A stretch of 63,482 nt of DNA, filler included, from Myxococcota bacterium (GTDB lineage Bacteria; Myxococcota_C; UBA6777), in assembly GCA_023150835.1 (NCBI GenBank). It is 3 parts of 3 records of this genome, joined end to end, with 100 filler letters (N's around TTAATTAATTAA, not from the genome) between each part and the next. Parts side by side here need not be neighbours in the genome. Positions count along the whole stretch, not along the records: positions 1 to 28,478 come from JAKLKB010000090.1; positions 28,579 to 56,810 come from JAKLKB010000091.1; 1 more part is not named here. The stretch is one strand, 5' to 3'. The notes beneath the pieces are model-generated. The model searched no databases, had not been told where the DNA came from, and worked only from the letters and a program-made list of their open reading frames with translations. Shown one piece after another: positions 1 to 63,482 of this stretch. Every line of letters begins with the position of its first letter. The stretch's first letter is position 1. Made by a program: the position numbers and the translations under genes.

Positions 1-66
1 TTCCTACAATATCCGTCAAAAGCGTATCCATAAGCGTCGATGCGGTTTGTTGTAAACGCCCTGTGA

Positions 67-94
67 TTGGGCAGCCACAGGGGGCTGCCCCTAC
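67..94 (-). repeat. GTAG-type REP, family A (GTAGGGGCAGCCCCCTGTGGCTGCCCAA)
   Basis: GTAG tetranucleotide followed by a GGGCAGCC/GGCTGCCC palindrome. Other copies at 5765-5792, 20468-20494, 34632-34659, 63363-63390 and 63439-63466. Confidence 0.85.
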
Positions 95-243
95 TTTTTC
101 ACGTACTTCACGGACGGAACTCGTAGAAACTGTTTGCTTTGAAAAAAGCAGCCGTCGAAGCGAACAGACCGGAGCAGAAACCTCGTTACGCAGGGAAAAA
201 AGAGTCGTGTTGTCAGCGAAACGAATCGATTGAGTTGGTCCAA

Positions 244-312
244 GTGGTTCGCGAACCGCCCCTACAACGTTCTGATATCTCAGGGTTTCCCTTTTCAACT
301 GCGTAACTCCTA
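244..312 (-). repeat. GTAG-type REP family B followed by a MITE right end (AACTGCGTAACTCCTA)
   Basis: GGTTCGCGAACCGCCCCTAC followed by tttccc..ttcaactgcgtaactccta, closely matching 20690-20760. Confidence 0.7.
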
Positions 313-580
313 TAAGAAACAAAAGAAGCGGATCGATTCGGGAATGCGGACAGCGCAGGGATGAAAGCATTGGCGGATCCAGTCCATCGTTTCACGGACT
401 GGGAAGCGGCGCTGGTGTCTTTACGCAGTCGGGAAGCGGCCTAAATCACACAGAAACCCCTTGGTTGCAACCCAAGACCCAAAAGCGGAGACCCTTGCAG
501 GGACGAGCCATCTGTGCCAAAAAGATCCCGCGCCAAAGCGCAGAAAAGCCCGCTATCATCGCATACCAAAGGAGGAATTG

Positions 581-2014
581 ATGAACACGTCCCGCCGTTC
601 TTACGGGTGGATTGGGGTCTTTGGGGCCATCACAACCATCGCATTGGCTTGGGGAATCTCCCCAACACCCGTTGTTGGACAATCCCCCAAGTTCCACACC
701 ATCTTTTACAAGCGCCTCTTCAACATGACTCCTTCTGCTGCGTGGTCTCCAGACAGCCGCTACCTCGCCTTTCATGGCTTGCGCGCCTCCCCAAGCTATG
801 CCTACCGCATCCATCGCCGCAGCACACACTCCCCCTACCGCCGCGCAACGACCTCACCCGTGTATCGCCGCAACACGCACTCCCCAATCTACCGCCGCGC
901 CACCGCCTCACCCGTGTATCGCCGCGCCACCGCCTCTCGTGTCTATCGCCGCGCCACCGCCTCTCGGTTCTATCGACGAAGCACTCACGCACGCTATCGC
1001 GACACACGCGCAGCCTACCGAAACAAATTGCTCTCCGCAGATCGCGTCTATTCGACTGTTCCAAATCGTAGTCACCTCGGTTTGATCGACGCCTTCCGTC
1101 GGACGCTTCGGACGCTTCCGGCCTACGCTTACAAACGCTCCACCTCTTCCGCCGCGTATTTCCGACCGCGCTGGCTCAACGCAAGCCAAGTCGTCACCAG
1201 CACGGGCTTCAGCGGCGATGGCCAATTCATCGACACAACCACGCAGCGACAAACCTCGCTCCAACGCTTTTCCACGGTGCATCCGCACCCACAAGGGCAG
1301 TTTTTGGTCGGGCGCGACCCCCAAACGGGCGTGTTTTTGGTCAAGACGCATTTGTACCATACACGCTACGCGCTGGTCGACAAACGCCGAAGAATCGGTG
1401 GATTTTTGCCGCAGTTTAGCCCCGATGGCCGCTATCTCGCATGGATCGATGCAACGCACGATTATAGCGCGGCCAGCCTCAAGGTATACGCCTTCCCCTA
1501 TCGCCCCGAAACACTCGACAAAGACGCGAACTTGCGCATCCGCAGCCCTTGGTCTTGGGACAAGGCCGAGTACCGAGCCATCGAGTTGCGCGAGATCCCC
1601 ATCCCCGAAACAGGGCCGATCGTCGACTTTGTGTGGGGTCCACAAGGCCGTAGCATCGCCTTTGTACGCGGCGATGGATACAGCGGTGCAGGCAATTATC
1701 AGCACACCACCAAGGGCCTTTACCTGATGGCCTTCGACGGTGAAAACAGCCAAAAGCCCCGCCTACTCGACCGAAAAGGCGATCAACCTTCCTTTATGCC
1801 AAACGGCAGCGTTGCTTATCACCGTCGCAACGGTTTCCGCGATGAGATATGGTTTTGGAACGCCACCCAAAGCGGAAAAACCTTTGTTGTGTACGGACAC
1901 GAACCGCGCATCTCCCCAAATGGCCGTTATCTGGCGTACTTGCGTTGGTTGCCTCCCCAACGCGCTTGGGGCGACGGCGCACAACTCTTCCTCGGTATCC
2001 TCGCCCTCCCGTAA
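581..2014 (+). CDS. secreted TolB-like/PD40 beta-propeller protein with an Arg/Tyr-rich repeat insert
   Basis: GGAGG RBS before ATG 581; signal peptide; AWSPDSRYLAF, FSPDGRYLAW, WGPQGRSIAF and ISPNGRYLAY PD40-like motifs. Confidence 0.8.
   Translation: MNTSRRSYGWIGVFGAITTIALAWGISPTPVVGQSPKFHTIFYKRLFNMTPSAAWSPDSRYLAFHGLRASPSYAYRIHRRSTHSPYRRATTSPVYRRNTHSPIYRRATASPVYRRATASRVYRRATASRFYRRSTHARYRDTRAAYRNKLLSADRVYSTVPNRSHLGLIDAFRRTLRTLPAYAYKRSTSSAAYFRPRWLNASQVVTSTGFSGDGQFIDTTTQRQTSLQRFSTVHPHPQGQFLVGRDPQTGVFLVKTHLYHTRYALVDKRRRIGGFLPQFSPDGRYLAWIDATHDYSAASLKVYAFPYRPETLDKDANLRIRSPWSWDKAEYRAIELREIPIPETGPIVDFVWGPQGRSIAFVRGDGYSGAGNYQHTTKGLYLMAFDGENSQKPRLLDRKGDQPSFMPNGSVAYHRRNGFRDEIWFWNATQSGKTFVVYGHEPRISPNGRYLAYLRWLPPQRAWGDGAQLFLGILALP
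811..1000 (+). repeat. imperfect 27-bp in-frame tandem repeats (YRRATASPV-like, ~7 units)
   Basis: Visible in both the DNA and the translation. Confidence 0.85.
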
Positions 2015-2042
2015 GACCTCCGTCCCAAAACAAATCGATGTT

Positions 2043-2165
2043 AAACCCCCCGTGTTCGCACCCGTCCAAGCGGCAGCGCCGTTGTTTTGAAAAACGGCTG
2101 TTCGCCCCGCCAATACGGGGTCAAGGGGCGACAGTCTATGGCGGGGCATGGTACCTCGCCCCACA
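2043..2165 (+). repeat. structured dispersed element family C, copy 1
   Basis: CCCGTGTTCGC...CAAGCGGC...TTTGAAAA...CCGCCAATACGGGGTCAAGGGG...GCCCCA block pattern shared with 9 other intergenic copies. Confidence 0.85.
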
Positions 2166-2210
2166 CAACAGAACGACCGCGATCACACCCAAAGGAAAAG
2201 GAGCGCAACC

Positions 2211-4328
2211 ATGCGCCGATACGGGCCAGCGATGGTGTTGTTTTTGCTACCGTTTGCCTATGATCCGTGGGCCTATGATGTATTGACCGCCAAATACGGG
2301 GCGTGGATGGTTTGCGTGGGGTTGTGGGCCAGCGTGCGGCTCTGGGAAGGGGATCTACCCCGTTATTCGGGCACGGCAATGGCTTTGTTGATCGGTTTGT
2401 ATTTGCCATCGTGGGTGCAGGGGGCTTCTTGGGCGCATACATGGGTGCCGTGGAGCCAAGCGCTTGCGTTGGTGTGGTGGATGTTGTTGGTGTGGGACGC
2501 GCTGCTACAAAGTGAAGAGCCGAGAGTGCTGCAAGCAACGTGGCTGCGGGCTTCTGCGATGGGATTGGTATCGATCTCGCTTCTTGCGGTGGTGGAGTGG
2601 TGGCATCCGCAAGCCTTCGTCTGGTCGGGTGCTGTAAGGGGATTGAGCAATGCGACGATGGGCAATCCCAACCATCTCGGGGCATTGCTTTCGGTGGGGC
2701 TACCGATCTTCTTTGTGCTGGGCAGGCGTTGGCGATGGGGAGCGCTTTGCGTGGTGGTGGGGATCGCCACGACAGGCTCTCGATTAAGCCTATTGACCGC
2801 CTACATCCTGATGGCGCTTGGGGCGATCTTGACGTGTTGTTTTGGTGGAGGGCAAACGCTGCGTGAACGCTTGCAAACGACCGCATGGGCGGCCTGTTGC
2901 ATCGGGGCGTTGTGGTTTGGCGCAAAGCAACTCACTCCACAAAAGCAGATCGCGGATATCGCGCAAGGAAGGGGCGGGATCTCTGCTCGCCTTCATCTTG
3001 TGCGATGCGCGCTACCGATGAGCCAAGAAGCCCTTCCTTGGGGCCTTGGCTACGGGCGCTTCCGTCAGCGTTTTCCTGCCCATCGTGGACGTTGTTTGAA
3101 GGGGACGGTCTTTGCGCAAGCTCCGCTACATACGGTCGCTGTCAACTTGCACAACGACTGGCTCCAGATCGCCCTCGAAGGCGGTCTATTAGTTGTTTCT
3201 GTGTTGTTGGCTGTGTTGCTTTGGTGGGGGCTGCTCTTGCTGCGCTCGCTCCGGATGAATCGCCCCACCCCATCGGCTCAATCTCCACAGTTTTCAGGAA
3301 ATGTATGGCTGCTTCTGCCGATGCTTGGGATTTTTGTGCAGATGGGTGGAACATTCCCGATCCAATTGCCGTCTGTTCTCGCGCTCGCGACACTTTGCGC
3401 GTTATCCGCCCAACACGCGATGTTTTGCGCATCATCAGTTCAACAGGCGATGCCCTGCGCATCATCATCCCGATACACGGCGATTTGCGCACGATTCGCC
3501 CGATACACAACACCCTTTCGTTGGTTCCGACACAGCCCCGAGCATCCTGCCCCACAACAAGCCACCACCGACGCAGCCGTTGGCTTCTATCTCAAAGCTA
3601 CGCTGCGATGGGGATATTGGGTGCTTTGGTTGGTAGTGATGTTTGTTGCGATGCGGGTGGTGCGAGCCGAACACTTGCTTGTCCAAGGGATGCGTGCGAT
3701 GGAGCGGCGTTCGTCCGATGCTACGGCACTTTTGCAACAAAGCGCCTCGCTGCACCCTTCCGAACAAGCTCTGTTCCAACTCGGCCAAGCACAGCTTGCA
3801 TCACGACAGCCCGAACCTGCCATCGACTCCTTGCAACGGGCTTATGCGATCTTTCCAGACGTTCAAGTCGCCCTCACGCTCGCCGAAGCCCATCTCGCTC
3901 TTCGCAATCTTCACCATGCCCGCCGTGATCTTCACCATGCCCGTCGTGATCTTCGCCATGCCCGTCGTGATCTTCGCCATGCCCGTCTTTGGCTGTTGCG
4001 TGGACTGGCCCTTCACCCCCACCACACCGAAACGATCTCGCTTCTGCGCCACATCCAAAAGATCACCTCCTCGACAAAAAAGATCACACCAAAGATGATC
4101 ACGCCTGTTTTGCCACCCACTTCACCCCCGAGCCTCCATCCCTTCCCTCGCCAACCTGCACCACAACCCTCGGATGATCCTGATCTGTGGCCTGCATCAC
4201 AACCCTCGGATGATCCTGATCTGTGGCCTAGATCACAGCCTGCCTCCCAACCCTCGGATCTGTGGCCTAGATCACAGCCTACGACCCAGACGACACCCTC
4301 ACCACCTCAAAAAAAGCATCTGCGATAA
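2211..4328 (+). CDS. O-antigen ligase (Wzy_C) family membrane protein with C-terminal TPR and Pro-rich repeats
   Basis: AGGAG RBS; many TM helices; ATMGNPNHLG and LHNDWLQIALEGG motifs; TPR-like helices. In-frame 21-bp (LHHARRD) repeats near 3905-3990 and 36-bp (PSDDPDLWP) repeats near 4165-4280. Confidence 0.8.
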   Translation: MRRYGPAMVLFLLPFAYDPWAYDVLTAKYGAWMVCVGLWASVRLWEGDLPRYSGTAMALLIGLYLPSWVQGASWAHTWVPWSQALALVWWMLLVWDALLQSEEPRVLQATWLRASAMGLVSISLLAVVEWWHPQAFVWSGAVRGLSNATMGNPNHLGALLSVGLPIFFVLGRRWRWGALCVVVGIATTGSRLSLLTAYILMALGAILTCCFGGGQTLRERLQTTAWAACCIGALWFGAKQLTPQKQIADIAQGRGGISARLHLVRCALPMSQEALPWGLGYGRFRQRFPAHRGRCLKGTVFAQAPLHTVAVNLHNDWLQIALEGGLLVVSVLLAVLLWWGLLLLRSLRMNRPTPSAQSPQFSGNVWLLLPMLGIFVQMGGTFPIQLPSVLALATLCALSAQHAMFCASSVQQAMPCASSSRYTAICARFARYTTPFRWFRHSPEHPAPQQATTDAAVGFYLKATLRWGYWVLWLVVMFVAMRVVRAEHLLVQGMRAMERRSSDATALLQQSASLHPSEQALFQLGQAQLASRQPEPAIDSLQRAYAIFPDVQVALTLAEAHLALRNLHHARRDLHHARRDLRHARRDLRHARLWLLRGLALHPHHTETISLLRHIQKITSSTKKITPKMITPVLPPTSPPSLHPFPRQPAPQPSDDPDLWPASQPSDDPDLWPRSQPASQPSDLWPRSQPTTQTTPSPPQKKHLR

Positions 4329-4552
4329 CATCGGTCAATCGGAGGCTTTGGAGAGCGATTGCGGCTTTTTTTCAAACGCTCGTCATTTTTTTGTTGACGG
4401 GGTTCGGTTCGTCGTGTAGACCGCCGCGCATCCTATCTCAGTATTTCACCACCAAGGGAGTTCCTTTCTGCAAACCTTCAACACTTTGTGCGTTTGCGTT
4501 CACGCTCCCGAAAGCATCGTTCGTCCCTTTTTTCCAGTCCAAGGAGACTACC

Positions 4553-5698
4553 ATGTTCCAAAGAAAATCCCTGATGTTCGCTCTTTTGTTGGCGAGCAGC
4601 CTTGTCACCCTCGCCGCTTGCGGTGGTATGAACCCAAGCGAAGAAACTCAAACCACCGAGCGCAACGAAGCCTCTCTTTCTACCAGCGCGATCCCTTCTT
4701 GGTTTCGACACATCCCCCTCGATTGGGGCTGTGATCAAACGCTGAAAGGCCGCTTTGTCGGTCGTGATAGCGCCCATCTCTACAGCTTCCCCGGCAAAGT
4801 CGGCTACCGCTACACCTTTTCCTTCAAAGGTACTCACCCCGCAGCACATGGCGCAGCCATCGCTGTGTATGACTCCCAAAGCGGAAAACGCGTCGCCTTG
4901 CAATTCGCCTCGCGCAACAACAGCGTCAGCCTCCAATACACCGCTGCTCAAAGCATCAAATACCTCGTGGGTGTGTTCTCGATCTTCCCCTACACCACAG
5001 GAAACTACACACTCTCCGCCAAATGCGAACTCACCAAATACTGCGTTGAATACGAAACCACCGATGACCAAGGCAACCCCTACAACAACTTCTACGCCAT
5101 CAACGTGAACTCTTACGCAGAAGGCAAAAAGCATCTCGCCATCGTGAAATACTTCATCAACGAAGCCATCTCCAACGGTTCGTGCGCAAGCCAAGGCACC
5201 ATGTGTCCCCTTCTTTATGCCCCCGTCTGCACCGACTCTCCCACCGCTCAAACCGAATACGGAAACGTCTGCGCATTCAAAGTCCATATCCGACAAACGG
5301 CAGGCGACGCAGGCCAACACAAAGGCCATTGGGACAAAGGCCAATGCTCCGCTGAAGGCAAGTTCTGCGGTGGTATCGCTGGCATCCAATGCCCCGACGG
5401 CTTCACCTGTGTCCTCGATGGCAACTACCCCGACGCTGGCGGCAAATGCACCAAGATCACTTGTGATCCCAAAAAAGAATGGAACCGCAACTACGTCACC
5501 ACCGACAAAAATCAGTGCGCCTTGATCCGCTACACTTGCCCCACCAACACCACCCACTTCTCCAATGATTGCGGCTGTGGTTGCGAACAAGCCGCTTCTT
5601 GCCCCGAATACTTCAACTGCATGCCCGGCCCCGGTGCTACCCCCTGCGATACCAACGCACTTCTCGCCAAATGCCCCTACAGCAAAATCGCTTGGTAA
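4553..5698 (+). CDS. Cys-rich lipoprotein (PPC-like beta domain, Kazal-like module, CGGIAGIQCP module)
   Basis: AGGAG RBS; lipobox LAAC; Kazal-like CPLLYAPVC...YGNVC; strong C-ending codon bias. Confidence 0.8.
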   Translation: MFQRKSLMFALLLASSLVTLAACGGMNPSEETQTTERNEASLSTSAIPSWFRHIPLDWGCDQTLKGRFVGRDSAHLYSFPGKVGYRYTFSFKGTHPAAHGAAIAVYDSQSGKRVALQFASRNNSVSLQYTAAQSIKYLVGVFSIFPYTTGNYTLSAKCELTKYCVEYETTDDQGNPYNNFYAINVNSYAEGKKHLAIVKYFINEAISNGSCASQGTMCPLLYAPVCTDSPTAQTEYGNVCAFKVHIRQTAGDAGQHKGHWDKGQCSAEGKFCGGIAGIQCPDGFTCVLDGNYPDAGGKCTKITCDPKKEWNRNYVTTDKNQCALIRYTCPTNTTHFSNDCGCGCEQAASCPEYFNCMPGPGATPCDTNALLAKCPYSKIAW

Positions 5699-5764
5699 TC
5701 TAGTTCCCACTCTACTCTTCTCTCCCCTTTATACGAAATCCGCCCGTTGAGTTATCGTAAAAAT

Positions 5765-5846
5765 GTAGGGGCAGCCCCCTGTGGCTGCCCAAGAATCGGG
5801 CGTCTACGTACTATCTTACGATCACACATCACTCGGATATCGTATT
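5765..5846 (+). repeat. REP family A with a conserved ~55-nt extension (ATCGGGCGTCT...CATCACTCGGATATCGTAT)
   Basis: The extension recurs at ~42968-43034 (+) and ~34576-34659 (-). Confidence 0.8.
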
Positions 5847-5902
5847 ACTCTGCTCTTCTGCCCCTCTCCCCAGTTTGTTGCTCTGCTCCATTTTGTTTTT
5901 TC

Positions 5903-6028
5903 TTTTGGGGTGCTACCCCACACCCCGCCATAGAACTGCCGCCCCTTGACCCCAGCATCGGCGGAACAAGCACACGTTTTTCAAACGAACGTCCGTGCCG
6001 CTTGAACGCTTGCGAACACGGGGTTTTT
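5903..6028 (-). repeat. family C element, copy 2
   Basis: Same block pattern on the minus strand. Confidence 0.85.
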
Positions 6029-6103
6029 CTCCACAAGCCACCCGACCCTCGCCTTCTTCCGCTTTTTTCTCCCCCCGTTTTTTTCTCCCCGTCCGTGTTT
6101 TCC

Positions 6104-6183
6104 GTGTTTTTCGTGGACTGTGTTTTTCGTGGACTGTGTTTTTCGTGGACTGTGTTTTTCGTGGACTGTGTTTTTCGTGGACT
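6104..6183 (+). repeat. perfect tandem repeat, 5 x 16 bp (GTGTTTTTCGTGGACT)
   Basis: Read directly; no spacers; lies between convergent genes. Confidence 0.95.
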
Positions 6184-6241
6184 CTTCTTTCTGTGCCTCA
6201 CGAAGCGCGAAACTCCCGCTGGTCGTATATGTTAGGCTGCC

Positions 6242-9200
6242 TCAAGGAAGAGCGAATGGATCGAGCGACAAGCGATCGTTTTGTAAGAAAAAGACACTGG
6301 TACCCACAAACCGCGATGTATAGACCAAAGCAGATGTGGTGCTGACGGGATTCGAGGTGGAGACCAAAGTGCCGTCGGCTCGATAGCGCATCCATTGCAT
6401 AGGGGATCGCTGTGTGTTGGTATGCAGCACAAAGTCATCTCCGAGCAAGCCAAGGCGATCTGCGGTGTAAGGGAAGTTGGCGGATGAGTTGGTGGAGGCG
6501 GTGGCATAGCGCAGCGTTTTGATCTCTTTGCCAGAGGATTCGAAAAAGACGGCTTCGTGCGTACGCGATCCGTAAGGGGTCCAGACCACGACAAATTCGC
6601 TTTTGCCGTTCATGGCAAGCAGATGTGATGGTCCGAGCGTTCCGCGTGTGTTTTGTGTGGCGGCGATACTCACAACATCGGCCTCGATCCATACGTTGCT
6701 GTTGTTAAAACGCCGCAAGGTGTAGGGGTTGGTATAACTCGCCCCTGCGCAGACAACAACACCTCCGCCGCCGATGGGATTTCGGGCCACCCGAAACGGC
6801 GTGCTGGAGCCGCACAAACGCGGGGAGGCTTCGTAGCTAAGGCTCGTCCCAAGGGGGTTTCCGCTTGCATCGAAGAAAGACAGGTTGAGTTGCGCCGAGA
6901 TATCCCGCCATCCCACGAGAAGTTGGTTGCCTGCTCCAAAAGCCGCCATGATCTGGCCGTCTCCTTGGCGGGTAGGGAACTCAACCAAAGCGCCGACGGG
7001 TTGGCAGTTGGAGTCAAAGAGTTGGAATTGGGCGATCTGCGGGCTTGTGGGTGGATCAAGACGCCACAGCACGGCCCACAACGAAGCATCTGGAGAGGCG
7101 TAGACTTGGACATCACGGAACTTTTGATCTTGGGCCTCTGCGATCACAAAGGTTCGTCCTCGCACCGCCCCCATCGCGTCCCAACACAGGCCCAACAACG
7201 AGCCATCGTTCCCAAGATCCCGCGCAAAGGCCAGAAAAATCTCCTTTTTGGCGTTTGCATCGATATCCGTCGCACCGTTTGAAACATTCGCAGGAAGAGA
7301 GCGAAAGTCCTTAGCAGGGCAAGAATCATCGATCCGTCCATCGCAATTGTCGTCGATGGCGTTTCCGCAGATCTCGGACGTGGGCAAGACTTCTCCGTTG
7401 CAATCTCCGTAAGTTGAGCCATCTTGCGCACAAGTTCTCGTTCCAGCCATGCAAGGCGATCGAGGCGATGAACCCGGGGCCGCAAAGCGATAACAGGGGG
7501 ACGTTGTACCTGCCTCACAAAAACAAGGCTCGCCGTTGCAGATCCCCGCAGAGGCCGAGAGCTTCAAGAGATCGCGCCGCAACCCCGTGTTCGGGATGTA
7601 CAACACCGATTTTTTCCCTTCGCTGCGCAACAGCCACGCTGTCGCTTGATCACCTTGCAAACGCGGCATCGCAGCCACCAGTTTTCCATCCAGATCGTAG
7701 CGCAAGAATCGTCGCCAAAAGGACGGCGCACCATCCCACAACACCACATCTCCCTCAAAACGCGGCATCGCTCCCGAAAAACCAAACGCATTGGCCCCCG
7801 AAAAACGCTTGCTGATCTCCCATGTTTTGCGAGGCTTTGCATCAACACCGTAGCTTTGCGCACGCCAGACCGAGAGCGTCGCGTCAGACCACGCCACCAC
7901 AAACCCTTGGGCATTCATCCCCACACGAAAGCCTTGCCCGGAAGTGAGGTGGTTCCCGATCGTTGCGCTCAACCCTGTGTAGTTCGCCTCCAACAAGCTG
8001 CCTGTGAGCGAAAAGCGACGCCAAAAGATCTGGCCTAGCGCGGATGCGCAAGCGATCACGCCCCACCCAAGGTCGTCTTGGTAAGCAACATGAGCATTAT
8101 CCAGCAAGCCGCTCCCACAAGTTCTCTGAGCGTCTGGATCCACCATCGTGGAAGACAACGCCCCCGACGCATCCAAGAAAGCCAACCGCAGACTCGTAAT
8201 CACCGCAGGTTCTCGCCACAAAAGCGCTGAACGACCGCTTTCATCGATCACCACACGCGGAATCATCAATGCCCACGCCGATTCAGCAACCGCGATCACC
8301 CCCGTCAATGGGCGGCATTGGCCGTCAAACAATCGCGCACGCAACGAAAGGCTCGATGCCCCCGATGCGCTCCCTTCCAACCAAGCGATCACAAAACGCC
8401 CACTCTTCGGAGCGATCGCGACTGTCGCGGATTTCACCGAACGAAACGGCTCAGAAACGGCGAAGGCCCCTTGTGCGATCTTTCCCGCCGCATCCCAACA
8501 AGTCGCCCACACACGACGCTCACCCGAGGCAACCCCCACCACGCGGCCATCTTCCGCGATGCCCATATCCGACAACGCAAGCGTTGGGGTGATCTGTGGA
8601 TCGCTACAGTCGTTGTCTACACGACCATCGCAATCATCATCCTTCCCATTGCCGCAGATCTCGGGGACAGGAACCGTCTCGCCTTGACAATCCCCCCAAG
8701 CACTTCCGTCATTCGCACACGTTGAAAGACCTTCCTTACACGGCGAAGCCGCAGTCCGACTTCCTGCACCCGTATAACAACGTCGCAGCCGCTGCGGCTC
8801 ACAAGCACACGCTCCACCCGGGCAAAGCCCCCTTCCTGCCGAGAGATCGATCGCGTTTGCGTAGATGCGCGTTCCACCGCGCAAATACAACGATGTCCCA
8901 CCCACCCGCAGCGACGCCGACAACAACGGCGACGACGCGCTGCTTACCAACGTCCCCGCAGCATTGTAACGAAACCACCGCGTATATCCGCCTTCTTGAC
9001 GCACGATCTCTCGAAACACAAAGTCGCCTTGCAAGATCTCCACACGCTCGTGCGGACCGTCATAACCACCCGACGAAGACTCCATCACGCGGCTGATCAC
9101 CAGATGTTGCAACTTTGTGCCGTCCGCCTTCAACAAGAGCCCTTCGATCTGGCTCTTGTTTCGGTGCTGATACGCGATACCGATCTCCCCTGTCTCGTTG

Positions 9201-10624
9201 ATCCCTGCCACAAATGTATGACGCTCGATCAACGCATTGGCCGTATCGCCCAAGATCTGGAAACCTGTGTCTTTCCAAGCGGGATCATTGTTTGCCCCCG
9301 CAACAAGGCCGAAACGACGAACCGAAAGAGAGCCTTGGGGATTGCCACAAAGCACCACACCATCGCCCTTTCCGTTAAGCGCAACTCGCCCACCACCACT
9401 TGCTCCACAAATTCCAGCATCCACAAGAGACGTCTCCGCCCCGATCAATCCGCCGCTTGCATCGTACGAGATCACGCGCATCTGCGTGCCCATCCGAAAC
9501 AACACCGCGATCTGGCCGCTCGCATTCACCGCGATATCCAAGAGCTGATCGGTGACGCTGCTCAAAAACACCTTCTCTTTGAGGAGCGGCTCGCAATCTT
9601 GTTTGAAGAGGCTTAGATAGCCGCTGCGCTGCGAGGGGAAAGGATTGTACTGAAACCATGCCACCACAAATCCCCCTGCGGGCAAAGCGCGAAAAACCAC
9701 CCCCCCATCACTGCGATCGCTGCCAAGCTTAAAGCTTGCTTTCACCACCGAACCATCCGCGCCATAACAACGAAGTTCGGGGCCTGTTGAACTACTCAAC
9801 CGATCGAACACCACGATGTTTCCGTTGCTTAGCACCAAATAATCGTCCATAGACGATGGGATCTCCGTGAACTTCGCACAACCGGGTCCATTGTCGATCT
9901 GCCCGTCGCAGTCGTCATCCACTCCGTTCTCGCAGATCTCTTGGTTCAATTTGTTATTGGGTTCGCAGACGATCTGGCCCTTCAAACAGACTTGGCGACC
10001 ATCACGACAAGCAGAGGTTCCTCCCGTCACTCGGCAGTCTTGCCCTTGCTGTGGGAACGTTTCGTCGATCTGACCGTCGCAGTTGTTGTCGCGACCGTCG
10101 CATACCTCGGCCTTGGGCAACACGTCTCCAACACACGAACTCCACGCACCCGATCGGCAAACTTGTGTGCCTTCTTTACAATCTCCCACACCCGCCCATT
10201 TCGGATCGCCCCCAAAACACGGGCGGCTTTCGCCTTCTCGGCAGTCCCCTTCGGGTTCTTCTTCTTTCTTGGGTTCTTCGCTCTGCTCGGGGAGGCTCGG
10301 TTCTCCCCCATCTTCCGTGATCTGCGGCTCTTGTAGAATGTTCTCTTTGGCGATCTCTCCACCCGAAACCAAGCACACACCCCCCACACACACTTTTCCT
10401 GTCCCGCAATCCGAAGCCTCCCGACATACGGCACACACGCCTTGCACACAAAATCGCGCAACTTCCGTACAATCGGTGTCCCCGCTACATATTTTTTGAC
10501 CACCCACCACACACGCCCACGGAACCATCCACAACCCCAAACACAACAAACACAACAACAATACACGCACCCCAAAACCCCGAACCATACGCTGCTTCGC
10601 CGAAGATCTCTTGACTCGATACAT
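6242..10624 (-). CDS. large surface lipoprotein-like protein with Cys-rich MopE-related/putative metal-binding motifs alternating with three beta-rich domains
   Basis: Hydrophobic N-terminus ending in WAC; repeated EVCDGRDNNCDGQIDE, EICENGVDDDCDGQID, EICGNGKDDDCDGRVD and EICGNAIDDNCDGRID. Start uncertain (10624 or 10588). Confidence 0.8.
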   Translation of the reverse strand: MYRVKRSSAKQRMVRGFGVRVLLLCLLCLGLWMVPWACVVGGQKICSGDTDCTEVARFCVQGVCAVCREASDCGTGKVCVGGVCLVSGGEIAKENILQEPQITEDGGEPSLPEQSEEPKKEEEPEGDCREGESRPCFGGDPKWAGVGDCKEGTQVCRSGAWSSCVGDVLPKAEVCDGRDNNCDGQIDETFPQQGQDCRVTGGTSACRDGRQVCLKGQIVCEPNNKLNQEICENGVDDDCDGQIDNGPGCAKFTEIPSSMDDYLVLSNGNIVVFDRLSSSTGPELRCYGADGSVVKASFKLGSDRSDGGVVFRALPAGGFVVAWFQYNPFPSQRSGYLSLFKQDCEPLLKEKVFLSSVTDQLLDIAVNASGQIAVLFRMGTQMRVISYDASGGLIGAETSLVDAGICGASGGGRVALNGKGDGVVLCGNPQGSLSVRRFGLVAGANNDPAWKDTGFQILGDTANALIERHTFVAGINETGEIGIAYQHRNKSQIEGLLLKADGTKLQHLVISRVMESSSGGYDGPHERVEILQGDFVFREIVRQEGGYTRWFRYNAAGTLVSSASSPLLSASLRVGGTSLYLRGGTRIYANAIDLSAGRGLCPGGACACEPQRLRRCYTGAGSRTAASPCKEGLSTCANDGSAWGDCQGETVPVPEICGNGKDDDCDGRVDNDCSDPQITPTLALSDMGIAEDGRVVGVASGERRVWATCWDAAGKIAQGAFAVSEPFRSVKSATVAIAPKSGRFVIAWLEGSASGASSLSLRARLFDGQCRPLTGVIAVAESAWALMIPRVVIDESGRSALLWREPAVITSLRLAFLDASGALSSTMVDPDAQRTCGSGLLDNAHVAYQDDLGWGVIACASALGQIFWRRFSLTGSLLEANYTGLSATIGNHLTSGQGFRVGMNAQGFVVAWSDATLSVWRAQSYGVDAKPRKTWEISKRFSGANAFGFSGAMPRFEGDVVLWDGAPSFWRRFLRYDLDGKLVAAMPRLQGDQATAWLLRSEGKKSVLYIPNTGLRRDLLKLSASAGICNGEPCFCEAGTTSPCYRFAAPGSSPRSPCMAGTRTCAQDGSTYGDCNGEVLPTSEICGNAIDDNCDGRIDDSCPAKDFRSLPANVSNGATDIDANAKKEIFLAFARDLGNDGSLLGLCWDAMGAVRGRTFVIAEAQDQKFRDVQVYASPDASLWAVLWRLDPPTSPQIAQFQLFDSNCQPVGALVEFPTRQGDGQIMAAFGAGNQLLVGWRDISAQLNLSFFDASGNPLGTSLSYEASPRLCGSSTPFRVARNPIGGGGVVVCAGASYTNPYTLRRFNNSNVWIEADVVSIAATQNTRGTLGPSHLLAMNGKSEFVVVWTPYGSRTHEAVFFESSGKEIKTLRYATASTNSSANFPYTADRLGLLGDDFVLHTNTQRSPMQWMRYRADGTLVSTSNPVSTTSALVYTSRFVGTSVFFLQNDRLSLDPFALP

Positions 10625-10824
10625 TGCTTTCACGACCCAACCTCTCCGCTCGGATGCAAAACCCGTTGCTTCCTCAACCCATCCAACAAATCGACCCCAC
10701 CCAAACCAAGAACGTCCCACCCAACCCCACCACTACGCAAGAAGCGCAAACAGAACAGCCACCCATCTCCGCCCACTTCGCTCCGAACGCGCCTAAACCA
10801 AACACTTCACACGAACATCACAAA

Positions 10825-10916
10825 CGGAAGCGTACAGGAATCGAACCTGCCCACGAGGGATCACCCCGCACGACGGTTTTGAAGACCGCGAGCGCCACCA
10901 GACGCCATGCACTTCC
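10825..10916 (-). tRNA. selC: tRNA-Sec (anticodon UCA)
   Basis: Minus strand GGAAGTGCATGGCGTCTGGTGGCGCTCGCGGTCTTCAAAACCGT...GCAGGTTCGATTCCTGTACGCTTCCG: 8-position acceptor stem, 6-bp D stem with UGGU loop, CUUCAAA anticodon loop, long variable arm, G discriminator; CCA not encoded. Confidence 0.95.
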
Positions 10917-11056
10917 CGATGCAGCCGACATCTCCGAAATAAAGCAACTGCTCTCTCTCCACGAGATACGCGCAACTCCCCGCACACTACGACAACCCAA
11001 TCCACCCGTCAAGAACACCCTCCCCACCGTCCCAAACGCGCCCTCTGCCGTCCGCC

Positions 11057-14000
11057 TCACCCCTCTTCCCTAGCCTCTTCGATCTGCCCCTCTTTCCGAG
11101 CCTCTTCGATCTGCCCCACAGTTCGGGCCTCTTCGATCTGCCCCTCTTTCCGAGCCTCTTCGATCTGCCCCACAGTTCGGGCCTCTTCGATCTGCCCCAC
11201 AGTTCGGGCCTCTTCGACACGCCTTTCGTGCCGGATTTCTTCGAGCCACCCTCCCCACGCAGCCAAGGTTTCACCCACTTCATCCAACGCAAGCAGACCC
11301 GCCAAAAGACGGAAATACTCGCGATCTTTGCTGTGCCGATTGCCCTGCTCACCCGCCACCAAACGCTTGTGCATCTTGCGCATACGCCGCAACGCCTCCA
11401 ACACTTGGTGATGTTGGGCCAACGCCCCTTGAAAAGCTTCGCTGTGTTCGTCCAAAGCTTCAAAAGCCTGCTTCCACGTCCAAATACGTTGCTCTTCGCC
11501 AAACGGCAACGCCAAAAACAGCCGCCTCGCCTCGCGGTACGCTTCGGGCCATCGCTCCTCAAAACGATCCAAAGCCGTCGTGCGCGACGACTGTTCCGTC
11601 GACCAACTCGATGTCCGTTGCTCTTGTATCGCGTGCTCTTGTTCCGCTTCGTGCCAAACGTGCGCCGCCACATACGCCAACCATGTACCCTCTCGAACTT
11701 CCCCGATATCCGTGATCTCCGCAGCACGCGATCTTGTTCCCATCTCTTCTAACAACGCCATCACCTCTGCCAGCCATTCTTTGCGCATCTCTGCCCAAAC
11801 TTCCTCTCGATCCTCCCCCTCCCCATGCTCCCTCAACAGATAACGCGACTCTTCCTTGATGTGATGTTGCAACGTTGCTTCGTAATAGCGAGGAAAAAAG
11901 CTCGCCATCTCCTCCTCCGAGATCGTCCGAAAAAACCACAGCAAGGCCGCCATCTGCGCGGGTCTCCCTTGCCGCATCCCCAACGAAAGATCTGCTTTCA
12001 GAGACGAATACTGCGGAAAACATCGCCTCGGATCGATCCGAAACGTCCGAACAGCGGCCATCTCCCCAGACAAGGGACCTTCCCCAAACCATGAACCTTC
12101 CCCCTTCGCGGCTTCTTCCGCAAGCAAGGTGTCCACACCTTCCGCAAGCAAGGCCAACTCTGTCGGCCAAACCACCGACAAACGCCGCAACACCTTGGCC
12201 AAACCCACCGGCCACACAGGCACAGCCGCCGACCAACGCCCCGTCGAAGCCGAACGCTCTTCGCCTGTCGTACGCGATATCACCCGAACATCCCCATCCA
12301 CCGCACCTTCAACACGACGACTCATCGTCAAACGCTGCAATGACTCCAACAACTGTCTGCGGATCTCTTCGACACGCCAGATCTTGATCGTCCGCAACTT
12401 GGACTCCAACAAGAAGAATTGGCGCAAGATCTCCGTCACGTTTCGCAAAGACAACGCTCGCACCAAGTCACGCAACAACCTGCGCCGCCCCTTGATCTCT
12501 CGATCAAACGCTTGATCTTCCAACTGCAAGATGCGGTAGATGCGCTCTTTCGCTTGATCGCGATGCTCGTCTCTCTTTTCTTTGCTTTTTTCGAGCAGAA
12601 TCTTTTCCAACAACCTTTTGCTCTCGTCACGCAAAAGCTTCCGTTGCTCCGCAAGACTCCGCGTAAAATCATCCCGCTCAAACGCCTCCCTAACTTGCGC
12701 ACCTTCCGTCGCTTCCTCCCAACGACGCATCATATCCTCAAGATATCCACCCTCTCTTCTTTTTTTCTCCAGCGCCTGTGCTTCTCGACGTGCGGCTTGC
12801 ATACTCTGCTTGTAGTCTGCCAACAGTACCGCAAACTCCCTCCACGCCGCTCGTTGCTGTCTTCTCCCCTCCCACACTTCCAACGTTCCCCTCAACCACG
12901 CAACCTCTTCTTTACGCCCCAACTCCTTGCCATCCAAAACCTTGCGCAGATGGCCTACATAACGCGGCTGTTCGTTGGAGGCAAACCGATACAGCTTTGA
13001 AAAAAACACCTCCAACAAGGCCGATGCGTTGGGCAGATCAAACAAGGCCACCAAAAAACGCCGCTGCGCCGCCTCTTCGCCCTCCAACGCCTGCAACACG
13101 CCCTTCACGCTCACGGGCTCTGTCTTCATCAACTCGATCGTATGCGCCACCAAAAAATCCTGCTGCGCCTCTTCGATCAATGGAACACTCGCCGACTTGT
13201 AAGCCGAAAAGATCGGCAGAAAACGATCGTAGATCCCCAACAATGCGCCTCGTTGCTTTGGATCAAACGATGCCGCCTGCACGCTCACCTTCTGCAAGAT
13301 CTGTTGGCTATGCTGTAAAAACACCGGTAACAAACGCCGTAAGGGCCTCTGCTCTAGCGCATCCAACAACCGACGCAACGTCTCGACAAACCGCTGCGGA
13401 TCGCGACCCATCTCCCAAGAACGCGAACTCCAAAAAGCATCCGCATGTTGCCCCATCTCCAAAAAACGCAACGCCCAATCCTCTCCGATCGCCTCGCAGG
13501 TATGGCTCCTTTCCGCCCACTCCCCCAACGCCTCGACCGTCCCTTCCAAAGCAACCCTCAGGTAGTGCTCAGGTCCATGCTGTTGCAACGAACCTCCTTG
13601 CCAAGGCAAGATCGCCAACCGATACGCGATCTCCATCCGCAACGACACGATATGCTGCAACAAAAATTGGTTTGGCTGCTCCTGCTTAAACAACAACGAC
13701 TCCGCAAGCTGGATATGCAAAAGCGCTTTCTCAGGAGCCGTATCTGCGAGCTTTTCCGCCATCAAGCGCGCTGACAAGATCTGATCGTCCTGCTCTTGAA
13801 ATGAATATCCCCCGTACTCCGTACAAAAATCATCGATCTCCCCCTCCCAAACATCCCCCACATCCAACGCGATCCCACGCAACAAACCTGCGATCACACC
13901 TTGCTCCCCATGTGCCGAAAAGATCACCAGCCGCTCTCTCGAACGACTCAGCGCGATCCGCACCAGATCGATCGATTGACGCAAACGCAACAAACGCAGC

Positions 14001-15820
14001 GGATCGTCTTCAGAGACTTTTTCGAGTACGATATCCACCACCCCCACCCACTGAAAGTCCAACCCCTTGACCTCCGAAGACAACAAAAAGATCTCCGCAC
14101 CATTGCGCGCATAAGCCCCCTCTCCTTTGTCATAGAACTGCTGTGACGACGGGTACACCACACTCGGATACAACACCACCGAGTCCGGCAAATAACGAAA
14201 AAACGACAGCAGCCTTGCGAAGGCATACTTGGCCCCTTTGGGACCCGACTTCACCAAAAACACCGATGGCCGCTCGGTGATCTCCTCTTTGCTCGGAATA
14301 TGCGACAACCCGCTCGGTCGATACGCCTTTGGCAACCAAGCGCTGTATAGATCACGCGAGGCCCCCAAGATCTCCGCAATCAACGGCGGCGAACGCAAGT
14401 TGTCTCGCAAATCAAATTTCTCTGTCTGGTCGGGACCTCGGAAAAATTGACGACTCACATCCGCCCAATCAAAAAAGGTCGGACGTGCCGTCTGCCCCTC
14501 ATCCCCCGCCAACAAACACACCACCCGACCCGCCGCTCCCTTGTGCGCGACAGATCCTTTTGGCTCCAACTGCTCGCCCATTTGAGCGTGCTCTTGCAAA
14601 CGCGCCCAAAACCGCGACAGCACCCGAAACTCTAGCGGCGTCAAATCTTGGATCTCATCCACCACGATCCAATCCACACCCCGCAATCCCTCCGGGATCT
14701 CTCCCCCACCCTCCAATCGCCCCAAAGCCCACAACGCCAAAAACAACGGACGAAACAACTTCAACAACGTGAATTGCTTTTCTTCATCCTGTTGCGAGAC
14801 CTCTCCACGACGTTCACTCCGACGCATCGCCTCTTCTTGCGTCCTCTGCAAAAACTGCAACACCTGCACGACGCTTTGACCATCCCGTCCCAAGACTTCT
14901 TGACGATGCTTCAAATACGCATCTCTCTGAAACTCCCATGCCACCGCCCGTTGCACACCCTCCAAACGGCTCCCCCCTCCCACCGCTCGCGGAAAACAAT
15001 AACGCCCAAAAACCTGCCCATACATCTCCGCAAACAACAACTCCCACGCCCCCTCCCACCGCTGCAACGGCGTATAACGCTTCTCCGAAAACGTCGAAAA
15101 CAACCGCCCCAACTCCTCCTCATGCACAGAAAACAGCGCCGATTCTTCTTCCCCCGCCAGCCTCGCCCAAAAAGACACCAACGGCAAACAAGACACCCGC
15201 GTCGGCGTCTCCAAAGAACGAAAAAACGCCTCCGCTCGCTCCACCAACCGCTCGCTTAACGTCAAGTACAACACGTGCCGCGCACCATCGTTCTCCGCCG
15301 ACGCCAACGTCGACAACCACAACGACGTCGTCTTGCCTGTCCCGGGCAGCCCCTTTAACAAACGCAAGGCCGCCCGTGAGTGCGCCACTTTGTACTGATC
15401 CAACGAATACGGAGACTCCATCATCCCATCCGCTTCGTTAAAACACACCACCATCCGCAGTCTTTCAGGAGAGACCCTTTGGTACGCTTCGATCTCTCCT
15501 TCTGATAATTCTTCTGATGTCTCGTCATGATGCCGCAAGATCCGCAAGTAGATCTCTTCTCTGCGACCTCCCTTCCATGACATCGCCGAACCCGTCTTCC
15601 ACCACAGATAATAGTGGTAGCCTTGCACAGGCGAACGCAGCCACCCCTTCGCAACACCTTGGATCGCTTTGTAACTATTGCTCTGGCCTGTCGCCAAAAA
15701 TTGCTGCAACAACAGCGTCACCCTCCGCCGAAAAGTCTCTTGTGCAAAGCTTCCTTCTTCTAATTGAGCCACCAGATCCCTGTGCATAGACACCACATAC
15801 AGTTCTTGGCTGTCGTACAT
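11057..15820 (-). CDS. superfamily 1 (UvrD-like) helicase with a small RelE-like N-terminal domain and long helical/coiled-coil C-terminus
   Basis: AGGAG RBS before ATG 15820; Walker A GLPGTGKT, Walker B VVDEIQD, motif III AGDEGQT, NLRS, motif V VKGLDF, motif VI RIALSRSRERL. Confidence 0.85.
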   Translation of the reverse strand: MYDSQELYVVSMHRDLVAQLEEGSFAQETFRRRVTLLLQQFLATGQSNSYKAIQGVAKGWLRSPVQGYHYYLWWKTGSAMSWKGGRREEIYLRILRHHDETSEELSEGEIEAYQRVSPERLRMVVCFNEADGMMESPYSLDQYKVAHSRAALRLLKGLPGTGKTTSLWLSTLASAENDGARHVLYLTLSERLVERAEAFFRSLETPTRVSCLPLVSFWARLAGEEESALFSVHEEELGRLFSTFSEKRYTPLQRWEGAWELLFAEMYGQVFGRYCFPRAVGGGSRLEGVQRAVAWEFQRDAYLKHRQEVLGRDGQSVVQVLQFLQRTQEEAMRRSERRGEVSQQDEEKQFTLLKLFRPLFLALWALGRLEGGGEIPEGLRGVDWIVVDEIQDLTPLEFRVLSRFWARLQEHAQMGEQLEPKGSVAHKGAAGRVVCLLAGDEGQTARPTFFDWADVSRQFFRGPDQTEKFDLRDNLRSPPLIAEILGASRDLYSAWLPKAYRPSGLSHIPSKEEITERPSVFLVKSGPKGAKYAFARLLSFFRYLPDSVVLYPSVVYPSSQQFYDKGEGAYARNGAEIFLLSSEVKGLDFQWVGVVDIVLEKVSEDDPLRLLRLRQSIDLVRIALSRSRERLVIFSAHGEQGVIAGLLRGIALDVGDVWEGEIDDFCTEYGGYSFQEQDDQILSARLMAEKLADTAPEKALLHIQLAESLLFKQEQPNQFLLQHIVSLRMEIAYRLAILPWQGGSLQQHGPEHYLRVALEGTVEALGEWAERSHTCEAIGEDWALRFLEMGQHADAFWSSRSWEMGRDPQRFVETLRRLLDALEQRPLRRLLPVFLQHSQQILQKVSVQAASFDPKQRGALLGIYDRFLPIFSAYKSASVPLIEEAQQDFLVAHTIELMKTEPVSVKGVLQALEGEEAAQRRFLVALFDLPNASALLEVFFSKLYRFASNEQPRYVGHLRKVLDGKELGRKEEVAWLRGTLEVWEGRRQQRAAWREFAVLLADYKQSMQAARREAQALEKKRREGGYLEDMMRRWEEATEGAQVREAFERDDFTRSLAEQRKLLRDESKRLLEKILLEKSKEKRDEHRDQAKERIYRILQLEDQAFDREIKGRRRLLRDLVRALSLRNVTEILRQFFLLESKLRTIKIWRVEEIRRQLLESLQRLTMSRRVEGAVDGDVRVISRTTGEERSASTGRWSAAVPVWPVGLAKVLRRLSVVWPTELALLAEGVDTLLAEEAAKGEGSWFGEGPLSGEMAAVRTFRIDPRRCFPQYSSLKADLSLGMRQGRPAQMAALLWFFRTISEEEMASFFPRYYEATLQHHIKEESRYLLREHGEGEDREEVWAEMRKEWLAEVMALLEEMGTRSRAAEITDIGEVREGTWLAYVAAHVWHEAEQEHAIQEQRTSSWSTEQSSRTTALDRFEERWPEAYREARRLFLALPFGEEQRIWTWKQAFEALDEHSEAFQGALAQHHQVLEALRRMRKMHKRLVAGEQGNRHSKDREYFRLLAGLLALDEVGETLAAWGGWLEEIRHERRVEEARTVGQIEEARTVGQIEEARKEGQIEEARTVGQIEEARKEGQIEEAREEG
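11073..11217 (-). repeat. 27-bp in-frame tandem repeats (EEARTVGQI/EEARKEGQI, ~5.4 units) at the helicase C-terminus
   Basis: Read directly. Confidence 0.95.
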
Positions 15821-16043
15821 CCCGATGCTCCTTGGCTTGACTTGACAGGATCGCCGCAACTTTGTACAGCTTGGATCTTCTCTTCGTGCTTGGCCATCTT
15901 ACAGATCTGCCCAGAAAGCCCAAGTGCTGCTCCCTTCACACAACAAGGCTTCGCTCCCAAAAGGTAGGTCTTCCTTACTTTGGTTCTTTCTCGGTGATCT
16001 TTGCAATCCTTTTCTTCCTCTTTCGATACAGAAAGGTTCCACC

Positions 16044-16742
16044 ATGTCTTTCTCTTTCCTTCACATCGAACGCCACGACGATATCGCCTGCATCACCCTC
16101 CAGCGCAAAGAAGACAACAGCATGGATCGCGCTTGCTTGCAGGAGATCATCGATTGCCTCGATCACATGGAAGAAGACCACAGCGTCAAAGCCATCCTCT
16201 GGACGGGACATGGAGAAAAATACTTTAGCACAGGCATCGATCTACAATGGTTCACCCAAGCAGGACCCGATGCTCTCCCCGGCTTTATGCGCAAGATCGC
16301 CGAGATGACCCACCGCACCCTGATCTTTCCCAAGCCCACTGTCGGCGCATTCAACGGCCACTGCTTTGGCCTCGGTGCGATCTGGTCTTGCGCCTTTGAC
16401 TTCCGCTTCATGCGCCAAGATCGCGGCTGGTTCTGCTTTCCCGAAGTCGACGTCAATATCCCCCTCGCTCCCGGCATGCGCGAACTGATCTGTGGAACCC
16501 TCCCCTTCTCCACCACCAACCGACTGCTGCTCACTGGACAACGTGTCGGCGGCGAAGACGCCGTACGCATGGGCATCGTCGAAGCTGCTTATCCCAAAGA
16601 CACCCTTCTCCAACAAGCCCTCGCCTTCACCCGTATCCTCGCCTCCAAAGAACAAACCATCTACGCCAGTCTCAAACACGACCTACGCCGCGAAGCCATC
16701 ACCGCTTACGCCACTTATCTTCAAGAAAATCCTCCCGCCTGA
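16044..16742 (+). CDS. enoyl-CoA hydratase/isomerase family protein
   Basis: Crotonase motifs KYFSTGIDL, FPKPTVGAFNGHCFGLG and FCFPEV. Confidence 0.9.
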   Translation: MSFSFLHIERHDDIACITLQRKEDNSMDRACLQEIIDCLDHMEEDHSVKAILWTGHGEKYFSTGIDLQWFTQAGPDALPGFMRKIAEMTHRTLIFPKPTVGAFNGHCFGLGAIWSCAFDFRFMRQDRGWFCFPEVDVNIPLAPGMRELICGTLPFSTTNRLLLTGQRVGGEDAVRMGIVEAAYPKDTLLQQALAFTRILASKEQTIYASLKHDLRREAITAYATYLQENPPA

Positions 16743-16798
16743 TCTTTTGTCTCTCCGATGCAACGGGCGATTCGATGAAACGTGACACCGTTGCATGG

Positions 16799-16923
16799 TT
16801 TTGCGGGGCTTTGCCCCATACCCCACAAGGGAGCGCGGCTCCCTTGACCCCGTATCGGCGGAACGAGTAGACGTTTTTCAAACCCACGACTGCGCCGCTT
16901 GAACGTCCGCGAACACGGGGTTT
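16799..16923 (-). repeat. family C element, copy 3
   Basis: Best-paired copy: 15-bp P1 stem with one mismatch. Confidence 0.9.
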
Positions 16924-17001
16924 ATGTCCGCGACGAAAGTCCTGCCCATCAAAAAGACAGCAAAAGCGAGATCCCAAGCAAAGGAGCACGTCGATCACAC
17001 G

Positions 17002-18180
17002 ATGACCCACCACCAAACGAAATGGATACGGGAGCTTCGGTGGATACAACATCTTCGGTCGGGCGTTCCGTTGTTTTGGCTTGTTTCGATGCCTCTTCTT
17101 CTTGACGCAGCGCAATTCACCCAGATCCGTCCATCCCGCACCTTTTCTCGAACAGCCGAATTTCGCCATTTTACCGAACAGATCCAACTCACCGAACAGC
17201 CTTGGCAACAGCACAAACAACGATGCGGTTGGCATCTCTTTGTTCACTTTCATCCACGCGGCCGATCTTCCTTTCGCTACGGCCCATTCTACCGAGGATT
17301 TGTTCTTCCATCGACCTCCCGACCTGCGATCCGCGCCCGAACCTTGGTGCTGTTGCTCGGACTCTTTTGGGACGCCGCACAACAAGAACAAAGCGCAGGC
17401 GCGCTCTCTTGCACACAACGACAAACTCGTATCCTTTCCGTCTCTCTACCCGGGACACTACCCGCCCCACCAACGCCCCCACCCGATCGCTCTCTCTCCA
17501 AACCGCCCAAACCACCGATGCCTTCTCCTATCCCCCCCAAACCGCCCAAACCACCGACGCTCCCAACCACCGCCCGAGCCACGCTCCCACCTGCCCGCCC
17601 CTCCTCCCAACCCACCTCGCTTCCGTTGTCATCGCCCACGTCCTCACCCACTCCGCCAATCAAACGCCCCTCCTCCCGCCCTGTACCCTCCGCCCAAAAC
17701 ATCCCGTTGGACTTCACCTTGGGCGGCCACTTGACTCCCTTTATTGGCTTCAACGGCAACTTGATCTGGGCAAGCTCGATCACAACGCTCTACTGGCCTA
17801 CATCACCGTGGCGGATGCGCATTGAGGCCACTGGCGGACGCTATGACGACCCCAACCAAGGCAGCCAGATCATCGCCCAGATCAACGCCTTGGCCGAATG
17901 GGTTCCTTGGCGCTCGCGCTTTTTCTCGTGGGATATCCATCTCGGACTTGCGCTGATCTTTTCTTGGACTTACAAAGATCTCGGTAGCTACTTGTGGATG
18001 ACGCTCGGGATCCAAGGCGGAACCGCTTTTTCTTGGCACCCCATCGATCGACTCAGCCTTTTTCTACGCCTCGATATCGCCTACTATCCCTTCCGTACGC
18101 CAGCAAAAGATGATACCTCTTATCGCCACCTCCATGATTCCTATCTTCTCCCGATACTCGGCGCTTCATGGAGATTCTGA
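17002..18180 (+). CDS. hypothetical protein with Pro-rich linker and C-terminal outer-membrane beta-barrel-like domain
   Basis: Alternating amphipathic strands, terminal ...LGASWRF. Start uncertain (ORF open from 16924). Confidence 0.6.
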   Translation: MTHHQTKWIRELRWIQHLRSGVPLFWLVSMPLLLDAAQFTQIRPSRTFSRTAEFRHFTEQIQLTEQPWQQHKQRCGWHLFVHFHPRGRSSFRYGPFYRGFVLPSTSRPAIRARTLVLLLGLFWDAAQQEQSAGALSCTQRQTRILSVSLPGTLPAPPTPPPDRSLSKPPKPPMPSPIPPKPPKPPTLPTTARATLPPARPSSQPTSLPLSSPTSSPTPPIKRPSSRPVPSAQNIPLDFTLGGHLTPFIGFNGNLIWASSITTLYWPTSPWRMRIEATGGRYDDPNQGSQIIAQINALAEWVPWRSRFFSWDIHLGLALIFSWTYKDLGSYLWMTLGIQGGTAFSWHPIDRLSLFLRLDIAYYPFRTPAKDDTSYRHLHDSYLLPILGASWRF

Positions 18181-18210
18181 GAACTCCCCGTAAGCGCGAC
18201 ACAGTCTATC

Positions 18211-18335
18211 AAAACCCGTGCTCGCGCCACTCCAAGCAGCAGAGTTGTCTGTCTGAAAAACGTTCATGCACTCCGCCAACGCAGAGTCAAGGGAGTCGCG
18301 ATCCCTTGCGGGGTGTGGGGTCGAACCCACAAAAC
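18211..18335 (+). repeat. family C element, copy 4
   Basis: Block pattern. Confidence 0.8.
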
Positions 18336-18457
18336 AAACCCAACCACGCAAGCCCTCTCTCAAAAAAATTTGAAATATCGGCTTCTCTCTTACAACGAAG
18401 TGTTTCAGAGCAAAAGCAGCCTGTTGGTTCGCTTGGTTCATCGGAGCTTTTTGGATC

Positions 18458-19114
18458 ATGTTGCCGTCACTCTCTCCTCCACCGACGCAAGGCCCTATCC
18501 CATCGGCTCCAACAGAGCATGAACACGATCTTGCGCTCGCCACGCGCATCCTCGCAGGAGAACGCAGCGCATTTGCCCAACTCTACGAGGCTTGCGCTCC
18601 TGCTCTCCTGCGGCGACTCACCCGCATGACGGGGTCGATCGATCACGCCGAAGACTGCTTACAACAAGTCTTCGCGGAAGCCCTGCGCGCCTTGCCACAA
18701 TACCGAGGAAAAGGGCGTCTTGAGGCTTGGCTTGAACGCATCGCCACCCATACCGCGATGGGCTGGTATCGCAAAAAGTACCGCTGGCGCTCATTTGTCG
18801 AACAAGTGGTCGAGCAGCTCACCCCCGAATCCACGCTCCCTCAGCCCGACCCCTTGCCCGAACAAATTTTTCTTCACGAGGAGATGAAAGCCGTGGTGTG
18901 GCAACTTCTGGATCGACTCAGCCCTCGAAAGCGCATGGCTCTCGTGTTGTGCGATCTCGAAGGACGCACCATCGAAGAAGCTGCCGAACAGATGGATATC
19001 CCCGTCGGTACGGCGGCTTCTCGTCTCTTTCACGCACGTCAAGACTTCCGAAAGATCGCCCTCGCCGAACTGCGTCGTCAGGGCCTTGATGTGGGGGATT
19101 GGATCCATGATTGA
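18458..19114 (+). CDS. ECF-type RNA polymerase sigma-70 factor
   Basis: Region 2 AEDCLQQVF...LEAWLERIA; region 4 LDRLSPRKRMALVLCDLEG...EAAEQMDIPVGTAASRLFHAR. Confidence 0.92.
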   Translation: MLPSLSPPPTQGPIPSAPTEHEHDLALATRILAGERSAFAQLYEACAPALLRRLTRMTGSIDHAEDCLQQVFAEALRALPQYRGKGRLEAWLERIATHTAMGWYRKKYRWRSFVEQVVEQLTPESTLPQPDPLPEQIFLHEEMKAVVWQLLDRLSPRKRMALVLCDLEGRTIEEAAEQMDIPVGTAASRLFHARQDFRKIALAELRRQGLDVGDWIHD

Positions 19115-20438
19115 TCACACAAACAAACAAACCACCCCAAAAACGTCTCCAACCCCCGTTCTCTCGACCTTATGGGCGTCGGCCTCTTTGCGCGAAACCT
19201 ACGACGCTTGCCTTCCCTCCCCAGAACAAGAGCAAGAAAGCCTCGCCAAAGTTCGACGCCTGCTATCTCAAGACTTTTCGCCCTCGCCCAGCACTTCCTC
19301 CAACACATCCCCAAAACGGCCTTGGTTCCGCATCGCATGGGCAAGCATCGCAACCGTCGGAGCCTTCGCTTTTGTGCTTTTCCTCTGGCCGTATCTCGAA
19401 CCCCTCGAACCCTTCACTCTCCAAGGCATCTCCCCCACACAAACACAAAAAGACGGTTCGACCCATTTCCAAACAGACCAATCCACCGCAACCATCGCCT
19501 CCAAAGGCCACTGGTCGGTCGTCGTGGCCCCACGCTCTAGCATCATCCTCCAACGCAAAGCCGCCCGAAACACCGCCCTCCAACTCGCACACGGCCGCGT
19601 CCAAGTCGCCGTCACTCCCCAACAATACGAGTCCTTCACCGTTCATCACAAACGCTGGCAAGTCCGCGTCAAAGGCACACACTTCGCCGTCTCACAACAC
19701 GCACACACCTTGCGCATCGAAGTTTGGACAGGACAGGTCGAGATCCACAACGCCTCTCACCCAGATCACTCCTCTCACCCGTTTCGCCTCAACCAAGGCG
19801 AAGGTGCGCACATCGACCTTTCCACTTCTCGCGTCCGTCGTTTTCCCGTCCCTCCTCTTTCGCTCCCTCCCCAACAGCACCTATCATGGGCCTCCAAGCT
19901 CTCTCCCACGCTCTGCGCACAATACGCGCTCGATCTCCCCGCTCAAACCAACCTTCCCGCCCCGCTACGCGCACAGATCCTCCAACACCTCCTCGCCTCC
20001 CTCCTCTTCCGCAGCGAGCCTTCTCTCTGGCTCCCCTTGCTCGAAGCACAACAGCGCCTCGAACAAGATCCCCTCGCCCAAGAAACCGCCCTCTATCTAC
20101 TCCTCCAACGCTGCTATTCCACCGCCCCCACCCGTTGCCTCCCTCTCTCCACTTGGTACATCGAGCACTTCGCCAAACGCGGGATGCGGCCCTTCCTTGC
20201 TCGAATCCACTTTCTCCGCGCCGATGCCCTCGCCTCCCAACCCCACTCCGCCAAACAAGGACTCCTCGAACTCAAAAGCTTCCGCGAAACCTTCCCCCAA
20301 GGTCTCGATCGCCGCCGCGCTTGTGATCGCATCAAGATCACACTCCAACACACTTCTCTCCCTGATCTGCGATCACTGTCCGAAGAGATCGGTGTAAAAA
20401 GTCTTTGGTTTTCAAGACACTGCCCCTTTTCAAAATAA
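19107..20438 (+). CDS. FecR-domain anti-sigma factor with TPR-like C-terminus
   Basis: Start overlaps the sigma stop (ATGATTGA); single TM; FecR motifs LAHGRVQVAV, VRVKGTHFAV and IEVWTGQVEI. Confidence 0.85.
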   Translation: MIDHTNKQTTPKTSPTPVLSTLWASASLRETYDACLPSPEQEQESLAKVRRLLSQDFSPSPSTSSNTSPKRPWFRIAWASIATVGAFAFVLFLWPYLEPLEPFTLQGISPTQTQKDGSTHFQTDQSTATIASKGHWSVVVAPRSSIILQRKAARNTALQLAHGRVQVAVTPQQYESFTVHHKRWQVRVKGTHFAVSQHAHTLRIEVWTGQVEIHNASHPDHSSHPFRLNQGEGAHIDLSTSRVRRFPVPPLSLPPQQHLSWASKLSPTLCAQYALDLPAQTNLPAPLRAQILQHLLASLLFRSEPSLWLPLLEAQQRLEQDPLAQETALYLLLQRCYSTAPTRCLPLSTWYIEHFAKRGMRPFLARIHFLRADALASQPHSAKQGLLELKSFRETFPQGLDRRRACDRIKITLQHTSLPDLRSLSEEIGVKSLWFSRHCPFSK

Positions 20439-20467
20439 AGCCCGCAGTACTGGTGTGATCGCAAAAC

Positions 20468-20520
20468 GTAGGGGCAGACCCCTGTGCTGCCCAACAACAG
20501 GGCGTTTACAACAAACCTTG
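20468..20520 (+). repeat. REP family A with extension CAGGGCGTTTACAACAAACC
   Basis: The same extension flanks the copy at 67-94 (reverse orientation). Confidence 0.75.
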
Positions 20521-20644
20521 GCGACGTTTCGATCACGCATCTCTCAAATATCGTACATCAGGTGTCCCAAACCAACAGCCCTGCCGCGAACACAGGGATG
20601 TTTGCCCGCAAGCCACCCCAATCAAAAGATCGCTCCACTCTTCA

Positions 20645-20760
20645 TAGGACTTACGCAGTTCGATACGAAAAAGGCCCATGTTCGGGCGCGGGCGGTTCGC
20701 GAACCGCCCCTACAACGGGTTGATTCTTCACGCTTTCCCTCTTCAACTGCGTAACTCCTA
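20645..20760. mobile_element. 116-bp MITE with 16-bp TIRs and 6-bp target-site duplication, carrying a REP-B
   Basis: Left end TAGGACTTACGCAGTT; right end (reverse complement) TAGGAGTTACGCAGTT; TCTTCA duplicated at 20639-20644 and 20761-20766. Confidence 0.85.
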
Positions 20761-20916
20761 TCTTCAAGCCATTCCGATCAAAAGATCGATCCACTTTTTT
20801 TGATAGATCGCCACCCCTCTCGCAACGTGTGGCGTGAATGAAAAAGAAACAGAGTCCAGTATGTCTCACCAACGCATACTCGCTCACTTCACAAACCAAC
20901 GATCTTACAGACAACG

Positions 20917-21648
20917 ATGCGTATCACTCTTTTTTTTCTCTTTTCTTTTTGGTTTCTTTGTCTCCATCTTGGCTGCGCGATCTTCGTCGATGGAAATGGT
21001 AAGATCTCCGAACAAACCCTTCCCATCGACAACTTTCAGACACTTCATCTTGATTATACTTTTCAAGTCAACGCACAGCCCAACGCCGCATATCGCGTCG
21101 TTGTTCGTGCAGATGAAAATATCTGGCCTTTTTTGGACATCAAAAAAACCAATGATCAAACGCTTTTTCTCGGAAGAAAAAGTACGATCTTTTCAAACAC
21201 CGTCAAAGGAAGCCTCGAAGCAACGGTGGCCATGTCCTCGTTTTCTTCGGCGAAAGTGACCAATGCAAGCCGACTTACGCTGGGAGCCTTTGCTTATACC
21301 GAAACTCTTACGCTCGATATCATCGGTGCTTCCGAATGTTCGGCCACTTCGCTTTCAGCGAACAGTGCGCAGATCAACGTCTCAGGAGGCAGTCGGCTCA
21401 GCCTTGGTGGGAACATCGCAACGCTCAAGATCGAAGCTTCTGGAGGAAGTACGCTCGATCTCAGCGGACTGACCGCACAGATCGCCGAGATCACGCTTTC
21501 AGGAAAAAGCCAGATCAATCACCTACAATTCGCAAACAACGGTCGACTTCGCGTCCGATTATCGGGCGCAAGCACGCTGCGTTATACAGGTTCGCCCGAG
21601 ATCGAGATCCTCGAAAACTCAGGCGGTAGCCAAATCATTCAACAATAG
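20917..21648 (+). CDS. GIN/DUF2807 (head GIN domain) lipoprotein
   Basis: Lipobox-like LGC; VDGNGKI, ADENI and repeated SGGS/SGAS beta-helix strands. Confidence 0.85.
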   Translation: MRITLFFLFSFWFLCLHLGCAIFVDGNGKISEQTLPIDNFQTLHLDYTFQVNAQPNAAYRVVVRADENIWPFLDIKKTNDQTLFLGRKSTIFSNTVKGSLEATVAMSSFSSAKVTNASRLTLGAFAYTETLTLDIIGASECSATSLSANSAQINVSGGSRLSLGGNIATLKIEASGGSTLDLSGLTAQIAEITLSGKSQINHLQFANNGRLRVRLSGASTLRYTGSPEIEILENSGGSQIIQQ

Positions 21649-21667
21649 AAGTGGCGCGTTGGGTTTA

Positions 21668-21795
21668 TTTTGTGGGGTTGGAACCCCAAACCCCACAAGG
21701 GACTCACGCCCCTTGACCCCGTGAGGGGCGAAAAGATCGCAGGCTTTTCAAAACAACGACTCTGTCGCTTGGACGGGCGCGATCACGGCTTTTTT
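21668..21795 (-). repeat. family C element, copy 5
   Basis: Block pattern; compensated P1 CCGTGA/TCACGG. Confidence 0.85.
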
Positions 21796-22034
21796 GCCGC
21801 GCAACGGCTCAATAAACCACGAACAATATCTCGCTCTTCTCCTCTTTTTGGGGCTTGGCAGAGCCCTGATGTGGTCGTCTTTCTTGAAGTGAGTTGACAA
21901 CCTACAGGAAAGACGGCCACTTCCCTTTCGGGAAGACCTTTTCTTCTCTGCACACGGCCCAGATTGCTCAGATTTGTTCTGATATGTAAATAGATCGTTC
22001 TCTTGCAGCTTTTTCTATCAAGAAACGAAGCATC

Positions 22035-22162
22035 AAAACCCCCCGTGTTCGCGAGGCTTCAAGCGGCACGAATGTTTGTAAAAAAACCTCCGTTCACCCC
22101 GCCAAGTCGGGGTCAAGGGGCCAGCGGTCCCTTGCGGGGTTTGGTACCTCGCCCCATAAAAC
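22035..22162 (+). repeat. family C element, copy 6
   Basis: Block pattern; inverted relative to copy 5. Confidence 0.85.
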
Positions 22163-22223
22163 AAAAATAAAACCAACCCGCTATGTTCACAAAACAACAA
22201 ACCACCACGAAGGAGTCTCTCCA

Positions 22224-23117
22224 ATGAATACCTCATTTTCTCGTTGCCCGCGCACCCGAACCGACAAAACTATTTTCGAGATACTTTTCTCAAAAGCCCT
22301 GTCGATGGTGCTTTTCTCTGTTCTTGCGGTGCTTGTGATCGGATGTGGGCCGGGCCTTGTGGGTTCAGGCCCCACGATCACACAAGGGCTTTCGATCCAA
22401 GGCGTGCAACGCATCATCGTCCACGATTCCCTCAACGTACACATCTCCTACAGCGAGCAAGAAAAAGCCGATCTATCGGGCCATAGCAATCTGCTCCCCT
22501 ATTTCAAACACGAGCAAGTAGGCGACACGCTGAACTTGCGACTGCATCACGGGGCGCAAATCCTCGAAGGTGATCTGACGGTGGTGCTTGCCCTTCCGCG
22601 ATTACGCGAGCTGCGCGTGGTCGATGGCAGTCGCGTTCATCTCAAAAGGCTCGAAACGCGGGGCGATCTGCGTCTCGATTTCTCAGGAATGTCCGATATC
22701 CGAATCGATCTGCACACCGACGCACAAGTCGACATCGACATCAACGGCAGCAGCCGCGTCCAAGGGCAGCTTCGCGCCAACGTCATCCGATGGAAACTGA
22801 CGGGAAACAGCCGCGCTTTGGCCCGCGTCCACGCCGACCAAAACCACCTCGACGCAAGCGGTAGCAGTTGGGTGGAATTTGTGGGAGAGAGCAACCTCTT
22901 TCAGGTCGGATTATCGGGAGGTAGCAAAGGCTTCTTCTCTTCGCTCAAGGCCCAAGAGATCGACGCTCATCTCAGCGGCGCAAGCCAAGGCATCGTCAGC
23001 CACGACGGCAGCTTGCGCGCCCTGCTCGAAGGCGCAAGCAAGCTGTTTTGTCGCGGACAACCACATATCGAAAAACTCGACACCACGGGCGGTTCTGTCC
23101 TCGAACCCATCCAATAA
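22224..23117 (+). CDS. GIN/DUF2807 lipoprotein, paralog of 20917-21648
   Basis: AAGGAG RBS; VIGC lipobox-like; GSGP, SNLLPY and SG(A/G)S repeats. Confidence 0.85.
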   Translation: MNTSFSRCPRTRTDKTIFEILFSKALSMVLFSVLAVLVIGCGPGLVGSGPTITQGLSIQGVQRIIVHDSLNVHISYSEQEKADLSGHSNLLPYFKHEQVGDTLNLRLHHGAQILEGDLTVVLALPRLRELRVVDGSRVHLKRLETRGDLRLDFSGMSDIRIDLHTDAQVDIDINGSSRVQGQLRANVIRWKLTGNSRALARVHADQNHLDASGSSWVEFVGESNLFQVGLSGGSKGFFSSLKAQEIDAHLSGASQGIVSHDGSLRALLEGASKLFCRGQPHIEKLDTTGGSVLEPIQ

Positions 23118-23186
23118 TCCATCCCTCCGCCCCCCCAAAAACAACCACCAAACTGATCAAGATCCGATCTGAATCACGGCCTCGAT

Positions 23187-23313
23187 AAAAAGCCCGTGTT
23201 CGCGCCACTCCAAGCGCCACCGTCGTTCGATTGAAAACATCTATTCACCCCGCCAAATACGGGGTCAAGGGAGCGTGGCTCCCTTGCGGGGCGTGGGGCA
23301 GCGCCCCACCAAA
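23187..23313 (+). repeat. family C element, copy 7
   Basis: Block pattern. Confidence 0.85.
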
Positions 23314-23379
23314 GACAAAAACCACACCAACAAAACCAACCCAACGAACAATCGCCCCACCCGCGCTCAAAATCTCGAA

Positions 23380-24558
23380 TCAAGCCATCTCGACAACGAC
23401 GGAAGCGCCCATCCCACCGCCGATGCACAAGGTCGCGAGGCCGCGTTTCAACCCATGTTGTTTGAGGGCGTGGAGGAGCGTGACCAAGATCCGCGCACCG
23501 CTCGCACCGATGGGATGGCCCAAAGCGATTGCACCGCCGTGTACGTTGGTCTTGGCGGGATCGAGGCCGAGTTCTTTGACCACAGCGAGGGCTTGGGCGG
23601 CGAAGGCTTCGTTGGCTTCGATCAGATCCAGATCGCCAACCGCCCAACCGGCCTTTGCAAGGGCTTTTTGGGAGGCAGGGATCGGCCCGATACCCATGAC
23701 TTTGGGATCGACTCCTGCGGTGGCATAACCGCGCAAAAAGGCCATCGGCTTGAGTCCCAAAGATCGGGCCTTTTCAGCGCTTGCGAGGATCAAAGCAGCG
23801 GCACCATCATTGATCCCCGAAGCGTTTCCTGCTGTCACACTTCCGCCTTTTTTGAAGGCGGGCTTGAGTTCAGCGAGTTTTTCAAACGTAGTGGCGCGGG
23901 GATGTTCGTCTGTTGCGAAAACAACGGGTGCGCCTTTGCGTTGGGGGATCTCGACGGGGACGATCTCTTCTTTGAAAGCGCCCGAAGCGATGGCTTGCGC
24001 AGCACGCTCTTGGCTGGTCAACGCGAAACGGTCTTGTTCTTCGCGGGAGATGCCGTATTGTTCGGCGACATTTTCAGCGGTGATGCCCATATGGATATCG
24101 TGAAAAGCATCCCACAAACCATCGTGGATCATCATATCGCGCACTTCGCTGTGGCCCATCCGAGCGCCCCAACGCGCACCATCCATCAAAAACGGGGCGC
24201 GGCTCATATTCTCGCAGCCGCCTGTCACCACGATATCTGCATCGCCTGACTGGATCGCTTGTGCGCCCATCATCACCGAACGAAGGCCCGATCCGCACAC
24301 TTGGTTGATCGTAATCCCCGAAACGCCTACAGGAAGGCCGCTGCGAACAGCCACTTGGCGCGCCACATTCTGCCCCAAACCGCCCTGCAAGACACAGCCA
24401 AACACCACGTCATCGACCTGTTCTGCCGAAACCCCCGCTCGCTTGAGTGCTTCGCGCACCACGATCTCGCCAAGCTGGGCCGCCGAGACCTCTTGCAAAC
24501 TCTTCCCAAATGCCCCAATCGCCGTACGTACCGCGCCAAGGATCACGATCTCTTTCAT
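23380..24558 (-). CDS. atoB: acetyl-CoA C-acetyltransferase (thiolase)
   Basis: NQVCGSG catalytic Cys, [12 protein letters not shown] and CIGGGMG motifs; GGAGG RBS. Confidence 0.95.
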
Positions 24559-24590
24559 CAAATCAAGCCTCCCAAAAAAAACGCCTACAC

Positions 24591-24677
24591 CGCGCTCAGC
24601 CCGCTGCCTACGCCTCTTTTTACGCGCTCGGCTCGCTGCCTACGCCTCTTTCTACGCGCTCGGCTCGCTGCCTACGC
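24591..24677 (+). repeat. 32-bp tandem repeat (~2.7 units) in the thiolase upstream region
   Basis: CGCGCTCGGCTCGCTGCCTACGCCTCTTT(T/C)TA, period 32. Confidence 0.9.
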
Positions 24678-24902
24678 TCTCTCGTGCCTCCCTTATCACG
24701 ATCCCCCACCGCTACTGTCAAGAGGCTCCATCCATTTCGCCAACACGATCTCGCCACACCCGCTTATACCATCGTGTAATCGGGGGCTTTGCCTGCAAAC
24801 CTCGTCGCCTCCGCTCTGGAGATCAAACAAATGACTGTGCTGCATGAAAGACGGCGAACGCGAAGCTCTGAAGGAGAGTGAATCGCCTTGCGTTTGCTCT
24901 TG

Positions 24903-25292
24903 TTACAAACGTAGTGCTGTCTCTTCTGTTTGCGTGAGATGAGCAAAAGAACACCGTTGGCCTCGATCAAACAAAGCATCTTCCTCTTTCAACAGCCAAG
25001 CATAAGAAAAGATCGCGTCAATACTTCCCCCCAAACCATTCTCGATCCGCCATAATGTCGAGCAAGAATAGCCTTTCGGCAACATCTCCACATCCGCCAA
25101 AAAGCGGCTTAACTTGGCGATCTCACCCAACGTCCATCCCTCCTTCTTCATCGGTTTTTTTCGAAAGACTTCAAGGTCGACGTCTGCTTTTTGCAAAGTG
25201 TCGAGGATCTCCAAACGAGGAAACAACATCCGCGCTCTCGCGACTGCAAGATGGTCACCGATCTCGGAAAGGTAGGCATTCAGTTTGTTCAT
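24903..25292 (-). CDS. atypical XRE/cHTH transcriptional regulator, paralog A
   Basis: IG..L..AR...GWTLGEIA...S..TL.RIENG..GS...I..YA..L...LF pattern with insertions; clear paralog of 27194-27538. Confidence 0.7.
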   Translation of the reverse strand: MNKLNAYLSEIGDHLAVARARMLFPRLEILDTLQKADVDLEVFRKKPMKKEGWTLGEIAKLSRFLADVEMLPKGYSCSTLWRIENGLGGSIDAIFSYAWLLKEEDALFDRGQRCSFAHLTQTEETALRL

Positions 25293-25451
25293 CTTTCGTT
25301 CCTCACTCTCAGCGTGTTCGAGAAAAAAAGCATCCGCAACCACGGTACTCGCCGAGAGAAGTGATCCAAAAGCAACACTTCGGGTGAACAAATTTACTTT
25401 TTTACGCCCCCTCGCTCGAAAGAATACGATTTATCCCCCATCATCCGATGT

Positions 25452-26573
25452 TTATCGAATTTTACGGATCTCAGATTCCGCGATATTGCAGTAGTGATCG
25501 ATCTTTTCACGGTACGTCTTTTTCTCGCTCATCGCAGAGATAGGCCGCAACAGCTTTGGACGACCAATGGCTCCTGCCAAACGCTCGATTTCTTGTTCTC
25601 CGCAACGCTCCAGTCCGGGAGAGTGATCTATGCAGATATTGTGTAACTCCTTCATACTGCAAGCAAAATGACATGGAGGTGGCTGAGATCCAAAGCGTCC
25701 CAAAAAACGACAACGTTCTCGACAAATGCTTCCACAAGCACGCGCAACGATCACTCGCCGTTTACAGATCTCTTTGTAATCCATCACAAGATTCGGCCAT
25801 ACAGGACGCAAGATGCTTTGGCAGATATCTTGGCTCATAAAACACGAAGAAGCCAACAACAACGACAACAAGCCCAAGATCCCAAGCCAACGCCTCCAAC
25901 GAAAACTTCGCTTTTCTCGCCCTTGTAACCACTCGATCAATTCTTTGATTTGTTTTTCTGGGAAAAAGATCAACAATAATTTATCTTCTATCGACCGAGA
26001 CTTTTTCGCAAATCGCAAAGTATCCAGCGACTGTACTTGCTTTGGCCAAAAAACCGCCTCAACGCGCTCTTTTTGTCTTTCCAAAGAAGGTGCCAGCGCG
26101 TCGTAGCCCGAAGCTGGCAGCAAAAAAACGGTGTCGCCAAGAAGCGGGTTGGAGCCGTCCATCTCGCTTACCGATGAACTCAAAAGAATCTCCAACTTTT
26201 CCGGTAGCATCGAAGGAACAGAAACACCTCCGTCTGAAAAAACCAGCCCAGAAGCCCATACATTCGAGCGCGACAGCCGAAAAGGACGCACACAATCCGC
26301 TGCAGCCAACAAACAAGACAACGTTGCGGAAGCTCCGCGCCATTCATGTGCCAACGTGGTATTCGAGGACGGATATTTTTTCCACCAGAAACGCAAAGCA
26401 TCGTTTTCTTCTGGGAAAAAAGCTCCAAAAGCCTGCCTCGCTTGTGGCAACGCGAAAGCTTCGGACGGAAATAACTCATACCCTTTCGGGACATCAGGGG
26501 TTTTCGTCACGCAGATTTGGGCATACCCAATCTTTTTGTTGGGGAGAGCCAAAGGAAAAAAAAGCGACGTCAT
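25452..26573 (-). CDS. Lon-like (S16) protease domain, TM helix and Cys-rich extracytoplasmic domain
   Basis: WRGASATLSCLLA / VWASGLVFSDGGV...PEKL / VFLLP align by eye to Lon DGPSAG / VAMTGEI..G.V...EK / IILP; TM WLGILGLLSLLLASS; about 8 Cys in the C-terminus. Confidence 0.65.
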   Translation of the reverse strand: MTSLFFPLALPNKKIGYAQICVTKTPDVPKGYELFPSEAFALPQARQAFGAFFPEENDALRFWWKKYPSSNTTLAHEWRGASATLSCLLAAADCVRPFRLSRSNVWASGLVFSDGGVSVPSMLPEKLEILLSSSVSEMDGSNPLLGDTVFLLPASGYDALAPSLERQKERVEAVFWPKQVQSLDTLRFAKKSRSIEDKLLLIFFPEKQIKELIEWLQGREKRSFRWRRWLGILGLLSLLLASSCFMSQDICQSILRPVWPNLVMDYKEICKRRVIVARACGSICRERCRFLGRFGSQPPPCHFACSMKELHNICIDHSPGLERCGEQEIERLAGAIGRPKLLRPISAMSEKKTYREKIDHYCNIAESEIRKIR

Positions 26574-26597
26574 CGATCACTCCTTCGATTGCGTGAT

Positions 26598-27104
26598 TTA
26601 GCAGTCTTCATCTTTGCTAAAGACCATCACACGAAAAGGAGATTGAAGAGGATCGAAATGAAGTTGTTCGACAAAAAGGATCTCTTGGCCTTCCATCTCT
26701 CGACCGAGAGGTAAGGTACAGATCGGATCATCCACCTCCTCGCCAAGATAAAAAGCCAACCACCATCCGTTCGGGCTTGGTTCCGTCGCTTTCCATGTTA
26801 AATCCAAATAGCCTCTGCCGTCCGATGCTCTCTGCAAATCCAAACGGAACTCAAATTGGCCAAGATGCCAAGCAGAAAAATCTACCTTTTTTTCCAAGCG
26901 CTCTCCTCCTGAAGCAGAAGATAATCGAACCTGTCCTTGAAGACACCAAGGAGGCTGAAATTCAAAAGGATTGGCTTCTGGTGTTGCAACGAGCAGTGGC
27001 ATCTCGCCGTGTTGAATGGCTCGGACGGCTTGTGGAGGAAGAATCCCTCGCGCCTGTAAATGCTTTGACCACCGCTGGAGAGGAGCAAAAAAATCTGACT
27101 TCAT
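26598..27104 (-). CDS. hypothetical protein (beta-rich C-terminal domain)
   Basis: 168-aa ORF with AAGGA upstream, co-oriented within the cassette; no recognised family. Confidence 0.7.
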   Translation of the reverse strand: MKSDFFAPLQRWSKHLQARGILPPQAVRAIQHGEMPLLVATPEANPFEFQPPWCLQGQVRLSSASGGERLEKKVDFSAWHLGQFEFRLDLQRASDGRGYLDLTWKATEPSPNGWWLAFYLGEEVDDPICTLPLGREMEGQEILFVEQLHFDPLQSPFRVMVFSKDEDC

Positions 27105-27193
27105 GGTTTCTGTCCTTACTTGTTCATAGAATGAAAAGGTAACCTTCTTTATAAAAAAGAGAGCGTGAAAATCTTTCTATCTCTTATTTATTT

Positions 27194-27538
27194 TCATTTT
27201 AACGAAATATCTGGATATGAAAATAACTCGTTCTCTGTATTTAAAATCCAAGCATACGTATAAATAGATTCCATACTTCCTCCTGCACCTCTTTCGATTC
27301 TACGAAATGTTGCATAAGAATAACATTCTGGCAACATTTTAATATCCTCTAAGAAACCATTGAGTGCAACGATCTCCGAGAGACTCCATCCGACATTCTC
27401 ACTTCGCTTGAACGTTGCGGTGTCCAACAGATGCTTTTTCAACGCGCTTGTCACTTCCGCACGTGGATCGCGCATATTTCTCCGAGCAACAGCAAAATAC
27501 TTCCCTATATGAAGCAAATATTTGTCCAATTGATCCAT
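27194..27538 (-). CDS. atypical XRE/cHTH transcriptional regulator, paralog B
   Basis: About 40-45% identical by eye to 24903-25292; AT-rich. Confidence 0.7.
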   Translation of the reverse strand: MDQLDKYLLHIGKYFAVARRNMRDPRAEVTSALKKHLLDTATFKRSENVGWSLSEIVALNGFLEDIKMLPECYSYATFRRIERGAGGSMESIYTYAWILNTENELFSYPDISLK

Positions 27539-28118
27539 CTCTCACTTACCTTTGTGTTATAGGATGATGGTGGTGCTATTTTTAATAGCACTCCCCGATC
27601 AAAATAAGCACAAATACGCAGCAAAAACCTCGGAACATCCGAGAATTGTTTTTTTTGAGCGCAATTATACACAAAGGGGAGCGCTATAAACATCTATTTT
27701 GCGAGAAAATTTTAAACAACACGCACCGAGCCGGGAGCCTGCCTCTTGTGAACAGAATAGTACACACAAAAGCGATCTCGATCTTTTCGCCTCATGAAAA
27801 AAACGGCCAAGCGAACTATCGCCTCTTTATGATCGCGAGTACTGTGCACTTCACGAAGAAAGTCGTCCACAATATGCAGCGCAAGAAGCTTGGGGCTCGG
27901 GTGAAAGATCACGTTGTTTTCTTGCATACCACCGAGCAGGGCGCAGCGTTGGAATGTTGTGAGGAGGATGTTTACAACGAAGGCAACCGCATCGACAACA
28001 AGTGATACAAACGAAGTCGCAGCGATGACTGCGCACCGACGAGCAAACGTGGACGTACCAAGGAGCCGACAAGGCCATCTAGCGACCACACGCAATGGAG
28101 ATGAACAAGCAAAGACAA

Positions 28119-28149
28119 GTCCGTTTCGGCGTGGGCGTCTGAAACGGAC
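28119..28149. terminator. hairpin GTCCGTTTC...GAAACGGAC, possible minus-strand terminator
   Basis: 9-bp perfect outer stem; U-rich tail on the minus strand is imperfect. Confidence 0.35.
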
Positions 28150-28397
28150 AACGAAACCAAATCAACGAAGTTTTATCGCAGAACTCCACTTCCAACAACC
28201 GCGTTGTGAAAGCCGTCAAACGTACCGCTCACCTTGATGGTTGAAGATCTGCGGCCTGCCGTGTCGGTGTATTTGGTCAGAGTCAACAATTTTTCATCAG
28301 ATGAAAAGACAAGAAGGCAACGATGAGGGTACAAAAAAACGAAAGGTTGAAACGCAAACCAACCTATGATCAAACAAAGCCACGGAGATTTTGTTTC

Positions 28398-28478
28398 ATG
28401 GAATTCAAAAATGCACTCGGAGTACTTTCTATTGCAGCCATTTTCGGAATAACTGCACTCTATTTCTCGTCCTCATCG
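28398..28478 (+). CDS. 5' end of a secreted/membrane protein truncated by the contig end
   Basis: GGAG upstream; MEFKNALGVLSIAAIFGITALYFSSSS is signal-like. Confidence 0.55.
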
Positions 28479-28578
28479 NNNNNNNNNNNNNNNNNNNNNN
28501 NNNNNNNNNNNNNNNNNNNNNNTTAATTAATTAANNNNNNNNNNNNNNNNNNNNNNNNNNNNNNNNNNNNNNNNNNNN
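28479..28578. other. artificial contig linker (N44-TTAATTAATTAA-N44)
   Basis: Six-frame stop linker flanked by Ns. Confidence 0.99.
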
Positions 28579-28875
28579 GCTCCTCCCCCTGCTGCGGCTT
28601 TTACACCTCCTCCTCCCCCTGCTGCGGCCTTTACACCCCCCGCACCAGACTTCGCGCTTACTCCCGATCGAAACTATCTTGCCAAAGCCCTCGAAGGCTC
28701 GCGCAAACGCTTCCGCCACCCTGCCGCTGCCCCTTCCTCGGCAGTCGAAAGCGCTCAAACCGAGTACATCCGCCAACTTTCACAAGACGTCATCACCCGC
28801 ATCGCTTGGGAAGTGGTCCCCGAACTCGCCGAGATCATTATCCGCGAAGCCCTTTCCAAACAACCCCGCTCCTAA
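28579..28875 (+). CDS. romR: 3' fragment of a RomR-like response regulator (not in the ORF track)
   Basis: Frame from 28579: APPPAAAFTPP...YIRQLSQDVITRIAWEVVPELAEIIIREALSKQPRS*, matching the RomR C-terminal IEKIAWEVVPQLAETIIRE motif as recalled, preceded by a Pro-rich linker. Confidence 0.8.
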   Translation, partial: APPPAAAFTPPPPPAAAFTPPAPDFALTPDRNYLAKALEGSRKRFRHPAAAPSSAVESAQTEYIRQLSQDVITRIAWEVVPELAEIIIREALSKQPRS

Positions 28876-28985
28876 TCCCCCCATGCAAGTGTTCCTCACA
28901 GATACACCACACAAACAGCTTGCGACTTTCCACCCCCTCCCTTCCCCTTTGCGTAACATCTCTCGGAAAAAAGAAGGCTGATCGC

Positions 28986-29468
28986 ATGGAATGGCTAATT
29001 CGTTTACGACTGAGTGGTATCGTGGTGTTATTGGGCCTTTTCGTCGGAGGCATCGGGGCCTTGGTCGGAGCAAAACTCCCGTTTTGGTTGATCGGCTTGT
29101 TGATCTTTGGTGCGTCCATGTTGTTTTTGCCCGTCCCACGGCTTCCACACGCTTATTCACAAGAGGACTTGGAGAAAGAACTCCATGATATGCAGCGCGC
29201 CCTCTCCGAGATCCGCCTGCTCGAAGAAAAACTCACTCCGATCCAACAAGAGATCCAAGACGCTGGCCTCCTCAAACAAGAACAGATCAAAGCCCTCGAT
29301 CTGCGCTTTCAATCTCTGCGACAGATGACACCCGAAACCACCACCACCCTCCGAGAGCTGTTGTTTGGCGACCAACGGCGCACGCTTTCGGTGATCGTCG
29401 TGATGCTTTCTCTGATGGCCCTTGCCGCCGCTGGCTTTGTCCCAACCTTCGGACGTTGGCTCTTTTAA
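28986..29468 (+). CDS. small membrane protein with central coiled coil
   Basis: Two N-terminal TMs, a heptad region and a C-terminal TM. Confidence 0.7.
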   Translation: MEWLIRLRLSGIVVLLGLFVGGIGALVGAKLPFWLIGLLIFGASMLFLPVPRLPHAYSQEDLEKELHDMQRALSEIRLLEEKLTPIQQEIQDAGLLKQEQIKALDLRFQSLRQMTPETTTTLRELLFGDQRRTLSVIVVMLSLMALAAAGFVPTFGRWLF

Positions 29469-29496
29469 TCAGACAATAGGCCCATTCCGCACCTCG

Positions 29497-29707
29497 TAGG
29501 ACTTACTCTCCCCCCCTCGCCTCTTCGACAGAAGGGAGAGGGGGCCGGGGGCCGAGGACGACGCGACCTCTGCTCCTGTCAGATTCCCCCGCCTTTTGGG
29601 CTTTACAGAGAAGGTGTCCGAGCGTTCGCAACCTGTCGCTGCCCAAGCACAGGGCATCTGTGTACTCTCCTTCGATCACAGATCACTCGGGTATCGTCTA
29701 AGTCCTC
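29497..29707. mobile_element. degenerate MITE-like element with TAGGACTTAC / TAAGTCCT ends and an internal CTCTCCC...GGGAGAGGGG palindrome
   Basis: Ends resemble the TIRs of 20645-20760; no TSD visible. Confidence 0.45.
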
Positions 29708-29734
29708 TCACACCTCAGATATCTGGAGCCTGTC

Positions 29735-32101
29735 GTGCTAGAACATCCATCCAAGACACCCGCCCCGTGGACCCACGCTGAACTCGATCAACTCATCACC
29801 AAAGCGTTCGAGGAAGACACCACAGGCGGCGATATCACCTCCGAAGCGATCTTCCGCCCTCACCAACGCGTCATCGCACGTGCGATCGCCAAAGCCCCTC
29901 TCGTGGTCTGTGGCCTCCCCGTCGCTGAGCGCGTCTTCTCTTGGCTCGATCCAGCCACCCGCTGGACCGCTCATTGCGAAGAAGGCCAACTCGTCACACC
30001 TCAAACGGTCCTGTTTACCGTCGAAGGAGCCGTACGCTCGGTGCTTTCCGCAGAACGCATCGCCCTCAACTTGCTCCAACATCTGAGCGGTATCGCGACC
30101 CACGCACGACAATTCGCCGAGGCTGTCGCAGACACACACACCCGCGTCGTCGATACACGCAAGACCTTGCCCGGGCTGCGGGTATTCCAACGCTACGCTG
30201 TCCGTGTCGGTGGATGCTTCAACCACCGCTATAACCTCGGAAGCGGCGTCTTGATCAAAGAAAACCACATCCGCGCCGCTGGCTCGATCGCACGCGCCGT
30301 CCAAGCCGCCCGACAATACGCCCCTCACCTCCTCAAGATCGAAGTCGAAGTGACGAATCTCGATGAACTCTTACAAGCCCTTTCTGTCCAAGCCGATGTG
30401 ATCTTGCTCGACAATATGTCCAATGAGATGATGCGCGAAGCCGTCCAATTGACCGACAAACGCGCCCTCTTAGAAGCCTCGGGTAACGTCTCCCTCGAAC
30501 GTGTCCGTTCTATCGCAGAAACGGGCGTCGACTTTGTCTCTGTGGGCGCACTCACACACTCCGTCCGCGCTGCCGATATCAGCCTGCTTGTTCACCTCGA
30601 AGACCTTTCCGCGAATCCCTCTCACACCGAATCCCCTGCTTTTCTTTCCACACAACCGAGTGCATCGACCTCCTCCCCTCCCCTCCAACCCGCCCCTCGC
30701 ACTTCGTTCTCCTCGCTCTCCCCCAAACAGGCCGATGCCTCCGCCATGACCTCGGATGCCTCCTCCGCCTCATCCAGCCCTCCTGCTCTGCCCTACCTGA
30801 ACCTTGACCAAGCCCTCGCCAAACAAGAAGCCCCCGTCGGTCCCTATCTCCCCGCTGTGCAACCCTTCTACATCGAAGTCGCCTCCGATCTCGCAAAGCG
30901 CCTTGGCATCCCTCCGTCTCCATCCCAAAAATCCGAACTATCCGACGCCATCGAAGCCGCAACTTCTCCATCCCAAAAATCCGAACTATCCGACGCCATC
31001 GAAGCCGCAACTTCTCCATCCCAAAAATCCGAACTATCCGACGCCATCGAAGCCGCAACCAAGAAACAGACCGATCCTCCCGCACAAAGCCTGCCTCCCT
31101 CGCGCTTTCAAGAGACCCTACTTCCAAAACTCCGAGAGTCTTTGTTTCTCTCACGAGGCATCCGTATCCCGAGTGGTCTGATCGAAGAAAATCCGCAGAT
31201 CCGCTCGGGGCACTTTGCTTGCTGGATCGAAGGAACCCACGCAGGCAGCGGCGAGATCCCCGTAGATCGGCTGTTGGTGGGTGCCACCCCTCAAGAACTT
31301 CGGATCTTTCAGATCGAAGGCCGTAAAACCCTCCATCCCCTCAGCATGCGTGATGCCTCATTTGTCGCAGAAACCCACAAAGCGCGGCTCAAAGAAGCCT
31401 ACATCCCGATGTGGAACGCCGAAGAACTCCTCGTCCTCCATCTGACCGCGATCTTGGAACGTCACGCCGAACGCTTCCTTGGCACACAAGCCCTGCGCGC
31501 CGCACTCGATATCGTCGCTCATCACGAGCCTACACTCGTCGCACAAGCCCTCGATCGCTACCCGCTCAGCACGCTCCGCCGCATCCTCTTGTTGCTCGCC
31601 GAAGACCGCCTCTCCTTGTGCAACCTCCACCGCATCCTTGAGTCGCTCCTTGAGATCCCCCTCGATATCCAAGATATCGAACCCCTCGCAGACGCCACGC
31701 GCCGATCCATGCGGCGATATCTGTGCCAGCCCTTCGCTGTTCAAGAAACCCAACTGCTCGCCTATAACCTCGCCCCCCACCTCGAACTTCTGCTCCAACA
31801 CCTTTTCCTTGGGCGTCCCCTACCCGAAGGGATCTCTGCCCCCACAAGCATGGCCCCGATCCAAGCACTCTACAGCACCTTACAACGGCGCTTTCGGGCC
31901 CTACCTTCGAGCGCAACCCTCCCGCTGCTGCTGGTTCGCGATCACGCCCTTCGGCGCCCCCTCCAACGTGTCCTTCAACGCGCCTTTCCTTACTGCGGCG
32001 TCTTGTCTTGGCAAGAGATCGATCCCGATTATGACGTGATGATCATCGAAACCTTGGATCACGACGTCCTCGAATTTTCATCCCACAAAGATACCCCATA
32101 A
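29735..32101 (+). CDS. nadC: NadC (quinolinate phosphoribosyltransferase) fused to an FHIPEP/FlhA-SctV-like cytoplasmic domain
   Basis: aa 1-~288 carry EDTTGGDITS, AERIALN, DTRKTLPGLR, NHRYNL, IKENH, EVEV, ILLDN and EASGNV. aa ~375-780 carry PFYIEV...LRESLFLSRGIRIP...HAERFLGTQ...LLAEDRLSLCNLHRILESL...LRRPLQRVL...VLSWQEI. GGAG RBS before the GTG. Confidence 0.9.
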   Translation: MLEHPSKTPAPWTHAELDQLITKAFEEDTTGGDITSEAIFRPHQRVIARAIAKAPLVVCGLPVAERVFSWLDPATRWTAHCEEGQLVTPQTVLFTVEGAVRSVLSAERIALNLLQHLSGIATHARQFAEAVADTHTRVVDTRKTLPGLRVFQRYAVRVGGCFNHRYNLGSGVLIKENHIRAAGSIARAVQAARQYAPHLLKIEVEVTNLDELLQALSVQADVILLDNMSNEMMREAVQLTDKRALLEASGNVSLERVRSIAETGVDFVSVGALTHSVRAADISLLVHLEDLSANPSHTESPAFLSTQPSASTSSPPLQPAPRTSFSSLSPKQADASAMTSDASSASSSPPALPYLNLDQALAKQEAPVGPYLPAVQPFYIEVASDLAKRLGIPPSPSQKSELSDAIEAATSPSQKSELSDAIEAATSPSQKSELSDAIEAATKKQTDPPAQSLPPSRFQETLLPKLRESLFLSRGIRIPSGLIEENPQIRSGHFACWIEGTHAGSGEIPVDRLLVGATPQELRIFQIEGRKTLHPLSMRDASFVAETHKARLKEAYIPMWNAEELLVLHLTAILERHAERFLGTQALRAALDIVAHHEPTLVAQALDRYPLSTLRRILLLLAEDRLSLCNLHRILESLLEIPLDIQDIEPLADATRRSMRRYLCQPFAVQETQLLAYNLAPHLELLLQHLFLGRPLPEGISAPTSMAPIQALYSTLQRRFRALPSSATLPLLLVRDHALRRPLQRVLQRAFPYCGVLSWQEIDPDYDVMIIETLDHDVLEFSSHKDTP
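30917..31060 (+). repeat. 3 x 48-bp in-frame repeat (SPSQKSELSDAIEAAT)
   Basis: Read directly. Confidence 0.95.
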
Positions 32102-32147
32102 CCCCAAGACGCTCAACTCAGTCTCCCTATCCTCCGAAAGGATCGGT

Positions 32148-32906
32148 ATGTCACAACTCAGCGAAACTCCGCTCGACACCGAAGACTTCACCCCCGAAGA
32201 TCTCCAAGTGGCCGACCCCGTCGTCTTCCCGCTCGACGATCCCCCCGAAGATACTCAGCGCTCCCTCCGCAAGATCTGGGCGCGCCACCAACTCACACCT
32301 TACCTCCGCCGTTGGGAAGAAGCCTACGTCCCCAACTTCCCCAACGCGATCTGGGCCTTCGATTGGCGCGCTTGTGACGTGGGCTGTGGCTTCGGAATGT
32401 TTGTCCTGCGCGAAAGCGCCCACCATCCGTCCCGCGCCTACCTCGGCATCGAAAAAGGTACACGCCGAGGCATCGGCCTCGCCAAACGCGCCCAAGCCTC
32501 CGGGCAAAACAACCTCTTCGCGATCCACGGAAACGCCATCCCCTTACTCGCCGAGATCCCCGACCAAAGCTTCGACTTGATCACTCTCTTTTATCCGAAT
32601 CCTTGGTGGCCCACCAAGCACCGGAAAAAACGTTGGGCTTTCCATCCGCTCTTGCCCAAACTGGTGTCTCTGCTCAAGCCCGACGCCACCCTGCTCCTCG
32701 CCGCCAACGAACGCTTCTACCTCTGCGAGTGGTTGTACGCCTTGCGCCATCACCCAGACGTCGCTCCTTTCCTTGTCGAAGACTACGTCGGCCCGATCCA
32801 AGAAACCGTCGGAAGAACACACTTTGAGACCAAATACCTCGAACACGGCATCGCTTGCGGAGAGATCCGCTTCAAGAAAAAGTACGATAAAAGGATAGAC
32901 GAATGA
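32148..32906 (+). CDS. trmB: tRNA (guanine-N7)-methyltransferase TrmB family
   Basis: DVGCGFG, YLGIE, FYPNPWWPTKHRKKR and THFETKY motifs. Confidence 0.8.
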   Translation: MSQLSETPLDTEDFTPEDLQVADPVVFPLDDPPEDTQRSLRKIWARHQLTPYLRRWEEAYVPNFPNAIWAFDWRACDVGCGFGMFVLRESAHHPSRAYLGIEKGTRRGIGLAKRAQASGQNNLFAIHGNAIPLLAEIPDQSFDLITLFYPNPWWPTKHRKKRWAFHPLLPKLVSLLKPDATLLLAANERFYLCEWLYALRHHPDVAPFLVEDYVGPIQETVGRTHFETKYLEHGIACGEIRFKKKYDKRIDE

Positions 32907-34417
32907 ACCGACCTCATGCGCGTATTCACCCCTTTGATTGCCAAACCGCTGCCATCCATTCGACGCGAGGGATCTTTTGCAATCGTACGCTGAACCTACG
33001 AACCATCCGAGCGATCGGCTACGATATGGACTACACCCTCGTCCATTACAACGTCGAACGATGGGAAGAACAAGCCTACGAGGCCACACGCCTTCGGCTC
33101 GAACGCGAAGGATGGCCTGTCAAAGGACTCACCTTCGATCCACAACGCATCGTGCGCGGTTTGGTGCTGGATCTCGAACTCGGAAACATCATCAAACCCA
33201 ACCGCTTCGGATACATCACACGCGCTGCTCATGGCACGCAGATGATGGACTTCAACGAGATGCGCGAAGTCTACGCTCGCACCCTGATCGATCTCTCGGA
33301 TCGACGGTATATCTTCCTCAATACCCTGTTCTCGATATCGGAAGCATGGCTGTTTGCGCAACTCGTCGATCTCATGGATCACGGCATCCTCACCCAAGTC
33401 CCGACCTACGAAGCTCTCTACAAAACAGTCCGCCACGCCATCGACACCACCCACATGGAGGGCGAACTCAAAGCCGAGATCATGCAGCACCCCGAGCTTT
33501 ATGTCGAACCCGACCCCGATATCCCGCTTGCGCTGCTCGATCAAAAAAGCGCAGGCAAACGACTTTTGCTGATTACAAACTCCGAATGGTTCTACACACG
33601 CTTTATGATGCGTTACGCCTTTGATCGCTTTTTGCCCAAAGGGATGACGTGGCGCGATCTGTTTGAACTGGTCGTCGTTTCCGCACGCAAGCCGGACTTC
33701 TTCTCCCTGCGCGCCCCCGTCTTTTCAGTCGTGGACGAAGAAAATGGTCTCTTGCAGCCCTACATCTCCAAACTACAAAGCGGTGGCGTCTATCTTGGCG
33801 GAAATGCCGGCCTCATCGAATCTTCTCTCGCTCTTTCTGGCGAAGATATCCTGTATGTCGGGGACCACATCTACGGCGATGTGACGGTTTCCAAAAGCAC
33901 GCTGCGTTGGCGCACGGCCTTGATCTTGCGCGAACTCGAAGCAGAACTCGAATGTGTCGAATCCGCCCGCCTTCAGCAAGAACAAATCAACGTCATGATG
34001 GAAACCAAGGAAGCGATGGAGGCCGAACTGTCAGCACTCAAACTCGATATCTTGCGCAAAGAACACCACTACGGACCCACCACCGAAACCCCCGAAGCCC
34101 AACTCCGTCAACGCGCCAAACAACTCCGCGAAGAACTGGTCGCCCTCGATAACCAGATATCCCCTCTTGTTGCCGAAGACTCCGAGCGCGTCAACCCTTA
34201 CTGGGGCTATCTGATGCGCGCTGGCAACGACAAAAGCCATCTCACCCGCCAAGTCGAGCGCCATGCCGATATCTATATGTCCCGTGTCTCCAACTTCCTC
34301 TTCTATACGCCATTTATGTACTTTCGCTCTCCTCGCGGCTCCATGCCACATGATATGCCCACCCTTGAGATCCCGCCCTCTCCCCACCTCACTCCCCGCC
34401 CTCCGACCCTCTCCTAG
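32903..34417 (+). CDS. HAD-IG family 5'-nucleotidase (cN-II-like)
   Basis: IFCNRTLNL, GYDMDYTL, LITNS, ARKP and YVGDHIYGDV motifs; ATGA overlap with trmB. Confidence 0.92.
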   Translation: MNRPHARIHPFDCQTAAIHSTRGIFCNRTLNLRTIRAIGYDMDYTLVHYNVERWEEQAYEATRLRLEREGWPVKGLTFDPQRIVRGLVLDLELGNIIKPNRFGYITRAAHGTQMMDFNEMREVYARTLIDLSDRRYIFLNTLFSISEAWLFAQLVDLMDHGILTQVPTYEALYKTVRHAIDTTHMEGELKAEIMQHPELYVEPDPDIPLALLDQKSAGKRLLLITNSEWFYTRFMMRYAFDRFLPKGMTWRDLFELVVVSARKPDFFSLRAPVFSVVDEENGLLQPYISKLQSGGVYLGGNAGLIESSLALSGEDILYVGDHIYGDVTVSKSTLRWRTALILRELEAELECVESARLQQEQINVMMETKEAMEAELSALKLDILRKEHHYGPTTETPEAQLRQRAKQLREELVALDNQISPLVAEDSERVNPYWGYLMRAGNDKSHLTRQVERHADIYMSRVSNFLFYTPFMYFRSPRGSMPHDMPTLEIPPSPHLTPRPPTLS

Positions 34418-34575
34418 TATAATTCCCCCCAATGATCGGCACTTTGCGTCCGAACTCCCCACCTCACTCCCTAACATTCGGACACATCGTCTGTGCTGTC
34501 GAAAAGGCCGTACGTTTGTACGTCAAAAGGCCAACCAAACGCAAAAAAGCGGATGTTCCTCGCTCGAACCACTGC

Positions 34576-34860
34576 TCATACGATATCCGAGTGATGTACA
34601 CAGCAAAAGAGAGCACCCAGACGCCCGATGGTTGGGCAGCCACAGGGGGCTGCCCCTACGTCTTTACGATAACGCAACGGGCGGATCTCGTATCATACCA
34701 CATTCTGTGGTGGTGTGAGCCTGTCCATTCGCTGCTCTATGTCCCGATACACGGGCGGTTCACGAACCGCCCCTACGCCAACATAGACGATGTGTCCGAG
34801 TGTTAGCCACACAGGGCTGCCCCACCCTGTTTACGATCACACACCCTGCGGATCTCGTAT
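34576..34860. repeat. mosaic REP cluster (extended REP-A, extended REP-B, degenerate REP-A)
   Basis: REP-A at 34632-34659; REP-B at 34753-34776 with an upstream extension shared with 61290-61356; partial copy at ~34804-34825. Confidence 0.8.
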
Positions 34861-34875
34861 GACGCAATCCACACG

Positions 34876-35002
34876 TTTTTGTGGAGTGCCACCCCACACC
34901 CCTCCGTAGACGTTCGTCCCTTGACCCCGCGAGGGGCAAACAGATCACTGTTTTCCAAACCAACAGCGTTCTCGCTTGAACAGGTGCAAACACGAGTTTT
35001 TT
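34876..35002 (-). repeat. family C element, copy 8
   Basis: Block pattern; P2 CGCTGTT/AACAGTG. Confidence 0.8.
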
Positions 35003-35026
35003 GTCAACCGCGTAAGCCCTATCCTT

Positions 35027-36547
35027 CTACGGACGTAGCGTTTTGCGCAAGATATCGCGAACAAAAGGCGCGATGATACCTTGGATATACCAACGTTCTT
35101 CGATTTTTCTCAGAAAAAGAAACACATCATTTTTATTACTATCTACCTCAGAAAAAAAGAGAATATTGTACGAACCAAAAAGCTGCTCTCCGCCTTCTGC
35201 GATGCGCCTAGTGACATCTTTTTTCGCATGAACAGCGTGAGAGCGTGCGATATAGGCGTGTAAGAAGACGGTTTGCAGATCTTTGGTCAAAGCGGGAAGC
35301 TGTGCCTTGAGCGCCTCGCGCAAGGCGGGCTTCATCGTGGGTGCAAGAACATCTTGATAAGCACCGTCTTTGCGCAAAAGGCTTGCGAAAAAGTGCAAGA
35401 TCGCCGCTGTGGGACTTGCTTGTCCCGGGGACAACCTCTTCGCTTGCTTCGCTCCGTACACCAGCGGCTGCACGCCAAAGGTGTGCCATCCCGCAAAGTC
35501 CCCATCGACCGCGATCGATGTCGCCGGCTCCACCCAAGGCGACGCGACCACGCCTTGCGGCTTCCATATCGTCGCTCCCATCGGCTTTTTCAACGGAACG
35601 ACCGCTCCCATCGGCTTTTTCAACGAAGCTGCCCCTCCTATCGGCTTCTTTGAGGATACGCCTGCTTGTGTTTTTGACACAGCGACCGTCCCCGTGTGCT
35701 GCTTTAAGGGGGCTGCGACATCGCGTTTTGTCTTGGGTGCGCCCTGAACGTCGCTCAACGCAACGACCCGTCTCACCGAGGAAAGCCCACGCGATCTTAG
35801 TGGAGAAGTTCTGTGGGAGATGGCCGCAACGGCTCTTGTGGGTCGCGCAATGGCCGCGATGCGACGCTGTTTTGGACGAGTACGCAAAGAAGGAAAAGCG
35901 ACCTGCGATGTGGAGAGAGCCTTCTGATGGGCCTGTTCGATCATCTTGAGCAACAGCGGGATCGCAGGAGTCCCGATCTTTTGAATGGCTTCTGCTGCGT
36001 AGCGACGGACGATACTGCTTGGATCATGAAGCGCACGGCCAATCTCTAGGAGCGCAAGACGGCTTTTGGGACCGATGTTTCCGAGCGTACGGATCACATA
36101 ACCGCGCACAAGGGCTTGCGGATCTTGAGTGGCCTTGATCAGCGCATCGAAGGCTTCTTGCGCCTCTTGCCCCATCTCGCTCAAGGCCGATGCTGCACCG
36201 ATACGGAAGTTTTCGCTGGGATGAACCAACGCCTCACGCAACGCAGCAAGGGCCGCTCCCCCCATCTGTGAAAGAGAAAAAGCCGCAGACGCTCGGACTT
36301 GGCTCACAGGATCCGCAAACATCCCGATCAACAAAGGGATCGTCGCGATCGCCCGCTCGCCCAAATCCCCCAAACGAGAAGCCGAAGCCGCACGAACACG
36401 CGCCTCTGCGTGGCGCAGCCCCAAACGCAGCATCGCGATATCTTTCGTTTGCTTGATCTGCCCGATCAACGCATCATCCGCATGGCCCACCGCCGCCATC
36501 CACCCACTAAAACAAATAAACAAGACAAAAAACAGAAAATTTCGCAT
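35027..36547 (-). CDS. secreted HEAT/PBS-lyase repeat protein with low-complexity linker and unknown C-terminal domain
   Basis: GGAGG RBS; signal peptide; repeated VR..AA..L..(L/M/I)G..A(I/L)..L units. Confidence 0.8.
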   Translation of the reverse strand: MRNFLFFVLFICFSGWMAAVGHADDALIGQIKQTKDIAMLRLGLRHAEARVRAASASRLGDLGERAIATIPLLIGMFADPVSQVRASAAFSLSQMGGAALAALREALVHPSENFRIGAASALSEMGQEAQEAFDALIKATQDPQALVRGYVIRTLGNIGPKSRLALLEIGRALHDPSSIVRRYAAEAIQKIGTPAIPLLLKMIEQAHQKALSTSQVAFPSLRTRPKQRRIAAIARPTRAVAAISHRTSPLRSRGLSSVRRVVALSDVQGAPKTKRDVAAPLKQHTGTVAVSKTQAGVSSKKPIGGAASLKKPMGAVVPLKKPMGATIWKPQGVVASPWVEPATSIAVDGDFAGWHTFGVQPLVYGAKQAKRLSPGQASPTAAILHFFASLLRKDGAYQDVLAPTMKPALREALKAQLPALTKDLQTVFLHAYIARSHAVHAKKDVTRRIAEGGEQLFGSYNILFFSEVDSNKNDVFLFLRKIEERWYIQGIIAPFVRDILRKTLRP

Positions 36548-36599
36548 GGATCGACCTCCTATCCAGTCGCAGTAAGAGTCACATAATTCAGTAGAGGCA

Positions 36600-36722
36600 T
36601 GGGGCTTTGCCCCACACCCCACAAGGGAGCGCGGCTCCCTTGACCCCGTATGGGCCTCCGTGATCGGGGGTGTTTCAAACAAGCAGCACAGCCGCTTGAA
36701 GTGCCGCGAACACGCGGCCTTT
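36600..36722 (-). repeat. family C element, copy 9
   Basis: Block pattern. Confidence 0.85.
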
Positions 36723-36980
36723 GTCAACTACGTAAACTACAGCAAGCGACACTGTTGTTGTCCAAAAAAACATCGAACTCGTCGCCTTGTGTTGTGGAAA
36801 AGTCAAACCGCGTGCTTGACACGGAGACGAACGCCACCCACATGGTAATGGCTTGGTTATGCTGGACGTCTCAACGAAGCACCAAACTTTCTGCTCAAAA
36901 AGAGATGGAATGTTGCGCAGACTGTCTGGTATAGAAAGCCCCGTTATTCCTGTAAAGCACACAAGGATCACAAAGTCGGC

Positions 36981-37637
36981 ATGAAAAAAACGGAACTCAA
37001 CCGCCTTTTCCTAACAGAAGAAGCCTGCCATTTTGCGGCGATAGAGTCGTGCCACAAAGAAGCTTCCCTCTACAACGTCACCGACGGTAAGGCTGTAGGA
37101 ACATACCTAGAACACAAATTTCAAAAATTTTTAGAACAGAAATACAACTACCAAAAAGGCAGTTCTGCGGAAGGCTTGGACTTCCCGCAACTTCTTGTAG
37201 ACATGAAAGTCACCAGTATACGACAACCGCAGTCTTCTTGCCCTTTCAGTTCCGCAAGGCAAAAAATCTATGGGCTAGGCTACTCTCTTCTACTTTTTGT
37301 TTACCAAAAGTTGGACGATCTTACATCAAAAACATCGACACTCGATATCCAACATATTGTGTTTATAGAAGAAAACCGCACAGCCGATTTTCAAATGACC
37401 AGTGGCCTTTGCCAGATTATCGATAATCAAGGGAACAAAGAAGATCTTATCGCGTTTATGATGGATCGAAACCTTCCAATCGACGAGATTCAAGCCGACC
37501 AACTCGCCGAGGAGATCTTGCAGAAAAAGCCGACCATCGGTTATTTAACGATCTCAAACGCCCTTCAGTGGAGGCTGCAATATCGGCGCGCCCTTGACAA
37601 CGCAGGTCAAATCGACGGGATCCTAAAGGTCAGATAG
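36981..37637 (+). CDS. type II restriction endonuclease, NspV-like
   Basis: VTDGKAVGTYLE, GLDFP..LVDMKVTSIRQPQSSCPF and LTISNALQWRLQY resemble NspV-family enzymes as recalled; PD-(D/E)XK-like; low GC. Confidence 0.75.
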   Translation: MKKTELNRLFLTEEACHFAAIESCHKEASLYNVTDGKAVGTYLEHKFQKFLEQKYNYQKGSSAEGLDFPQLLVDMKVTSIRQPQSSCPFSSARQKIYGLGYSLLLFVYQKLDDLTSKTSTLDIQHIVFIEENRTADFQMTSGLCQIIDNQGNKEDLIAFMMDRNLPIDEIQADQLAEEILQKKPTIGYLTISNALQWRLQYRRALDNAGQIDGILKVR

Positions 37638-37640
37638 ACA

Positions 37641-39149
37641 ATGGCAAAAAAAGATTCTCGAAAAGCGGCTTTTGGAGATTTTCAAACGCCGTACAACTTG
37701 GCTCTAGAAGTCTGCTCTCGCATTTTTCATTACGAACCCACGCCCGCATGTATCGTCGAACCCACCTGCGGAAAAGGAAACTTTTTGGCTGCTTCCCTTG
37801 CTACATTTCGTTCTTGTTCGTTGTATGGATTTGAAATCAATGAAGGTTATTTATTCGAAGCACAAAAGAATCTGGTTCAAGCAAATCATCATTTTTGCTC
37901 TGTGTTTTTCAAACAAGCCGATTTTTTTGATGTTGACTGGGAGTCCTTTTTTCAGAGTATACAGGGTTCCATCGTTGTGATCGGGAATCCTCCGTGGGTG
38001 ACCAATTCAGAATTAGGCCAGCTTAATTCTTCGAATCTACCTCAAAAAAGTAATTTTCAACAGCTTACGGGCGTCGATGCGATCACAGGAAAAAGTAATT
38101 TCGATATCTCGGAATGGATTAGCGTCCGATTGCTCAACGCATTGTCATCGAGAAAGGCTACGTTTGCTTTCCTTTTAAAAACAACTGTGGCGAGAAAAAT
38201 ACTAGAATACGCTTGGCTGCATGACCTTCCCATCCACAACACCTCGATTTTTAACATCGACGCCAAATCACACTTTGATGCAGCCGTAGACGCTTGCCTT
38301 TTTGTTTGCCAAACAGGCACAACAGGCGAAAAGACCTGCCCCGTTTACAAAGACATCTGTTCAAACGAGAGTGTCCGTACGATCGGCTACTCAAACGGTC
38401 GTTTGGTCGCCAACGTTTCGGCAAGTAAAATCGTCGCTCAGCTCAGAGCAAACACAACAGAAGAAGACTGGCGCTCGGGGATCAAACACGACTGCGCGCC
38501 CGTACTAGAATTAGTCCGAACAAATAGCACCCTGTTCAATCAATTGGGTGGGGCAGTTGAAATAGAAGAGCAGCATTTGTTTCCTTTGTTCAAAAGTTCT
38601 GACGTTGCCCACCAAAAACAACAGCAAGAGCGTTTGTTGATCGTGACGCAAAAAAAGCCAAACGAAGACACCAACCTACTAATTCAATCTGCTCCAAAGG
38701 CTTGGGCGTATTTGATGCAACACTCCAGTTTTTTTGAAAAAAGGAAAAGTAGCATCTACCAAGGAAAATCTAGTTTTTCCATATTTGGGGTGGGCGAGTA
38801 CACTTTTTTTCCTTGGAAAGTCGCGATCTCTGGGCTGTACAAGTCATTGCACTTTTTAGTGATTCCACCCATCAACGGAAAGCCCGTCGTTTTTGATGAT
38901 ACCGTTTATTTCATACCTTGCCACTCCGAAGAAGAAGCCGCATTGAAAGCACGTTTATTAAACTCTGAGATTGCTCGCGACTTCTTCTCTGCGTTTGTTT
39001 TTTGGGACGCAAAGCGTCCGATCACAGCCCAAATCCTCAAGCAACTCAGCCTGCGCAAAGTTGCGGAAGAACTCGGCTGTTTGCGTGACTTTGATGGAAT
39101 TACATCAAAAACCAACCCAGAACAAAAGCAGTCTTCCTTCCATTTTTGA
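37641..39149 (+). CDS. cognate amino-DNA methyltransferase (gamma-type motif order)
   Basis: GDFQTP, EPTCGKGNF (motif I) and GNPPW (motif IV); 3 bp downstream of the REase gene. Confidence 0.9.
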   Translation: MAKKDSRKAAFGDFQTPYNLALEVCSRIFHYEPTPACIVEPTCGKGNFLAASLATFRSCSLYGFEINEGYLFEAQKNLVQANHHFCSVFFKQADFFDVDWESFFQSIQGSIVVIGNPPWVTNSELGQLNSSNLPQKSNFQQLTGVDAITGKSNFDISEWISVRLLNALSSRKATFAFLLKTTVARKILEYAWLHDLPIHNTSIFNIDAKSHFDAAVDACLFVCQTGTTGEKTCPVYKDICSNESVRTIGYSNGRLVANVSASKIVAQLRANTTEEDWRSGIKHDCAPVLELVRTNSTLFNQLGGAVEIEEQHLFPLFKSSDVAHQKQQQERLLIVTQKKPNEDTNLLIQSAPKAWAYLMQHSSFFEKRKSSIYQGKSSFSIFGVGEYTFFPWKVAISGLYKSLHFLVIPPINGKPVVFDDTVYFIPCHSEEEAALKARLLNSEIARDFFSAFVFWDAKRPITAQILKQLSLRKVAEELGCLRDFDGITSKTNPEQKQSSFHF

Positions 39150-39161
39150 GAAGCGCCTTTT

Positions 39162-39692
39162 TTATGGGCGGCGTTTTACAACAACCACAGTCCTCGCAAG
39201 GATATCCGCCAAGGTCTGCAAACGGCTATGCTTCGAGATCACCGTCGCGTAGCCTATCGGCGCAAGGAACAGGCACAATGCGCGCCCCAAGACCTCGCGC
39301 AGCACAGCAGCCACCCACGATATCGGCGCAGCGTCTTCAGCCCGCACCACCGAGAACCCAAGCAACCGCTTGGCAGGACTGCCGCCCCATCCCCAAGTGG
39401 TCGTCGCAAAATAAGCGAGATACGCCGATATCTGCACCACCGCCACCCACCGAGCCGAGAGCGACCACCCAAGGGCGAAAACATGACGAAAACAAGACTC
39501 CACCAACCACCACGCCGTAAAAAACAGCAGATGATCCCACAACGACGCAAAAAAACGCCATCGCATCGACACGATACGATACGCCCGCCAGATCGCAGGA
39601 TCTGTCAACGCGCCGCAAGTCGAACAACGCGCAGGAGCGGGTCCTTCGGGAAAAAAGCCAGCACCACAAGCAGGGCAACGATGTTGTCTCAT
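39162..39692 (-). CDS. RDD family membrane protein with N-terminal Zn ribbon
   Basis: CPAC...CSTC; RFFASLWD, GGSPAKRLLG and QTLADILARTVVV motifs. Confidence 0.85.
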   Translation of the reverse strand: MRQHRCPACGAGFFPEGPAPARCSTCGALTDPAIWRAYRIVSMRWRFFASLWDHLLFFTAWWLVESCFRHVFALGWSLSARWVAVVQISAYLAYFATTTWGWGGSPAKRLLGFSVVRAEDAAPISWVAAVLREVLGRALCLFLAPIGYATVISKHSRLQTLADILARTVVVVKRRP

Positions 39693-39718
39693 CTTTGAAC
39701 TCGATCTGGATAAACCGA

Positions 39719-42700
39719 TTAGGGCTTGGATTCGACGATCTGTGGCGTGCCGAACTGCTCCAAGGGCAGATCGAACTGCGGAGCCCATCCCACGACGACG
39801 ATCACAAGGCGCTTGGGATCGATAAACTTCTTGGCGGCTTGTTGGATCTGTTCGGCTGTGACAGCGGCCAACTGCGCCCGATAGCGGATCAGGTGATCGG
39901 ACGGATAACCGAGCAGATCGAACAGCGCTTGTTGGTACACGATCTGCGCGGGAGAATTGAAACGGAAGACATAACGATTGAGTAGCGTCTTGCGTGTCAA
40001 TGCAAGCTCTTGTGCCGTCACATCAGCTTTTTCGTGCATCTTGGTCACCATCTGCTTCATCAACGCAAGCGAACGGCCCGTCGTACTCGGCTTTGAACCC
40101 GTGTAAGCAATAAAAAGTCCCCGATCTTTGGCGTCGGACAACTGTGAACCCGCAAAATAGGCCCATCCACGCATACTTCGGATCTCGGTGGTGAGACGGC
40201 TCGAAAAGCTCCCACCACCGAGGATATGATTCATAAACTCACCCGCTGCGGCCAATGGATCATGCCGTCTGGGGCCGATATTTCCGAACAAAACAAAGCT
40301 TTGCGGAAGAGGCTTGGGTACATAGATCAGCGCGGGCGGATGTTGTCGGGGAGCGGGTTTGAGCGAGGGAGGCCGAACGGGTTGGGGCAGCCAGTCTCCA
40401 AAGACCCGCTCGATCGCCGCTTGCATGGCTTGGGTCTTGAAGTCGCCCACGATCGCAAGACGGATGTTGTTGGGAACGAAATAGTGCTTGTGAAAGGCGA
40501 TCAGATCAGCGCGTTGAATCGATTGAAGAGTCCTTGGATCGGCGATCTGCGCCCATCGAGAATCCTTCCCGTAGATCGCACGGCGAAGCTGACGAAAGCC
40601 GATCGCAAACGGATTGTCGTTGCGCCGCCGATACTGCTCCAACATCTGCGCTTTCTTGAGGTCGATGCGCTCTTGTGCAAAACGCGGAGAACGCAACATC
40701 GCCGCAAGGCGTTGCAACCCCCACGACAAGTCTTTGCGATGCACAGAAAGCCGAGCCAAGCCAGTTTCTTGCTCAATCGAGCTTTCGAGACGTGCAGCCT
40801 TTTCTTCGACAGCCTCGTTTAGCGCGTCAGGATCGAGTTCTCCGCTTCCGCCGCTACGCAACGTGGTTCCGACGATCTCCGCAAGCCCCGTCTTTTCGGG
40901 CGGATCATACAGCCGACCTGTGTGCGTAATCGCATAGATATCCACCAACGGAAGCTCCCGATCCTCCATCAAGTACAACAACATCCCATTTTTCAAACGA
41001 AGGATCGTCGGCTTGGGAGGCGTAAACCGCAGCGGGGCTGCTTGGATCTGCGCAGGGTGACGGCGCAAGCCGTGTGGAAGGGGCCGCAAGATCGGCGAAG
41101 GGACCGACGTTTCCGCCAACAATGCCCGCATCTGCTGATCCGCTCGCTTGCGTTGTGCTGCCGCCACCACAGGAGACTTGTGCGCCAGCCTGCCACGCCG
41201 ACGCGCAAAACGCCCACCCCGCCGCGATGGAGCCTTGGCCACCGAAGTATCGCGGATCAACGTCCCAACGGTGCGATTGCTCTCCACAAAGTACGCCTTG
41301 GCGATACGCATCACATCGTCAGGCGTGATCTTTTCGATCTCCTTGTAGTGGTATGTAAAATAACGCCAATCCCCGATCGCGGCTTGGCTGTACGTCAACT
41401 GGGACGCAAGTCCCTCGTTCGAACGCAAGCCCTTGATCTGCTGCATCACCAGCTCGTTCTTGACATTTTGTAGTTCTTTGGCCGTCACAGGCTGCGCCTT
41501 GAGGCGCTCCAGTTCTCGATACAAGACTTTTTCGATATCTTGTGTTGTGTGCGGTGCGATGGGTTGTGCCGCAAAGGTAAACAGATTTGGATAGCGCGCC
41601 CCGGGATAACTGGAGGCCGAGATGCTTTGGGCGATCCGCGCCTTGACAAGGGCTTGATAGAGGCGCGAGGTACGCCCCGATGTCAGCAGGTTTTCGATCA
41701 CGTCAAAGACATAATCGTCCTTGTGCGGAGCCGTCGGTTTATGGAAGCCGATCATCACGCTCGGACCCGCATCAAAGCGAACTTGGACACGGCGCTCTCC
41801 TTGCTGCTTGGGTTCGCGGGTGTGGACTTCGGGCGGCGTCTCTCCTTTGGGGATGAACGCAAATGTCCGATACAACAAAGCTTTGGTTTTCTCGATATCG
41901 ATATCACCAACGATCGCCCCCACCATATTGCTCGGGACGTAGTAGCGCAAAAAGAACTTGCGCACTTCAGAGAGCGGAAGCACCGTTAGATCGCTTTGCC
42001 AGCCCACTGTCGGATAACGATACGGATGTGCGGAAAAGGCCGTCGCGATGAACTGCTCATACAAGCGGCCCATCCCACGAGACATCGCCATCCGCCGTTC
42101 TTCGATCACCACATCGCGCTCGCGGTAATACTCGCGAAACACAGGAGCCGCCAGACGACTCGCCTCTTGATGCGCCCACAACTCCAACCGATTGCTCGGC
42201 AGATTGATAAAGTAGCTGGTCAAATCTTTTCCCGTCGTTGCATTCAAGCCCGTCCCTCCGGCGGCCTGATACAAACGGCTAAACTCTTCTTTCTTGACGT
42301 AGGCTTCGTGTTGCTTTTGCAGCTTACGCAGACGCCGCTCCAAAGCACGCACCAAAAGCGTCTTCTTTCCGCGACTTTGGATCATCGCTCGCGACAACGC
42401 TTCGCCCGTACGATTGATCTCCAACAACACCTTGTGTTCTTTGGCCCAATCCCGCGTCCCCACCACCGTTGTTCCTTTGAACGCCATGTGTTCAAAAAAA
42501 TGCGCGATCCCCGTCAATCCGGTCTTTTCATCCACGCCCCCCACTCGGATACGCAGATACCCCGAAAAAGTCGGCGTTGCAGGACGACGCACCAACAAAA
42601 ACAACATCCCGTTCGGCAAGCGCACTTCGACCACACGCGCCCGCAACTGTGCCCCCGGATCGCCCAAAGTCTCTTGTGTCGTTGACGCGGCGGGCTGCTT

Positions 42701-42874
42701 CGGCGGATTCGACGGAACCACCGAATAGACGGGGCGCGATGTCGGCGGCGAGGCGTACACCGAAGCAACACAAAGCAGTCCCACCCAAAACACCGAAGAG
42801 GCGCAAAGTAAGGCCAAACCCCCGCGCCACCACGTCACGCAAAAAACACAGCGTCGTATCCAAACAAAGCTCAT
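39719..42874 (-). CDS. M16 (insulinase/pitrilysin) zinc peptidase, active and inactive halves fused
   Basis: GIAHFFEHMAFKGT (HxxEH); second half with LGGGSFSSRL...RGWAY; signal-like N-terminus. Start uncertain. Confidence 0.92.
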   Translation of the reverse strand: MSFVWIRRCVFCVTWWRGGLALLCASSVFWVGLLCVASVYASPPTSRPVYSVVPSNPPKQPAASTTQETLGDPGAQLRARVVEVRLPNGMLFLLVRRPATPTFSGYLRIRVGGVDEKTGLTGIAHFFEHMAFKGTTVVGTRDWAKEHKVLLEINRTGEALSRAMIQSRGKKTLLVRALERRLRKLQKQHEAYVKKEEFSRLYQAAGGTGLNATTGKDLTSYFINLPSNRLELWAHQEASRLAAPVFREYYRERDVVIEERRMAMSRGMGRLYEQFIATAFSAHPYRYPTVGWQSDLTVLPLSEVRKFFLRYYVPSNMVGAIVGDIDIEKTKALLYRTFAFIPKGETPPEVHTREPKQQGERRVQVRFDAGPSVMIGFHKPTAPHKDDYVFDVIENLLTSGRTSRLYQALVKARIAQSISASSYPGARYPNLFTFAAQPIAPHTTQDIEKVLYRELERLKAQPVTAKELQNVKNELVMQQIKGLRSNEGLASQLTYSQAAIGDWRYFTYHYKEIEKITPDDVMRIAKAYFVESNRTVGTLIRDTSVAKAPSRRGGRFARRRGRLAHKSPVVAAAQRKRADQQMRALLAETSVPSPILRPLPHGLRRHPAQIQAAPLRFTPPKPTILRLKNGMLLYLMEDRELPLVDIYAITHTGRLYDPPEKTGLAEIVGTTLRSGGSGELDPDALNEAVEEKAARLESSIEQETGLARLSVHRKDLSWGLQRLAAMLRSPRFAQERIDLKKAQMLEQYRRRNDNPFAIGFRQLRRAIYGKDSRWAQIADPRTLQSIQRADLIAFHKHYFVPNNIRLAIVGDFKTQAMQAAIERVFGDWLPQPVRPPSLKPAPRQHPPALIYVPKPLPQSFVLFGNIGPRRHDPLAAAGEFMNHILGGGSFSSRLTTEIRSMRGWAYFAGSQLSDAKDRGLFIAYTGSKPSTTGRSLALMKQMVTKMHEKADVTAQELALTRKTLLNRYVFRFNSPAQIVYQQALFDLLGYPSDHLIRYRAQLAAVTAEQIQQAAKKFIDPKRLVIVVVGWAPQFDLPLEQFGTPQIVESKP

Positions 42875-43032
42875 CAAGAACCTCCGTTGAACATTCAAAA
42901 ATGTCCATAGATCGGTGTCTATGGTGGACAAAAACCCACGTTCGCGCCACATCAAGCGGCTCCGTTGTCGGCTGCCCTATAATCGGGCGTCTACGTACTC
43001 TCCTTTGCTGTGTACATCACCCGGATATCGTA

Positions 43033-43794
43033 TTACAGGGCATGAGTATTTTGCAAAAACTTACGGATGGTGCGCCAGTATTTGTGCCAGTTGTAGGGCA
43101 AGATCGAGTTGTGGTCACCCGCTTCAAACAAGACGATCTCCTTGAGAGAACTCGCAACCCAGTCGTGGTTGCGTTGTGCGTGCGTCCAATGGATCAGATG
43201 ATCGTGGAGCGTATGTAAGGCCAGAAAAGGCCCGTGATATCGGGAGAGTTTGTCTTGATGGTTGAAGTGCAAAGCCACTTGTGCAGCAAGATCTTGCTCG
43301 GAACATCCGAGGTCTTTTTCAGGATGAACACGCACAAGCAGACGTTCGAGCAGATCAGCGATCCCGCTTTCAAGGATCAGCCCACCGAGCGCAGGAACGC
43401 ACGAAGCCAGATGGATCGCTGGCAACGAACCGATGGATCGGCCAAAGACGATCACTTGTTCGGGCGGTAAAGCCAGCGCACGCAAGATCGCTTCGGCATC
43501 CTGCAGCAAAGAAAGCAGCGTCGGCGAACCGCTAGAGGCCCCATAACCCCGATACTCGGCAAAACACACATCCACCCCAAGGCCAAGCATCGCTTCCGCG
43601 ATATCACCGAGATAATCCCCAACGATCTCGCCATTCCCGTGAAAATGAAGGATCGTCGGAGCGTCGGGATGGCGGCGAAACCAAGCACACGCAAGATGCG
43701 CTCCCTCCACCGGCACAAAAAAAGCATCGGCAAGCTCGGAGGCACGGGGAAAAAAGTAACGGCTGCATATCGTCGGATGGTCGAGGAGGCTCAT
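43033..43794 (-). CDS. alpha/beta hydrolase
   Basis: FHGNGE, EYRGYGASSG, GRSIG nucleophile elbow, GDHN. Confidence 0.9.
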   Translation of the reverse strand: MSLLDHPTICSRYFFPRASELADAFFVPVEGAHLACAWFRRHPDAPTILHFHGNGEIVGDYLGDIAEAMLGLGVDVCFAEYRGYGASSGSPTLLSLLQDAEAILRALALPPEQVIVFGRSIGSLPAIHLASCVPALGGLILESGIADLLERLLVRVHPEKDLGCSEQDLAAQVALHFNHQDKLSRYHGPFLALHTLHDHLIHWTHAQRNHDWVASSLKEIVLFEAGDHNSILPYNWHKYWRTIRKFLQNTHAL

Positions 43795-44621
43795 GGTTCG
43801 TCCTCACGTTGTCGTGGTGTAGAAGGTGTGCAGCGATAACGGCAAAGAGAGCGATCGCCAAGCTTGCAAGCGCGCTGATAATACGTGTTCGCCTTAGAAC
43901 AACGGGCTGCGTCGCTGTGGTCTTGTTCGTAAAAGATGCCGAGATTGCGGCATCCTCCCGAATCACCGAGTGTACAGGCTTCTTGGTAGGCTTGTTGAAT
44001 CAACCATCGCGCACTCGGTCGCAAACGCTCTCGAAGCAGAGCAAGATTGCGACAGGCTTGTGCGTTGCGAAGAGAACAGGCTTTTTGATACGAAGCTTCG
44101 GCGTGTTTGTGGTGTTCTTGCCGATGCTTGGGTTGTTTGGAAGCACGTTGCTCATAAAACGTTGCGAGGTTGTTGCATCCCTGCGGATCTTGTAAGTGAC
44201 AAGCACGCTGAAAGCTAGAGAAGGCGGTCTGTTTGAAAGGATAAGAAGAAGGGGCTCGGATGTGCGATTCGAGCAAGTAGCCCATATTGTTGCAAGATTG
44301 GGGGATATCGCGCTCGCAGGCTTTGTGGTAATGCACCAAAGCCTGTTGCAAAGCATCCGCTGTTCCGACGCGATGAAACGCAGATCCTGCTCTCCAACAA
44401 GCCGCGCCGATCTGTTTGGGCGGCGTCGATGCGTGATGGCATCGCTGCCATGCCGCGCAGATATCCGCATCACGGAGAGGGCAATCTTGAAAACGATAAC
44501 GCTCCACCACGCTCATCAACAACGGAAACAGAACCATCAAGATCAACAACGCCCCAAATCCAAGCATCGAACGTAAAAAACACCCCATCGGTCGGGGTTT
44601 GTGCGAAGGGTCTGTGATCAT
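43791..44621 (-). CDS. Sel1-like repeat (Hcp-type, Cys-paired) membrane-anchored protein
   Basis: Repeated Y.KAC....(S/G/A)C.NLG units; N-terminal TM. Confidence 0.85.
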   Translation of the reverse strand: MITDPSHKPRPMGCFLRSMLGFGALLILMVLFPLLMSVVERYRFQDCPLRDADICAAWQRCHHASTPPKQIGAACWRAGSAFHRVGTADALQQALVHYHKACERDIPQSCNNMGYLLESHIRAPSSYPFKQTAFSSFQRACHLQDPQGCNNLATFYEQRASKQPKHRQEHHKHAEASYQKACSLRNAQACRNLALLRERLRPSARWLIQQAYQEACTLGDSGGCRNLGIFYEQDHSDAARCSKANTYYQRACKLGDRSLCRYRCTPSTPRQREDEP

Positions 44622-44630
44622 CCGCGCCTC

Positions 44631-46091
44631 TCAACAGCCAAGGGGAGTGGTATCGCTGCCCGACTTTCCGCAGTTTTCGCAACCTTTGCAGTCTTTACAA
44701 CACTGATCACAACAAGGCGGATTCCCCCCCTGCTCTTTTGGACAACAATTTTTACACCCTCCACAAGGCTCACAAGCTTTCCCACAATCTTTGCCACAAG
44801 ACGAACAACCCTTCTGACAGGATTGACCGCATTGTTGGAAAGGTTCGGTGCATGTCTTGGTGCAATTTCCGCAAGTCTGGTTGCAAGACGCAACGCAAGA
44901 GCAACTTTGACCGCATGCTTCGGTGATCTTTCCACACTCTCGAAAGCAAGGGCGGAACAGATCCTCACAGCAGCTACACGAAGCCCCCTCCCCACCGCCT
45001 TTTGGAGGCTCCCCAAGAGGACTCATCTGGAGGCCCGTAGCTTTGGCCTTTCCACCCGGCGGGCCTTGTGTCGCCGCCCAAAGCAGGTGTTGGAACCAAA
45101 CAAACCACGCCGCCACCGCCACAAACAGCCTTGTGCTGAAACGGTCGAGCCAGTGGCGTTTTTGCCATGCTTCCAAACGTTGCCGCGCTTCTTCTTCGAT
45201 CAGCCCTTGCGCTCGGGCTTTGGCTTGTTGAAAGCTGCGCTCAAAGCGTTGGCAAAGGATGTTTTCAAGCAACGCTTGATGCTGTTGCCACGGCACACAC
45301 GGCAAGATCAACGCGATCTCTTCGAGGGCTTGTTGCGTGTGTACGATGGCGTCTTGGATACGATGCGGATCGATACGGATCGCCCCATCCCAAGGGTCTC
45401 TTCGCAAACATGGATTAAACGCTTGCTTCAAAAAGTCCTCGTGCAGATCTTCGAGCGCGTCTACAAAATAGATCACCCGCCCCACCGCTCGCCCAAGCCG
45501 ATCGAGCTGGCCTCGATGCAAGGGGTCTTTGAGATCGGGCAGACTCTGCGGAAGATCCGCGATACTTGAAAACACCACCCCAAGCGCCCATGCCGTCGGC
45601 TGCGCAGCGTCGAACACAGAAAGCTCACGATGTTGTTCGGTCGCTGCTTGTTTTTCTTCAAAGCCACAAAGAGCCGAAAGATCGACTTGGAGCTGCTCAA
45701 GGATGGTATGCGCCCGCTCAACGGGGCGTTTGAGCAGAGGCCGTGCCACCCGCGCCAAGACTTGACCTTCGACGGCACGATCCGCAACCCATTGATCGGC
45801 AAGCAACATCTGCACAGCCGCTGCGTAACGCAACGCAGGGCTGCGCGGCGACACCGTCGAACGCTGCACGATCGGCAACATCGGACAACGGCATCGATCC
45901 GATTCGGCGGGAGCCGTCGAAACAGCATCCGCAAGGATCGCCACAAACACCGCATCAAAATTCAAGGTGACACGGCTCGCCTGCGAATATTCGTCGCCAA
46001 GCGTCTTGCACAGACCGCAATAAAACCGCTGATGCGCGTCTTTTTGCTGCGAAGGAAGGCCGCAAGCATGGGGACGAAGAGTACCAAACAT
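44631..46091 (-). CDS. DUF5685 family protein with TM segment and Cys-rich C-terminal tail
   Basis: MFG.LRP...YCGLCKTLG..Y...SRVTLNFDAVF; YFVDALEDLHED....FNP; about 25 Cys in the last ~95 aa. Confidence 0.85.
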   Translation of the reverse strand: MFGTLRPHACGLPSQQKDAHQRFYCGLCKTLGDEYSQASRVTLNFDAVFVAILADAVSTAPAESDRCRCPMLPIVQRSTVSPRSPALRYAAAVQMLLADQWVADRAVEGQVLARVARPLLKRPVERAHTILEQLQVDLSALCGFEEKQAATEQHRELSVFDAAQPTAWALGVVFSSIADLPQSLPDLKDPLHRGQLDRLGRAVGRVIYFVDALEDLHEDFLKQAFNPCLRRDPWDGAIRIDPHRIQDAIVHTQQALEEIALILPCVPWQQHQALLENILCQRFERSFQQAKARAQGLIEEEARQRLEAWQKRHWLDRFSTRLFVAVAAWFVWFQHLLWAATQGPPGGKAKATGLQMSPLGEPPKGGGEGASCSCCEDLFRPCFRECGKITEACGQSCSCVASCNQTCGNCTKTCTEPFQQCGQSCQKGCSSCGKDCGKACEPCGGCKNCCPKEQGGNPPCCDQCCKDCKGCENCGKSGSDTTPLGC

Positions 46092-47213
46092 CTAGATCCC
46101 CTCGACAGGTGGGGCAAAGTATGAAGCAAGCCAAGGATCCGAAGGCAAGGCCCCGTCCATTGTGTACGCAACAAAAGAAGCATGAGAAGACTCTCGTGCG
46201 CACAACGGATGATGCAGATAGCGCTGTATCAAAAAGCGTTGTATCCACCGCAGCATCCGAACCAAAGACGGAAGAGAAGACAACCGACGCTCCAGATCTT
46301 CGACCGCCGAAACAGGCGGTAGCAACGAGGTATCCGTTTGTGTCTCCTCAAGCATCGCATACAACCGAGCCAGATCCCCCCGTTTGTAGGCATCCAAATA
46401 CCGAGCAGGACGCGCCAGCCACAACCGATGCCCCGCAACCGAATTGCCCATCCCCTCGGCACAATCTTTTGCAAAATCTGCAAGCGCATCTGCGCTCTGA
46501 ATCCACCGCCCCCACGCCCCGTACGCCCCCTGCTCGTCTAACGTCAACATCCGCGAAGCATCCTCTGGCAACGTCCCCACCAGCGTGATCATCAACAACC
46601 AAGCCCCGCTGATCTGTGCGGTGATCTCTTCGATGGCCGTAAGCTGTTGGGGCGCGGGATGTGCAGACAACCACGCCACGCCTTGCGCTTGGATCTCCCA
46701 GCCTTTCTCGATCCATTCAAGCAAAGACGAAAGGCGCGCAGGATGCGCAGAGATCGCACGCAAGCTACGCCCGAACTCAGCCGCCAACTCACAACGCGGC
46801 TCCGCTGTTTCCGCTTTGGCTTCGAGGATCGAGCGCAGCGTCGGCGCAAGATACGCACGAACACGCGCCACCACCGACGCACGATCTCCATGCAAACGGC
46901 CATGAAATCCCAAGCCATCGATCACTTGATCATCGAGTTTCGTCAGCAAAGAAAGCAACGCAGCCGCCCGCCCCACCGCTTCTTGATGCGCCGCCCCGCC
47001 CACTTCTGCATAACACGCCTGTGCCAACGCCCCAAGAGACGCACACAACCTCCGACTCTGCGCAGAGATCGTCCCCTCTGGGTCTGCTTGTTCTAGCAAC
47101 GCAACGATCGAAGGAAACAGCGCTTCCCCCACCGAAAAGATCTCCTTTGCCACCGCATCATCCAAAAAAGAAACCACCTGCTTTGACGCAGAAGCAACCG
47201 ATGACTCGCGCAT
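46092..47213 (-). CDS. class I isoprenoid-synthase-fold protein (putative)
   Basis: KLDDQVID (DDxxD-like) and QSADALADFAKDCAEG (second Asp-rich motif) in an all-helical protein. Confidence 0.6.
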   Translation of the reverse strand: MRESSVASASKQVVSFLDDAVAKEIFSVGEALFPSIVALLEQADPEGTISAQSRRLCASLGALAQACYAEVGGAAHQEAVGRAAALLSLLTKLDDQVIDGLGFHGRLHGDRASVVARVRAYLAPTLRSILEAKAETAEPRCELAAEFGRSLRAISAHPARLSSLLEWIEKGWEIQAQGVAWLSAHPAPQQLTAIEEITAQISGAWLLMITLVGTLPEDASRMLTLDEQGAYGAWGRWIQSADALADFAKDCAEGMGNSVAGHRLWLARPARYLDAYKRGDLARLYAMLEETQTDTSLLPPVSAVEDLERRLSSLPSLVRMLRWIQRFLIQRYLHHPLCARESSHASFVAYTMDGALPSDPWLASYFAPPVEGI

Positions 47214-47438
47214 CCAACGCTCCCTAAAACAAAAAGCTAAAGATACCCTCAAGACCGATCACACAACCATTTCTTCGACCAAAAGTCCAGCCCAAAGGCG
47301 TTTCTTGATCGCGTCTCACCCAAACACGACCTCTTCTTGCCAAAACGCAAAAGCCTCTTCCAAAACAGTCAAAGCAGTGGTATCTGTGCGTGGTTTCTTT
47401 CAAGACACAAGCCCCCCCCAAAAAACAAGGAGAAGGCG

Positions 47439-49436
47439 ATGGTATCACGCAAAGAGCGCGCAGATGCGATCCGTGTATTGAGTATGGATGCAGTTCAAAA
47501 GGCCAATTCAGGACATCCCGGGATGCCGATGGGGATGGCCGATATCGCAGAAGTCTTGTGGTGCGATGTTTTGCGCCATAACCCCGGCCATCCCGAATGG
47601 CCCAACCGCGATCGCTTTGTCCTGTCCAACGGCCACGGCTCGATGTTGCTGTACTCGCTGCTGCATCTGTCGGGCTACGCGCTGCCCATAGAAGAACTCG
47701 AACGCTTTCGCCAACTTCACTCGATGACCCCGGGCCACCCCGAGTATGGGATGACCCCGGGCGTGGAAACCACCACGGGCCCGCTCGGTCAAGGTTTGGC
47801 AAATGCCGTCGGGATGGCCTTGGCGGAAAAACTCACGGCTGCGCACTTTAACCGCGAAGGCTTTCCGTTGGTGGATCATTACACCTACGTCTTTTTGGGC
47901 GATGGTTGCTTGATGGAAGGCCTCTCACACGAAGTCTGTTCTCTCGCAGGAACTTGGAAACTCGGCAAGCTGATCGCTTTTTACGACGACAACGGCATCT
48001 CCATCGATGGCGAAGTCGAAGGCTGGTTCACCGACGATACCACCAAGCGCTTTGAATCCTACGGATGGCACGTCGTTTCAGGCGTCGATGGTCACAACGC
48101 CGACGCGATCCGCCGCGCCATCGAACAAGCCCACGCCCAACACGAAAAACCCACCTTGATCCGTTGCAAGACCATCATCGGCTTCGGCGCACCCAACCTC
48201 CAAGGGACCGAAAAAACCCACGGAAGCCCCCTTGGACCCGCCGAAGTCGCCGCTGCCCGCCAAACTTTGGGCTGGTCTCACCCTCCCTTTGTGATCCCTG
48301 CGGATATCGCCGCCTCTTGGGATGCTCGCGCCAAAGGCCAAGCCCTCGAAGAGGCTTGGGAATCCATGCTCAATCGCTACCACCAAGCCCATCCCGACCT
48401 CGCCCAAGAATGGCAACGCCGCCAAGAAAATGCCCTCCCACAAGACTTCGCCGAAAAGACCGAAGCTTGGCTCGCTAAGCTCCAAAAAGACGGCAAAGTC
48501 ATGGCAACTCGCAAAGCCTCTCAAGCCGCGCTAGAATTTTTCTGCGCAATGCTTCCCGAGATGATCGGCGGTTCAGCGGATCTCACGGGTTCGAACAACA
48601 CCAACTGGTCGCGCTCTAAGCCCTTTACAGGCGAAGATGCCCACGCAAACTACATCTATTACGGCGTGCGTGAGTTCGGGATGGCCGCGATCATGAACGG
48701 CATGGCCTTGTACGGTGGCCTGATCCCTTACGGCGGGACATTCTTGGTCTTCGCCGACTATTCGCGCAACGCGATCCGCCTCGCAGGTCTGATGCAACGC
48801 AAAGTCATCCACGTCCTCACCCATGACTCCGTTGGCTTGGGCGAAGACGGACCCACCCACCAACCCGTCGAACACCTCAGCGCCCTGCAAGTGATCCCCA
48901 ACGTCTCGGTCTGGCGCCCCTGCGACACCGTCGAAACAGGCGCCGCGTGGAAGGTCGCCTTGACACGCGAAGCGGGACCGACATGCTTGGCATTGACACG
49001 GCAAAACCTTGCCCACCAACCGCGCACCCCCGCACAAGTCGAACAGATCGAGCGCGGCGGGTACATCTTGCAAGATTGCCCGGGCATCCCTGAGATCTTG
49101 ATGATCGCCACAGGCTCAGAGGTCGAGATCGCCCGAAAATCCGTCGAGGCGCTCACCAAAGAAGGCCGCAGAGTTCGTCTGATCTCGATGCCTTCCCTCG
49201 ACACTTTTCTCAGCCAAGACGAAGCCTACAAAGACAGCGTGATCCCCGAAGGCGTGACGGCCCGTCTCGTCGTCGAAGCGGGTGCGTCGATGCGTTGGGG
49301 TCGGATCTTGGGCCTGCGCGGAAGAATGGTTGGGATCGATCGCTTTGGAGAATCCGCCCCCGGTGAACAAGTCCTCGATCTCTTCGGATTTAACGTCGAA
49401 TACATCACCCGACAAGCGCGTATGCTCTTTGTCTAA
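47439..49436 (+). CDS. tkt: transketolase
   Basis: [37 protein letters not shown] and [15 protein letters not shown] motifs; GGAG RBS. Confidence 0.98.
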
Positions 49437-50967
49437 ACAGCGAACCGCCCCCCTCTTCCAACAGCTCCTTGCTTCCATCCGACCGAGGCTCGGGGGTTTC
49501 CTCGCTTTTCTTATTGCACTCGGATGGCTCCCCCAAAGCTACGCCCAAAACCCACCTCCTCCCGCCTCTTCCACGAGCCGCTCTATCGCACCGCCCTCTT
49601 CCCAATACGAGGTCAAGAGGGCTTCGCTCCCTTGCGGGGCATACGACAGCGCCCCACAACACAAACCCCACCCGCTCGATCCAAAAAAGAAGAAAAAGCT
49701 GCAGATCCTGTTTCGCAGACCGTTCAAGAAACAAAAAAGAGATCCTGAACGCTTAGAGATTGGGGGATTTCCAGCGCTTGGCTACAGCATTGACCGAGGA
49801 TTGGGGCTGGGCGTGTTGTTAAACTTGGCGCGTTTTTCGCGGGGCTATTATCCGTATCGTTGGCGTTTGCGCTTGCGAGTCCAATTCACGGCACGCATCG
49901 ATCTCGCGGGGGGGATCGAGATCCCTTATCACGATCATTTCGTGGTGTTGGATCTGCCCAAAGTCAGCGAAGGCGTAAGATTACAGCTACAAGCGGGCTT
50001 TCGGCGTTTTTCGACAGCAGGGTACTTTGGTTTGGGCAACGCCGCCCCGACTGCTTCGCCTTGGGAGGGCATCGATCCCGAAAAAGCGCCAGAGCAGTAT
50101 CGAGCCGCTCGGCGCTATCAACAATACGATCGGATCTACCCGCAGATCGCTTTTGCAGCGCGGATCGCCTTGTGGCGGCGGGGCAGACAGCGCCTCGAAT
50201 TGTTTTTGTCCACCGATCTGACTTACAACGTATTGACGATCTACCCGGGTTCTCGGCTCGAAGAAGATGTGCGAGAAAGCACACAAGACACCCAACGCGG
50301 CGCGGTGTTGCGCGGCCATCTCAAGGGCCTCGCACCGCATTTTTTGTGGATGAGTGCAGCGGGTCTGCTGTGGGAGACGCGGGATCACGAATTCAACCCG
50401 ACACGCGGGGGGTTCCACGAGATCTCGCTGCGCGGTTCTCCCGGCGTGGATGCGCGGCTTGCGTTCGGTGGAGTGAACGCCACGTTTCGGTGGTATGTCC
50501 CGATCTATCGGGAGTATCTGGTTTTTGCTGCGCGATTGTTGGGTGATATCTTGTGGGGAACGGTGCCCTTTTACTTGTTGGCGGAGCATGGCGGTTTTTT
50601 TCCTGCGGGAACCTTCGGATCATCCGAAGGATTGCGCGCTTTGCCGTTAGGCCGAATACACGGAAAGATCAAGCTACTTGGCACCATCGAGTTGCGGTCG
50701 ATGTTCTGGTCGTTTCGGTTGTTTTCGCTGCCGATGCGTTTGGGAGCGCATCTGTATGCAGACGTTGGACGCGCATGGTTGGACGAAACCGAAGCCGCCA
50801 AGCGGTTCGATGGACTCACTTCTACCGAGACGCTTTGGGGGTTAAAGATCGCTGGCGGAGGCGGTCTGCGCTTGCAATGGGGAGAAGCCATCGTCGTGCG
50901 CCTTGATCTGGGGTATTCCAACACAGGCGATATCGGGTTTTATTTGGGGACGGCACAAGCTTTTTAA
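49429..50967 (+). CDS. Omp85/BamA-TamA family outer membrane protein, paralog 1
   Basis: [20 protein letters not shown] and DVGRAW motifs; terminal GTAQAF. Proposed TTG start overlaps the tkt stop (uncertain). Confidence 0.8.
49604..49660 (+). repeat. family C 3' half embedded in frame in the Omp85 paralog 1 CDS
   Basis: AATACGAGGTCAAGAGGGCTTCGCTCCCTTGCGGGGCATACGACAGCGCCCCAC versus copy 7 AATACGGGGTCAAGGGAGCGTGGCTCCCTTGCGGGGCGTGGGGCAGCGCCCCAC. Confidence 0.75.
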
Positions 50968-51144
50968 CGAAGGTCTTGTCTTGTGGAGCGTTTTGGGCCA
51001 CAATCCGGCCTCTTGCCGTTGTTTTGTTGAGGGGTCCTGTGGAGTGTCTGTGGGAACCTTGACGCTGGATGCTCTCGCAAAAGCGAGACGATCTTGCGCG
51101 TGGATGGATGAAAGACGCAGTTGCACAGTTGAGGAGCGAGTGGA

Positions 51145-52818
51145 ATGAGGGAGAAGTTGAAGGTTCAACGTCGAGCGAAGAAGACACACAAGGTTTCAAG
51201 CGAAAAGCCAGAGACGCTTTTTGTGCGCCGTGGCGGCGCAAAAGCCGGCCTGAGCCATCTGTTGTTGTGTGCGATGGGGATCGGCGTGTGGCTGTTGTGG
51301 GGAGGACTGGCGTGGTCCCTGCCTCAAAGCTTTCAAGAGACGGGCAGTTCGGGATTTTTAAAGAACAGAGGTGAACGCTCGCTGTATGCACGCCTTGCGG
51401 GTTGGTCGCTTGAAGAGACCCCACCACGCCACGTCGCACAAGCCCCCAAAGCCGCCGAGGACGCAGCCAAAAAAACGGAGCGCAACATCAAAGACACCCA
51501 AGAAGCGCTCGAAGCACAAAAAAACAAAAAGACGCAGATCTTTGTCAAACGCCCACTCAAAGCCCTCGCAAGCAAAGAGCCGCCCAAAAAAGATCCCAAT
51601 CGCCTAGAGATTGGGGGACTTCCAGCCGTCAACTACAACATCGACACGGGCTTTGGTGTGGGTGTGATCTTGAACCTTGCGCGGTTTGCGCCCGGCTATT
51701 ACCCCTATCGTTGGCGTCTCTTTTTGCAGATCTACACCACGCTTCGCCCTGATCCTGCGGGTGGCGTCGAAAACCCCTATCACAGCCACTTTTTGGAATT
51801 GGATATGCCCGGGATCATCGAAGGCGTGCGACTTCGTGCGCGTGTCGAGTTTCGGCGCTTTTCCACAGCGGGCTATTTCGGGCTTGGCAACGACGCCCAG
51901 AAAGCAGAGCCTTGGAACGCCATTGATTCTGCAGCCGATCCCGAAGGCTACCGCGCCGCCCGCCGCTACCAACAATACGACCGCATCTATCCCTTTGCGT
52001 CCTTGGGAGCGCGCATTGCGATGTGGCAACGCGGCAAAGAACGCCTCGAACTCTTCTTAACAGGCGCGTTCACCTACAACTTTATGAACGTCTACCCGGG
52101 TTCGCGCCTTGAACAAGACATCAACGAAAGCAAAACCAACACCGCAAGAGCCCAAGAGATCCGCCAACAACTGCGCGGCGTCACACAGCACGCTCTGCTC
52201 GAAGGCGGCGTCGGCTTGTTGTGGGACACCCGCGACAACGAATTCACCCCCCAACGCGGTATCTTGCACGAGATATCTTTTCGCGGCTCCCCGGGCGTCG
52301 ATGCGAACCTCTCTTATGCCGGATTTAACGCAACTTTGCGCTTTTACCAATCGATCTACAAAGAATATCTTGTGATCGCCTTCCGCATCTTGGGCGATAT
52401 CATGCTTGGCAACGTCCCCTTTTATCTGATGGCCGAGCATGGGGGCTTTTTTGCAGGAAACACGCTTGGCGCGGGCGGTGGGTTGCGTGCCATACCAACA
52501 GGCCGATATCACGGCAAGATCAAGATGCTCGGAAACCTCGAACTGCGCTCCAAGTTCTTGACCTTCAATATCGGAACGGTCCCCTTTAGCCTCGGCGTGT
52601 TGGCCTTTTTTGACTTTGGCCGAGCATGGTTGGACTTCTCAGGCAAAACAGATATCTTCGACGGCATCGACAACGCCGCAAACTTGTTTGGGATGAAGTT
52701 TTCAGGTGGCGGTGGTCTGCGTATTCAATGGGGCGAATCCTTGGTCGTCCGCCTTGATGTGGGGTACTCCAATATCGGTGAATTGGGCTTTTATCTCGAT
52801 ATCGCACACATCTTCTAA
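51145..52818 (+). CDS. Omp85/BamA-TamA family outer membrane protein, paralog 2
   Basis: Long identical stretches with paralog 1 (e.g. [28 protein letters not shown]); terminal AHIF. Confidence 0.85.
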   Translation: MREKLKVQRRAKKTHKVSSEKPETLFVRRGGAKAGLSHLLLCAMGIGVWLLWGGLAWSLPQSFQETGSSGFLKNRGERSLYARLAGWSLEETPPRHVAQAPKAAEDAAKKTERNIKDTQEALEAQKNKKTQIFVKRPLKALASKEPPKKDPNRLEIGGLPAVNYNIDTGFGVGVILNLARFAPGYYPYRWRLFLQIYTTLRPDPAGGVENPYHSHFLELDMPGIIEGVRLRARVEFRRFSTAGYFGLGNDAQKAEPWNAIDSAADPEGYRAARRYQQYDRIYPFASLGARIAMWQRGKERLELFLTGAFTYNFMNVYPGSRLEQDINESKTNTARAQEIRQQLRGVTQHALLEGGVGLLWDTRDNEFTPQRGILHEISFRGSPGVDANLSYAGFNATLRFYQSIYKEYLVIAFRILGDIMLGNVPFYLMAEHGGFFAGNTLGAGGGLRAIPTGRYHGKIKMLGNLELRSKFLTFNIGTVPFSLGVLAFFDFGRAWLDFSGKTDIFDGIDNAANLFGMKFSGGGGLRIQWGESLVVRLDVGYSNIGELGFYLDIAHIF

Positions 52819-52931
52819 TCGCGACACTTCAAGCGGTGCCGTTGTTCGTTTGAAAAAAACTAGGGTTGTTCCGCCGATATGGGGTCAAGGGGCGACAGTC
52901 CCTTGTGGGGTTTGGGGCAACGCCCCAAAAC
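52819..52931 (+). repeat. family C element, copy 10 (5'-clipped at the upstream stop codon)
   Basis: Block pattern. Confidence 0.85.
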
Positions 52932-52978
52932 AACCCGAGATGCGTCACTTCTAATCAAAAAGACGGCAGGTAGAGACA

Positions 52979-55900
52979 TTGCGACGGTCTTGGTTTGTAG
53001 GGTTAGGGTTGTTGTTTGTGGGATCGGGTGCGTGTGGGGTGGGGCTCGAACTGCTGTGGACACGGATGTTGATGGGCGTGTTTGGTGGAACGACCTTGGC
53101 GGTCGTCACCGTATTAACCGCCTATATGGGGGGATTGGCGTGGGGATCTTGGTGGGGAGGGCGTTGGGTGGATCGCCTCGGTGGGGGGCAGCGGGCAGCT
53201 TGGCAAGCAGCGTGGTTGTATGGTCTTTGCGAGATCAGTGTGGGTTTGTGGGCGCTTAGTTTGCCTTGGTGGATCGGGGGGTTGCCCAGCCTTCAACGCG
53301 CAGTAGCCGAAGGGTGGGGATCTAGTGGTTTAACAGCGGGCCGATTTGTGATCTGCGTCTTGTTACTGGGCGTTCCCACAACGCTGATGGGTGCGACGCT
53401 TCCGCTGATCAGTCGAGCTTTTTTGCGAGATGCCCGATGGTTGGGGGCAGAAGTCGGGCGCTTGTACGCACTCAACACCGCAGGAGCGGTCTTTGGGGCC
53501 TTTGTGCTGGGATTTTTTCTTTTGCCATCGTGGGGGATCTGGCGTTCGTTGTGTTGGCTCGCAGGGATCGATATCTTGATCGGCGTCTTCGCGTGTGTCG
53601 CCGCGATGTGGATGCGCACACAAAAGCCCCAGACATCGGCAGAGATCGAACAGCAGGCTCTCGATTCTACCCCGATCTTCCCTTCGGCCTCGAAACAGCC
53701 GCATACATCGGCAGCGATCGAACAACAGGCTCTCACTTCGACAACGACACCTCCCGCGCTCCCCCATACTCGTGCGAAAAAGACCATGCCTTCGGAGGAA
53801 TCGAACCGCGATATCTCAAACGAATGGGACAACGAAGACATCGAACAGGCGGCGAAGATGCAACGCTTGCGAGAGGCCCGACGGATGGTGGGTTGGGGGT
53901 TGGCGTGCAGCGGATGCTTGGGGATGATCGCACAAGTTGCGTGGACACGGGCTTTTTCGATGATCTTGGGATCGTCGACGTATGCTTTTTCGATGATCTT
54001 GGTGGTGTTTTTGACGGGGCTGGCGCTCGGCGGTGCGGTGGGCGGGTGGCTCGCTCAACGCAGCGAGCGAGCGGGAGGGATCTTGGGGCTGGTCTTTGGG
54101 ATCGCTGCGCTCGGAGTGTACTGGACCGTGTTGTCGATGGATGCTTTACCGCTGCTTTTTTTCCGATGGACTCGGGGTTTAGAGCTATCGACGTGGGCCT
54201 TGTTGGGGATCAAAGCCGCGTTGTGTGGTGGGATGATGTGTGTGCCGACCTTGGCGATGGGGATGTCTTTCCCGTTGGCTTTACAAGCATGGTGGCGTCT
54301 CGGCCAACAGATCCAAACCAACGAACGCACCTCCCCAAAAGCCTATCCATCGGCAGAATCAAGCCTCACCGCCAAAGAAGCCTATCCATCGGCAGAATCA
54401 AGCCTCACCGCCAACGAAGCCTATCCATCGGCAGAATCAAGCCTCACCGCCAACGAAGCCTATCCATCGGCAGAATCAAGCCTCACCGCCAACGAAGCCT
54501 ATCCATCGGCAAAATCAGACGAAACGACGGAGAAGGTGCAGCCGTTGGGTTCCGAAGTAGGTCGGTTGTACGCACTAAATACGTTGGGAGCGATCGTGGG
54601 CTCTGCGTCGGTGGGTTTTGTATGGATTCCGTGGTTGGGCGTGCAAGGGTCACTGGGGTGGGTGGCCTTTGGGTATGGTTTGTGGAGCCTTTTGCTTTGG
54701 AGCGAAGAGGCGGAAGAGCGGGGATTTTGGCGAGCATTGAGTTTGACAAGCGGCTTGATGGTGATGGGCGTGGTGTGGTTTTGGACGCCTGCTTGGTCAC
54801 CGCATCGGATGAGTTTGGGGTTGTTTCGCGTGGCCCATCTCAAGCGCATGACCGAAGAGGCATTGCGCCAACCCGCTCCTGTCTTGTTCTACCGCGAAGG
54901 ACTCCATACGACTGTGACGGTCGAGCGGTTTGGCCCGCACATCGGCCAAAAAGTCAACGGCAAGACAGACGCTTCGACCGCAAGCGATATGCCGACGCAG
55001 ATCTTATCGGGGGCGTTGCCACTGCTGCTGCACCCAAAAGCCCGAGAAGTCGCGGTGATCGGTTGGGGTTCAGGGGTCACGGTGGGTTCGGTGTTGCAAT
55101 TCCCCGTCAAGCGGGTGATCGCGATCGAGCTAGAGCCTGCGGTTGTTGAAGGGGCAAAGTTCTTCGCGCCTTGGAATCACCAACCCGAGCGCGATCCGCG
55201 TTTGCAGATCCGCTTGGATGACGGCAGAAACTTTCTTGCGGTATCAAGGGAGCATTTTGATGTCTTGATCTCGGAACCTTCGAATCCTTGGATGAGCGGT
55301 GTGAGCGCTTTGTTCACCGTCGAATTTTTTCAACTGGCGCGGGCGCGGCTTCGCCGTGATGGGATCTTGTGTCAGTGGGTTCAATTGTACGAGCTTTCAC
55401 CCGATAATATCCGTGCGCTGCTGCACTCGGTAGCACGGGTATTTCCGCACGTTTATTTGTTTGCTCTTTCCAGACGTAGCCGCGACACGCTGTTGATCGC
55501 AACCTTACAACCGCTCCAGATCCAACGTGACGCCATCGCCCAACACTTCGCACACAAACGCAGCCGAGCCGAGTTGCTGCGGGGTGGGATGAATCACCCG
55601 ATCGATCTTTTGCCCCGACTGCTCGCAGACGACGAAGCCTTGCGGCTGTTAACACGAGGAGCCGCCCTCAACACCGATGACAACGCACGATTGGAGATGC
55701 GCGCTCCATTTGAATTATTAACACACGTCGAAACAGACGGTGCCAAGGTCTTGTTGAACGATCTTGGATCTCGCGCCCATCGCTGGTCTCGGCTTTTTCC
55801 GTTGCCTGTTCTCGCCAAAGACGCCCCTCCCTCCTTGCGTGCGGCCTTTGAAGCCGAACTCGCCCTCGCATGGCTACGCTTTGGCGATCCACAACGCGCC

Positions 55901-56593
55901 ACTCTCTCCCTTCAAATCGCCCACCGCAAACTCCAACAAGCCCTCTCGATTCCGATCACCACACACCAACCCTCCCTTTCGCTTCCAAGCACCCACTCCA
56001 AACCCCAAGCAGCCCCCGCACGCTCGACTCTGCCCAAAGCCACTTCCGCGCTTTCGACCTCTGCATCTGCAATCAAAACGCCTGAACATCCGCCCAAATC
56101 CACACCGACGATTTCGACTTCCGCATCTACGCTCAAAGCGCCCGAACATCCGCCCAAAAGCACGCTACTCAAGAGTGTCCATCAAGCCCAACAAGTCTGG
56201 TCTCTGTTAACACAAACCAGCACAGCCGCAAAGATCGAGGTCTGTGTTCCCGCCTTACAAAACGAACAATTCCAGCCCGCTCCTCCCGACTGTCCCACGC
56301 TCTTTCCCCAACTCCCGATGACCACACGCGATCGCGCCCGTGTGATGACGCTTTCCAGACGTCACCCTCAGCGGATCATGACGCGGGGCTTGCTGCTCTA
56401 TCGAAAAGGTCGAAAAAAGGCGGCGCTTCGTGAACTTGCGCATCTGATCCAAGAACCCGCTTTTTTGCGCCAAAATCCCGGTGGATACTTCCTATTGGGC
56501 CAACTCTACCAAGCCGCCCAGATCGAACCCGAAGCCGTCTGGTTCACCCGCCTTTTTGTCCAATCCACCGAGGCGAACCCTCCGCAGCCCTGA
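52979..56593 (+). CDS. fused MFS/spermidine synthase family protein with low-complexity inserts and TPR-like C-terminus
   Basis: Two LYALNT.GA..G repeats; VIGWGSGVTV, IELEPAV, DDGRNFL, DVLISEPSNPW and NTDDN motifs. Confidence 0.9.
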   Translation: MRRSWFVGLGLLFVGSGACGVGLELLWTRMLMGVFGGTTLAVVTVLTAYMGGLAWGSWWGGRWVDRLGGGQRAAWQAAWLYGLCEISVGLWALSLPWWIGGLPSLQRAVAEGWGSSGLTAGRFVICVLLLGVPTTLMGATLPLISRAFLRDARWLGAEVGRLYALNTAGAVFGAFVLGFFLLPSWGIWRSLCWLAGIDILIGVFACVAAMWMRTQKPQTSAEIEQQALDSTPIFPSASKQPHTSAAIEQQALTSTTTPPALPHTRAKKTMPSEESNRDISNEWDNEDIEQAAKMQRLREARRMVGWGLACSGCLGMIAQVAWTRAFSMILGSSTYAFSMILVVFLTGLALGGAVGGWLAQRSERAGGILGLVFGIAALGVYWTVLSMDALPLLFFRWTRGLELSTWALLGIKAALCGGMMCVPTLAMGMSFPLALQAWWRLGQQIQTNERTSPKAYPSAESSLTAKEAYPSAESSLTANEAYPSAESSLTANEAYPSAESSLTANEAYPSAKSDETTEKVQPLGSEVGRLYALNTLGAIVGSASVGFVWIPWLGVQGSLGWVAFGYGLWSLLLWSEEAEERGFWRALSLTSGLMVMGVVWFWTPAWSPHRMSLGLFRVAHLKRMTEEALRQPAPVLFYREGLHTTVTVERFGPHIGQKVNGKTDASTASDMPTQILSGALPLLLHPKAREVAVIGWGSGVTVGSVLQFPVKRVIAIELEPAVVEGAKFFAPWNHQPERDPRLQIRLDDGRNFLAVSREHFDVLISEPSNPWMSGVSALFTVEFFQLARARLRRDGILCQWVQLYELSPDNIRALLHSVARVFPHVYLFALSRRSRDTLLIATLQPLQIQRDAIAQHFAHKRSRAELLRGGMNHPIDLLPRLLADDEALRLLTRGAALNTDDNARLEMRAPFELLTHVETDGAKVLLNDLGSRAHRWSRLFPLPVLAKDAPPSLRAAFEAELALAWLRFGDPQRATLSLQIAHRKLQQALSIPITTHQPSLSLPSTHSKPQAAPARSTLPKATSALSTSASAIKTPEHPPKSTPTISTSASTLKAPEHPPKSTLLKSVHQAQQVWSLLTQTSTAAKIEVCVPALQNEQFQPAPPDCPTLFPQLPMTTRDRARVMTLSRRHPQRIMTRGLLLYRKGRKKAALRELAHLIQEPAFLRQNPGGYFLLGQLYQAAQIEPEAVWFTRLFVQSTEANPPQP
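54339..54518 (+). repeat. 39-bp in-frame tandem repeat (EAYPSAESSLTAN, ~4.6 units)
   Basis: Read directly. Confidence 0.95.
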
Positions 56594-56670
56594 AACAGGC
56601 AGGGACAACAGAGAAAAAGCCGTATTCGTGTCGCTTCGAGCGGCATTATCATCCTTCGCTTAATAGCTGG

Positions 56671-56810
56671 GTGAACCACCCAAGGCTAAAGCACTTGGGC
56701 TTCCTTTCTGCTTCACAGACGGCAGCGCCAACCTTATGGGGTTAGACGTCTTACGCAGTCTCCACAGACATCAAATCGGTGGGTTCCAACCCTAGAGAAG
56801 ACAAGGCTTT
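56671..56810 (-). mobile_element. tnpB: right end of an IS200/IS605-family (tnpB) element including the putative omegaRNA; truncated by the contig end
   Basis: Minus strand: ...KALSSLGLEPTDLMSVETA* then TGTGGAGACTGCGTAAGAC...TCTGTGAAGCAG..GGAAGCCCAAGTGCTTTAGCCTTGGGTGGTTCAC, the typical subterminal hairpin and TCAC terminus. Confidence 0.75.
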
Positions 56811-56910
56811 NNNNNNNNNNNNNNNNNNNNNNNNNNNNNNNNNNNNNNNNNNNNTTAATTAATTAANNNNNNNNNNNNNNNNNNNNNNNNNNNNNNNNNN
56901 NNNNNNNNNN
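56811..56910. other. artificial contig linker (N44-TTAATTAATTAA-N44)
   Basis: Six-frame stop linker flanked by Ns. Confidence 0.99.
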
Positions 56911-58139
56911 AAGCCGACAGCAAGAAGACCATCGCGCCATTGTGCGCGGAGGGTGTGGTTGTGTTTTTGGGTGTGTGGTTGGCCCAAGGCGATCAGGAGT
57001 GCGGTTTGGAGCCAAAAGGCGGAAGTAGCGAGCCAGAGGAGTTGTCGAGCGATGATCCATGTGGGGCTTGGGTGGTAGCCCGCGACACGAAGCACAGAGA
57101 AGACCGCGCCTTCAAAGGCCAAGAGCAAGAGTCCAGCGATCCCAGATTGGAGAAAGTTTCGCCAAGGATGATCTTTGTCAAACCAAGCAGGTCGCCAGTC
57201 GACGCTGAGCGCCCAAGGAGGGAGTTGGAGCGGCTGGTTTTCATCGAGTTGAAGGGTTTGGAGATGCTCCATCTCTTGGGGATGTTTGAGGTGTGCGGTG
57301 TATTCTTGTGGATGTTGGGACCAAGACCAGAGATGGAGGGCGATCACGAAGATCGCGGCGGCAAGGACAAAAGGAGCGCCGATCAAGAGGCCGACGCGCA
57401 AAGCGCCGCCCGAAAAGAAAGGAGCCGCAAGGGGCATCGCCAAGAGGTAAGCCCAAAGAGCGATCTGCAAAGCGCGGGTTTCTGTGGTGGCGATCTGAAA
57501 GCGCGAAGCAGGCAAGAGCAAAGCGAGGACAGGAAGCAAAAGCCCCAAACCAAGGAAGAGATCGAGGAAAGCACTCGAAAAGATATCGGCAGTCAAAGAG
57601 AACGAACAGAAGCCAAGCAAGCCGAGCGAAAGCGTCCACATCCCCGCACAAAACAGCCAAAAGCTGACGGAGTTTTGGAACCATGATGTTTTGGGGAAGT
57701 TGGCGACAAAGATCCCAAGATGAAGCAAAGCGCTACAGAGCAAAAAGCCGTAGGCTACAGGAGACCACGGCAGATTGGGGCGGATGGTGAATTCGCCAAA
57801 CAAAGTGAACAAGACACCAACGAAGACGCCCATCTGCCAGAGCCAGAAGGCGACTTCCCACAGCGGGAAGAAGGCAAAGGTCGAACGATGAAGCGAGCGG
57901 ACGCGCAAGAACCACGCCCCAAACAAAAGAGGAAAGCAGCCACCAAAGACCAACAGGTTGGTCGTGGAAAAGCTTAGCCGCCCAAAGGGAAGGATGGTGA
58001 AGTGTTCGAGCAAGGCGGGCCAGAGATGTTGTATCGTGGCGAAGAAGCCCGCCAAGCTACCGAGCGCAAGCCAGCCAAGGGCAGCGCGCAGATTCCATTG
58101 CCAGATGCGTTGTTGAAATTCTTCGGTACACCAGATCAT
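56911..58139 (-). CDS. divergent cbb3-type oxidase subunit I (CcoN)-like membrane protein lacking the His ligands; 3'-truncated
   Basis: QHLWP...FGRLSFSTTN..FGG, FWLWQ and AFEG...W align by eye to CcoN QLAWP...FGRLRPLHTN, FWGWQ and TFEG...DWTIGHVH. Confidence 0.7.
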
Positions 58140-58300
58140 GTGTTTTGTCTCGTGCGAGGGTAGGCGGTTGAGGCCACAAAAAAAGCAGGCGGCAAAGCCA
58201 AGTCGTGCGGTGGGATGGGATGGATGGAACGGAGGTACCGCAAGGATTGGGTTTGCGATGTGTGGTGGGATTGTATTCGTTCGGCGCGTTCGGTCAAGCA

Positions 58301-58528
58301 AGAAGAACAAGGCTGCATCGATTTTCGTGCGTGTAGCGGTGTTGCAAAGGAAGGGTGAGAAGAGCAAGGCTGCATCGATTTTCGTGCGTGTAGCGGTGTT
58401 GCAAAGGAAGGGTGAGAAGAGCAAGGCTGCATCGATTTTCGTGCGTGTAGCGGTGTTGCAAGGGAAGGGCGAGAAGAGCAAGGCTGCATCGATTTTCGTG
58501 CGTGTAGCGGTGTTGCAAGGGAAGGGCG
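58301..58528 (+). repeat. 4 x 57-bp near-perfect tandem repeat in a divergent intergenic region
   Basis: AGAAGAGCAAGGCTGCATCGATTTTCGTGCGTGTAGCGGTGTTGCAA(A/G)GGAAGGG(T/C)G; no spacers. Confidence 0.95.
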
Positions 58529-58624
58529 AGATCTGGCCTCTTGCGGATGATGGAGTCGCGGGTTATCAAAGAGTGTTGGTTTAGGTGTGAAGAAGGCGGA
58601 TTGAGTCGGGAGAACAAGCTGCGG

Positions 58625-61279
58625 ATGCCGAAGCAAAGTTGGCAACCATGTTGGTCGTGTGGGAACAGTGTGGCGTTGGGAACACGCCGTTGTCCTCATT
58701 GTGGGGCATCGCAACAACGCGAGCAGACCGATCATCTATCAGGTCGATACCTCGGGGGATATCAGTTGGTTCGCCGCATCGGGCATGGCGGGATGGGGAT
58801 GGTGTACGAAGCGGTTCACTTGCAATCAGGTTATCATTACGCGCTCAAGATCTTGCATCCGCAGATCTGCGAGGACGAAGTGATGATCGAGCGGCTTCGT
58901 CGAGAGGCGCAGATCGCAACGACGCTGCGGCACAAGCACCTTGTGGAAGTGTACGAGTTGGGATTCGACGAGGGGTTGGGTTATTTCCTTGTGATGGAGT
59001 TGTTGCAAGGGGATGAGTTGGCATCGTTGATGGCGAGCTATCCCGTGATATCGCTCGGTCGGGTGAGGGAGATCGTGGCGCAAGTGTGCGATGGTTTGGA
59101 GACAGCGCACCGTTTTCATGTGGTGCATCGGGATCTCAAGCCGGGGAATGTGTTTTTGTTGCAGCCCGAAAGCGGCCATGCGTACGTCAAGCTGCTGGAC
59201 TTTGGGATCGCAAGGATCTTTGCCCAAGAAGGGCAGGCGCAACAGCTTACAGGGATGGGTTCTTCGTTGGGTACGCCCGATTATATGCCGCCTGAACAGA
59301 TCATGGGAAAGTTGGACACGATCGGGCCTTCGTCGGATATCTACTCGCTTTCCGTGATGATCTTTCGGGTGTTGACGGGCGTCTTGCCGCTCGACGGGCG
59401 GAATCTACTCAAGCTACTCAACCAAGTGATGTTCAAAAAGCCGCCGCGCCTTTCGGATTATGCGCCGATCTTCCAAGGCTCTTGGTTGGAAGATCTGATC
59501 TATCAAGGGATGGCAAAACACCCGCACGAACGGCCCCAAAGTATCGAAGAGTTTTCCTCGCGTTTTGAAGAAGCCTTAGAAGGCGATCCGCGCTTGTACC
59601 CGTTGCTCGAAGAGGGAAGTCGCCCCGGCTGGACTCCCAACCACCAAGTCCTCAAGGCCGAAGAAGGCGCAGGAGAAGAGGCGGACGAAGCTTGGATCGA
59701 ACAAGAGCATCCACCGAGTTTTCATTTTGGCGGTGAAACCTACCGATTTGAAGGCTCGGAGTTGATCTCGGATAGCTCGGATCATCAGACGGCGATCTCT
59801 CGTGTACCCGAAGTGGCGACAAGGGGTGGGGCAGAAGAGGCTGTGGATGCGGAGCTAGAGCAAGGTGTTTTGTACGGTGGTTCAGCACAACACGCCAGTC
59901 ACGGAGGGCATGAGTCGCCAGATCTGCCTGCGAATGGATACCGTCACCCTTCGATGGTTCCGGGATATGGAGACGATGAAGAAGGGCCGACACGGGTGAG
60001 TCGAGGTGAAGCGGAGAACCTTCCCACAGGTTCAATATCGAACGCATCGACAGGATCCGCATCCAAAGCACCGAGCGGCTCGGCCTTGGGAGGACCCGCA
60101 GGGGCAGCGCTTGGTGAGAGCGGACCCACCTATCCTGTGGGGGTGCGCGCTGAGTCCGAAGGCAAGGGCGCTTTTTCACGAGCCGCAAACCGAGCGACGC
60201 CGTTGTGGGAGGCGATGGGTGGGGTTCCGCAAGAAGCGGCTTCGAGCAAAAAGCTGAGAGCACCGACCTCTTCGTCATCGATCGCGATCCCGCCCGCATC
60301 GCCCGCGACCGCTTCGACTGCGGGGGCTTTTTCGCCCGCATCGCCCGCGACCGCTTCGACTGCGGGGGCTTTTTCGCCCGCAACACCGTCCCCTGCATTT
60401 GCGCCGGCTTCTCCACCTTCTCCACCGTATTCACCGCCGCCTCCGTCTCCGTCTTCTGCACCTTACGCTGCGCAAGAGTCCGTGTCGAAGATCGACGAAC
60501 CCACGCGCAGCGTCCGCGTTCAACGCAACGTGCCGCCCTCGTCCTTGTTGGCGGATATGGCGGAGCTTGCTTCGGCTGCTCCTTCGGAAGCCACAGCGTT
60601 GTTGAAACCCTCGGAAGCGACAGTGATGTTGCCAGCGGGAGCATCGTTGACGCCGACGGAGTCGACGGTGATGTTGCCAGCGGGCTCGGTGGCTTCGGGT
60701 GGGCCAACCGTTCAGACGGCCCGTAGCGGTGGAAAAACAACGGTCGAGCGGAAGTCTTCGCGGGTTCCCAAGCCATTGGCGGGAGGGATGGACGTGAAGG
60801 AGGGCGATGCAGGTTCGCCGTTGATGACAGCGCGTCTTCGTGTGAGTGAGCCTGTTGCAGCCAAGCCACCGTCGGGACTGGGGAGTTTGTTGCTTGGATT
60901 TTTGTTTGGGATCTTTTTGATCGCGGGAGTCTTGGTGGCGTGGTGGATGATGCGGGGGTTTTGGACAGAAGGCGGGCAGGGCGGAGCCGATGCACAAGCC
61001 GCCAAGCAGGATTATCGGCTGGAGATCCGCAGTCAGCCCGAAGGGGCGCGAGTGATGGTGCAAGGCCGATTCTTGGGGAATACGCCGATCGTGGTCACGC
61101 GCAAGTCAGGGGATATCTTGGACTTTGTGGTGCTCAAAAACGGCTATTCGATGGCGGCAGAAACATGGGAAGCACAGAAAAATGAGACGCGCCGCGTGAT
61201 CTTGTTGAAGACAGGGCCTCAACGCCCTCAACCGCCCCAGCGCTCGCCATCTCGGACGCCCTCCCTTCCAAGGAACTAA
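58625..61279 (+). CDS. Hanks-type Ser/Thr protein kinase with N-terminal Zn ribbon, long disordered linker, TM and PEGA domain
   Basis: CWSC...CPHC; GHGGMGMVY, ALKIL, HRDLKPGN, DFG and GTPDYMPPE motifs; PEGA-like IRSQPEGARVMVQGRFLGNTP. Confidence 0.93.
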   Translation: MPKQSWQPCWSCGNSVALGTRRCPHCGASQQREQTDHLSGRYLGGYQLVRRIGHGGMGMVYEAVHLQSGYHYALKILHPQICEDEVMIERLRREAQIATTLRHKHLVEVYELGFDEGLGYFLVMELLQGDELASLMASYPVISLGRVREIVAQVCDGLETAHRFHVVHRDLKPGNVFLLQPESGHAYVKLLDFGIARIFAQEGQAQQLTGMGSSLGTPDYMPPEQIMGKLDTIGPSSDIYSLSVMIFRVLTGVLPLDGRNLLKLLNQVMFKKPPRLSDYAPIFQGSWLEDLIYQGMAKHPHERPQSIEEFSSRFEEALEGDPRLYPLLEEGSRPGWTPNHQVLKAEEGAGEEADEAWIEQEHPPSFHFGGETYRFEGSELISDSSDHQTAISRVPEVATRGGAEEAVDAELEQGVLYGGSAQHASHGGHESPDLPANGYRHPSMVPGYGDDEEGPTRVSRGEAENLPTGSISNASTGSASKAPSGSALGGPAGAALGESGPTYPVGVRAESEGKGAFSRAANRATPLWEAMGGVPQEAASSKKLRAPTSSSSIAIPPASPATASTAGAFSPASPATASTAGAFSPATPSPAFAPASPPSPPYSPPPPSPSSAPYAAQESVSKIDEPTRSVRVQRNVPPSSLLADMAELASAAPSEATALLKPSEATVMLPAGASLTPTESTVMLPAGSVASGGPTVQTARSGGKTTVERKSSRVPKPLAGGMDVKEGDAGSPLMTARLRVSEPVAAKPPSGLGSLLLGFLFGIFLIAGVLVAWWMMRGFWTEGGQGGADAQAAKQDYRLEIRSQPEGARVMVQGRFLGNTPIVVTRKSGDILDFVVLKNGYSMAAETWEAQKNETRRVILLKTGPQRPQPPQRSPSRTPSLPRN

Positions 61280-61289
61280 TGTTGCTGTG

Positions 61290-61356
61290 TGAGTATGTCC
61301 GTCCGCTGCTCGATGTCCCGATACACGGGCGGTTCGCGAACCGCCCCTACGCAAAC
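61290..61356 (-). repeat. extended REP family B
   Basis: Near-identical to ~34715-34782. Confidence 0.8.
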
Positions 61357-61657
61357 TTCTGTTGTTGTGTGAGCGTGTCAGGGGAGGGAGAGAAAGTCGG
61401 AGGCAGCGAGGTTTTGGTTTTCCATGCCGCACGCTGTGGACGGGTTTCGTATAACGTTCTCAAACAAGACTGAGACAGGCCGAAGAAGTAAGCAGGGGAC
61501 AGGCGTTCGTAAGAGAAAGCATCGAGGTGGTGTTTTTTTTGTTTGGTTGTTTTGAGCGGGTGTGGTACATCTTGCGCCCAAAAACGAAGGCTTGTGAGAT
61601 CTCGATCAAGCCGGGTTTGAGTGGAGAAAAGTCCCGTAGGATAGGGGAAAGACAACG

Positions 61658-62365
61658 ATGCACGATCCAGAGCGCAACCCAGAACAAGCCTCACCGAAAA
61701 CTGTCGAAGGCGAACGTATCGCTGCCGAGGCGCTTGTCGCAAGTGGGGAGAAGGCAGCCGAGGAAGCTGAGACGCTCGTTGAAGGCGAAGGCATCGCAGC
61801 CGAGGAAGCCGATCTCGAAGTGCCAGAGTTTGATGAGTTCGAGACGATCGAGGGGGAAGAAGGCCGTCGAGAAGGAGCGGTGTTTGTGGAACGCAGTACA
61901 CGTGGGGCGTGGATCGTGATCGGCTTGACGTTGTGTCTGTCGTTTGGTTTGGCGTTGTTTTCTTACTCGCAATTAAAGACGTCCTCGCGTTATATCGAGT
62001 CTTCGGTGTATGGGTTTACGGAGTACGGCAAAAAGCTCGATGTTGTGGGCTGCGCAGAGAAAGCGTTGCAATGGAACCAGCAATGTACGGCCCTCAAGAG
62101 TTTGTGTGTGGCCTCGCTGCAACGACTGGTGGGTGCGTGTTTGAACGCAAAGCAACGCATGGAAACATGCAAGCAAATGAATCTGGGGCGAAACCAAGGG
62201 AACTTTACGTTCATGCGCTGCAAGCCCAAAAATCTGCAACGCGATCGAGACGCCAAAAAAGCCTGTGCGTATGCGTACGGGGCGGTGTGGAGTTATTGTC
62301 ATCTGGTCCGTCGCCTTGGGAAAAAAGGTCTGCCGATGCCTGTGATCGTCGCGCCAGCGAAATAA
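61658..62365 (+). CDS. hypothetical membrane-anchored protein (acidic N-terminus, TM, 8-Cys periplasmic domain)
   Basis: ORF composition; co-oriented 15 bp upstream of the heme o synthase gene. Confidence 0.7.
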   Translation: MHDPERNPEQASPKTVEGERIAAEALVASGEKAAEEAETLVEGEGIAAEEADLEVPEFDEFETIEGEEGRREGAVFVERSTRGAWIVIGLTLCLSFGLALFSYSQLKTSSRYIESSVYGFTEYGKKLDVVGCAEKALQWNQQCTALKSLCVASLQRLVGACLNAKQRMETCKQMNLGRNQGNFTFMRCKPKNLQRDRDAKKACAYAYGAVWSYCHLVRRLGKKGLPMPVIVAPAK

Positions 62366-62380
62366 AGAAAGAGGTTGATC

Positions 62381-63301
62381 ATGTCATCCGTTCAAACCGC
62401 GAGTGTGATGCCGATACCTGCGATCCATCCGCCTGCTTGGCGTGATTATCTAACGTTGACCAAGCCTCGTATTACAGCGATGTGCCTGATGATGACGGCG
62501 GGTGGGTATTGGCTGGCGATGAGCCGTTTTTCTGGGCTGCATCTGCTGTGGACTTTGCTCGGAAGTGCGGCGGTGGTGGCGGGTTCTTGCGTGCTGAATA
62601 TGTACGCAGAGCGCGAGAATGACAAAAAGATGCGTCGAACAGCCCAACGCCCCCTTCCTGCGGGTCGGATGGCGGCATGGAAAGCGCTGGTGTTTGGCGT
62701 GGTTCTTTCGCTCGCAGGGACGGCGTTGTTGGCGGTGTTTGTGAATGTGTTGACGGCCTCGTTGGGAGCGATCGCGCTGTTTTCGTATGTGGGGCTGTAC
62801 ACGCCGCTCAAGCGCAAGACTTCGCTGTTTTTGTTGATCGGCACGATCCCGGGAGCGATACCTCCGTTGATGGGTTGGACCGCTGCGACGGGCGCGATCG
62901 AGTTGCCGGGCATGATGTTGTTTTTTGTGCTGTTGGCGTGGCAGCTACCGCATTTTCTGGCGTTGTCGTTGGTGTGCGAACGCGATTACGAGCAAGGCGG
63001 GATCCAGATCGTGTCGTTGGTACGTGGCGAGCGGAATGCCCGATTGCAAGCGTTGTTTTATTCGGTGATCTTGCTGGGAGTGAGCCTTGCGCTGGTGCCG
63101 TTTAAGGTGGCGGGTTGGTTTTATTTTTTCGCGGCGTTGGGGTTGGGGGTGTGGTTTTTGGTGATCGCGTTGCAGGGCTTGTCGGCTACGGCTCCAAAGC
63201 GTTGGGCGCATCGCTTTTTTTATGCTTCGTTGATCTATTTGCCGGCCTTGACAGGCGCATTGATGATCGACGCGATGATCCGCTTTTCTTATGGCGCATA
63301 A
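62381..63301 (+). CDS. cyoE: protoheme IX farnesyltransferase (heme o synthase)
   Basis: LTKPRI, NMYAERENDKKMRRTAQRPLPAGR, YTPLKR, PGAIPPLMGW and WQLPHF motifs. Confidence 0.95.
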   Translation: MSSVQTASVMPIPAIHPPAWRDYLTLTKPRITAMCLMMTAGGYWLAMSRFSGLHLLWTLLGSAAVVAGSCVLNMYAERENDKKMRRTAQRPLPAGRMAAWKALVFGVVLSLAGTALLAVFVNVLTASLGAIALFSYVGLYTPLKRKTSLFLLIGTIPGAIPPLMGWTAATGAIELPGMMLFFVLLAWQLPHFLALSLVCERDYEQGGIQIVSLVRGERNARLQALFYSVILLGVSLALVPFKVAGWFYFFAALGLGVWFLVIALQGLSATAPKRWAHRFFYASLIYLPALTGALMIDAMIRFSYGA

Positions 63302-63362
63302 TCCGATCTCCGAGAGATGCGCGATCGAGATACCAGCAGGATTTGCTGTGGCAGTCCTTTTG

Positions 63363-63482
63363 TTGGGCAGCCACACCTTGCTGCCCCTACATTTGTATGG
63401 TCGCATGATGTAGGGGCGGTACGCGAACCGCCCGATTCTTGGGCAGCCACAGGGGGCTGCCCCTACATTTGTATGGTCGCAT
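63363..63482. repeat. BIME-like REP cluster (REP-A / REP-B / REP-A with repeated linker ATTTGTATGGTCGCAT)
   Basis: REP-A at 63363-63390 and 63439-63466; REP-B at 63410-63433. Confidence 0.85.

Follow-up and report, generated by a model that had tools for sequence, protein, structure and literature searches.

Family C, which lies at hundreds of intergenic sites in an uncultured activated-sludge myxobacterium, is in our estimate (probability roughly 0.7) the inner core of a MITE, a ~170-bp non-autonomous DNA transposon, because its best-preserved copies share their terminal inverted repeats (TIRs) with ISMesi2 and with a 1,065-bp insertion sequence (IS) of the IS701 family. On this reading it is ordinary selfish DNA and not a new RNA gene, and its core is cargo, not a sequence derived from a transposase. 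An earlier note on the window (the whole 63,482-nt stretch of DNA that was analysed, hereafter the 63-kb window) had suggested a functional RNA or an ssDNA substrate of an HUH/Y1 transposase; the mobile-element part of this suggestion holds, but for an element of the TIR-bearing MITE kind, and our results speak against both the RNA gene and the HUH/Y1 substrate.

The ten copies listed in that note were all recovered, at the same places and on the same strands, with R1, a covariance model built from family C in this analysis (104.5-137.1 bits, E 3e-27 to 4e-36). The homology of copy 10 begins at ~52819, where the note had it start, and the list lacks one partial copy, the next-best R1 match (Table 1). 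The fixed blocks were borne out by an alignment (A1) with 36 invariant columns over the 10 copies, and the motif CGGGGTCAAGGG, with 2 mismatches allowed, was counted 20 times where 6.8 were expected, a number that 0 of 100 shuffles reached. A search of Rfam 15 gave no family matching family C, in agreement with the remark that it was not recognised as a named family.

Table 1. Family C copies and related features in the 63-kb window
Feature	Position	Strand	Remarks
Copy 1, core	2036..2179	+	R1 119.3 bits; PD40-repeat gene and Wzy_C gene on either side, same strand
Copy 2	5890..6035	-	R1 122.4 bits; convergent genes on either side
Copy 3	16788..16932	-	R1 137.1 bits; antisense to both neighbouring genes
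Copy 4	18202..18345	+	R1 107.3 bits
Sister MITE, 116 bp, same TIRs	20645..20760		carries the RAYT-type REP palindrome GGGCGGTTCGCGAACCGCCC as cargo
Copy 5	21657..21802	-	R1 117.1 bits
Copy 6	22029..22172	+	R1 115.8 bits; shares intergenic region with copy 5, opposite orientation
Copy 7	23180..23324	+	R1 125.7 bits; convergent genes on either side
Copy 8	34866..35009	-	R1 104.5 bits
Left TIR beside copy 8	35005..35021	-	TAGGGCTTACGCGGTTG, 2 mismatches to the motif
Copy 9	36584..36729	-	R1 111 bits
Short 5' fragment	42926..42971	+	matches profile positions 5-50 (nhmmer E 5.9e-5)
Partial copy, 3' half with P3-P4	49583..49672	+	R1 31.6 bits; nhmmer 1.8e-10
Copy 10	52799..52943	+	R1 109 bits; 5'-truncated; adjoins an Omp85-family gene at its stop codon

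The best-preserved copies are ~170 bp long and end in 17-nt TIRs, TAGGA(G/C)T(T/G)ACGCAGTTG. Their order is left TIR, A-run, ~125-nt core, A/C-rich tail and right TIR, with a 5-6-bp A/T-rich target duplicated on each side; the core is made of a long irregular hairpin, P1-P2, followed by two short ones, P3 and P4. The same ends abound in the Myxococcota MAG KLAP109 (G001; DNA ~91% identical to the window genome), where the 17-nt motif occurs 325 times (reversed control, 7). The TIR pairs among the 100 matches listed there fall into a class of 116-117 bp and one of 168-174 bp, the longer of which coincides with family C matches on contigs C3, C260 and C432. All eight fetched pairs of this longer class are bounded by both TIRs and show one uniform architecture, a uniformity that fits one founding element rather than repeated captures; the target duplication is perfect in only two of them (TGTAT, TAAGGA) and one base off in two others. 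The sister family of 116-117 bp, which is the shorter class in KLAP109, has a perfect target duplication in 5 of 7 cases, and its member in the window is flanked by a perfect 6-bp duplication, TCTTCA. Over the whole copy set, the 5' and 3' flanking consensus sequences are weakly complementary.

Exact 17-mers also bound elements that carry a transposase gene. At one locus (L224) they enclose the 1,065-bp element, with the duplication AGAAT and a 334-aa ORF whose score for NF049921 (IS701 family transposase) is 360 bits at a cut-off of 250, and on a plasmid of Allomeiothermus silvanus an element of 1,092 bp with a gene annotated as 'IS701-like element ISMesi2 family transposase'. This ISMesi2 group, with the size of a one-gene IS (1,065-1,092 bp), has 17-nt TIRs identical to those of family C, TAGGAGTTACGCAGTTG and TAGGACTTACGCAGTTG, and the target duplication is short in both (AGAAT at L224, 5-6 bp for family C and its sister); family C differs in that it has no transposase gene, a core that is unrelated to the IS interior and was met in its own lineage only, and mostly copies without ends. 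An intact IS701-type transposase was not found in KLAP109, which is a fragmented MAG : PF13546 gave nothing, and NF049921 only a 22-bit match to a remnant, an internally deleted element of 220 bp with both TIRs around the first ~45 codons of an IS701-type transposase. From these shared ends we infer that an ISMesi2-like DDE transposase of the IS701 family, supplied in trans, would bind both TIRs of family C and move the element, cutting the target with a 5-bp stagger. Once the element has inserted, its TIRs would no longer be needed and would decay, so that most copies would come to appear as bare cores, the form described in the earlier note.

Arm-bearing copies are the least diverged, as is expected if the bare ones are decayed: closeness to consensus is 0.78 with both arms, 0.73 with one and 0.71 with none (with-arm versus none, p 0.0007). 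A TIR 9-mer with at most one mismatch was seen on the left of 7 and on the right of 8 of the 54 flanked copies (controls, 0), and both arms, at up to 4 mismatches, in 3 of the 54. For the window's 10 copies, the best adjacent arm match has at least 4 mismatches, the left arm by copy 8 (2 mismatches) excepted. Since most copies have no recognisable ends, TIR-based transposition is for these something that we infer from family membership and do not see. A passage of a MITE review describes direct repeats that wane with time, and truncated QMITE2 elements that lose direct repeats and TIRs and resemble REPs (PMC10969869).

KLAP109 contains 375 exact matches to GGGGTCAAGGG-N7-12-CCTTG versus 0 for the control, and at least 150 R1 matches; among 40 genomes, KLAP109 and 39 relatives, it is the only one with strong R1 matches. 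Even so close a pair differs in the copies present. Copy 4 is shared, on contig C397 at the same position (135 of 145 nt identical, 93%), and so is copy 9, with 112 of 147 identical (76%) between flanks that are ~92% identical. Copies 2, 8 and 10 are absent from KLAP109, and copy 7 from another strain, in which contigs of the runs X17, X3 and X6 have 7 other letters in place of the sequence between 23135 and 23351. None of these four cases offers a clean empty site with repeat and duplication: window positions 5732-6229, around copy 2, correspond to ~50 nt on contig C27; copy 8 lies within a missing stretch of 585 nt (34417-35002, against 54 nt on contig C92); and the insert with copy 10 is flanked by a 9-nt direct repeat, CTTCTAATC. 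At the copy 8 site KLAP109 has the left TIR without the core.

This last observation would also suit another history, in which the P3-P4 module, or the core, is an older repeat of this Myxococcota group, with a spread or function of its own, that an IS701-type MITE captured secondarily, most bare copies never having had TIRs. A model of P3-P4 only (R2), searched in 60 genomes, found the module at at least 79 places in genome G004 (at least 84 matches), at least 84 times in KLAP109 and once in G059, with no match in the 57 others. The G004 copies lie in a different module mosaic and covary strongly (both sides change in 9 of 15 pairs and 92.8% of cells are paired, which 0 of 500 shuffles reach); beside the 14 that were inspected by eye, no IS701-type TIR repeat was seen. 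The core may thus predate the IS701-type transposon and be independent of it, and the scarcity of two-armed copies points the same way, as does the lack of the family C core from all 125 loci that carry the 17-nt repeat (79 of the 80 loci with listed titles being in other genomes). Secondary capture is nevertheless unlikely in our view, given the single architecture of the eight two-armed copies, the low divergence of arm-bearing copies and the weak complementarity still retained by the flanks of the set; moreover, no alternative mobiliser was found.

KLAP109 encodes a 184-aa RAYT-like protein, which has the HUH-like motif 'HLH', a YWERIIRD motif and a Pfam Y1_Tnp score of 26.5 bits. Together with the hairpin-rich element, its strand-asymmetric pairing and the want of TIRs in most copies, this protein could suggest that family C is an ssDNA substrate of an HUH/Y1 transposase, either REP/BIME-like through a RAYT or as a PATE of the IS200/IS605 type. 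However, this gene, the single Y1_Tnp match found in KLAP109, is flanked on both sides by another repeat, GTAG plus GGGCGGTTCGCGAACCGCCC, in the classic inverted arrangement, and the nearest family C copy is ~1.2 kb away. In the aligned copies no REP of the GTAGGGG type that lies beside the gene was seen, and the different REP around the gene argues against family C as a RAYT-mobilised element. Y1 elements make neither inverted repeats nor target duplications, both of which the least-diverged copies possess, and we consider mobilisation by such an enzyme highly improbable. Family C does resemble REP, BIME and REPIN sequences in being hairpin-forming, extragenic and very abundant, and a RAYT with its REPs is found in the same genome, such a REP being the cargo of the 116-bp sister MITE; but it is far longer, and it differs in the TIRs and duplications of its least-diverged copies and in the RAYT being flanked by another repeat.

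The fold of family C is preserved only in part. Pairing was tested on 60 distinct copies, and the claim that the divergent parts still pair applies to P3, P4 and one pair of P2: a copy's own partner arm folds better than another copy's in 54 of 60 for the inner stem of P3 (p 1.7e-8) and in 56 of 60 for P4 (p 3e-8). The closing pair of P4 is C-G in 32 copies and U-A in 26, while 2 copies leave it unpaired; one pair at the base of P2 is G-C in 30 copies and A-U in 25, with something else in 5. The claim fails for the variable inner P2, where there is no own-arm advantage (22 of 59, p 0.63). P1 is nearly invariant, which leaves this comparison little to work on (38 of 59, p 0.36); the compensated CCGTGA/TCACGG reported for it exists, but in one sequence only, pair 20-84 being UA in 50 copies and AU in 1. 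The inner third of P1 as first drawn (GCGG/CCGC) fits better at the base of P2: 55 of 59 copies have a Watson-Crick pair at 38-77, and 30 of 59 a standard pair at 26-77. For a mobile element of the kind proposed here, P3, P4 and the P2 base might be kept paired by selection on a single-stranded form of the top strand or by hairpin-templated mutation, and exchange between copies would spread the paired state.

Another possibility is that the fold is selected because the copies are functional RNAs, as small RNA genes or as cis elements of mRNAs (leaders, 3'-end stabilisers, terminators). The covarying pairs in P3, in P4 and at 38-77 vary independently, all 8 combinations of three such pairs, 134-148 among them, occurring in 2-9 copies each, and the G-T asymmetry noticed earlier is real in P1, with 73 G-U cells versus 8 A-C cells. 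Many copies lie directly behind stop codons, and an RNA-library contig begins within copy 3 and extends into the gene that follows; the contigs listed from DNA runs likewise start or end within this copy. Against this stand the absence of a match in Rfam, the lack of covariation in inner P2, and the hundreds of copies whose presence varies between close relatives. In the 8.7 kb from 15900 to 24600, with 5 copies, the number of promoter-like sites was 0 and no terminator recurred from copy to copy. Co-orientation with a flanking gene, said to hold for most copies, proved uninformative: of the 39 copies for which both neighbouring genes were called, 14 are placed between convergent, 6 between divergent and 19 between same-strand genes, the last being 8 sense and 11 antisense by crude ORF calls. 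The neighbouring genes are functionally unrelated. An RNA function is thus very unlikely, and the placement is typical of selfish intergenic repeats.

As a MITE, family C has known counterparts. The Correia elements (CREE/NEMIS) of Neisseria, ERIC/IRU of enterobacteria and QMITE2 of Coxiella are non-coding, 100-200 bp long, bounded by inverted repeats, present in many intergenic copies, strain-polymorphic and stably folded when transcribed. The likeness to Correia and ERIC is one of general form; these families and QMITE2 have their own ends, target sites and internal motifs, whereas family C combines IS701-type ends with a G-tract-rich module of two hairpins.

The conserved part of family C, the repeated intergenic element, ends at AAAAACCCCGTG on its 5′ side and at CCCCACAAAA on its 3′ side, and the flanks beyond it follow a weak consensus in which the two sides are complementary to each other. 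A subset of copies carries 17-nt terminal inverted repeats, TAGGA(G/C)T(T/G)ACGCAGTTG. As a stand-in for a genome-wide comparison we used G001, the MAG 'Myxococcota bacterium KLAP109', which is about 91% identical to the window (88-96% in orthologous DNA). There, the 17-nt motif was found 325 times with up to two mismatches, against 7 for the control, and in the 100 of these places that were listed, facing repeats lie either 116-117 bp or 168-174 bp apart, the longer class coinciding with matches to family C. Inspection of 14 repeat-bounded regions fetched from this genome revealed a uniform build in all eight pairs of the longer class: repeat, A-run, folded core, A/C tail, repeat. Target duplications were perfect for two of these eight (TGTAT and TAAGGA), one base off for two and unrecognisable for the other four; in the 116-117-bp sister family, five out of seven were perfect (TCTATA, TCTACT, TTAGA, TAGAAA and TGTAA). 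Our preferred reading, to which we give a probability of roughly 0.7, is that an old MITE family, a few hundred copies strong, carries family C as its cargo core and has the ends and target duplication of ISMesi2-like elements of the IS701 family. There would then be one candidate new RNA class fewer, replaced by a testable mobile-element model which names a transposase family, ends and a target duplication.

The link to IS701 comes from other genomes. A scan with the exact 17-mer returned at least 125 loci (L166-L290) from many phyla and groups, including Chloroflexota, Armatimonadota, Poribacteria, Cyanobacteria, Methanosarcina and Nitrososphaerales. In the loci listed, facing 17-mers are mostly 64-284 bp apart, and three pairs are 1,065-1,110 bp apart. 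One of the latter encloses a protein (L224) scoring 360 bits on the NCBIfam model NF049921, 'IS701 family transposase' (cut-off 250), and its closest named relative among the 12 tblastn records listed, at 52% identity, is annotated as 'IS701-like element ISMesi2 family transposase'. The family defined by this end is thus very widely spread and the end itself unusually conserved: among the matches listed, one 17-nt IS701-type sequence bounds MITEs of 64-284 bp across many bacterial and archaeal phyla. At the level of whole elements, the exact end TAGGA(G/C)TTACGCAGTTG (at least 125 bacterial and archaeal loci) bounds both MITE-sized elements with varied cargo and IS701-family elements of 1.07-1.11 kb. 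The family C core was present in none of the 125 listed loci that carry the exact 17-mer. No intact IS701-type transposase was detected in G001 (no match to PF13546, and a remnant only with NF049921); the remnant is a 220-bp sequence holding, between both repeats, the start of such a transposase gene (~45 codons). A repeat pair about 2 kb apart on G001 contig C435 was considered as a transposase carrier and rejected, the enclosed ORF resembling, by eye only, a Mur ligase of the Mpl/MurC type. In the portions available of papers combining IS701 and MITEs, no IS701-derived MITE is described, and our searches found no literature mention of ISMesi2.

Coordinates of family C fragments, related mobile elements and other features (window positions unless a fetched locus, L, is named)
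Feature	Location	Strand	Remarks
Partial family C copy	49583-49672		Next match of the whole-family model R1 after the 10 copies, 31.6 bits
Family C 5′ fragment	42926-42971		nhmmer
Sister MITE, 116 bp, same ends as family C	20645-20760		TCTTCA on both sides
Right-end fragment of the 116-bp MITE type	296-312
IS701-family element, 1,065 bp	L224:953-2017		334-aa protein; 5-bp duplication AGAAT
ISMesi2-annotated element, 1,092 bp	L292:161-1252		Allomeiothermus silvanus plasmid; both 17-mer variants exact at the ends
RAYT-like gene, 184 aa	L144:1459-2013	-	G001 contig C260; inverted GTAGGGGCGGTTCGCGAACCGCCC repeats on both sides
Second repeat family, ~118 bp	5731-5848		Further copies near 34560-34700 and 34800-34860
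Selenocysteine tRNA gene	10826-10916	-	Rfam tRNA-Sec, 70.6 bits; between ORFs of 1,492 and 1,600 aa
ORF with quinolinate phosphoribosyltransferase domains, then the C-terminal part of an FHIPEP (FlhA-like) domain	29735-32101	+

The earlier note had suggested, as one of two alternatives, an ssDNA substrate of an HUH/Y1 transposase. This does not hold: the RAYT-like gene of G001, the sole Y1_Tnp match in that genome, is flanked by GTAGGGGCGGTTCGCGAACCGCCC and not by family C, an arrangement which is the classic RAYT/REP layout. REP, BIME and REPIN elements are built on a short 5′-GTAG palindrome flanking the RAYT gene; family C differs, the GTAG-type REPs found at the RAYT gene being unlike it. 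PATEs of the IS200/IS605 type have subterminal hairpins and a cognate TnpA(Y1), without inverted repeats or target duplication, whereas the best-preserved family C copies do have inverted repeats and, in part, duplications. A third possibility, SINE-like retroposition, was hinted at by copy 10, which lacks its 5′ end and lies between 9-nt direct repeats. We rejected it on two points: partial copies of the 5′ half (four) and of the 3′ half both occur, several of them adjoining full copies, and the apparent 9-nt duplication partly overlaps the element's own right repeat. In the window, the cargo of the 116-bp MITE is a 20-bp palindrome, GGGCGGTTCGCGAACCGCCC; it is that of the GTAG-type REP flanking the G001 RAYT gene. 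This is a REP hairpin being spread by, or inserted into, a DDE-type MITE; the cargo of a MITE can be a REP hairpin of the RAYT type or a two-hairpin module that covaries. A GTAG-type hairpin (GTAGGGGCAGCC...GGCTGCCC) lies inside the members of the second repeat family (~118 bp), whose ends are TACGAAATCCG...CGGATATCGTA and whose many G001 copies often directly abut the right end of family C.

Family C itself is non-coding, with a core of about 125-145 nt and a full form of 168-174 bp. The 10 window copies reported previously (10 per 63 kb) can be aligned along some 140 nt, 36 columns being invariant, and all were recovered, at 104.5-137.1 bits, by the covariance model R1 built from 19 copies. 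The motif CGGGGTCAAGGG, allowing two mismatches, occurs 20 times in the window against 6.8 expected, a number reached in none of 100 shuffles. That the family was not recognised as a named one agrees with Rfam: the copies gave no Rfam 15 match at the gathering thresholds, nor any up to an E value of 10, and a scan of a single copy with lax filters gave just one 14-bit match (E 9.8). Only tRNA-Sec reached an Rfam gathering threshold in the window. When 185,579 species genomes were scanned with a loose pattern, most matches were chance ones; strong full-length matches (E 1.5e-26 or better) were found at nine loci, all in KLAP109. R1 has at least 150 matches in that genome, the weakest among those listed scoring 109.7 bits. 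The exact motif GGGGTCAAGGG-N7-12-CCTTG occurs there 375 times (189 forward, 186 reverse; 0 in the control) and is present in 6 of the 10 window copies, the alignment being read by eye, so that the total in G001 would be roughly 400-600 copies. Such a number explains the assembly breaks at family C sites in this lineage. Among 40 genomes searched (G001 and 39 relatives), strong R1 matches were confined to G001, with weak ones in G004 (7) and G026 (1). The public runs that hold the window region are mostly labelled as activated sludge, sludge or aquatic metagenomes. In the literature searched, we found neither a description of family C nor, among the papers listed, anything on repeats of this type in Myxococcota.

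Comparison with relatives was possible for six of the 10 window copies. G001 has copies at the sites of copies 4 and 9 and lacks copies 2, 8 and 10. In a related strain, contigs from runs X3, X6 and X17 (two DNA runs and one RNA-library run) pass over copy 7, 7 other letters standing where it would be. Thus, with regard to the orthologous empty sites that the earlier note proposed to look for, copies are indeed absent from relatives at four sites, but no clean empty site was among them. Around copy 2 there are further repeats and a 16-nt tandem array; copy 8 is part of a 585-nt insert of which G001 retains the adjoining repeat alone; and the direct repeat beside copy 10 overlaps that copy's own right end. 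Copy 9 (36584-36729) is only 76% identical (112/147) to its positional counterpart in G001 (L128:2773-2916), against about 92% for the flanks, and the differences cluster in P2 and at the tip of P3, hairpin tips being replaced wholesale. This pattern suggests sequence exchange, or gene conversion, between dispersed copies. Family C is thus lineage-restricted and undergoes gain and loss, and probably conversion too. Its cores have a mean pairwise identity of 75%. Both arms were present, with up to four mismatches, in only 3 of 54 flanked copies from a sample that was not picked for repeats. Similarity to the consensus is 0.78 for copies with both arms, 0.73 with one and 0.71 with none (p 0.0007; 9 of the 63 copies were picked for having arms). 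The family is old and most of its copies are decayed, as a review (PMC10969869) likewise describes, in the part available, for other MITEs. It would clearly illustrate how the loss of their ends makes old MITEs resemble structured RNAs, which aids in judging similar finds. Short tandem arrays with units of about 9-20 nt (e.g. six of GTGTTTTTCGTGGACT) lie at the junction of core and flank, at window 6090-6190 and in many G001 copies; these junctions seem liable to slippage or duplication.

How much of the proposed four-helix fold is maintained depends on the helix. The RNAalifold consensus of 19 copies was poorer and partly different, with one compensatory pair, and we therefore tested the hand-defined helices. 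When 60 distinct copies were aligned to R1, standard pairs filled 88.2% of cells, against 40-55% with the partners slid by 1-3 columns, and overall covariation was modest, with 7 pairs showing two-sided change against 6.1 in shuffles; in these statistics the alignments are fitted to the model, which favours structure, and kinship is ignored. The highest corrected mutual information was obtained for three column pairs: 146-151, which closes P4 (C-G in 32 copies, U-A in 26), 38-77 (G-C 30, A-U 25) and 134-148 (C/G in 29 and T/A in 21 of 60 copies), an association which no helix of the model explains. In A3, the alignment of copies, column 134 is the base after P3 and column 148 the middle of the P4 loop. 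All eight combinations of the three pairs occur, in 2-9 copies each, and they are therefore not the reflection of one subfamily split. An alignment-free test, in which the left arm was folded either with its own right arm or with that of another copy, agreed with the claimed pairing of P3 and P4, the own partner folding better in 54 of 60 copies for inner P3 and in 56 of 60 for P4. It gave no support to the claim that the inner, variable part of P2 still pairs (own-partner advantage in just 22 of 59, p 0.63). A small effect for P2 (38/59, p 0.013) is lost when pair 38-77 is left out together with its neighbours. For P1, which hardly varies, the result was 38/59 (p 0.36). The P1 described earlier needs redrawing, its inner part being really the base of P2, as pair 38-77 shows; the reported G-T asymmetry was reproduced, with 73 G-U against 8 A-C in P1. 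In summary, pairing is maintained in P3, in P4 and at the base of P2; the other parts of the proposed fold either do not vary or are not preserved. The hairpins may be kept by selection on RNA or ssDNA, by hairpin-templated mutation together with exchange between copies, or as an older functional module.

The last of these options can be considered with G004, where the model of P3-P4 only (R2) matches at least 79 places. There the module belongs to a mosaic unlike family C, made up also of tandem arrays, further small hairpins and the motif GCCAAGCGAAGCGCGGCAG (L294-L321), and visual inspection of 14 copies showed no IS701-type end repeat next to them. For 15 distinct sequences from G004 and another genome, G059, two-sided changes affect 9 of 15 pairs against 3.9 in shuffles (0 of 500 as high) and 92.8% of cells are paired, again with alignments fitted to the model, thus favouring structure, and with kinship ignored. 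The layout is a G-tract, TY, the P3 hairpin, GCGGG(G)TGT, the P4 hairpin and ACAA, with four conserved G-tracts; the tract between P3 and P4 has no partner in the hairpin model. We consider it unlikely, though worth stating, that this two-hairpin module is a functional single-strand element, kept by compensatory change in at least two diverged genomes of an uncultured Myxococcota group, and later taken up as cargo and spread by an IS701-type MITE. If it were functional, it could act as a signal, in RNA or ssDNA, that is useful to the host or serves the element itself, such as a protein-binding or processing site; a switch between hairpins and a G-quadruplex formed by the four G-tracts would be another possibility.

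The genes next to family C are functionally unrelated (O-antigen ligase-like, enoyl-CoA hydratase, an ECF sigma/FecR pair, thiolase, transketolase, Omp85 and others), and the window holds no transposase. Among 39 copies for which both neighbours were called, with crude ORF calls, 14 lie between convergent, 6 between divergent and 19 between same-strand genes; these 19 are divided into 8 sense and 11 antisense. In the region 15900-24600, with five copies, no sigma-70-like promoter was detected; the 14 sites resembling terminators (10.6 expected) include none that recurs from copy to copy. Contigs from the RNA libraries X17 and X18 (one sample), which carry no strand or end information, break at the repeats like DNA contigs. 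As to the ORF at 29735-32101, it may be an unusual gene fusion, an artefact of ORF calling or the result of reading through a truncated gene.

Follow-up and report, generated by a model that had tools for sequence, protein, structure and literature searches.

An uncatalogued gene cassette in a Myxococcota genome with a membrane-anchored Lon-type protease and two probable DNA-binding proteins

Four adjoining genes in a 63,482-nucleotide stretch of DNA from a Myxococcota bacterium (assembly GCA_023150835.1; the whole stretch, filler included, is called the window below) form an uncatalogued and rare gene module. Its products are a Lon-type protease anchored in the membrane, a small partner protein, and a pair of proteins which are related to each other and probably bind DNA. 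The cassette most likely passes a signal from outside the cell to gene expression by way of protein cleavage. An earlier note, made from the sequence alone, had interpreted it as a transmembrane proteolytic switch with a possible role in signalling or defence, and this interpretation is partly supported by the analysis presented here.

Layout of the cassette

The four reading frames of the earlier note, all in the same direction on the minus strand, were confirmed at the coordinates it had given (Table 1). Shine-Dalgarno motifs, with AAGGA upstream of gene C and AAGGAG upstream of gene B, and short intergenic spacers give the cassette an operon-like appearance. The longest reading frame of gene A starts from a TTG and covers 24903-25391 (162 aa); a start at the ATG at 25292 is more likely, because the methionine found there aligns with Met1 of D and is preceded by GAGGA.

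The DNA is richer in AT than its surroundings, as had been noticed, with a GC content of 0.463 in 24850-28478, while the DNA on its left has 0.559 and that on its right 0.556. At third codon positions the GC content (GC3) is 0.37-0.53 in the four cassette genes and 0.58-0.72 in nine of ten neighbours; the tenth neighbour, a DUF2807 gene at 20917-21648, has a GC3 of 0.50. Flanking repeats which would mark a mobile element were not found in a repeat search, and an Rfam scan of 24000-29500 gave no match at E ≤ 1.

Table 1. Positions in the window of the cassette genes, of parts of protein B and of candidate regulatory sites upstream of gene D.
Feature	Position	Strand	Remarks
Gene D	27194..27538	-	ORF, 114 aa; heads the cassette; XRE-like helix-turn-helix protein with insertions
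Gene C	26598..27104	-	ORF, 168 aa; soluble; without family match; best conserved member of the triad
Gene B	25452..26573	-	ORF, 373 aa; single-pass membrane protein; N-terminal Lon-fold protease domain
Gene A	24903..25292	-	129 aa from ATG; paralog of D; longest ORF reaches TTG at 25391
Lon-like proteolytic domain of B (residues 1-220), predicted cytoplasmic	25914..26573	-	model and fold search
Ser82 codon, candidate catalytic nucleophile (WRGASAT)	26328..26330	-	invariant in 7/7; codon checked
Lys126 codon, candidate catalytic base (LPEKLEI)	26196..26198	-	invariant in 7/7; codon checked
B residues 229-247, sole transmembrane helix	25833..25889	-	hydrophobicity; predicted helix 225-255
Cys-rich tail of B (residues 248-373), candidate sensor, predicted extracytoplasmic	25455..25832	-	10 Cys
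Perfect palindrome GTGCTATT-TTT-AATAGCAC, candidate operator	27573..27591	.	35-53 nt upstream of the ATG of D
TATAAT hexamer, candidate -10 box	27664..27669	-	weak -35; about 126 nt upstream of D

The protease and its partner proteins

A Lon-like fold had been proposed for residues 1-200 of B. The AlphaFold2 model, based on an alignment of seven sequences, has a confident Lon proteolytic fold which begins at residue 1-3 and extends to residue 220 (pLDDT mostly 83-95 within this block). When the model was compared to the PDB with Foldseek, all matches listed were proteolytic domains of Lon or BrxL (prob 1.00, E 4.4e-4 to 7.9e-3; eight matches at E ≤ 0.001), and among the matches listed the TM-score by target against stand-alone Lon/BrxL domains was 0.50-0.61, at a sequence identity of 9-17%. 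A profile of the B family searched against the PDB matched MtaLonC alone (five distinct sequences, E 0.0017-0.041). With hhalign the family aligned to E. coli Lon plus YcbZ at 77% and E 2e-5 in the same register as with MtaLonC; against E. coli Lon alone the match was weak (E 0.089) and the register correct. Among the language-model neighbours of B are Lon_C clusters, with scores of 0.87 and 0.78. A phmmer search of the PDB with B gave no match at E ≤ 10, the Pfam scan found no family at E ≤ 1 and the NCBIfam scan no match, and the Pfam Lon_C model matched none of the seven family members at E ≤ 10, its curated cut-off not being reached.

The absence of an AAA+ domain, also claimed before, agrees with these scans: no AAA+ domain is detected in B because no Pfam family, AAA or other, matches it at E ≤ 1. 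The protease fold lies at the N-terminus, and in all seven family members just 75-95 residues stand ahead of the G-x-S motif. A SAVED or CARF domain was not found in B either (Pfam, E ≤ 1).

The serine of a GAS motif and the lysine of a PEKL motif had been put forward as a catalytic dyad. These residues, within WRGASAT (78-84) and LPEKLEI (123-129), are both invariant and in register; the alignment of the seven members has 14 invariant columns in total, among them G80, S82 and K126. Ser82 aligns with residue 582 of MtaLonC (the title of PDB entry 7ev4 reads S582A) and with the serine of DGPSAG in E. coli Lon, and Lys126, which falls within the predicted helix 123-132 of the model, matches K625 of MtaLonC and the lysine of EKL in E. 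coli Lon in the alignments. K625 is given as the catalytic lysine of MtaLonC (PMC3391209). Judged from the sequences, every family member retains an intact putative dyad of Ser82 and Lys126. B resembles the Lon family in general (LonA, LonB, LonC/MtaLonC, YcbZ and the C-terminal domain of BrxL) in its fold and in having the Ser-Lys dyad at the corresponding positions, and, according to the MtaLonC report and the B model, also in that the serine opens a helix and the lysine falls inside the long helix that comes next (PMC3391209). Unlike these proteins B has no AAA+ or AAA-like module, carries its protease domain at the N-terminus rather than at the C-terminus, with a transmembrane helix after it, and escapes the Pfam Lon_C model. 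A further difference is found three residues before the serine, where LonA is described to have an aspartate which locks the lysine (bioRxiv 10.1101/2021.12.06.471393) and where the B family has an arginine in six of the seven members.

Only one transmembrane segment had been expected, and B has one hydrophobic segment, residues 229-247, by the criterion of a 19-aa window above 1.6 on the Kyte-Doolittle scale. The segment is likewise single in the other members (7/7 in all), and in every one of the seven the 15 residues before it hold more K/R than the 15 residues after it. The predicted topology, with the protease inside and the Cys-rich tail outside, fits a transmembrane switch. The small, Cys-rich external domain of the earlier note corresponds to the C-terminal tail of 126 aa, whose ten cysteines were counted and whose outer location is predicted. 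A core C-x3-C-x3-C-x(7-16)-C-x3-C together with a juxtamembrane Cys is common to five of the seven family members; the other two have other tails, and DUF5648 is found on one member. The tail is modelled as helices at low confidence (pLDDT 41-66), and because of this a hairpin held by disulfides is conjecture.

Genes A and D are paralogs, as the earlier note had judged by eye (about 40-45%): an alignment of 108 aa shows 44% identity between them (E 3e-32). That both are XRE-type helix-turn-helix proteins is weakly supported. HipB and XRE regulators lead the fold matches of D, with all sequence and fold matches below threshold. The AlphaFold model of D is all-helical with a pLDDT of 90.3. In Foldseek HipB takes the first three places among its PDB matches (prob 0.94-0.98, E 0.24-0.36, TM by target 0.60-0.67), its best matches to HipB and XRE regulators together span E 0.24-3.7, and those BFVD matches which carry names are mostly XRE or Cro/CI; neither PDB nor BFVD holds a match at E ≤ 0.001. 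Pfam gives HTH_31 for A with E 0.056 and 14.2 bits, short of the cut-off of 27, the remaining rows being at chance level, and D has no Pfam, NCBIfam or PADLOC match at E ≤ 1. Among four modules of the A/D type HTH_31 matched one (E 0.033). A profile of these modules found no XRE protein in the PDB, the best match being RpoD at 0.069, and the word-seeded search with D returned the query itself only.

Gene C has no match in Pfam, NCBIfam and PADLOC at E ≤ 1, nor in PHROGs, and its profile gave no matches in the PDB. A search of the Atlas with C found only clusters termed 'hypothetical', at 0.93. The nearest named cluster carries zf-HC2 on 15% of its members; its score of 0.78 is at chance level. 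A hydrophobic segment is found in none of A, C and D.

The B family is small. Six relatives were found among 1.84 billion representatives (E 6e-24 to 2.7e-6; seven clusters when B is counted), and the members are 24-32% identical to B. A word-seeded search with B returned the query only, and the same search with the profile of C found the C of the window and two variants of the C of a marine metagenome-assembled genome (MAG; locus L001), but no companions of the five other proteases (P0003-P0007), which lie on contigs of 3.8-47 kb. At L001 the gene order is a 241-aa regulator protein, then a homolog of C, then the protease. The 241-aa protein consists of two modules of the A/D type fused to each other (E 2e-6 and 1e-4 against D, 2e-7 and 6e-4 against A), and the C homolog at the same position is 41% identical to C (E 3e-32). 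The triad of helix-turn-helix protein, unknown protein and Lon-like protease which the earlier note had singled out for a check of co-occurrence thus recurs in L001, the single relative locus that was compared. Of the two outcomes by which the earlier note would have been refuted, lack of a Lon-like fold in B and lack of co-occurrence elsewhere, neither was observed. When seven L001 proteins were compared to the window by tblastn only the three triad proteins matched; the flanks of the two loci are unrelated, and the comparison revealed no conserved effector gene adjoining the triad. Because the flanks differ between the two loci the module looks portable, and an IS5-type transposase adjoins the cassette of L001. 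A scan of genome contigs with a four-sequence alignment of B gave 12 pattern matches and no confirmed one, in a collection evidently without the source genome. In the literature (full text) nothing relevant on such a module was found.

Proposed regulated proteolysis and its alternatives

In our judgement there is about an even chance that the four genes make up a self-contained module for signalling across the membrane by regulated proteolysis. The model for this assumes that the protease domain lies on the cytoplasmic side of the membrane, together with A, C and D, and that the tail faces outward as a helical hairpin stapled by the cysteines of the C-x3-C-x3-C...C-x3-C pattern. The tail would be the sensor, perhaps for redox state, a metal or some other ligand, and a change in the tail would switch the protease on, probably by altering the association of protease domains. 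The active protease would cut either C, as a bound intermediary which could be an anti-regulator or an adaptor, or the long inserted loop of the regulators, and the cleavage would alter the DNA binding of an A-D heterodimer. The fused modules of the MAG suggest that A and D work together, and the pair would probably autoregulate through the palindrome upstream of D. In this model we infer the cleavage, the substrate and the signal alike. A much more specific version, which we find doubtful, sees in the cassette an undescribed class of one-component transmembrane transducers, in which a small Cys-stapled periplasmic hairpin that senses redox state or metal would directly control an ATP-independent Lon-fold Ser-Lys protease by way of a single transmembrane helix, and in which the protease would act on a dedicated 168-aa protein of a new fold family, itself governing an insertion-bearing XRE-like pair, split here and fused in the MAG.

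Transmembrane regulated proteolysis is known for metalloprotease sensors such as BlaR1 and for site-1/site-2 protease cascades. To our knowledge the signal-activated Lon-fold proteases described so far belong to systems which sense nucleotides in the cytoplasm (CalpL). Direct coupling of a Lon-fold protease to an outward sensor via a single helix would be a new and very compact design, with one helix and no ATPase, and the cassette brings with it two partner families which are not recognised by any library. It would be a small, portable three-part switch which is open to dissection and perhaps to re-use as a sensor. Since the family is rare, with seven clusters among all representatives searched, its weight for general biology is less.

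By analogy we read the cassette as similar to BlaR1/BlaI (or MecR1/MecI/MecR2) in logic and to CalpL/CalpT/CalpS in enzyme type. BlaR1 and MecR1 are described as membrane receptors with an outward sensor domain and a protease domain facing the cytoplasm, the gene for the repressor adjoins that of the receptor which inactivates it, and in the mec system the gene of an anti-repressor makes a third (PMC9834060, PMC3406092). The overall logic and the three-gene layout are as in the cassette. The resemblance is in logic only: their protease is a zinc metalloprotease and their sensor a penicillin-binding domain, whereas B has a Lon fold and matches no Pfam family. BlaR1/MecR1 cross the membrane several times, and their repressors are winged helix proteins. 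In ImmA/ImmR and IrrE/DdrO a dedicated protease is encoded beside the XRE-type repressor that it cleaves; ImmA and IrrE are soluble metalloproteases and are not known to have a membrane sensor or a third conserved protein.

CalpL, as it is described, is an ATP-independent Lon-fold Ser-Lys protease which has no AAA+ module and is joined to a sensor domain, and it is encoded with a small partner, which it cleaves, and with a transcription factor, leading to a transcriptional response. Its dyad is reported as S152-K193 (bioRxiv 10.1101/2021.12.06.471393), a spacing of 41 residues which is similar to the 44 in B. The sensor of CalpL is described as a cytoplasmic SAVED domain binding cA4, in contrast to the transmembrane helix and outer Cys-rich tail of B, and the partners are the anti-sigma factor CalpT and the ECF-like sigma factor CalpS, in contrast to the 168-aa C and the two XRE-like modules. 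A Pfam match to a sigma or anti-sigma factor was not found for the cassette partners of B, and CalpL is absent among the fold matches listed for B.

The same genes can be read in other ways. B could be a protease for processing or quality control, whose targets are proteins of the membrane or secreted ones, or which brings about the maturation of C. A and D would then merely regulate the operon without being substrates, and no signal would cross the membrane. Lon-fold domains are mostly degradative, the fold matches listed for B are all such proteases, and a local regulator adjoining an enzyme gene is commonplace. We nevertheless consider this quite unlikely, since a general degradation by B is improbable for a protein with neither an ATPase nor an unfoldase. 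Two regulator modules and C are moreover kept with the protease over sequence identities of 24-28% where the other neighbours all differ, and the variation of the tail between members resembles that of sensor domains. It is also conceivable, and very improbable in our view, that B is a catalytically dead Lon-fold scaffold whose sole part is to hold C, the regulators or both at the membrane, control then being exerted by sequestration and not by cleavage. Lon-like domains without active-site residues exist, RadA being named as an example (bioRxiv 10.1101/2021.12.06.471393), and the identity of B to active Lons in the fold matches is very low. Against this stands the fact that S82 and K126 are among so few invariant positions in the seven sequences and fall exactly on the catalytic ones.

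A defence role had been suggested as well. The cassette would then be a toxin-antitoxin-like or abortive-infection module in which the HipB-like A/D serve as antitoxin and repressor, growth is arrested by C or by a piece of C that the protease sets free, and the membrane protease is the trigger. Its position within a compositionally foreign island, the transposase beside the MAG cassette, the apparent portability and the lack of a conserved separate effector gene would all agree with such a role, as would the HipB antitoxins at the top of the fold matches of D and the account of the CalpL partner as first described to be toxin-like (bioRxiv 10.1101/2021.12.06.471393). These HipB matches, however, have the E values of 0.24-0.36 given above, and the databases of defence and phage proteins lend the role no support: PADLOC-DB 2.0 has no match at E ≤ 1 to the four window proteins and none at E ≤ 0.1 to the three triad proteins of L001 and five further protease relatives, and PHROGs has none at E ≤ 0.1. 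Nor did B and C find a match by tblastn in 72,556 plasmids. An outward, variable domain is better suited to sensing the environment than to sensing an infection inside the cell, and we regard a defence module as unlikely. Signalling by regulated proteolysis remains the reading that we prefer.

DNA upstream of gene D

The palindrome is the sole match to its sequence in the window at up to three mismatches, and 11 of 100 shuffled sequences gave at least one match; it was not found in L001. The TATAAT hexamer listed in Table 1 was not reported by the promoter scan, in which two sites were found against 3.2 expected, that is no excess. The count of terminator-like sites was 11, where 4.9 were expected, and none of them lies at an informative place.

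The earlier note had linked the cassette to a divergent secreted gene at 28398. This does not hold as stated, for the reading frame is cut off after 27 codons by the artificial contig linker N44-TTAATTAATTAA-N44 (28479-28578), and any continuation beyond the linker, or adjacency to the sequence that follows it, is conjectural. Control of such a gene by the cassette, across 860 bp and a contig break, is speculation. The segment 27539-28478 was also considered as a decayed DUF2807 gene, which was ruled out by tblastn (E 1.7 and 3.8). On the other side, an ECF sigma/FecR pair is located at 18458-20438, 5 kb off and outside the conserved set.

Layout and composition of the cassette

The earlier note described a cassette of four minus-strand genes in AT-richer DNA, and all four open reading frames are present at its coordinates. 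GC is 0.463 across 24850-28478 and 0.559 and 0.556 on the two sides. The four genes have a GC3 of 0.37-0.53, as against 0.58-0.72 in nine of ten neighbours; the tenth is a DUF2807 gene (20917-21648, GC3 0.50). This is the first of two DUF2807 (GIN-domain) genes which extend to 23117 and come after genes for an ECF sigma factor and an anti-sigma of the FecR type (18458-20438).

Coordinates of the cassette genes in the window and of the related genes on L001, a marine MAG contig (own numbering)
Feature	Coordinates	Strand	Product or match
Gene D	27194-27538	minus	ORF, 114 aa
Gene C	26598-27104	minus	ORF, 168 aa
Gene B	25452-26573	minus	ORF, 373 aa
Gene A	24903-25391	minus	ORF, 162 aa counted from TTG
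L001 regulator	8778-9503	same strand as other two	241 aa, two A/D-type modules in tandem
L001 C homolog	9484-9981	same strand	41% identity over 130 aa, E 3e-32
L001 protease	10001-10990	same strand	B relative P0008

Shine-Dalgarno-like motifs precede B, C and D (AAGGAG, AAGGA and AAGGT, respectively). For gene A the ATG at 25292 is the probable start (product of 129 aa), because this Met aligns with Met1 of D and GAGGA stands upstream. A and D are paralogs, 44% identical over 108 aa (E 3e-32), close to the 40-45% that had been estimated by eye.

Protease domain, membrane helix and tail of B

B has no match in Pfam, NCBIfam or PADLOC at E<=1, and searches of PHROGs and, by phmmer, of the PDB were likewise empty. 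Six relatives (329-434 aa, E 6e-24 to 2.7e-6), all from metagenomes or MAGs, were recovered when 1.84 billion representatives were searched exhaustively with HMMER. The alignment of the seven sequences has only 14 invariant columns, among them G80, S82 and K126. The sole PDB match of the family profile is the Lon-like protease MtaLonC (5 distinct sequences, E 0.0017-0.041), with S82 placed on residue 582 and K126 on K625; the latter is described as the catalytic lysine (PMC3391209), and the title of PDB entry 7ev4 reads 'S582A'. The same register is obtained with hhalign, weakly against E. coli Lon alone (E 0.089) and with 77% probability and E 2e-5 against the protease domains of E. coli Lon and YcbZ together. 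Language-model neighbours of residues 1-222 offer a lead to Lon_C, which annotates 19% of the members of one cluster (score 0.87) and 81% of a second (score 0.78); the ten best named neighbours are all concordant in family or clan.

The AlphaFold2 model, built on the 7-sequence alignment, has pLDDT mostly 83-95 in the block 1-220, with brief dips around 131-150 and 181-200, and 41-66 in the tail. Foldseek gave 8 PDB matches at E<=0.001, and the PDB rows listed, these and weaker ones, are all Lon proteolytic domains or the BrxL C-terminal domain at probability 1.00. The Lon sources among them are E. coli, LonA, B. subtilis LonBA, M. jannaschii, A. fulgidus, T. onnurineus, human LONP1 and MtaLonC, and the stand-alone domains listed have a TM by target of 0.50-0.61. 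In the model S82 immediately precedes helix 83-95 and K126 lies within helix 123-132. Several lines thus converge, and by profile comparison and predicted structure the N-terminal region of B is a Lon domain, as the earlier note had proposed from the Ser and Lys dyad, which is invariant in 7 of 7 sequences. The absence of an AAA+ domain also holds, since the fold starts at the first residues and leaves no room for one. In LonA an Asp three residues before the Ser is described as locking the lysine (bioRxiv 10.1101/2021.12.06.471393); this position is Arg in 6/7 members of the B family, whose activity must therefore be controlled in another way than that of LonA.

In each of the seven proteins just one 19-residue window, located at positions 221-274, is strongly hydrophobic, and in every case the 15 residues that precede it contain more K and R than the 15 that follow. 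Because of this excess, and because signal peptides are absent, the orientation is reasonably taken to be N-in/C-out with a cytoplasmic protease domain. The single membrane segment of the earlier note is thus found, while the external location of its small Cys-rich domain is a prediction. CalpL was formerly mispredicted as a membrane protein (bioRxiv 10.1101/2021.12.06.471393), a caution for the topology predicted for B.

The tails are 65-193 aa long, and in five of the seven a juxtamembrane Cys precedes the pattern C-x3-C-x3-C-x(7-16)-C-x3-C. In the model of B the tail cysteines fall, at low confidence, on two successive helices (266-292 and 300-315), which suggests a helical hairpin that may be stapled by disulfides. 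The other two tails differ and have few Cys; by alignment P0005 and P0007 are without the motif, and one family member carries DUF5648 (E 3.2e-8). The outer domain has therefore been swapped within the family. An enzyme that stays constant while the outer domain attached to it varies is typical of sensors. What is established for B is an intact Lon-fold Ser-Lys domain without ATPase, one transmembrane helix and a variable Cys-rich tail.

Partner proteins and recurrence of the gene set

The XRE-type pattern in A and D consists of a helix bearing G-x6-R, followed by 'GWS..E' and next by 'S....RIE.G...S...YA..L', with an insertion of about 25 residues after helix 1 and a shorter one ahead of the putative recognition helix. 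The all-helical model of D (pLDDT 90.3, pTM 0.83) has HipB as its best three PDB matches (prob 0.94-0.98, E 0.24-0.36, TM by target 0.60-0.67), further XRE regulators at lower ranks, and mostly XRE or Cro/CI proteins among the named BFVD matches (E 0.6-3.6); no fold match reaches E<=0.001 in PDB or BFVD. Pfam HTH_31 stays below threshold (E 0.056 for A, 0.033 for one of four A/D-type modules), and a profile search of the PDB yields no XRE protein. The matches behind an XRE-HTH assignment, as made in the earlier note, are thus all sub-threshold, and A and D are probably, though not with certainty, XRE-like HTH proteins with insertions. C has no hydrophobic segment and no match in Pfam, NCBIfam, PADLOC, PHROGs, PDB or named Atlas clusters.

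No relative turned up in a first scan, which covered 185,579 species genomes (12 pattern matches, none confirmed). A second, using the most distant relative, P0008, yielded its contig L001, where the HTH-unknown-Lon triad that the earlier note had asked about recurs: three tightly spaced genes on one strand, in the order regulator-C-protease which equals D-C-B. In tblastn of seven L001 proteins against the window only these three match. The two regulator modules match D at E 2e-6 and 1e-4 and A at 2e-7 and 6e-4. The second module is fused upstream in L001, whereas in the window it is the separate gene A downstream of B; because of the fusion, A and D would act as a pair. C is best conserved (41%), followed by the regulator modules (25-31%) and the protease (24% in alignment).

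The flanks of the two loci are unrelated. Upstream of the L001 triad (1839-8598) lie two unknown proteins of 1115 and 1126 aa, with no mutual similarity by blastp at E<=1e-3 and chance-level PADLOC rows only; downstream (11226-12062) is an IS5-family DDE transposase (DUF4096 6e-27, DDE_Tnp_1 2.5e-15). In the window there is a thiolase gene on one side and the contig end on the other. The co-occurrence count is 1/1 relative loci, that of P0008; a C-profile search, which depends on shared 5-residue words, found no companions for the other five relatives, P0003-P0007. The protease is established as co-inherited with C and two regulator modules, and the gene set, although rare, is both real and conserved and is uncatalogued.

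Proposed mode of action, candidate control region and surroundings

B has the Lon fold and dyad but fails the curated sequence model of the family, and the AAA+ module which defines LonA, LonB and LonC is absent. CalpL is most similar in enzyme type and three-part relay, and BlaR1/BlaI and MecR1/MecI/MecR2 (PMC9834060, PMC3406092) in membrane logic. The cassette belongs to neither type, because B is without the SAVED domain of CalpL and the cassette contains no sigma/anti-sigma pair and no metalloprotease such as BlaR1/MecR1. Such a module is not described in the full-text literature searched, the coverage of which leaves out most subscription-journal papers.

We propose that the tail of B senses something outside the cytoplasm, by its cysteine motif perhaps redox state or a metal, and that this signal would activate the protease. 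The substrate could be C, as a bound anti-regulator or adaptor like CalpT for CalpL, or the inserted loop of A/D could be cut directly, as BlaR1 does with BlaI; cleavage would alter how the A-D pair binds DNA. No effector gene that could point to targets outside the cassette is conserved beside the triad between window and L001.

A toxin-antitoxin or defence module would agree with the foreign base composition, the portability of the module, the adjoining IS element, the HipB-like fold matches and the absence of an effector encoded separately, but no PADLOC or PHROGs model matches, no copy was found on plasmids and the sensor is predicted to face outward; the PADLOC check proposed with the defence suggestion of the earlier note was thus negative. 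That B is an inactive scaffold is unlikely because the dyad is invariant. B could also be a protease with a housekeeping or processing role whose local regulators are ordinary ones, but this leaves the co-travel of C and two regulator modules unexplained.

For the proposed regulatory relay, a candidate autoregulatory operator may tentatively be placed 35-53 nt upstream of D at the perfect palindrome GTGCTATT-TTT-AATAGCAC, unique of its kind in the window, although 11 of 100 shuffles give one; it is not found in L001. Farther upstream, about 126 nt from D, stands the hexamer TATAAT. Between this candidate -10 box and the palindrome, a short GC-rich hairpin (27628-27644, CTCGGAACATCCGAG), with both strands carrying T-runs, may represent a terminator that works in both directions or an attenuator-like element. 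A 32-nt tandem repeat (24591-24682, 2.8 copies, 93% matches) lies between the thiolase start (24561) and the cassette end (24903).

The cassette lies about 940 bp from the end of its contig, the first of the window, whose 28478 bases agree with the longest contig that the database gives for B and D. The segment 28479-28578 is N44-TTAATTAATTAA-N44 with stops in all frames, and the same construct stands at 56811-56910. These are artificial linkers joining at least three contigs; sequences on either side need not adjoin in the genome, nor is their orientation proven. What the earlier note called a divergent secreted gene at 28398 starts MEFKNALGVLSIAAIFGITALYF with a hydrophobic N-terminus and is cut by the linker after 27 codons (28398-28478). 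Beyond it an open frame (28580-28875) opens with a Pro/Ala-rich 30-nt repeat (1.9 copies) and ends ...VITRIAWEVVPELAEIIIREALSKQPRS; this frame has no Pfam match, and the two pieces may belong to one gene or to two. Further on, in a single 788-aa ORF (29735-32101), an entire quinolinate phosphoribosyltransferase (QRPTase_N and QRPTase_C) is linked to the cytoplasmic C-terminal portion of FHIPEP, an FlhA/SctV-type export gate (profile positions 357-655 of 657, without the membrane part), by a stretch containing a perfect 48-nt repeat in three copies (30917-31059); either the fusion is an unusual one or the frame was mis-joined.

What the first reader, a model, noticed from the sequence alone, without database searches (positions are those of the whole stretch)
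29735..32101. NadC fused to the cytoplasmic domain of the FlhA/SctV type III export gate
Seen: one uninterrupted 788-codon ORF with an intact NadC, a Ser/Pro-rich linker and a full FHIPEP-like C-terminal domain with no transmembrane part. No other flagellar or T3SS gene lies in the window. Known: the FlhA/SctV cytoplasmic domain forms a nonameric ring that docks export chaperones, and NadC is normally a stand-alone oligomeric NAD-biosynthesis enzyme. Inference: an export-gate domain repurposed as an oligomerisation or localisation scaffold for NAD synthesis, or a link between pyridine-nucleotide supply and a secretion or polarity machine (a romR-like gene lies two genes upstream). I know of no described example.
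Basis: partly seen in the sequence, partly recalled or inferred. Interest (0 to 1): 0.82.

Follow-up and report, generated by a model that had tools for sequence, protein, structure and literature searches.

The report
NadC fused to soluble secretion-gate domain
An uncultured sludge bacterium makes its NAD-synthesis enzyme NadC as one protein with a membrane-free copy of the docking domain of the type III secretion gate; the fusion is real and kept by selection, but it is young and its purpose is not known.

Summary
Window 29735-32101(+) is one 788-codon ORF: a complete NadC (TIGR00078, 324.6 bits against a cut-off of 198.4), an 86-residue Ser/Ala/Pro-rich linker, and a complete FlhA_C/SctV_C domain with no membrane part (Pfam FHIPEP positions 357-655 of 657; AF2 pLDDT 90.7; Foldseek to CdsV, E 5e-23).

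It is not an assembly artefact. The same fusion stands in two other assemblies (L001, L023). Contigs from three DNA studies and one RNA library bridge the junction without indels. dN/dS against L001 is 0.09 for both domains and about 0.5 for the linker.

The fusion is young. In three sister genomes nadC stands alone. The C-domain's nearest kin are stand-alone, membrane-less 385-448-aa proteins in a starred 8-row clade. Flanking synteny shows such a gene was inserted between nadC and a trmB-like gene.

These proteins belong to a much larger membrane-less FlhA_C group fused to TPR, HEAT, ankyrin, TIR or AAA+ domains. My literature searches found no description of it. This scan had noted the group before on other DNA.

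No T3SS gene and no romR-like gene lies in the window. Whether NAD synthesis is functionally coupled to the ring domain is untested.

The parts
29735..32101 (+). Whole fusion gene: 788 codons plus stop, GTG start
   Evidence: Orthologues with the same start and architecture in L001 (P0002, 804 aa) and L023.
29725..29728 (+). GGAG, likely ribosome-binding site six bases before the GTG
   Evidence: Read directly from the sequence.
29795..30586 (+). NadC (quinolinate phosphoribosyltransferase) module, aa 21-284
   Evidence: TIGR00078 324.6 bits (cut-off 198.4). Pfam QRPTase_N and QRPTase_C. 264.9 bits to the solved T. thermophilus enzyme 1x1o over its whole length.
30599..30856 (+). Ser/Ala/Pro-rich linker, aa 289-374. 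Its last ~25 residues are conserved and probably match the FlhA linker segment that precedes D1.
   Evidence: Composition. 75% identity to L001 with dN/dS 0.51, and the stretch before the first strand of D1 is nearly identical in the two sequences. Model confidence is low here (blocks 53-84).
30857..32098 (+). Membrane-less FlhA_C/SctV_C-like domain (D1-D4), aa 375-788, including the repeat insert
   Evidence: Pfam FHIPEP 357-655/657. PDB sequence match to CdsV 6wa6, E 4.7e-26. AF2 pLDDT 90.7, pTM 0.84. Foldseek to CdsV, FlhA, YscV, InvA, MxiA, EscV and SsaV, E 5e-23 to 2.5e-18. dN/dS 0.087.
30917..31059 (+). Perfect 48-bp x 3 tandem repeat (three 16-residue helices) inserted between the first strand and first long helix of D1. 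Copy number varies between strains.
   Evidence: TRF 100% matches. Helices H37-50, H53-65 and H69-85 of the model. Four diverged copies in P0002 and three in L023. Absent from the stand-alone paralogues in L009 and L010.
28806..29468 (+). Upstream small membrane-protein gene (syntenic flank). The real start is probably the internal ATG used in L023.
   Evidence: Homologous to the gene upstream of stand-alone nadC in G005 (E 2e-24). The same gene precedes the fusion in L023.
32148..32906 (+). Downstream TrmB-like methyltransferase gene (syntenic flank, probably the same operon)
   Evidence: Pfam Methyltransf_4. 55% identical to the gene that directly follows stand-alone nadC in G004.
32903..34417 (+). 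5'-nucleotidase family gene, overlapping the previous gene by 4 bases (context)
   Evidence: Pfam 5_nucleotid, E 8e-146. A 504-aa ORF occupies the corresponding position in L001; its family was not checked.

Best explanation
This is a genuine, expressed two-module protein made by a recent gene fusion.

The N-terminal module is the cell's ordinary quinolinate phosphoribosyltransferase (NadC), which turns quinolinate into nicotinate mononucleotide for de novo NAD synthesis.

The C-terminal module is a membrane-less copy of the cytoplasmic docking domain of the injectisome-type export gate SctV. It was not cut out of an export gate at the time of fusion. It descends from a stand-alone soluble paralogue gene, carrying its own disordered N-terminal tail, that sister genomes still have.

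That gene landed between nadC and the trmB-like gene, and the nadC stop was lost. The paralogue's disordered tail thereby became the linker.

I infer that the C-module still does what the free paralogues do: it acts as a cytosolic self-associating docking platform of the FlhA_C type. NadC rides on it through a floppy tether. The coupling to NAD synthesis is most likely incidental or only mildly useful (co-expression, clustering of NadC), not a new pathway link.

Shown here: the architecture, the integrity of both modules, purifying selection on both, the youth of the fusion, and its origin from the soluble clade.

Inferred: ring or docking activity of the C-module, NadC activity, and the absence of a deeper functional coupling.
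For: Architecture and fold.

Not an artefact:
- The same fusion is present in L001 (87% identity; 804 aa) and L023.
- Single contigs cross the NadC end and linker with 0 differences and no indels: X7 at 29780-30946, X12 at 30352-30946, and the RNA-library run X8 at 30325-30946.
- 20 listed rows from 8 studies hold the stretch.

Both modules are under selection: dN/dS against L001 is 0.093 for NadC and 0.087 for FlhA_C, at dS 0.26-0.28. The linker gives 0.51 and the repeat region 0.49.

Housekeeping role:
- In G001 the fusion is the only strong QRPTase_C match (205.9 bits). The next match is 42.7 bits, in a 469-aa frame.
- NadA is present in G001.

Youth of the fusion:
- nadC stands alone in G003, G004 and G005, in open frames of 320-335 aa at 54-55% identity.
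- In G004 the trmB-like gene follows nadC directly.
- The upstream gene is shared with G005.

Origin of the C-module:
- It sits in an all-membrane-less clade of 9 rows (99*, FastTree, 160 rows), or 8 rows (99*, IQ-TREE quick, 55 rows).
- Members of that clade include P0027, whose domain is identical to the G005 paralogue.
- That paralogue has a long low-complexity N-terminal tail and no nadC beside it.

The domain is well kept: of 40 columns that are at least 75% conserved in 33 full-length FlhA/SctV rows, the window has the same residue in 27, a conservative change in 10 and a different residue in 3.

NadC fuses readily: 12 of the 13 hits are NadC joined to unrelated domains (biotin ligase-like, flavin reductase, acetyltransferase, GGDEF, receiver, NadA, NadB and others).
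Against: - No oligomeric state, partner or enzyme activity was measured.
- Equal and strong constraint on both halves, and retention in at least three strain-level assemblies, also fit an adaptive coupling.
- The stem branch leading to the fused lineage is long (1.29 changes per column). The C-module may therefore have changed function around the time of fusion.
- The repeat insert in D1 is unique to the fused lineage. This hints at lineage-specific adaptation, not an unchanged paralogue function.
- Only five genomes of this GTDB phylum are held, so the dating of the fusion rests on few relatives.
- The RNA-library contigs do not prove transcription; the tool's own caveat says so.
Confidence: 0.5

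Rival explanations
1. Adaptive scaffold. The FlhA_C-type module assembles into a ring, as the solved FlhA_C/SctV_C nonamers do, and so clusters many NadC modules. The ring would stabilise the NadC oligomer, or place NAD-precursor synthesis at a fixed cell site. That NadC active sites need at least a dimer is established knowledge recalled here, not tested.
For: - Both modules are under equally strong purifying selection.
- The universal FlhA_C residues are retained, and the four-subdomain fold is modelled with confidence.
- Other members of the soluble group carry enzymes that are known, from the literature and as I recall it, to work by induced proximity: TIR in P0055 and P0058, and an AAA+ domain in P0046.
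Against: - The fusion is confined to one genus-level lineage. Sister genomes manage with a free NadC.
- No measurement of assembly is available.
- A 9-fold ring does not match the 2- or 6-fold NadC oligomers of the literature (recalled).
Confidence: 0.2
2. Secretion-linked. The soluble SctV_C-like module docks on, or competes with, the organism's own type III export gate or its chaperones. This would tie quinolinate/NaMN metabolism to secretion.
For: - The sister genome G001 encodes a complete SctV (TIGR01399 800.7 bits, above cut-off), plus FlhB/SctU and FliP/SctR. No flagellin was found.
- The C-module groups with this phylum's own SctV and not with flagellar FlhA (support 92, not starred).
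- The best solved matches are injectisome gates: CdsV and YscV.
[quoted passage not shown] 2007. I saw this only in the reference list of PMC5723341.
Against: - No T3SS gene is in the 63-kb window.
- In G001 the fusion (C92), SctV (C336) and SctU/SctR (C72) lie on different contigs.
- The free paralogues in G003 and G005 are not next to T3SS genes either.
- G002 and G004 have SctV but no soluble paralogue was found with this query.
- The domain is only 24-27% identical to the phylum's SctV_C.
Confidence: 0.12
3. Conflict or immunity-type module. Like the TIR-, protease- and ATPase-linked soluble FlhA_C proteins, this one would belong to a stress or defence system centred on NAD, with NadC as the output.
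For: - TIR-FlhA_C fusions exist (P0055, P0058), as does an AAA+/ClpB-like fusion (P0046).
- The TIR part of P0058 matches PADLOC TIR models.
- Earlier notes of this scan report soluble FlhA_C pairs next to TIR, CHAT and NLR-like genes. These are unchecked leads.
Against: - P0001 has no PADLOC hit.
- It lies among housekeeping genes in conserved synteny.
- It is the only nadC of G001.
- Its clade is separate from the 51-row clade that holds the TPR, tandem and TIR (P0055) forms.
Confidence: 0.06
4. Artefact: two adjacent genes wrongly joined by an assembly or sequencing error (a lost stop or a frameshift).
For: - The window is from a metagenome-type source; no genome is held for it.
- Unitigs break inside the 48-bp repeat, so the repeat copy number is not confirmed.
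Against: - Three independent assemblies carry the same frame.
- Contigs of four runs cover the junction without indels.
- dN/dS is 0.09 on both sides.
- The free NadC genes of relatives end where the linker begins.
Confidence: 0.02

Closest known systems
Cytoplasmic domain of the type III export gate SctV/FlhA (FHIPEP family): CdsV 6wa6/6wa9, YscV 7alw/7qij, FlhA 6ch1/3a5i/3mix, InvA 2x49, MxiA 4a5p, EscV 7osl, SsaV 7feb
   Same: Same four-subdomain fold: Foldseek E 5e-23, TM (target-normalised) 0.80-0.83 to CdsV. Sequence match E 4.7e-26. 27 of 40 near-universal residues are kept. The domain groups on the injectisome (SctV) side of the tree.
   Different: No N-terminal eight-helix membrane domain. 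Not in a T3SS or flagellar locus. Only 20-24% identity to the solved domains listed. A three-helix tandem-repeat insert sits in D1. NadC is attached instead of the membrane channel.
Stand-alone membrane-less FlhA_C/SctV_C paralogues, e.g. P0027 (named only 'hypothetical protein' in a Deltaproteobacteria MAG record), P0024-P0026, P0029, and the G003 and G005 genes in L010 and L009
   Same: Nearest relatives of the C-module: 31-34% identity, in one starred clade. They lack a membrane part, carry a disordered N-terminal extension, and lie outside T3SS loci.
   Different: They have no NadC and no repeat insert. They are free proteins of 385-448 aa.
Wider group of soluble FlhA_C fusions (TPR, HEAT, ankyrin+FliG_N, TIR, AAA+/ClpB-like, DUF4388, tandem FlhA_C)
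   Same: The same domain without the membrane part, joined to another module. 106 of the 150 best representatives have 0-1 hydrophobic segment.
   Different: Their partners are repeats, signalling or cell-death-type enzymes, not a biosynthetic enzyme. Most fall in a separate 51-row clade (97*). Some short rows are probably fragments of full-length genes.
NadC, carboxylating nicotinate-nucleotide diphosphorylase (TIGR00078; solved e.g. 1x1o, 1qpr, 1qap)
   Same: Full-length match above the equivalog cut-off. 264.9 bits to 1x1o across aa 17-286, with the conserved blocks shared with the solved enzymes visible in the alignment.
   Different: About 500 extra C-terminal residues. Other NadC fusions exist (12 of 13 hits), but none of those carries FHIPEP.

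Membership tests
NadC / QAPRTase (TIGR00078, PF02749+PF01729) | Both QRPTase domains complete and scoring above the curated equivalog cut-off | tested here: met
   324.6 bits vs 198.4, model positions 2-267 of 269. Pfam 1-82/82 and 1-168/169.
NadC / QAPRTase (TIGR00078, PF02749+PF01729) | Conserved substrate-binding blocks shared with solved enzymes | tested here: met
   The alignment to 1x1o and 5hul shows the conserved blocks identical. Which residues are catalytic is recalled, not computed.
NadC / QAPRTase (TIGR00078, PF02749+PF01729) | Enzyme activity, and its role as the cell's nadC | tested here: inconclusive
   It is the only strong QRPTase_C match in sister genome G001, and NadA is present there. 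G001 is an incomplete MAG, no genome is held for the window, and activity was not assayed.
FlhA/SctV export gate (FHIPEP, TIGR01398/TIGR01399) | N-terminal polytopic membrane domain (first ~330 profile positions) | tested here: not met
   Pfam covers only 357-655 of 657. No run of hydrophobic segments.
FlhA/SctV export gate (FHIPEP, TIGR01398/TIGR01399) | Score above the equivalog cut-off | tested here: not met
   115.5 vs 772.1 and 111.1 vs 692.25.
FlhA/SctV export gate (FHIPEP, TIGR01398/TIGR01399) | Cytoplasmic domain with the D1-D4 fold | tested here: met
FlhA/SctV export gate (FHIPEP, TIGR01398/TIGR01399) | Encoded with other export-apparatus genes | tested here: not met
   None among 40 ORFs of the window. 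In G001 it is on a different contig from SctV and from SctU/SctR.
FlhA/SctV export gate (FHIPEP, TIGR01398/TIGR01399) | Nonameric ring and docking of chaperone-substrate complexes | not testable with these tools
   Needs biochemistry or structure determination.
Membrane-less FlhA_C/SctV_C paralogues (not described in the papers searched) | FlhA_C fold, no membrane part, and phylogenetic placement among other membrane-less proteins, not beside a full-length gate | tested here: met
   9-row and 8-row clades, both 99*, made only of proteins with 0-1 hydrophobic segment.
Known anti-phage defence systems (PADLOC 2.0) | Match to any defence-system protein model | tested here: not met
   0 families for P0001, P0024 and P0027 at E <= 0.01.

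The most novel reading that the evidence does not exclude
The membrane-less SctV_C ring may be a general proximity hub that bacteria attach to enzymes working only as oligomers. In this family the hub would be tied to NAD turnover: TIR NADases in some members and the NAD-precursor enzyme NadC here. In this organism the hub would either gather NadC into a ring-bound assembly, or bring it to the injectisome gate. At the gate NadC would remove quinolinate, a molecule reported to inhibit Shigella pathogenicity. That would be a direct physical link between pyridine-nucleotide metabolism and type III secretion.
Probability: 0.12. Interest if true: 0.8.

Novelty: new variant of a known kind. Interest (0 to 1): 0.55.

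Why it matters
FlhA_C/SctV_C is known in the literature as the part of the type III export gate that sorts substrates. A healthy, selected copy of it that is free of the membrane and welded to a core metabolic enzyme shows the domain can work outside the secretion machine.

The locus also gives a dated, stepwise example: gate, then soluble paralogue, then enzyme fusion. The protein is soluble, carries an easy enzymatic read-out (NadC), and could be used to ask what the soluble FlhA_C family binds and whether it forms rings.

If the coupling is incidental, the case is mainly another member of that unstudied family.

Tried and rejected
- Complex prediction with two copies of the C-module (aa 449-788, alignment A1) gave 'no answer' (score 0.00, mark 0.42, controls not run). 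It says nothing for or against self-association.
- No whole genome is held for the window, so T3SS content and nadC copy number were read from the sister genome G001.
- Rfam found no family for the 5' leader of the gene. The only match was a chance-level miRNA hit, E 0.23. The leader's fold is no better than shuffles, z -0.04.
- I first took the depth spike at 29602-29702 for a possible NAD riboswitch. It is a dispersed ~70-nt repeat with a second copy at about 5779-5855. It was not found at up to 7 substitutions in any locus fetched by then, L001 and the nadC loci L020-L022 included.
- The ESM Atlas search returned only generic 'FHIPEP family' clusters of 306-326 aa and added nothing.
- Literature searches found nothing on soluble FlhA_C proteins or on this fusion: FHIPEP+TIR, FHIPEP+Myxococcus, FlhA+'conflict systems', nadC+FlhA+fusion, and SctV+cytoplasmic domain+paralog+soluble. 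Subscription journals and supplements were not searchable.
- Repeat copy number could not be confirmed, because unitigs break inside the 48-bp repeat.
- Whether the fragment P0015 (357 aa, 77% identity, on a 1675-nt contig) is fused to NadC cannot be told.
- The phylum-wide search reached only 5 genomes. Most of the 40 'relatives' appear distant: small genomes with only full-length FlhA-like matches.
Full report
**1. Is it there?**

Window 29735-32101(+) is one open frame of 788 codons. It starts at GTG with GGAG six bases upstream.
- Pfam finds QRPTase_N (aa 33-118), QRPTase_C (aa 120-284, E 7e-61) and FHIPEP (aa 463-765, E 4e-40). The FHIPEP match covers only profile positions 357-655 of 657.
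- NCBIfam's nadC equivalog is passed (324.6 bits vs 198.4). The FlhA and SctV equivalogs match only their C-terminal thirds, far below cut-off.
- A hydropathy scan finds none of the 6-10 hydrophobic segments that full-length FlhA proteins show.
- The 86 residues between the modules are 60% S/P/T/A.
- A perfect 48-bp x 3 tandem repeat lies at 30917-31059.

**2. Is it an artefact?**

No.
- The 5.8-billion-protein search found one other protein with all three Pfam families: P0002, 804 aa, 87% identical. It lies on contig L001, whose record title names a Myxococcota MAG.
- A JGI metagenome contig (L023) carries a third copy with the same flanking genes.
- The stretch is held by 20 listed rows from 8 studies, nearly all activated sludge.
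- Laid contigs of three DNA runs and one RNA-library run cover all 30 bins with no insertion or deletion. Single contigs cross the end of NadC and the linker with 0 differences: X7 29780-30946, X12 30352-30946, and X8 (RNA library) 30325-30946.
- The unitigs break inside the 48-bp repeat, so the copy number is not confirmed. RNA-library contigs alone do not prove transcription.
- Against L001, dN/dS is 0.093 for NadC and 0.087 for the FlhA_C part, at dS of about 0.26-0.28. It is 0.51 for the linker and 0.49 for the repeat region. Both modules are therefore kept by selection.

**3. The two modules**

NadC:
- It aligns over its whole length with solved enzymes (1x1o, 264.9 bits). The conserved blocks are shared.
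- In the sister genome G001 the fusion is the only strong QRPTase_C match (205.9 bits; next 42.7 bits). NadA is present there. So this protein is most likely the cell's working NadC.

C-module:
- I modelled it with an alignment of 62 relatives (A1). The model has pLDDT 90.7 and pTM 0.84.
- It matches every solved FlhA_C/SctV_C. Chlamydial CdsV is best (Foldseek E 5e-23, TM 0.80-0.83), followed by FlhA, YscV, InvA, MxiA, EscV and SsaV. The sequence search gives the same ranking.
- Of 40 alignment columns that are at least 75% conserved in 33 full-length gates, the window keeps the same residue in 27, has a conservative change in 10 and differs in 3.
- The three 16-residue repeats are modelled as three helices, inserted between the first strand and the first long helix of D1.
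- The insert is absent from the free paralogues.
- It has four diverged copies in P0002 and three in L023. It is a fast-changing, strain-variable element.

**4. Where the C-module comes from**

An exhaustive HMMER search of 1.84 billion representatives with aa 360-788 gave 2061 hits at E <= 1e-3. Of the 150 best, 106 have 0-1 hydrophobic segment, 21 have 2-4, and only 23 have 5 or more. Some short hits are surely fragments of full-length genes.

I scanned 20 of the 150 with Pfam. All carry the C-terminal FHIPEP part.
- Four add TPR, often with two FlhA_C domains in tandem.
- One adds HEAT.
- One adds ankyrin plus FliG_N.
- One adds a ClpB-like AAA+ domain with a winged helix.
- Two add TIR.
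- One adds DUF4388.
- Ten add nothing that Pfam recognises. One of those, P0035, is a fragment that still includes part of the membrane domain.

Trees:
- In a FastTree of 160 domain rows, the window's domain sits with P0002 and P0015 (100*). These lie inside a 9-row clade (99*) made only of membrane-less proteins of 385-448 aa.
- An IQ-TREE quick run on 55 rows gives the same 8-row clade (99*). The G003 paralogue is next to it (88). The group joins this phylum's own SctV proteins at 92, not starred. Flagellar FlhA lies across a 99* branch.
- The root is not inferred, and the join to SctV is only suggestive.

**5. How old is the fusion?**

- G001's GTDB phylum holds only five genomes here.
- A full-length SctV-type frame (735-743 aa) is seen in G001, G002, G004 and G005. 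Membrane-less paralogues are seen in G001 (the fusion), G003 and G005.
- nadC stands alone in G003, G004 and G005, in open frames of 320-335 aa at 54-55% identity. It was not found in G002 with this query.
- In G004 nadC is followed, with a 4-base overlap, by a gene 55% identical to the window's trmB-like gene.
- In G005 the gene upstream of nadC is homologous to the window's upstream gene (E 2e-24).
- The free paralogues of G003 and G005 are not beside nadC. The G005 protein has a long low-complexity N-terminal tail.
- The simplest history: a free soluble paralogue gene was inserted between nadC and the trmB-like gene, the nadC stop was lost, and the paralogue's tail became the linker.

**6. 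Context**

- Pfam on 40 other ORFs of the window finds no flagellar or T3SS family and no receiver domain. The 'romR-like' gene is not supported.
- G001 does encode a complete SctV (TIGR01399 800.7 bits), FlhB/SctU and FliP/SctR. These lie on other contigs. No flagellin was found in that incomplete genome.
- Myxococcales are known to carry early-branching non-flagellar T3SSs (Abby and Rocha 2012, PMC3459982; passages read).
- P0001 matches no PADLOC defence model.

**7. What it most likely is**

I read it as a young fusion of the housekeeping NadC with a pre-existing soluble SctV_C paralogue. Both halves are functional. The C-module most probably still acts as a self-associating docking platform. 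NadC is tethered to it by a floppy, fast-evolving linker.

NadC is a frequent fusion partner: 12 of the 13 hits are NadC joined to unrelated domains. This fusion is also confined to one genus-level lineage. So I rate an incidental or mildly useful coupling (0.5) above the alternatives:
- a dedicated scaffold for NAD synthesis (0.2);
- a link to the injectisome (0.12);
- a conflict-type system (0.06);
- an artefact (0.02).

Points against my ranking:
- Constraint on both halves is equal and strong.
- The stem branch of the fused lineage is long (1.29).
- The repeat insert is lineage-specific.

All three would also fit a new, adapted function.

**8. Novelty**

My searches of the held library found no paper on this fusion or on soluble FlhA_C proteins. 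Subscription journals and supplements were not covered.

This scan had already noted the membrane-less FlhA_C family on other DNA, next to TIR, CHAT and NLR-like genes and in other fusions. I reached the family independently. The NadC fusion and its stepwise origin are the new elements here.

One lead is speculative. Quinolinate, the NadC substrate, is called an inhibitor of Shigella pathogenicity in the title of Prunier et al. 2007. I saw that title only in a reference list.

Noticed in passing
window 29632-29708 and about 5779-5855 (both + strand, intergenic): A dispersed ~70-nt repeat with two copies in the window (81% mean column identity over the aligned 111 bases). The copy at 29.6 kb lies 27-100 nt upstream of the fusion's start codon. 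In four sludge runs this spot has 10-35 times the depth of its flanks, with many different flanking sequences. There is no Rfam match and no unusual fold stability. It was not found in any locus fetched by then, L001 included.
   Followed up: partly
window 10826-10916 (-): A selenocysteine tRNA gene (Rfam tRNA-Sec, 70.6 bits) lies between two very large ORFs (1492 and 1600 aa).
   Followed up: no
window 24903-25391 (-) and 27194-27538 (-): Two small paralogous ORFs with similar sequences and no Pfam hit bracket two further unknown ORFs (25452-26573, 26598-27104). No receiver domain was found.
   Followed up: partly
window 28479-28578 and 56811-56910: Two places with the same masked pattern: 44 N, 12 bases, 44 N. 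The content is unknown.
   Followed up: no
window 32903-34417 (+): A PF05761-family 5'-nucleotidase (E 8e-146) is translationally coupled to the trmB-like gene just downstream of the NadC fusion. A nucleotidase next to the NaMN-forming enzyme could be metabolically related. This was not examined.
   Followed up: no
proteins P0030, P0031, P0036, P0032 (hits): Large TPR or HEAT proteins carry two FlhA_C-like domains in tandem. The first and second domains fall in different clades of the tree, which suggests an old hetero-pair fused into one chain.
   Followed up: partly
protein P0058 vs P0059 (hits): The FlhA_C part of a TIR-FlhA_C protein is very close to that of a full-length gate protein (100*, short branches). 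Soluble derivatives seem to have arisen more than once.
   Followed up: no
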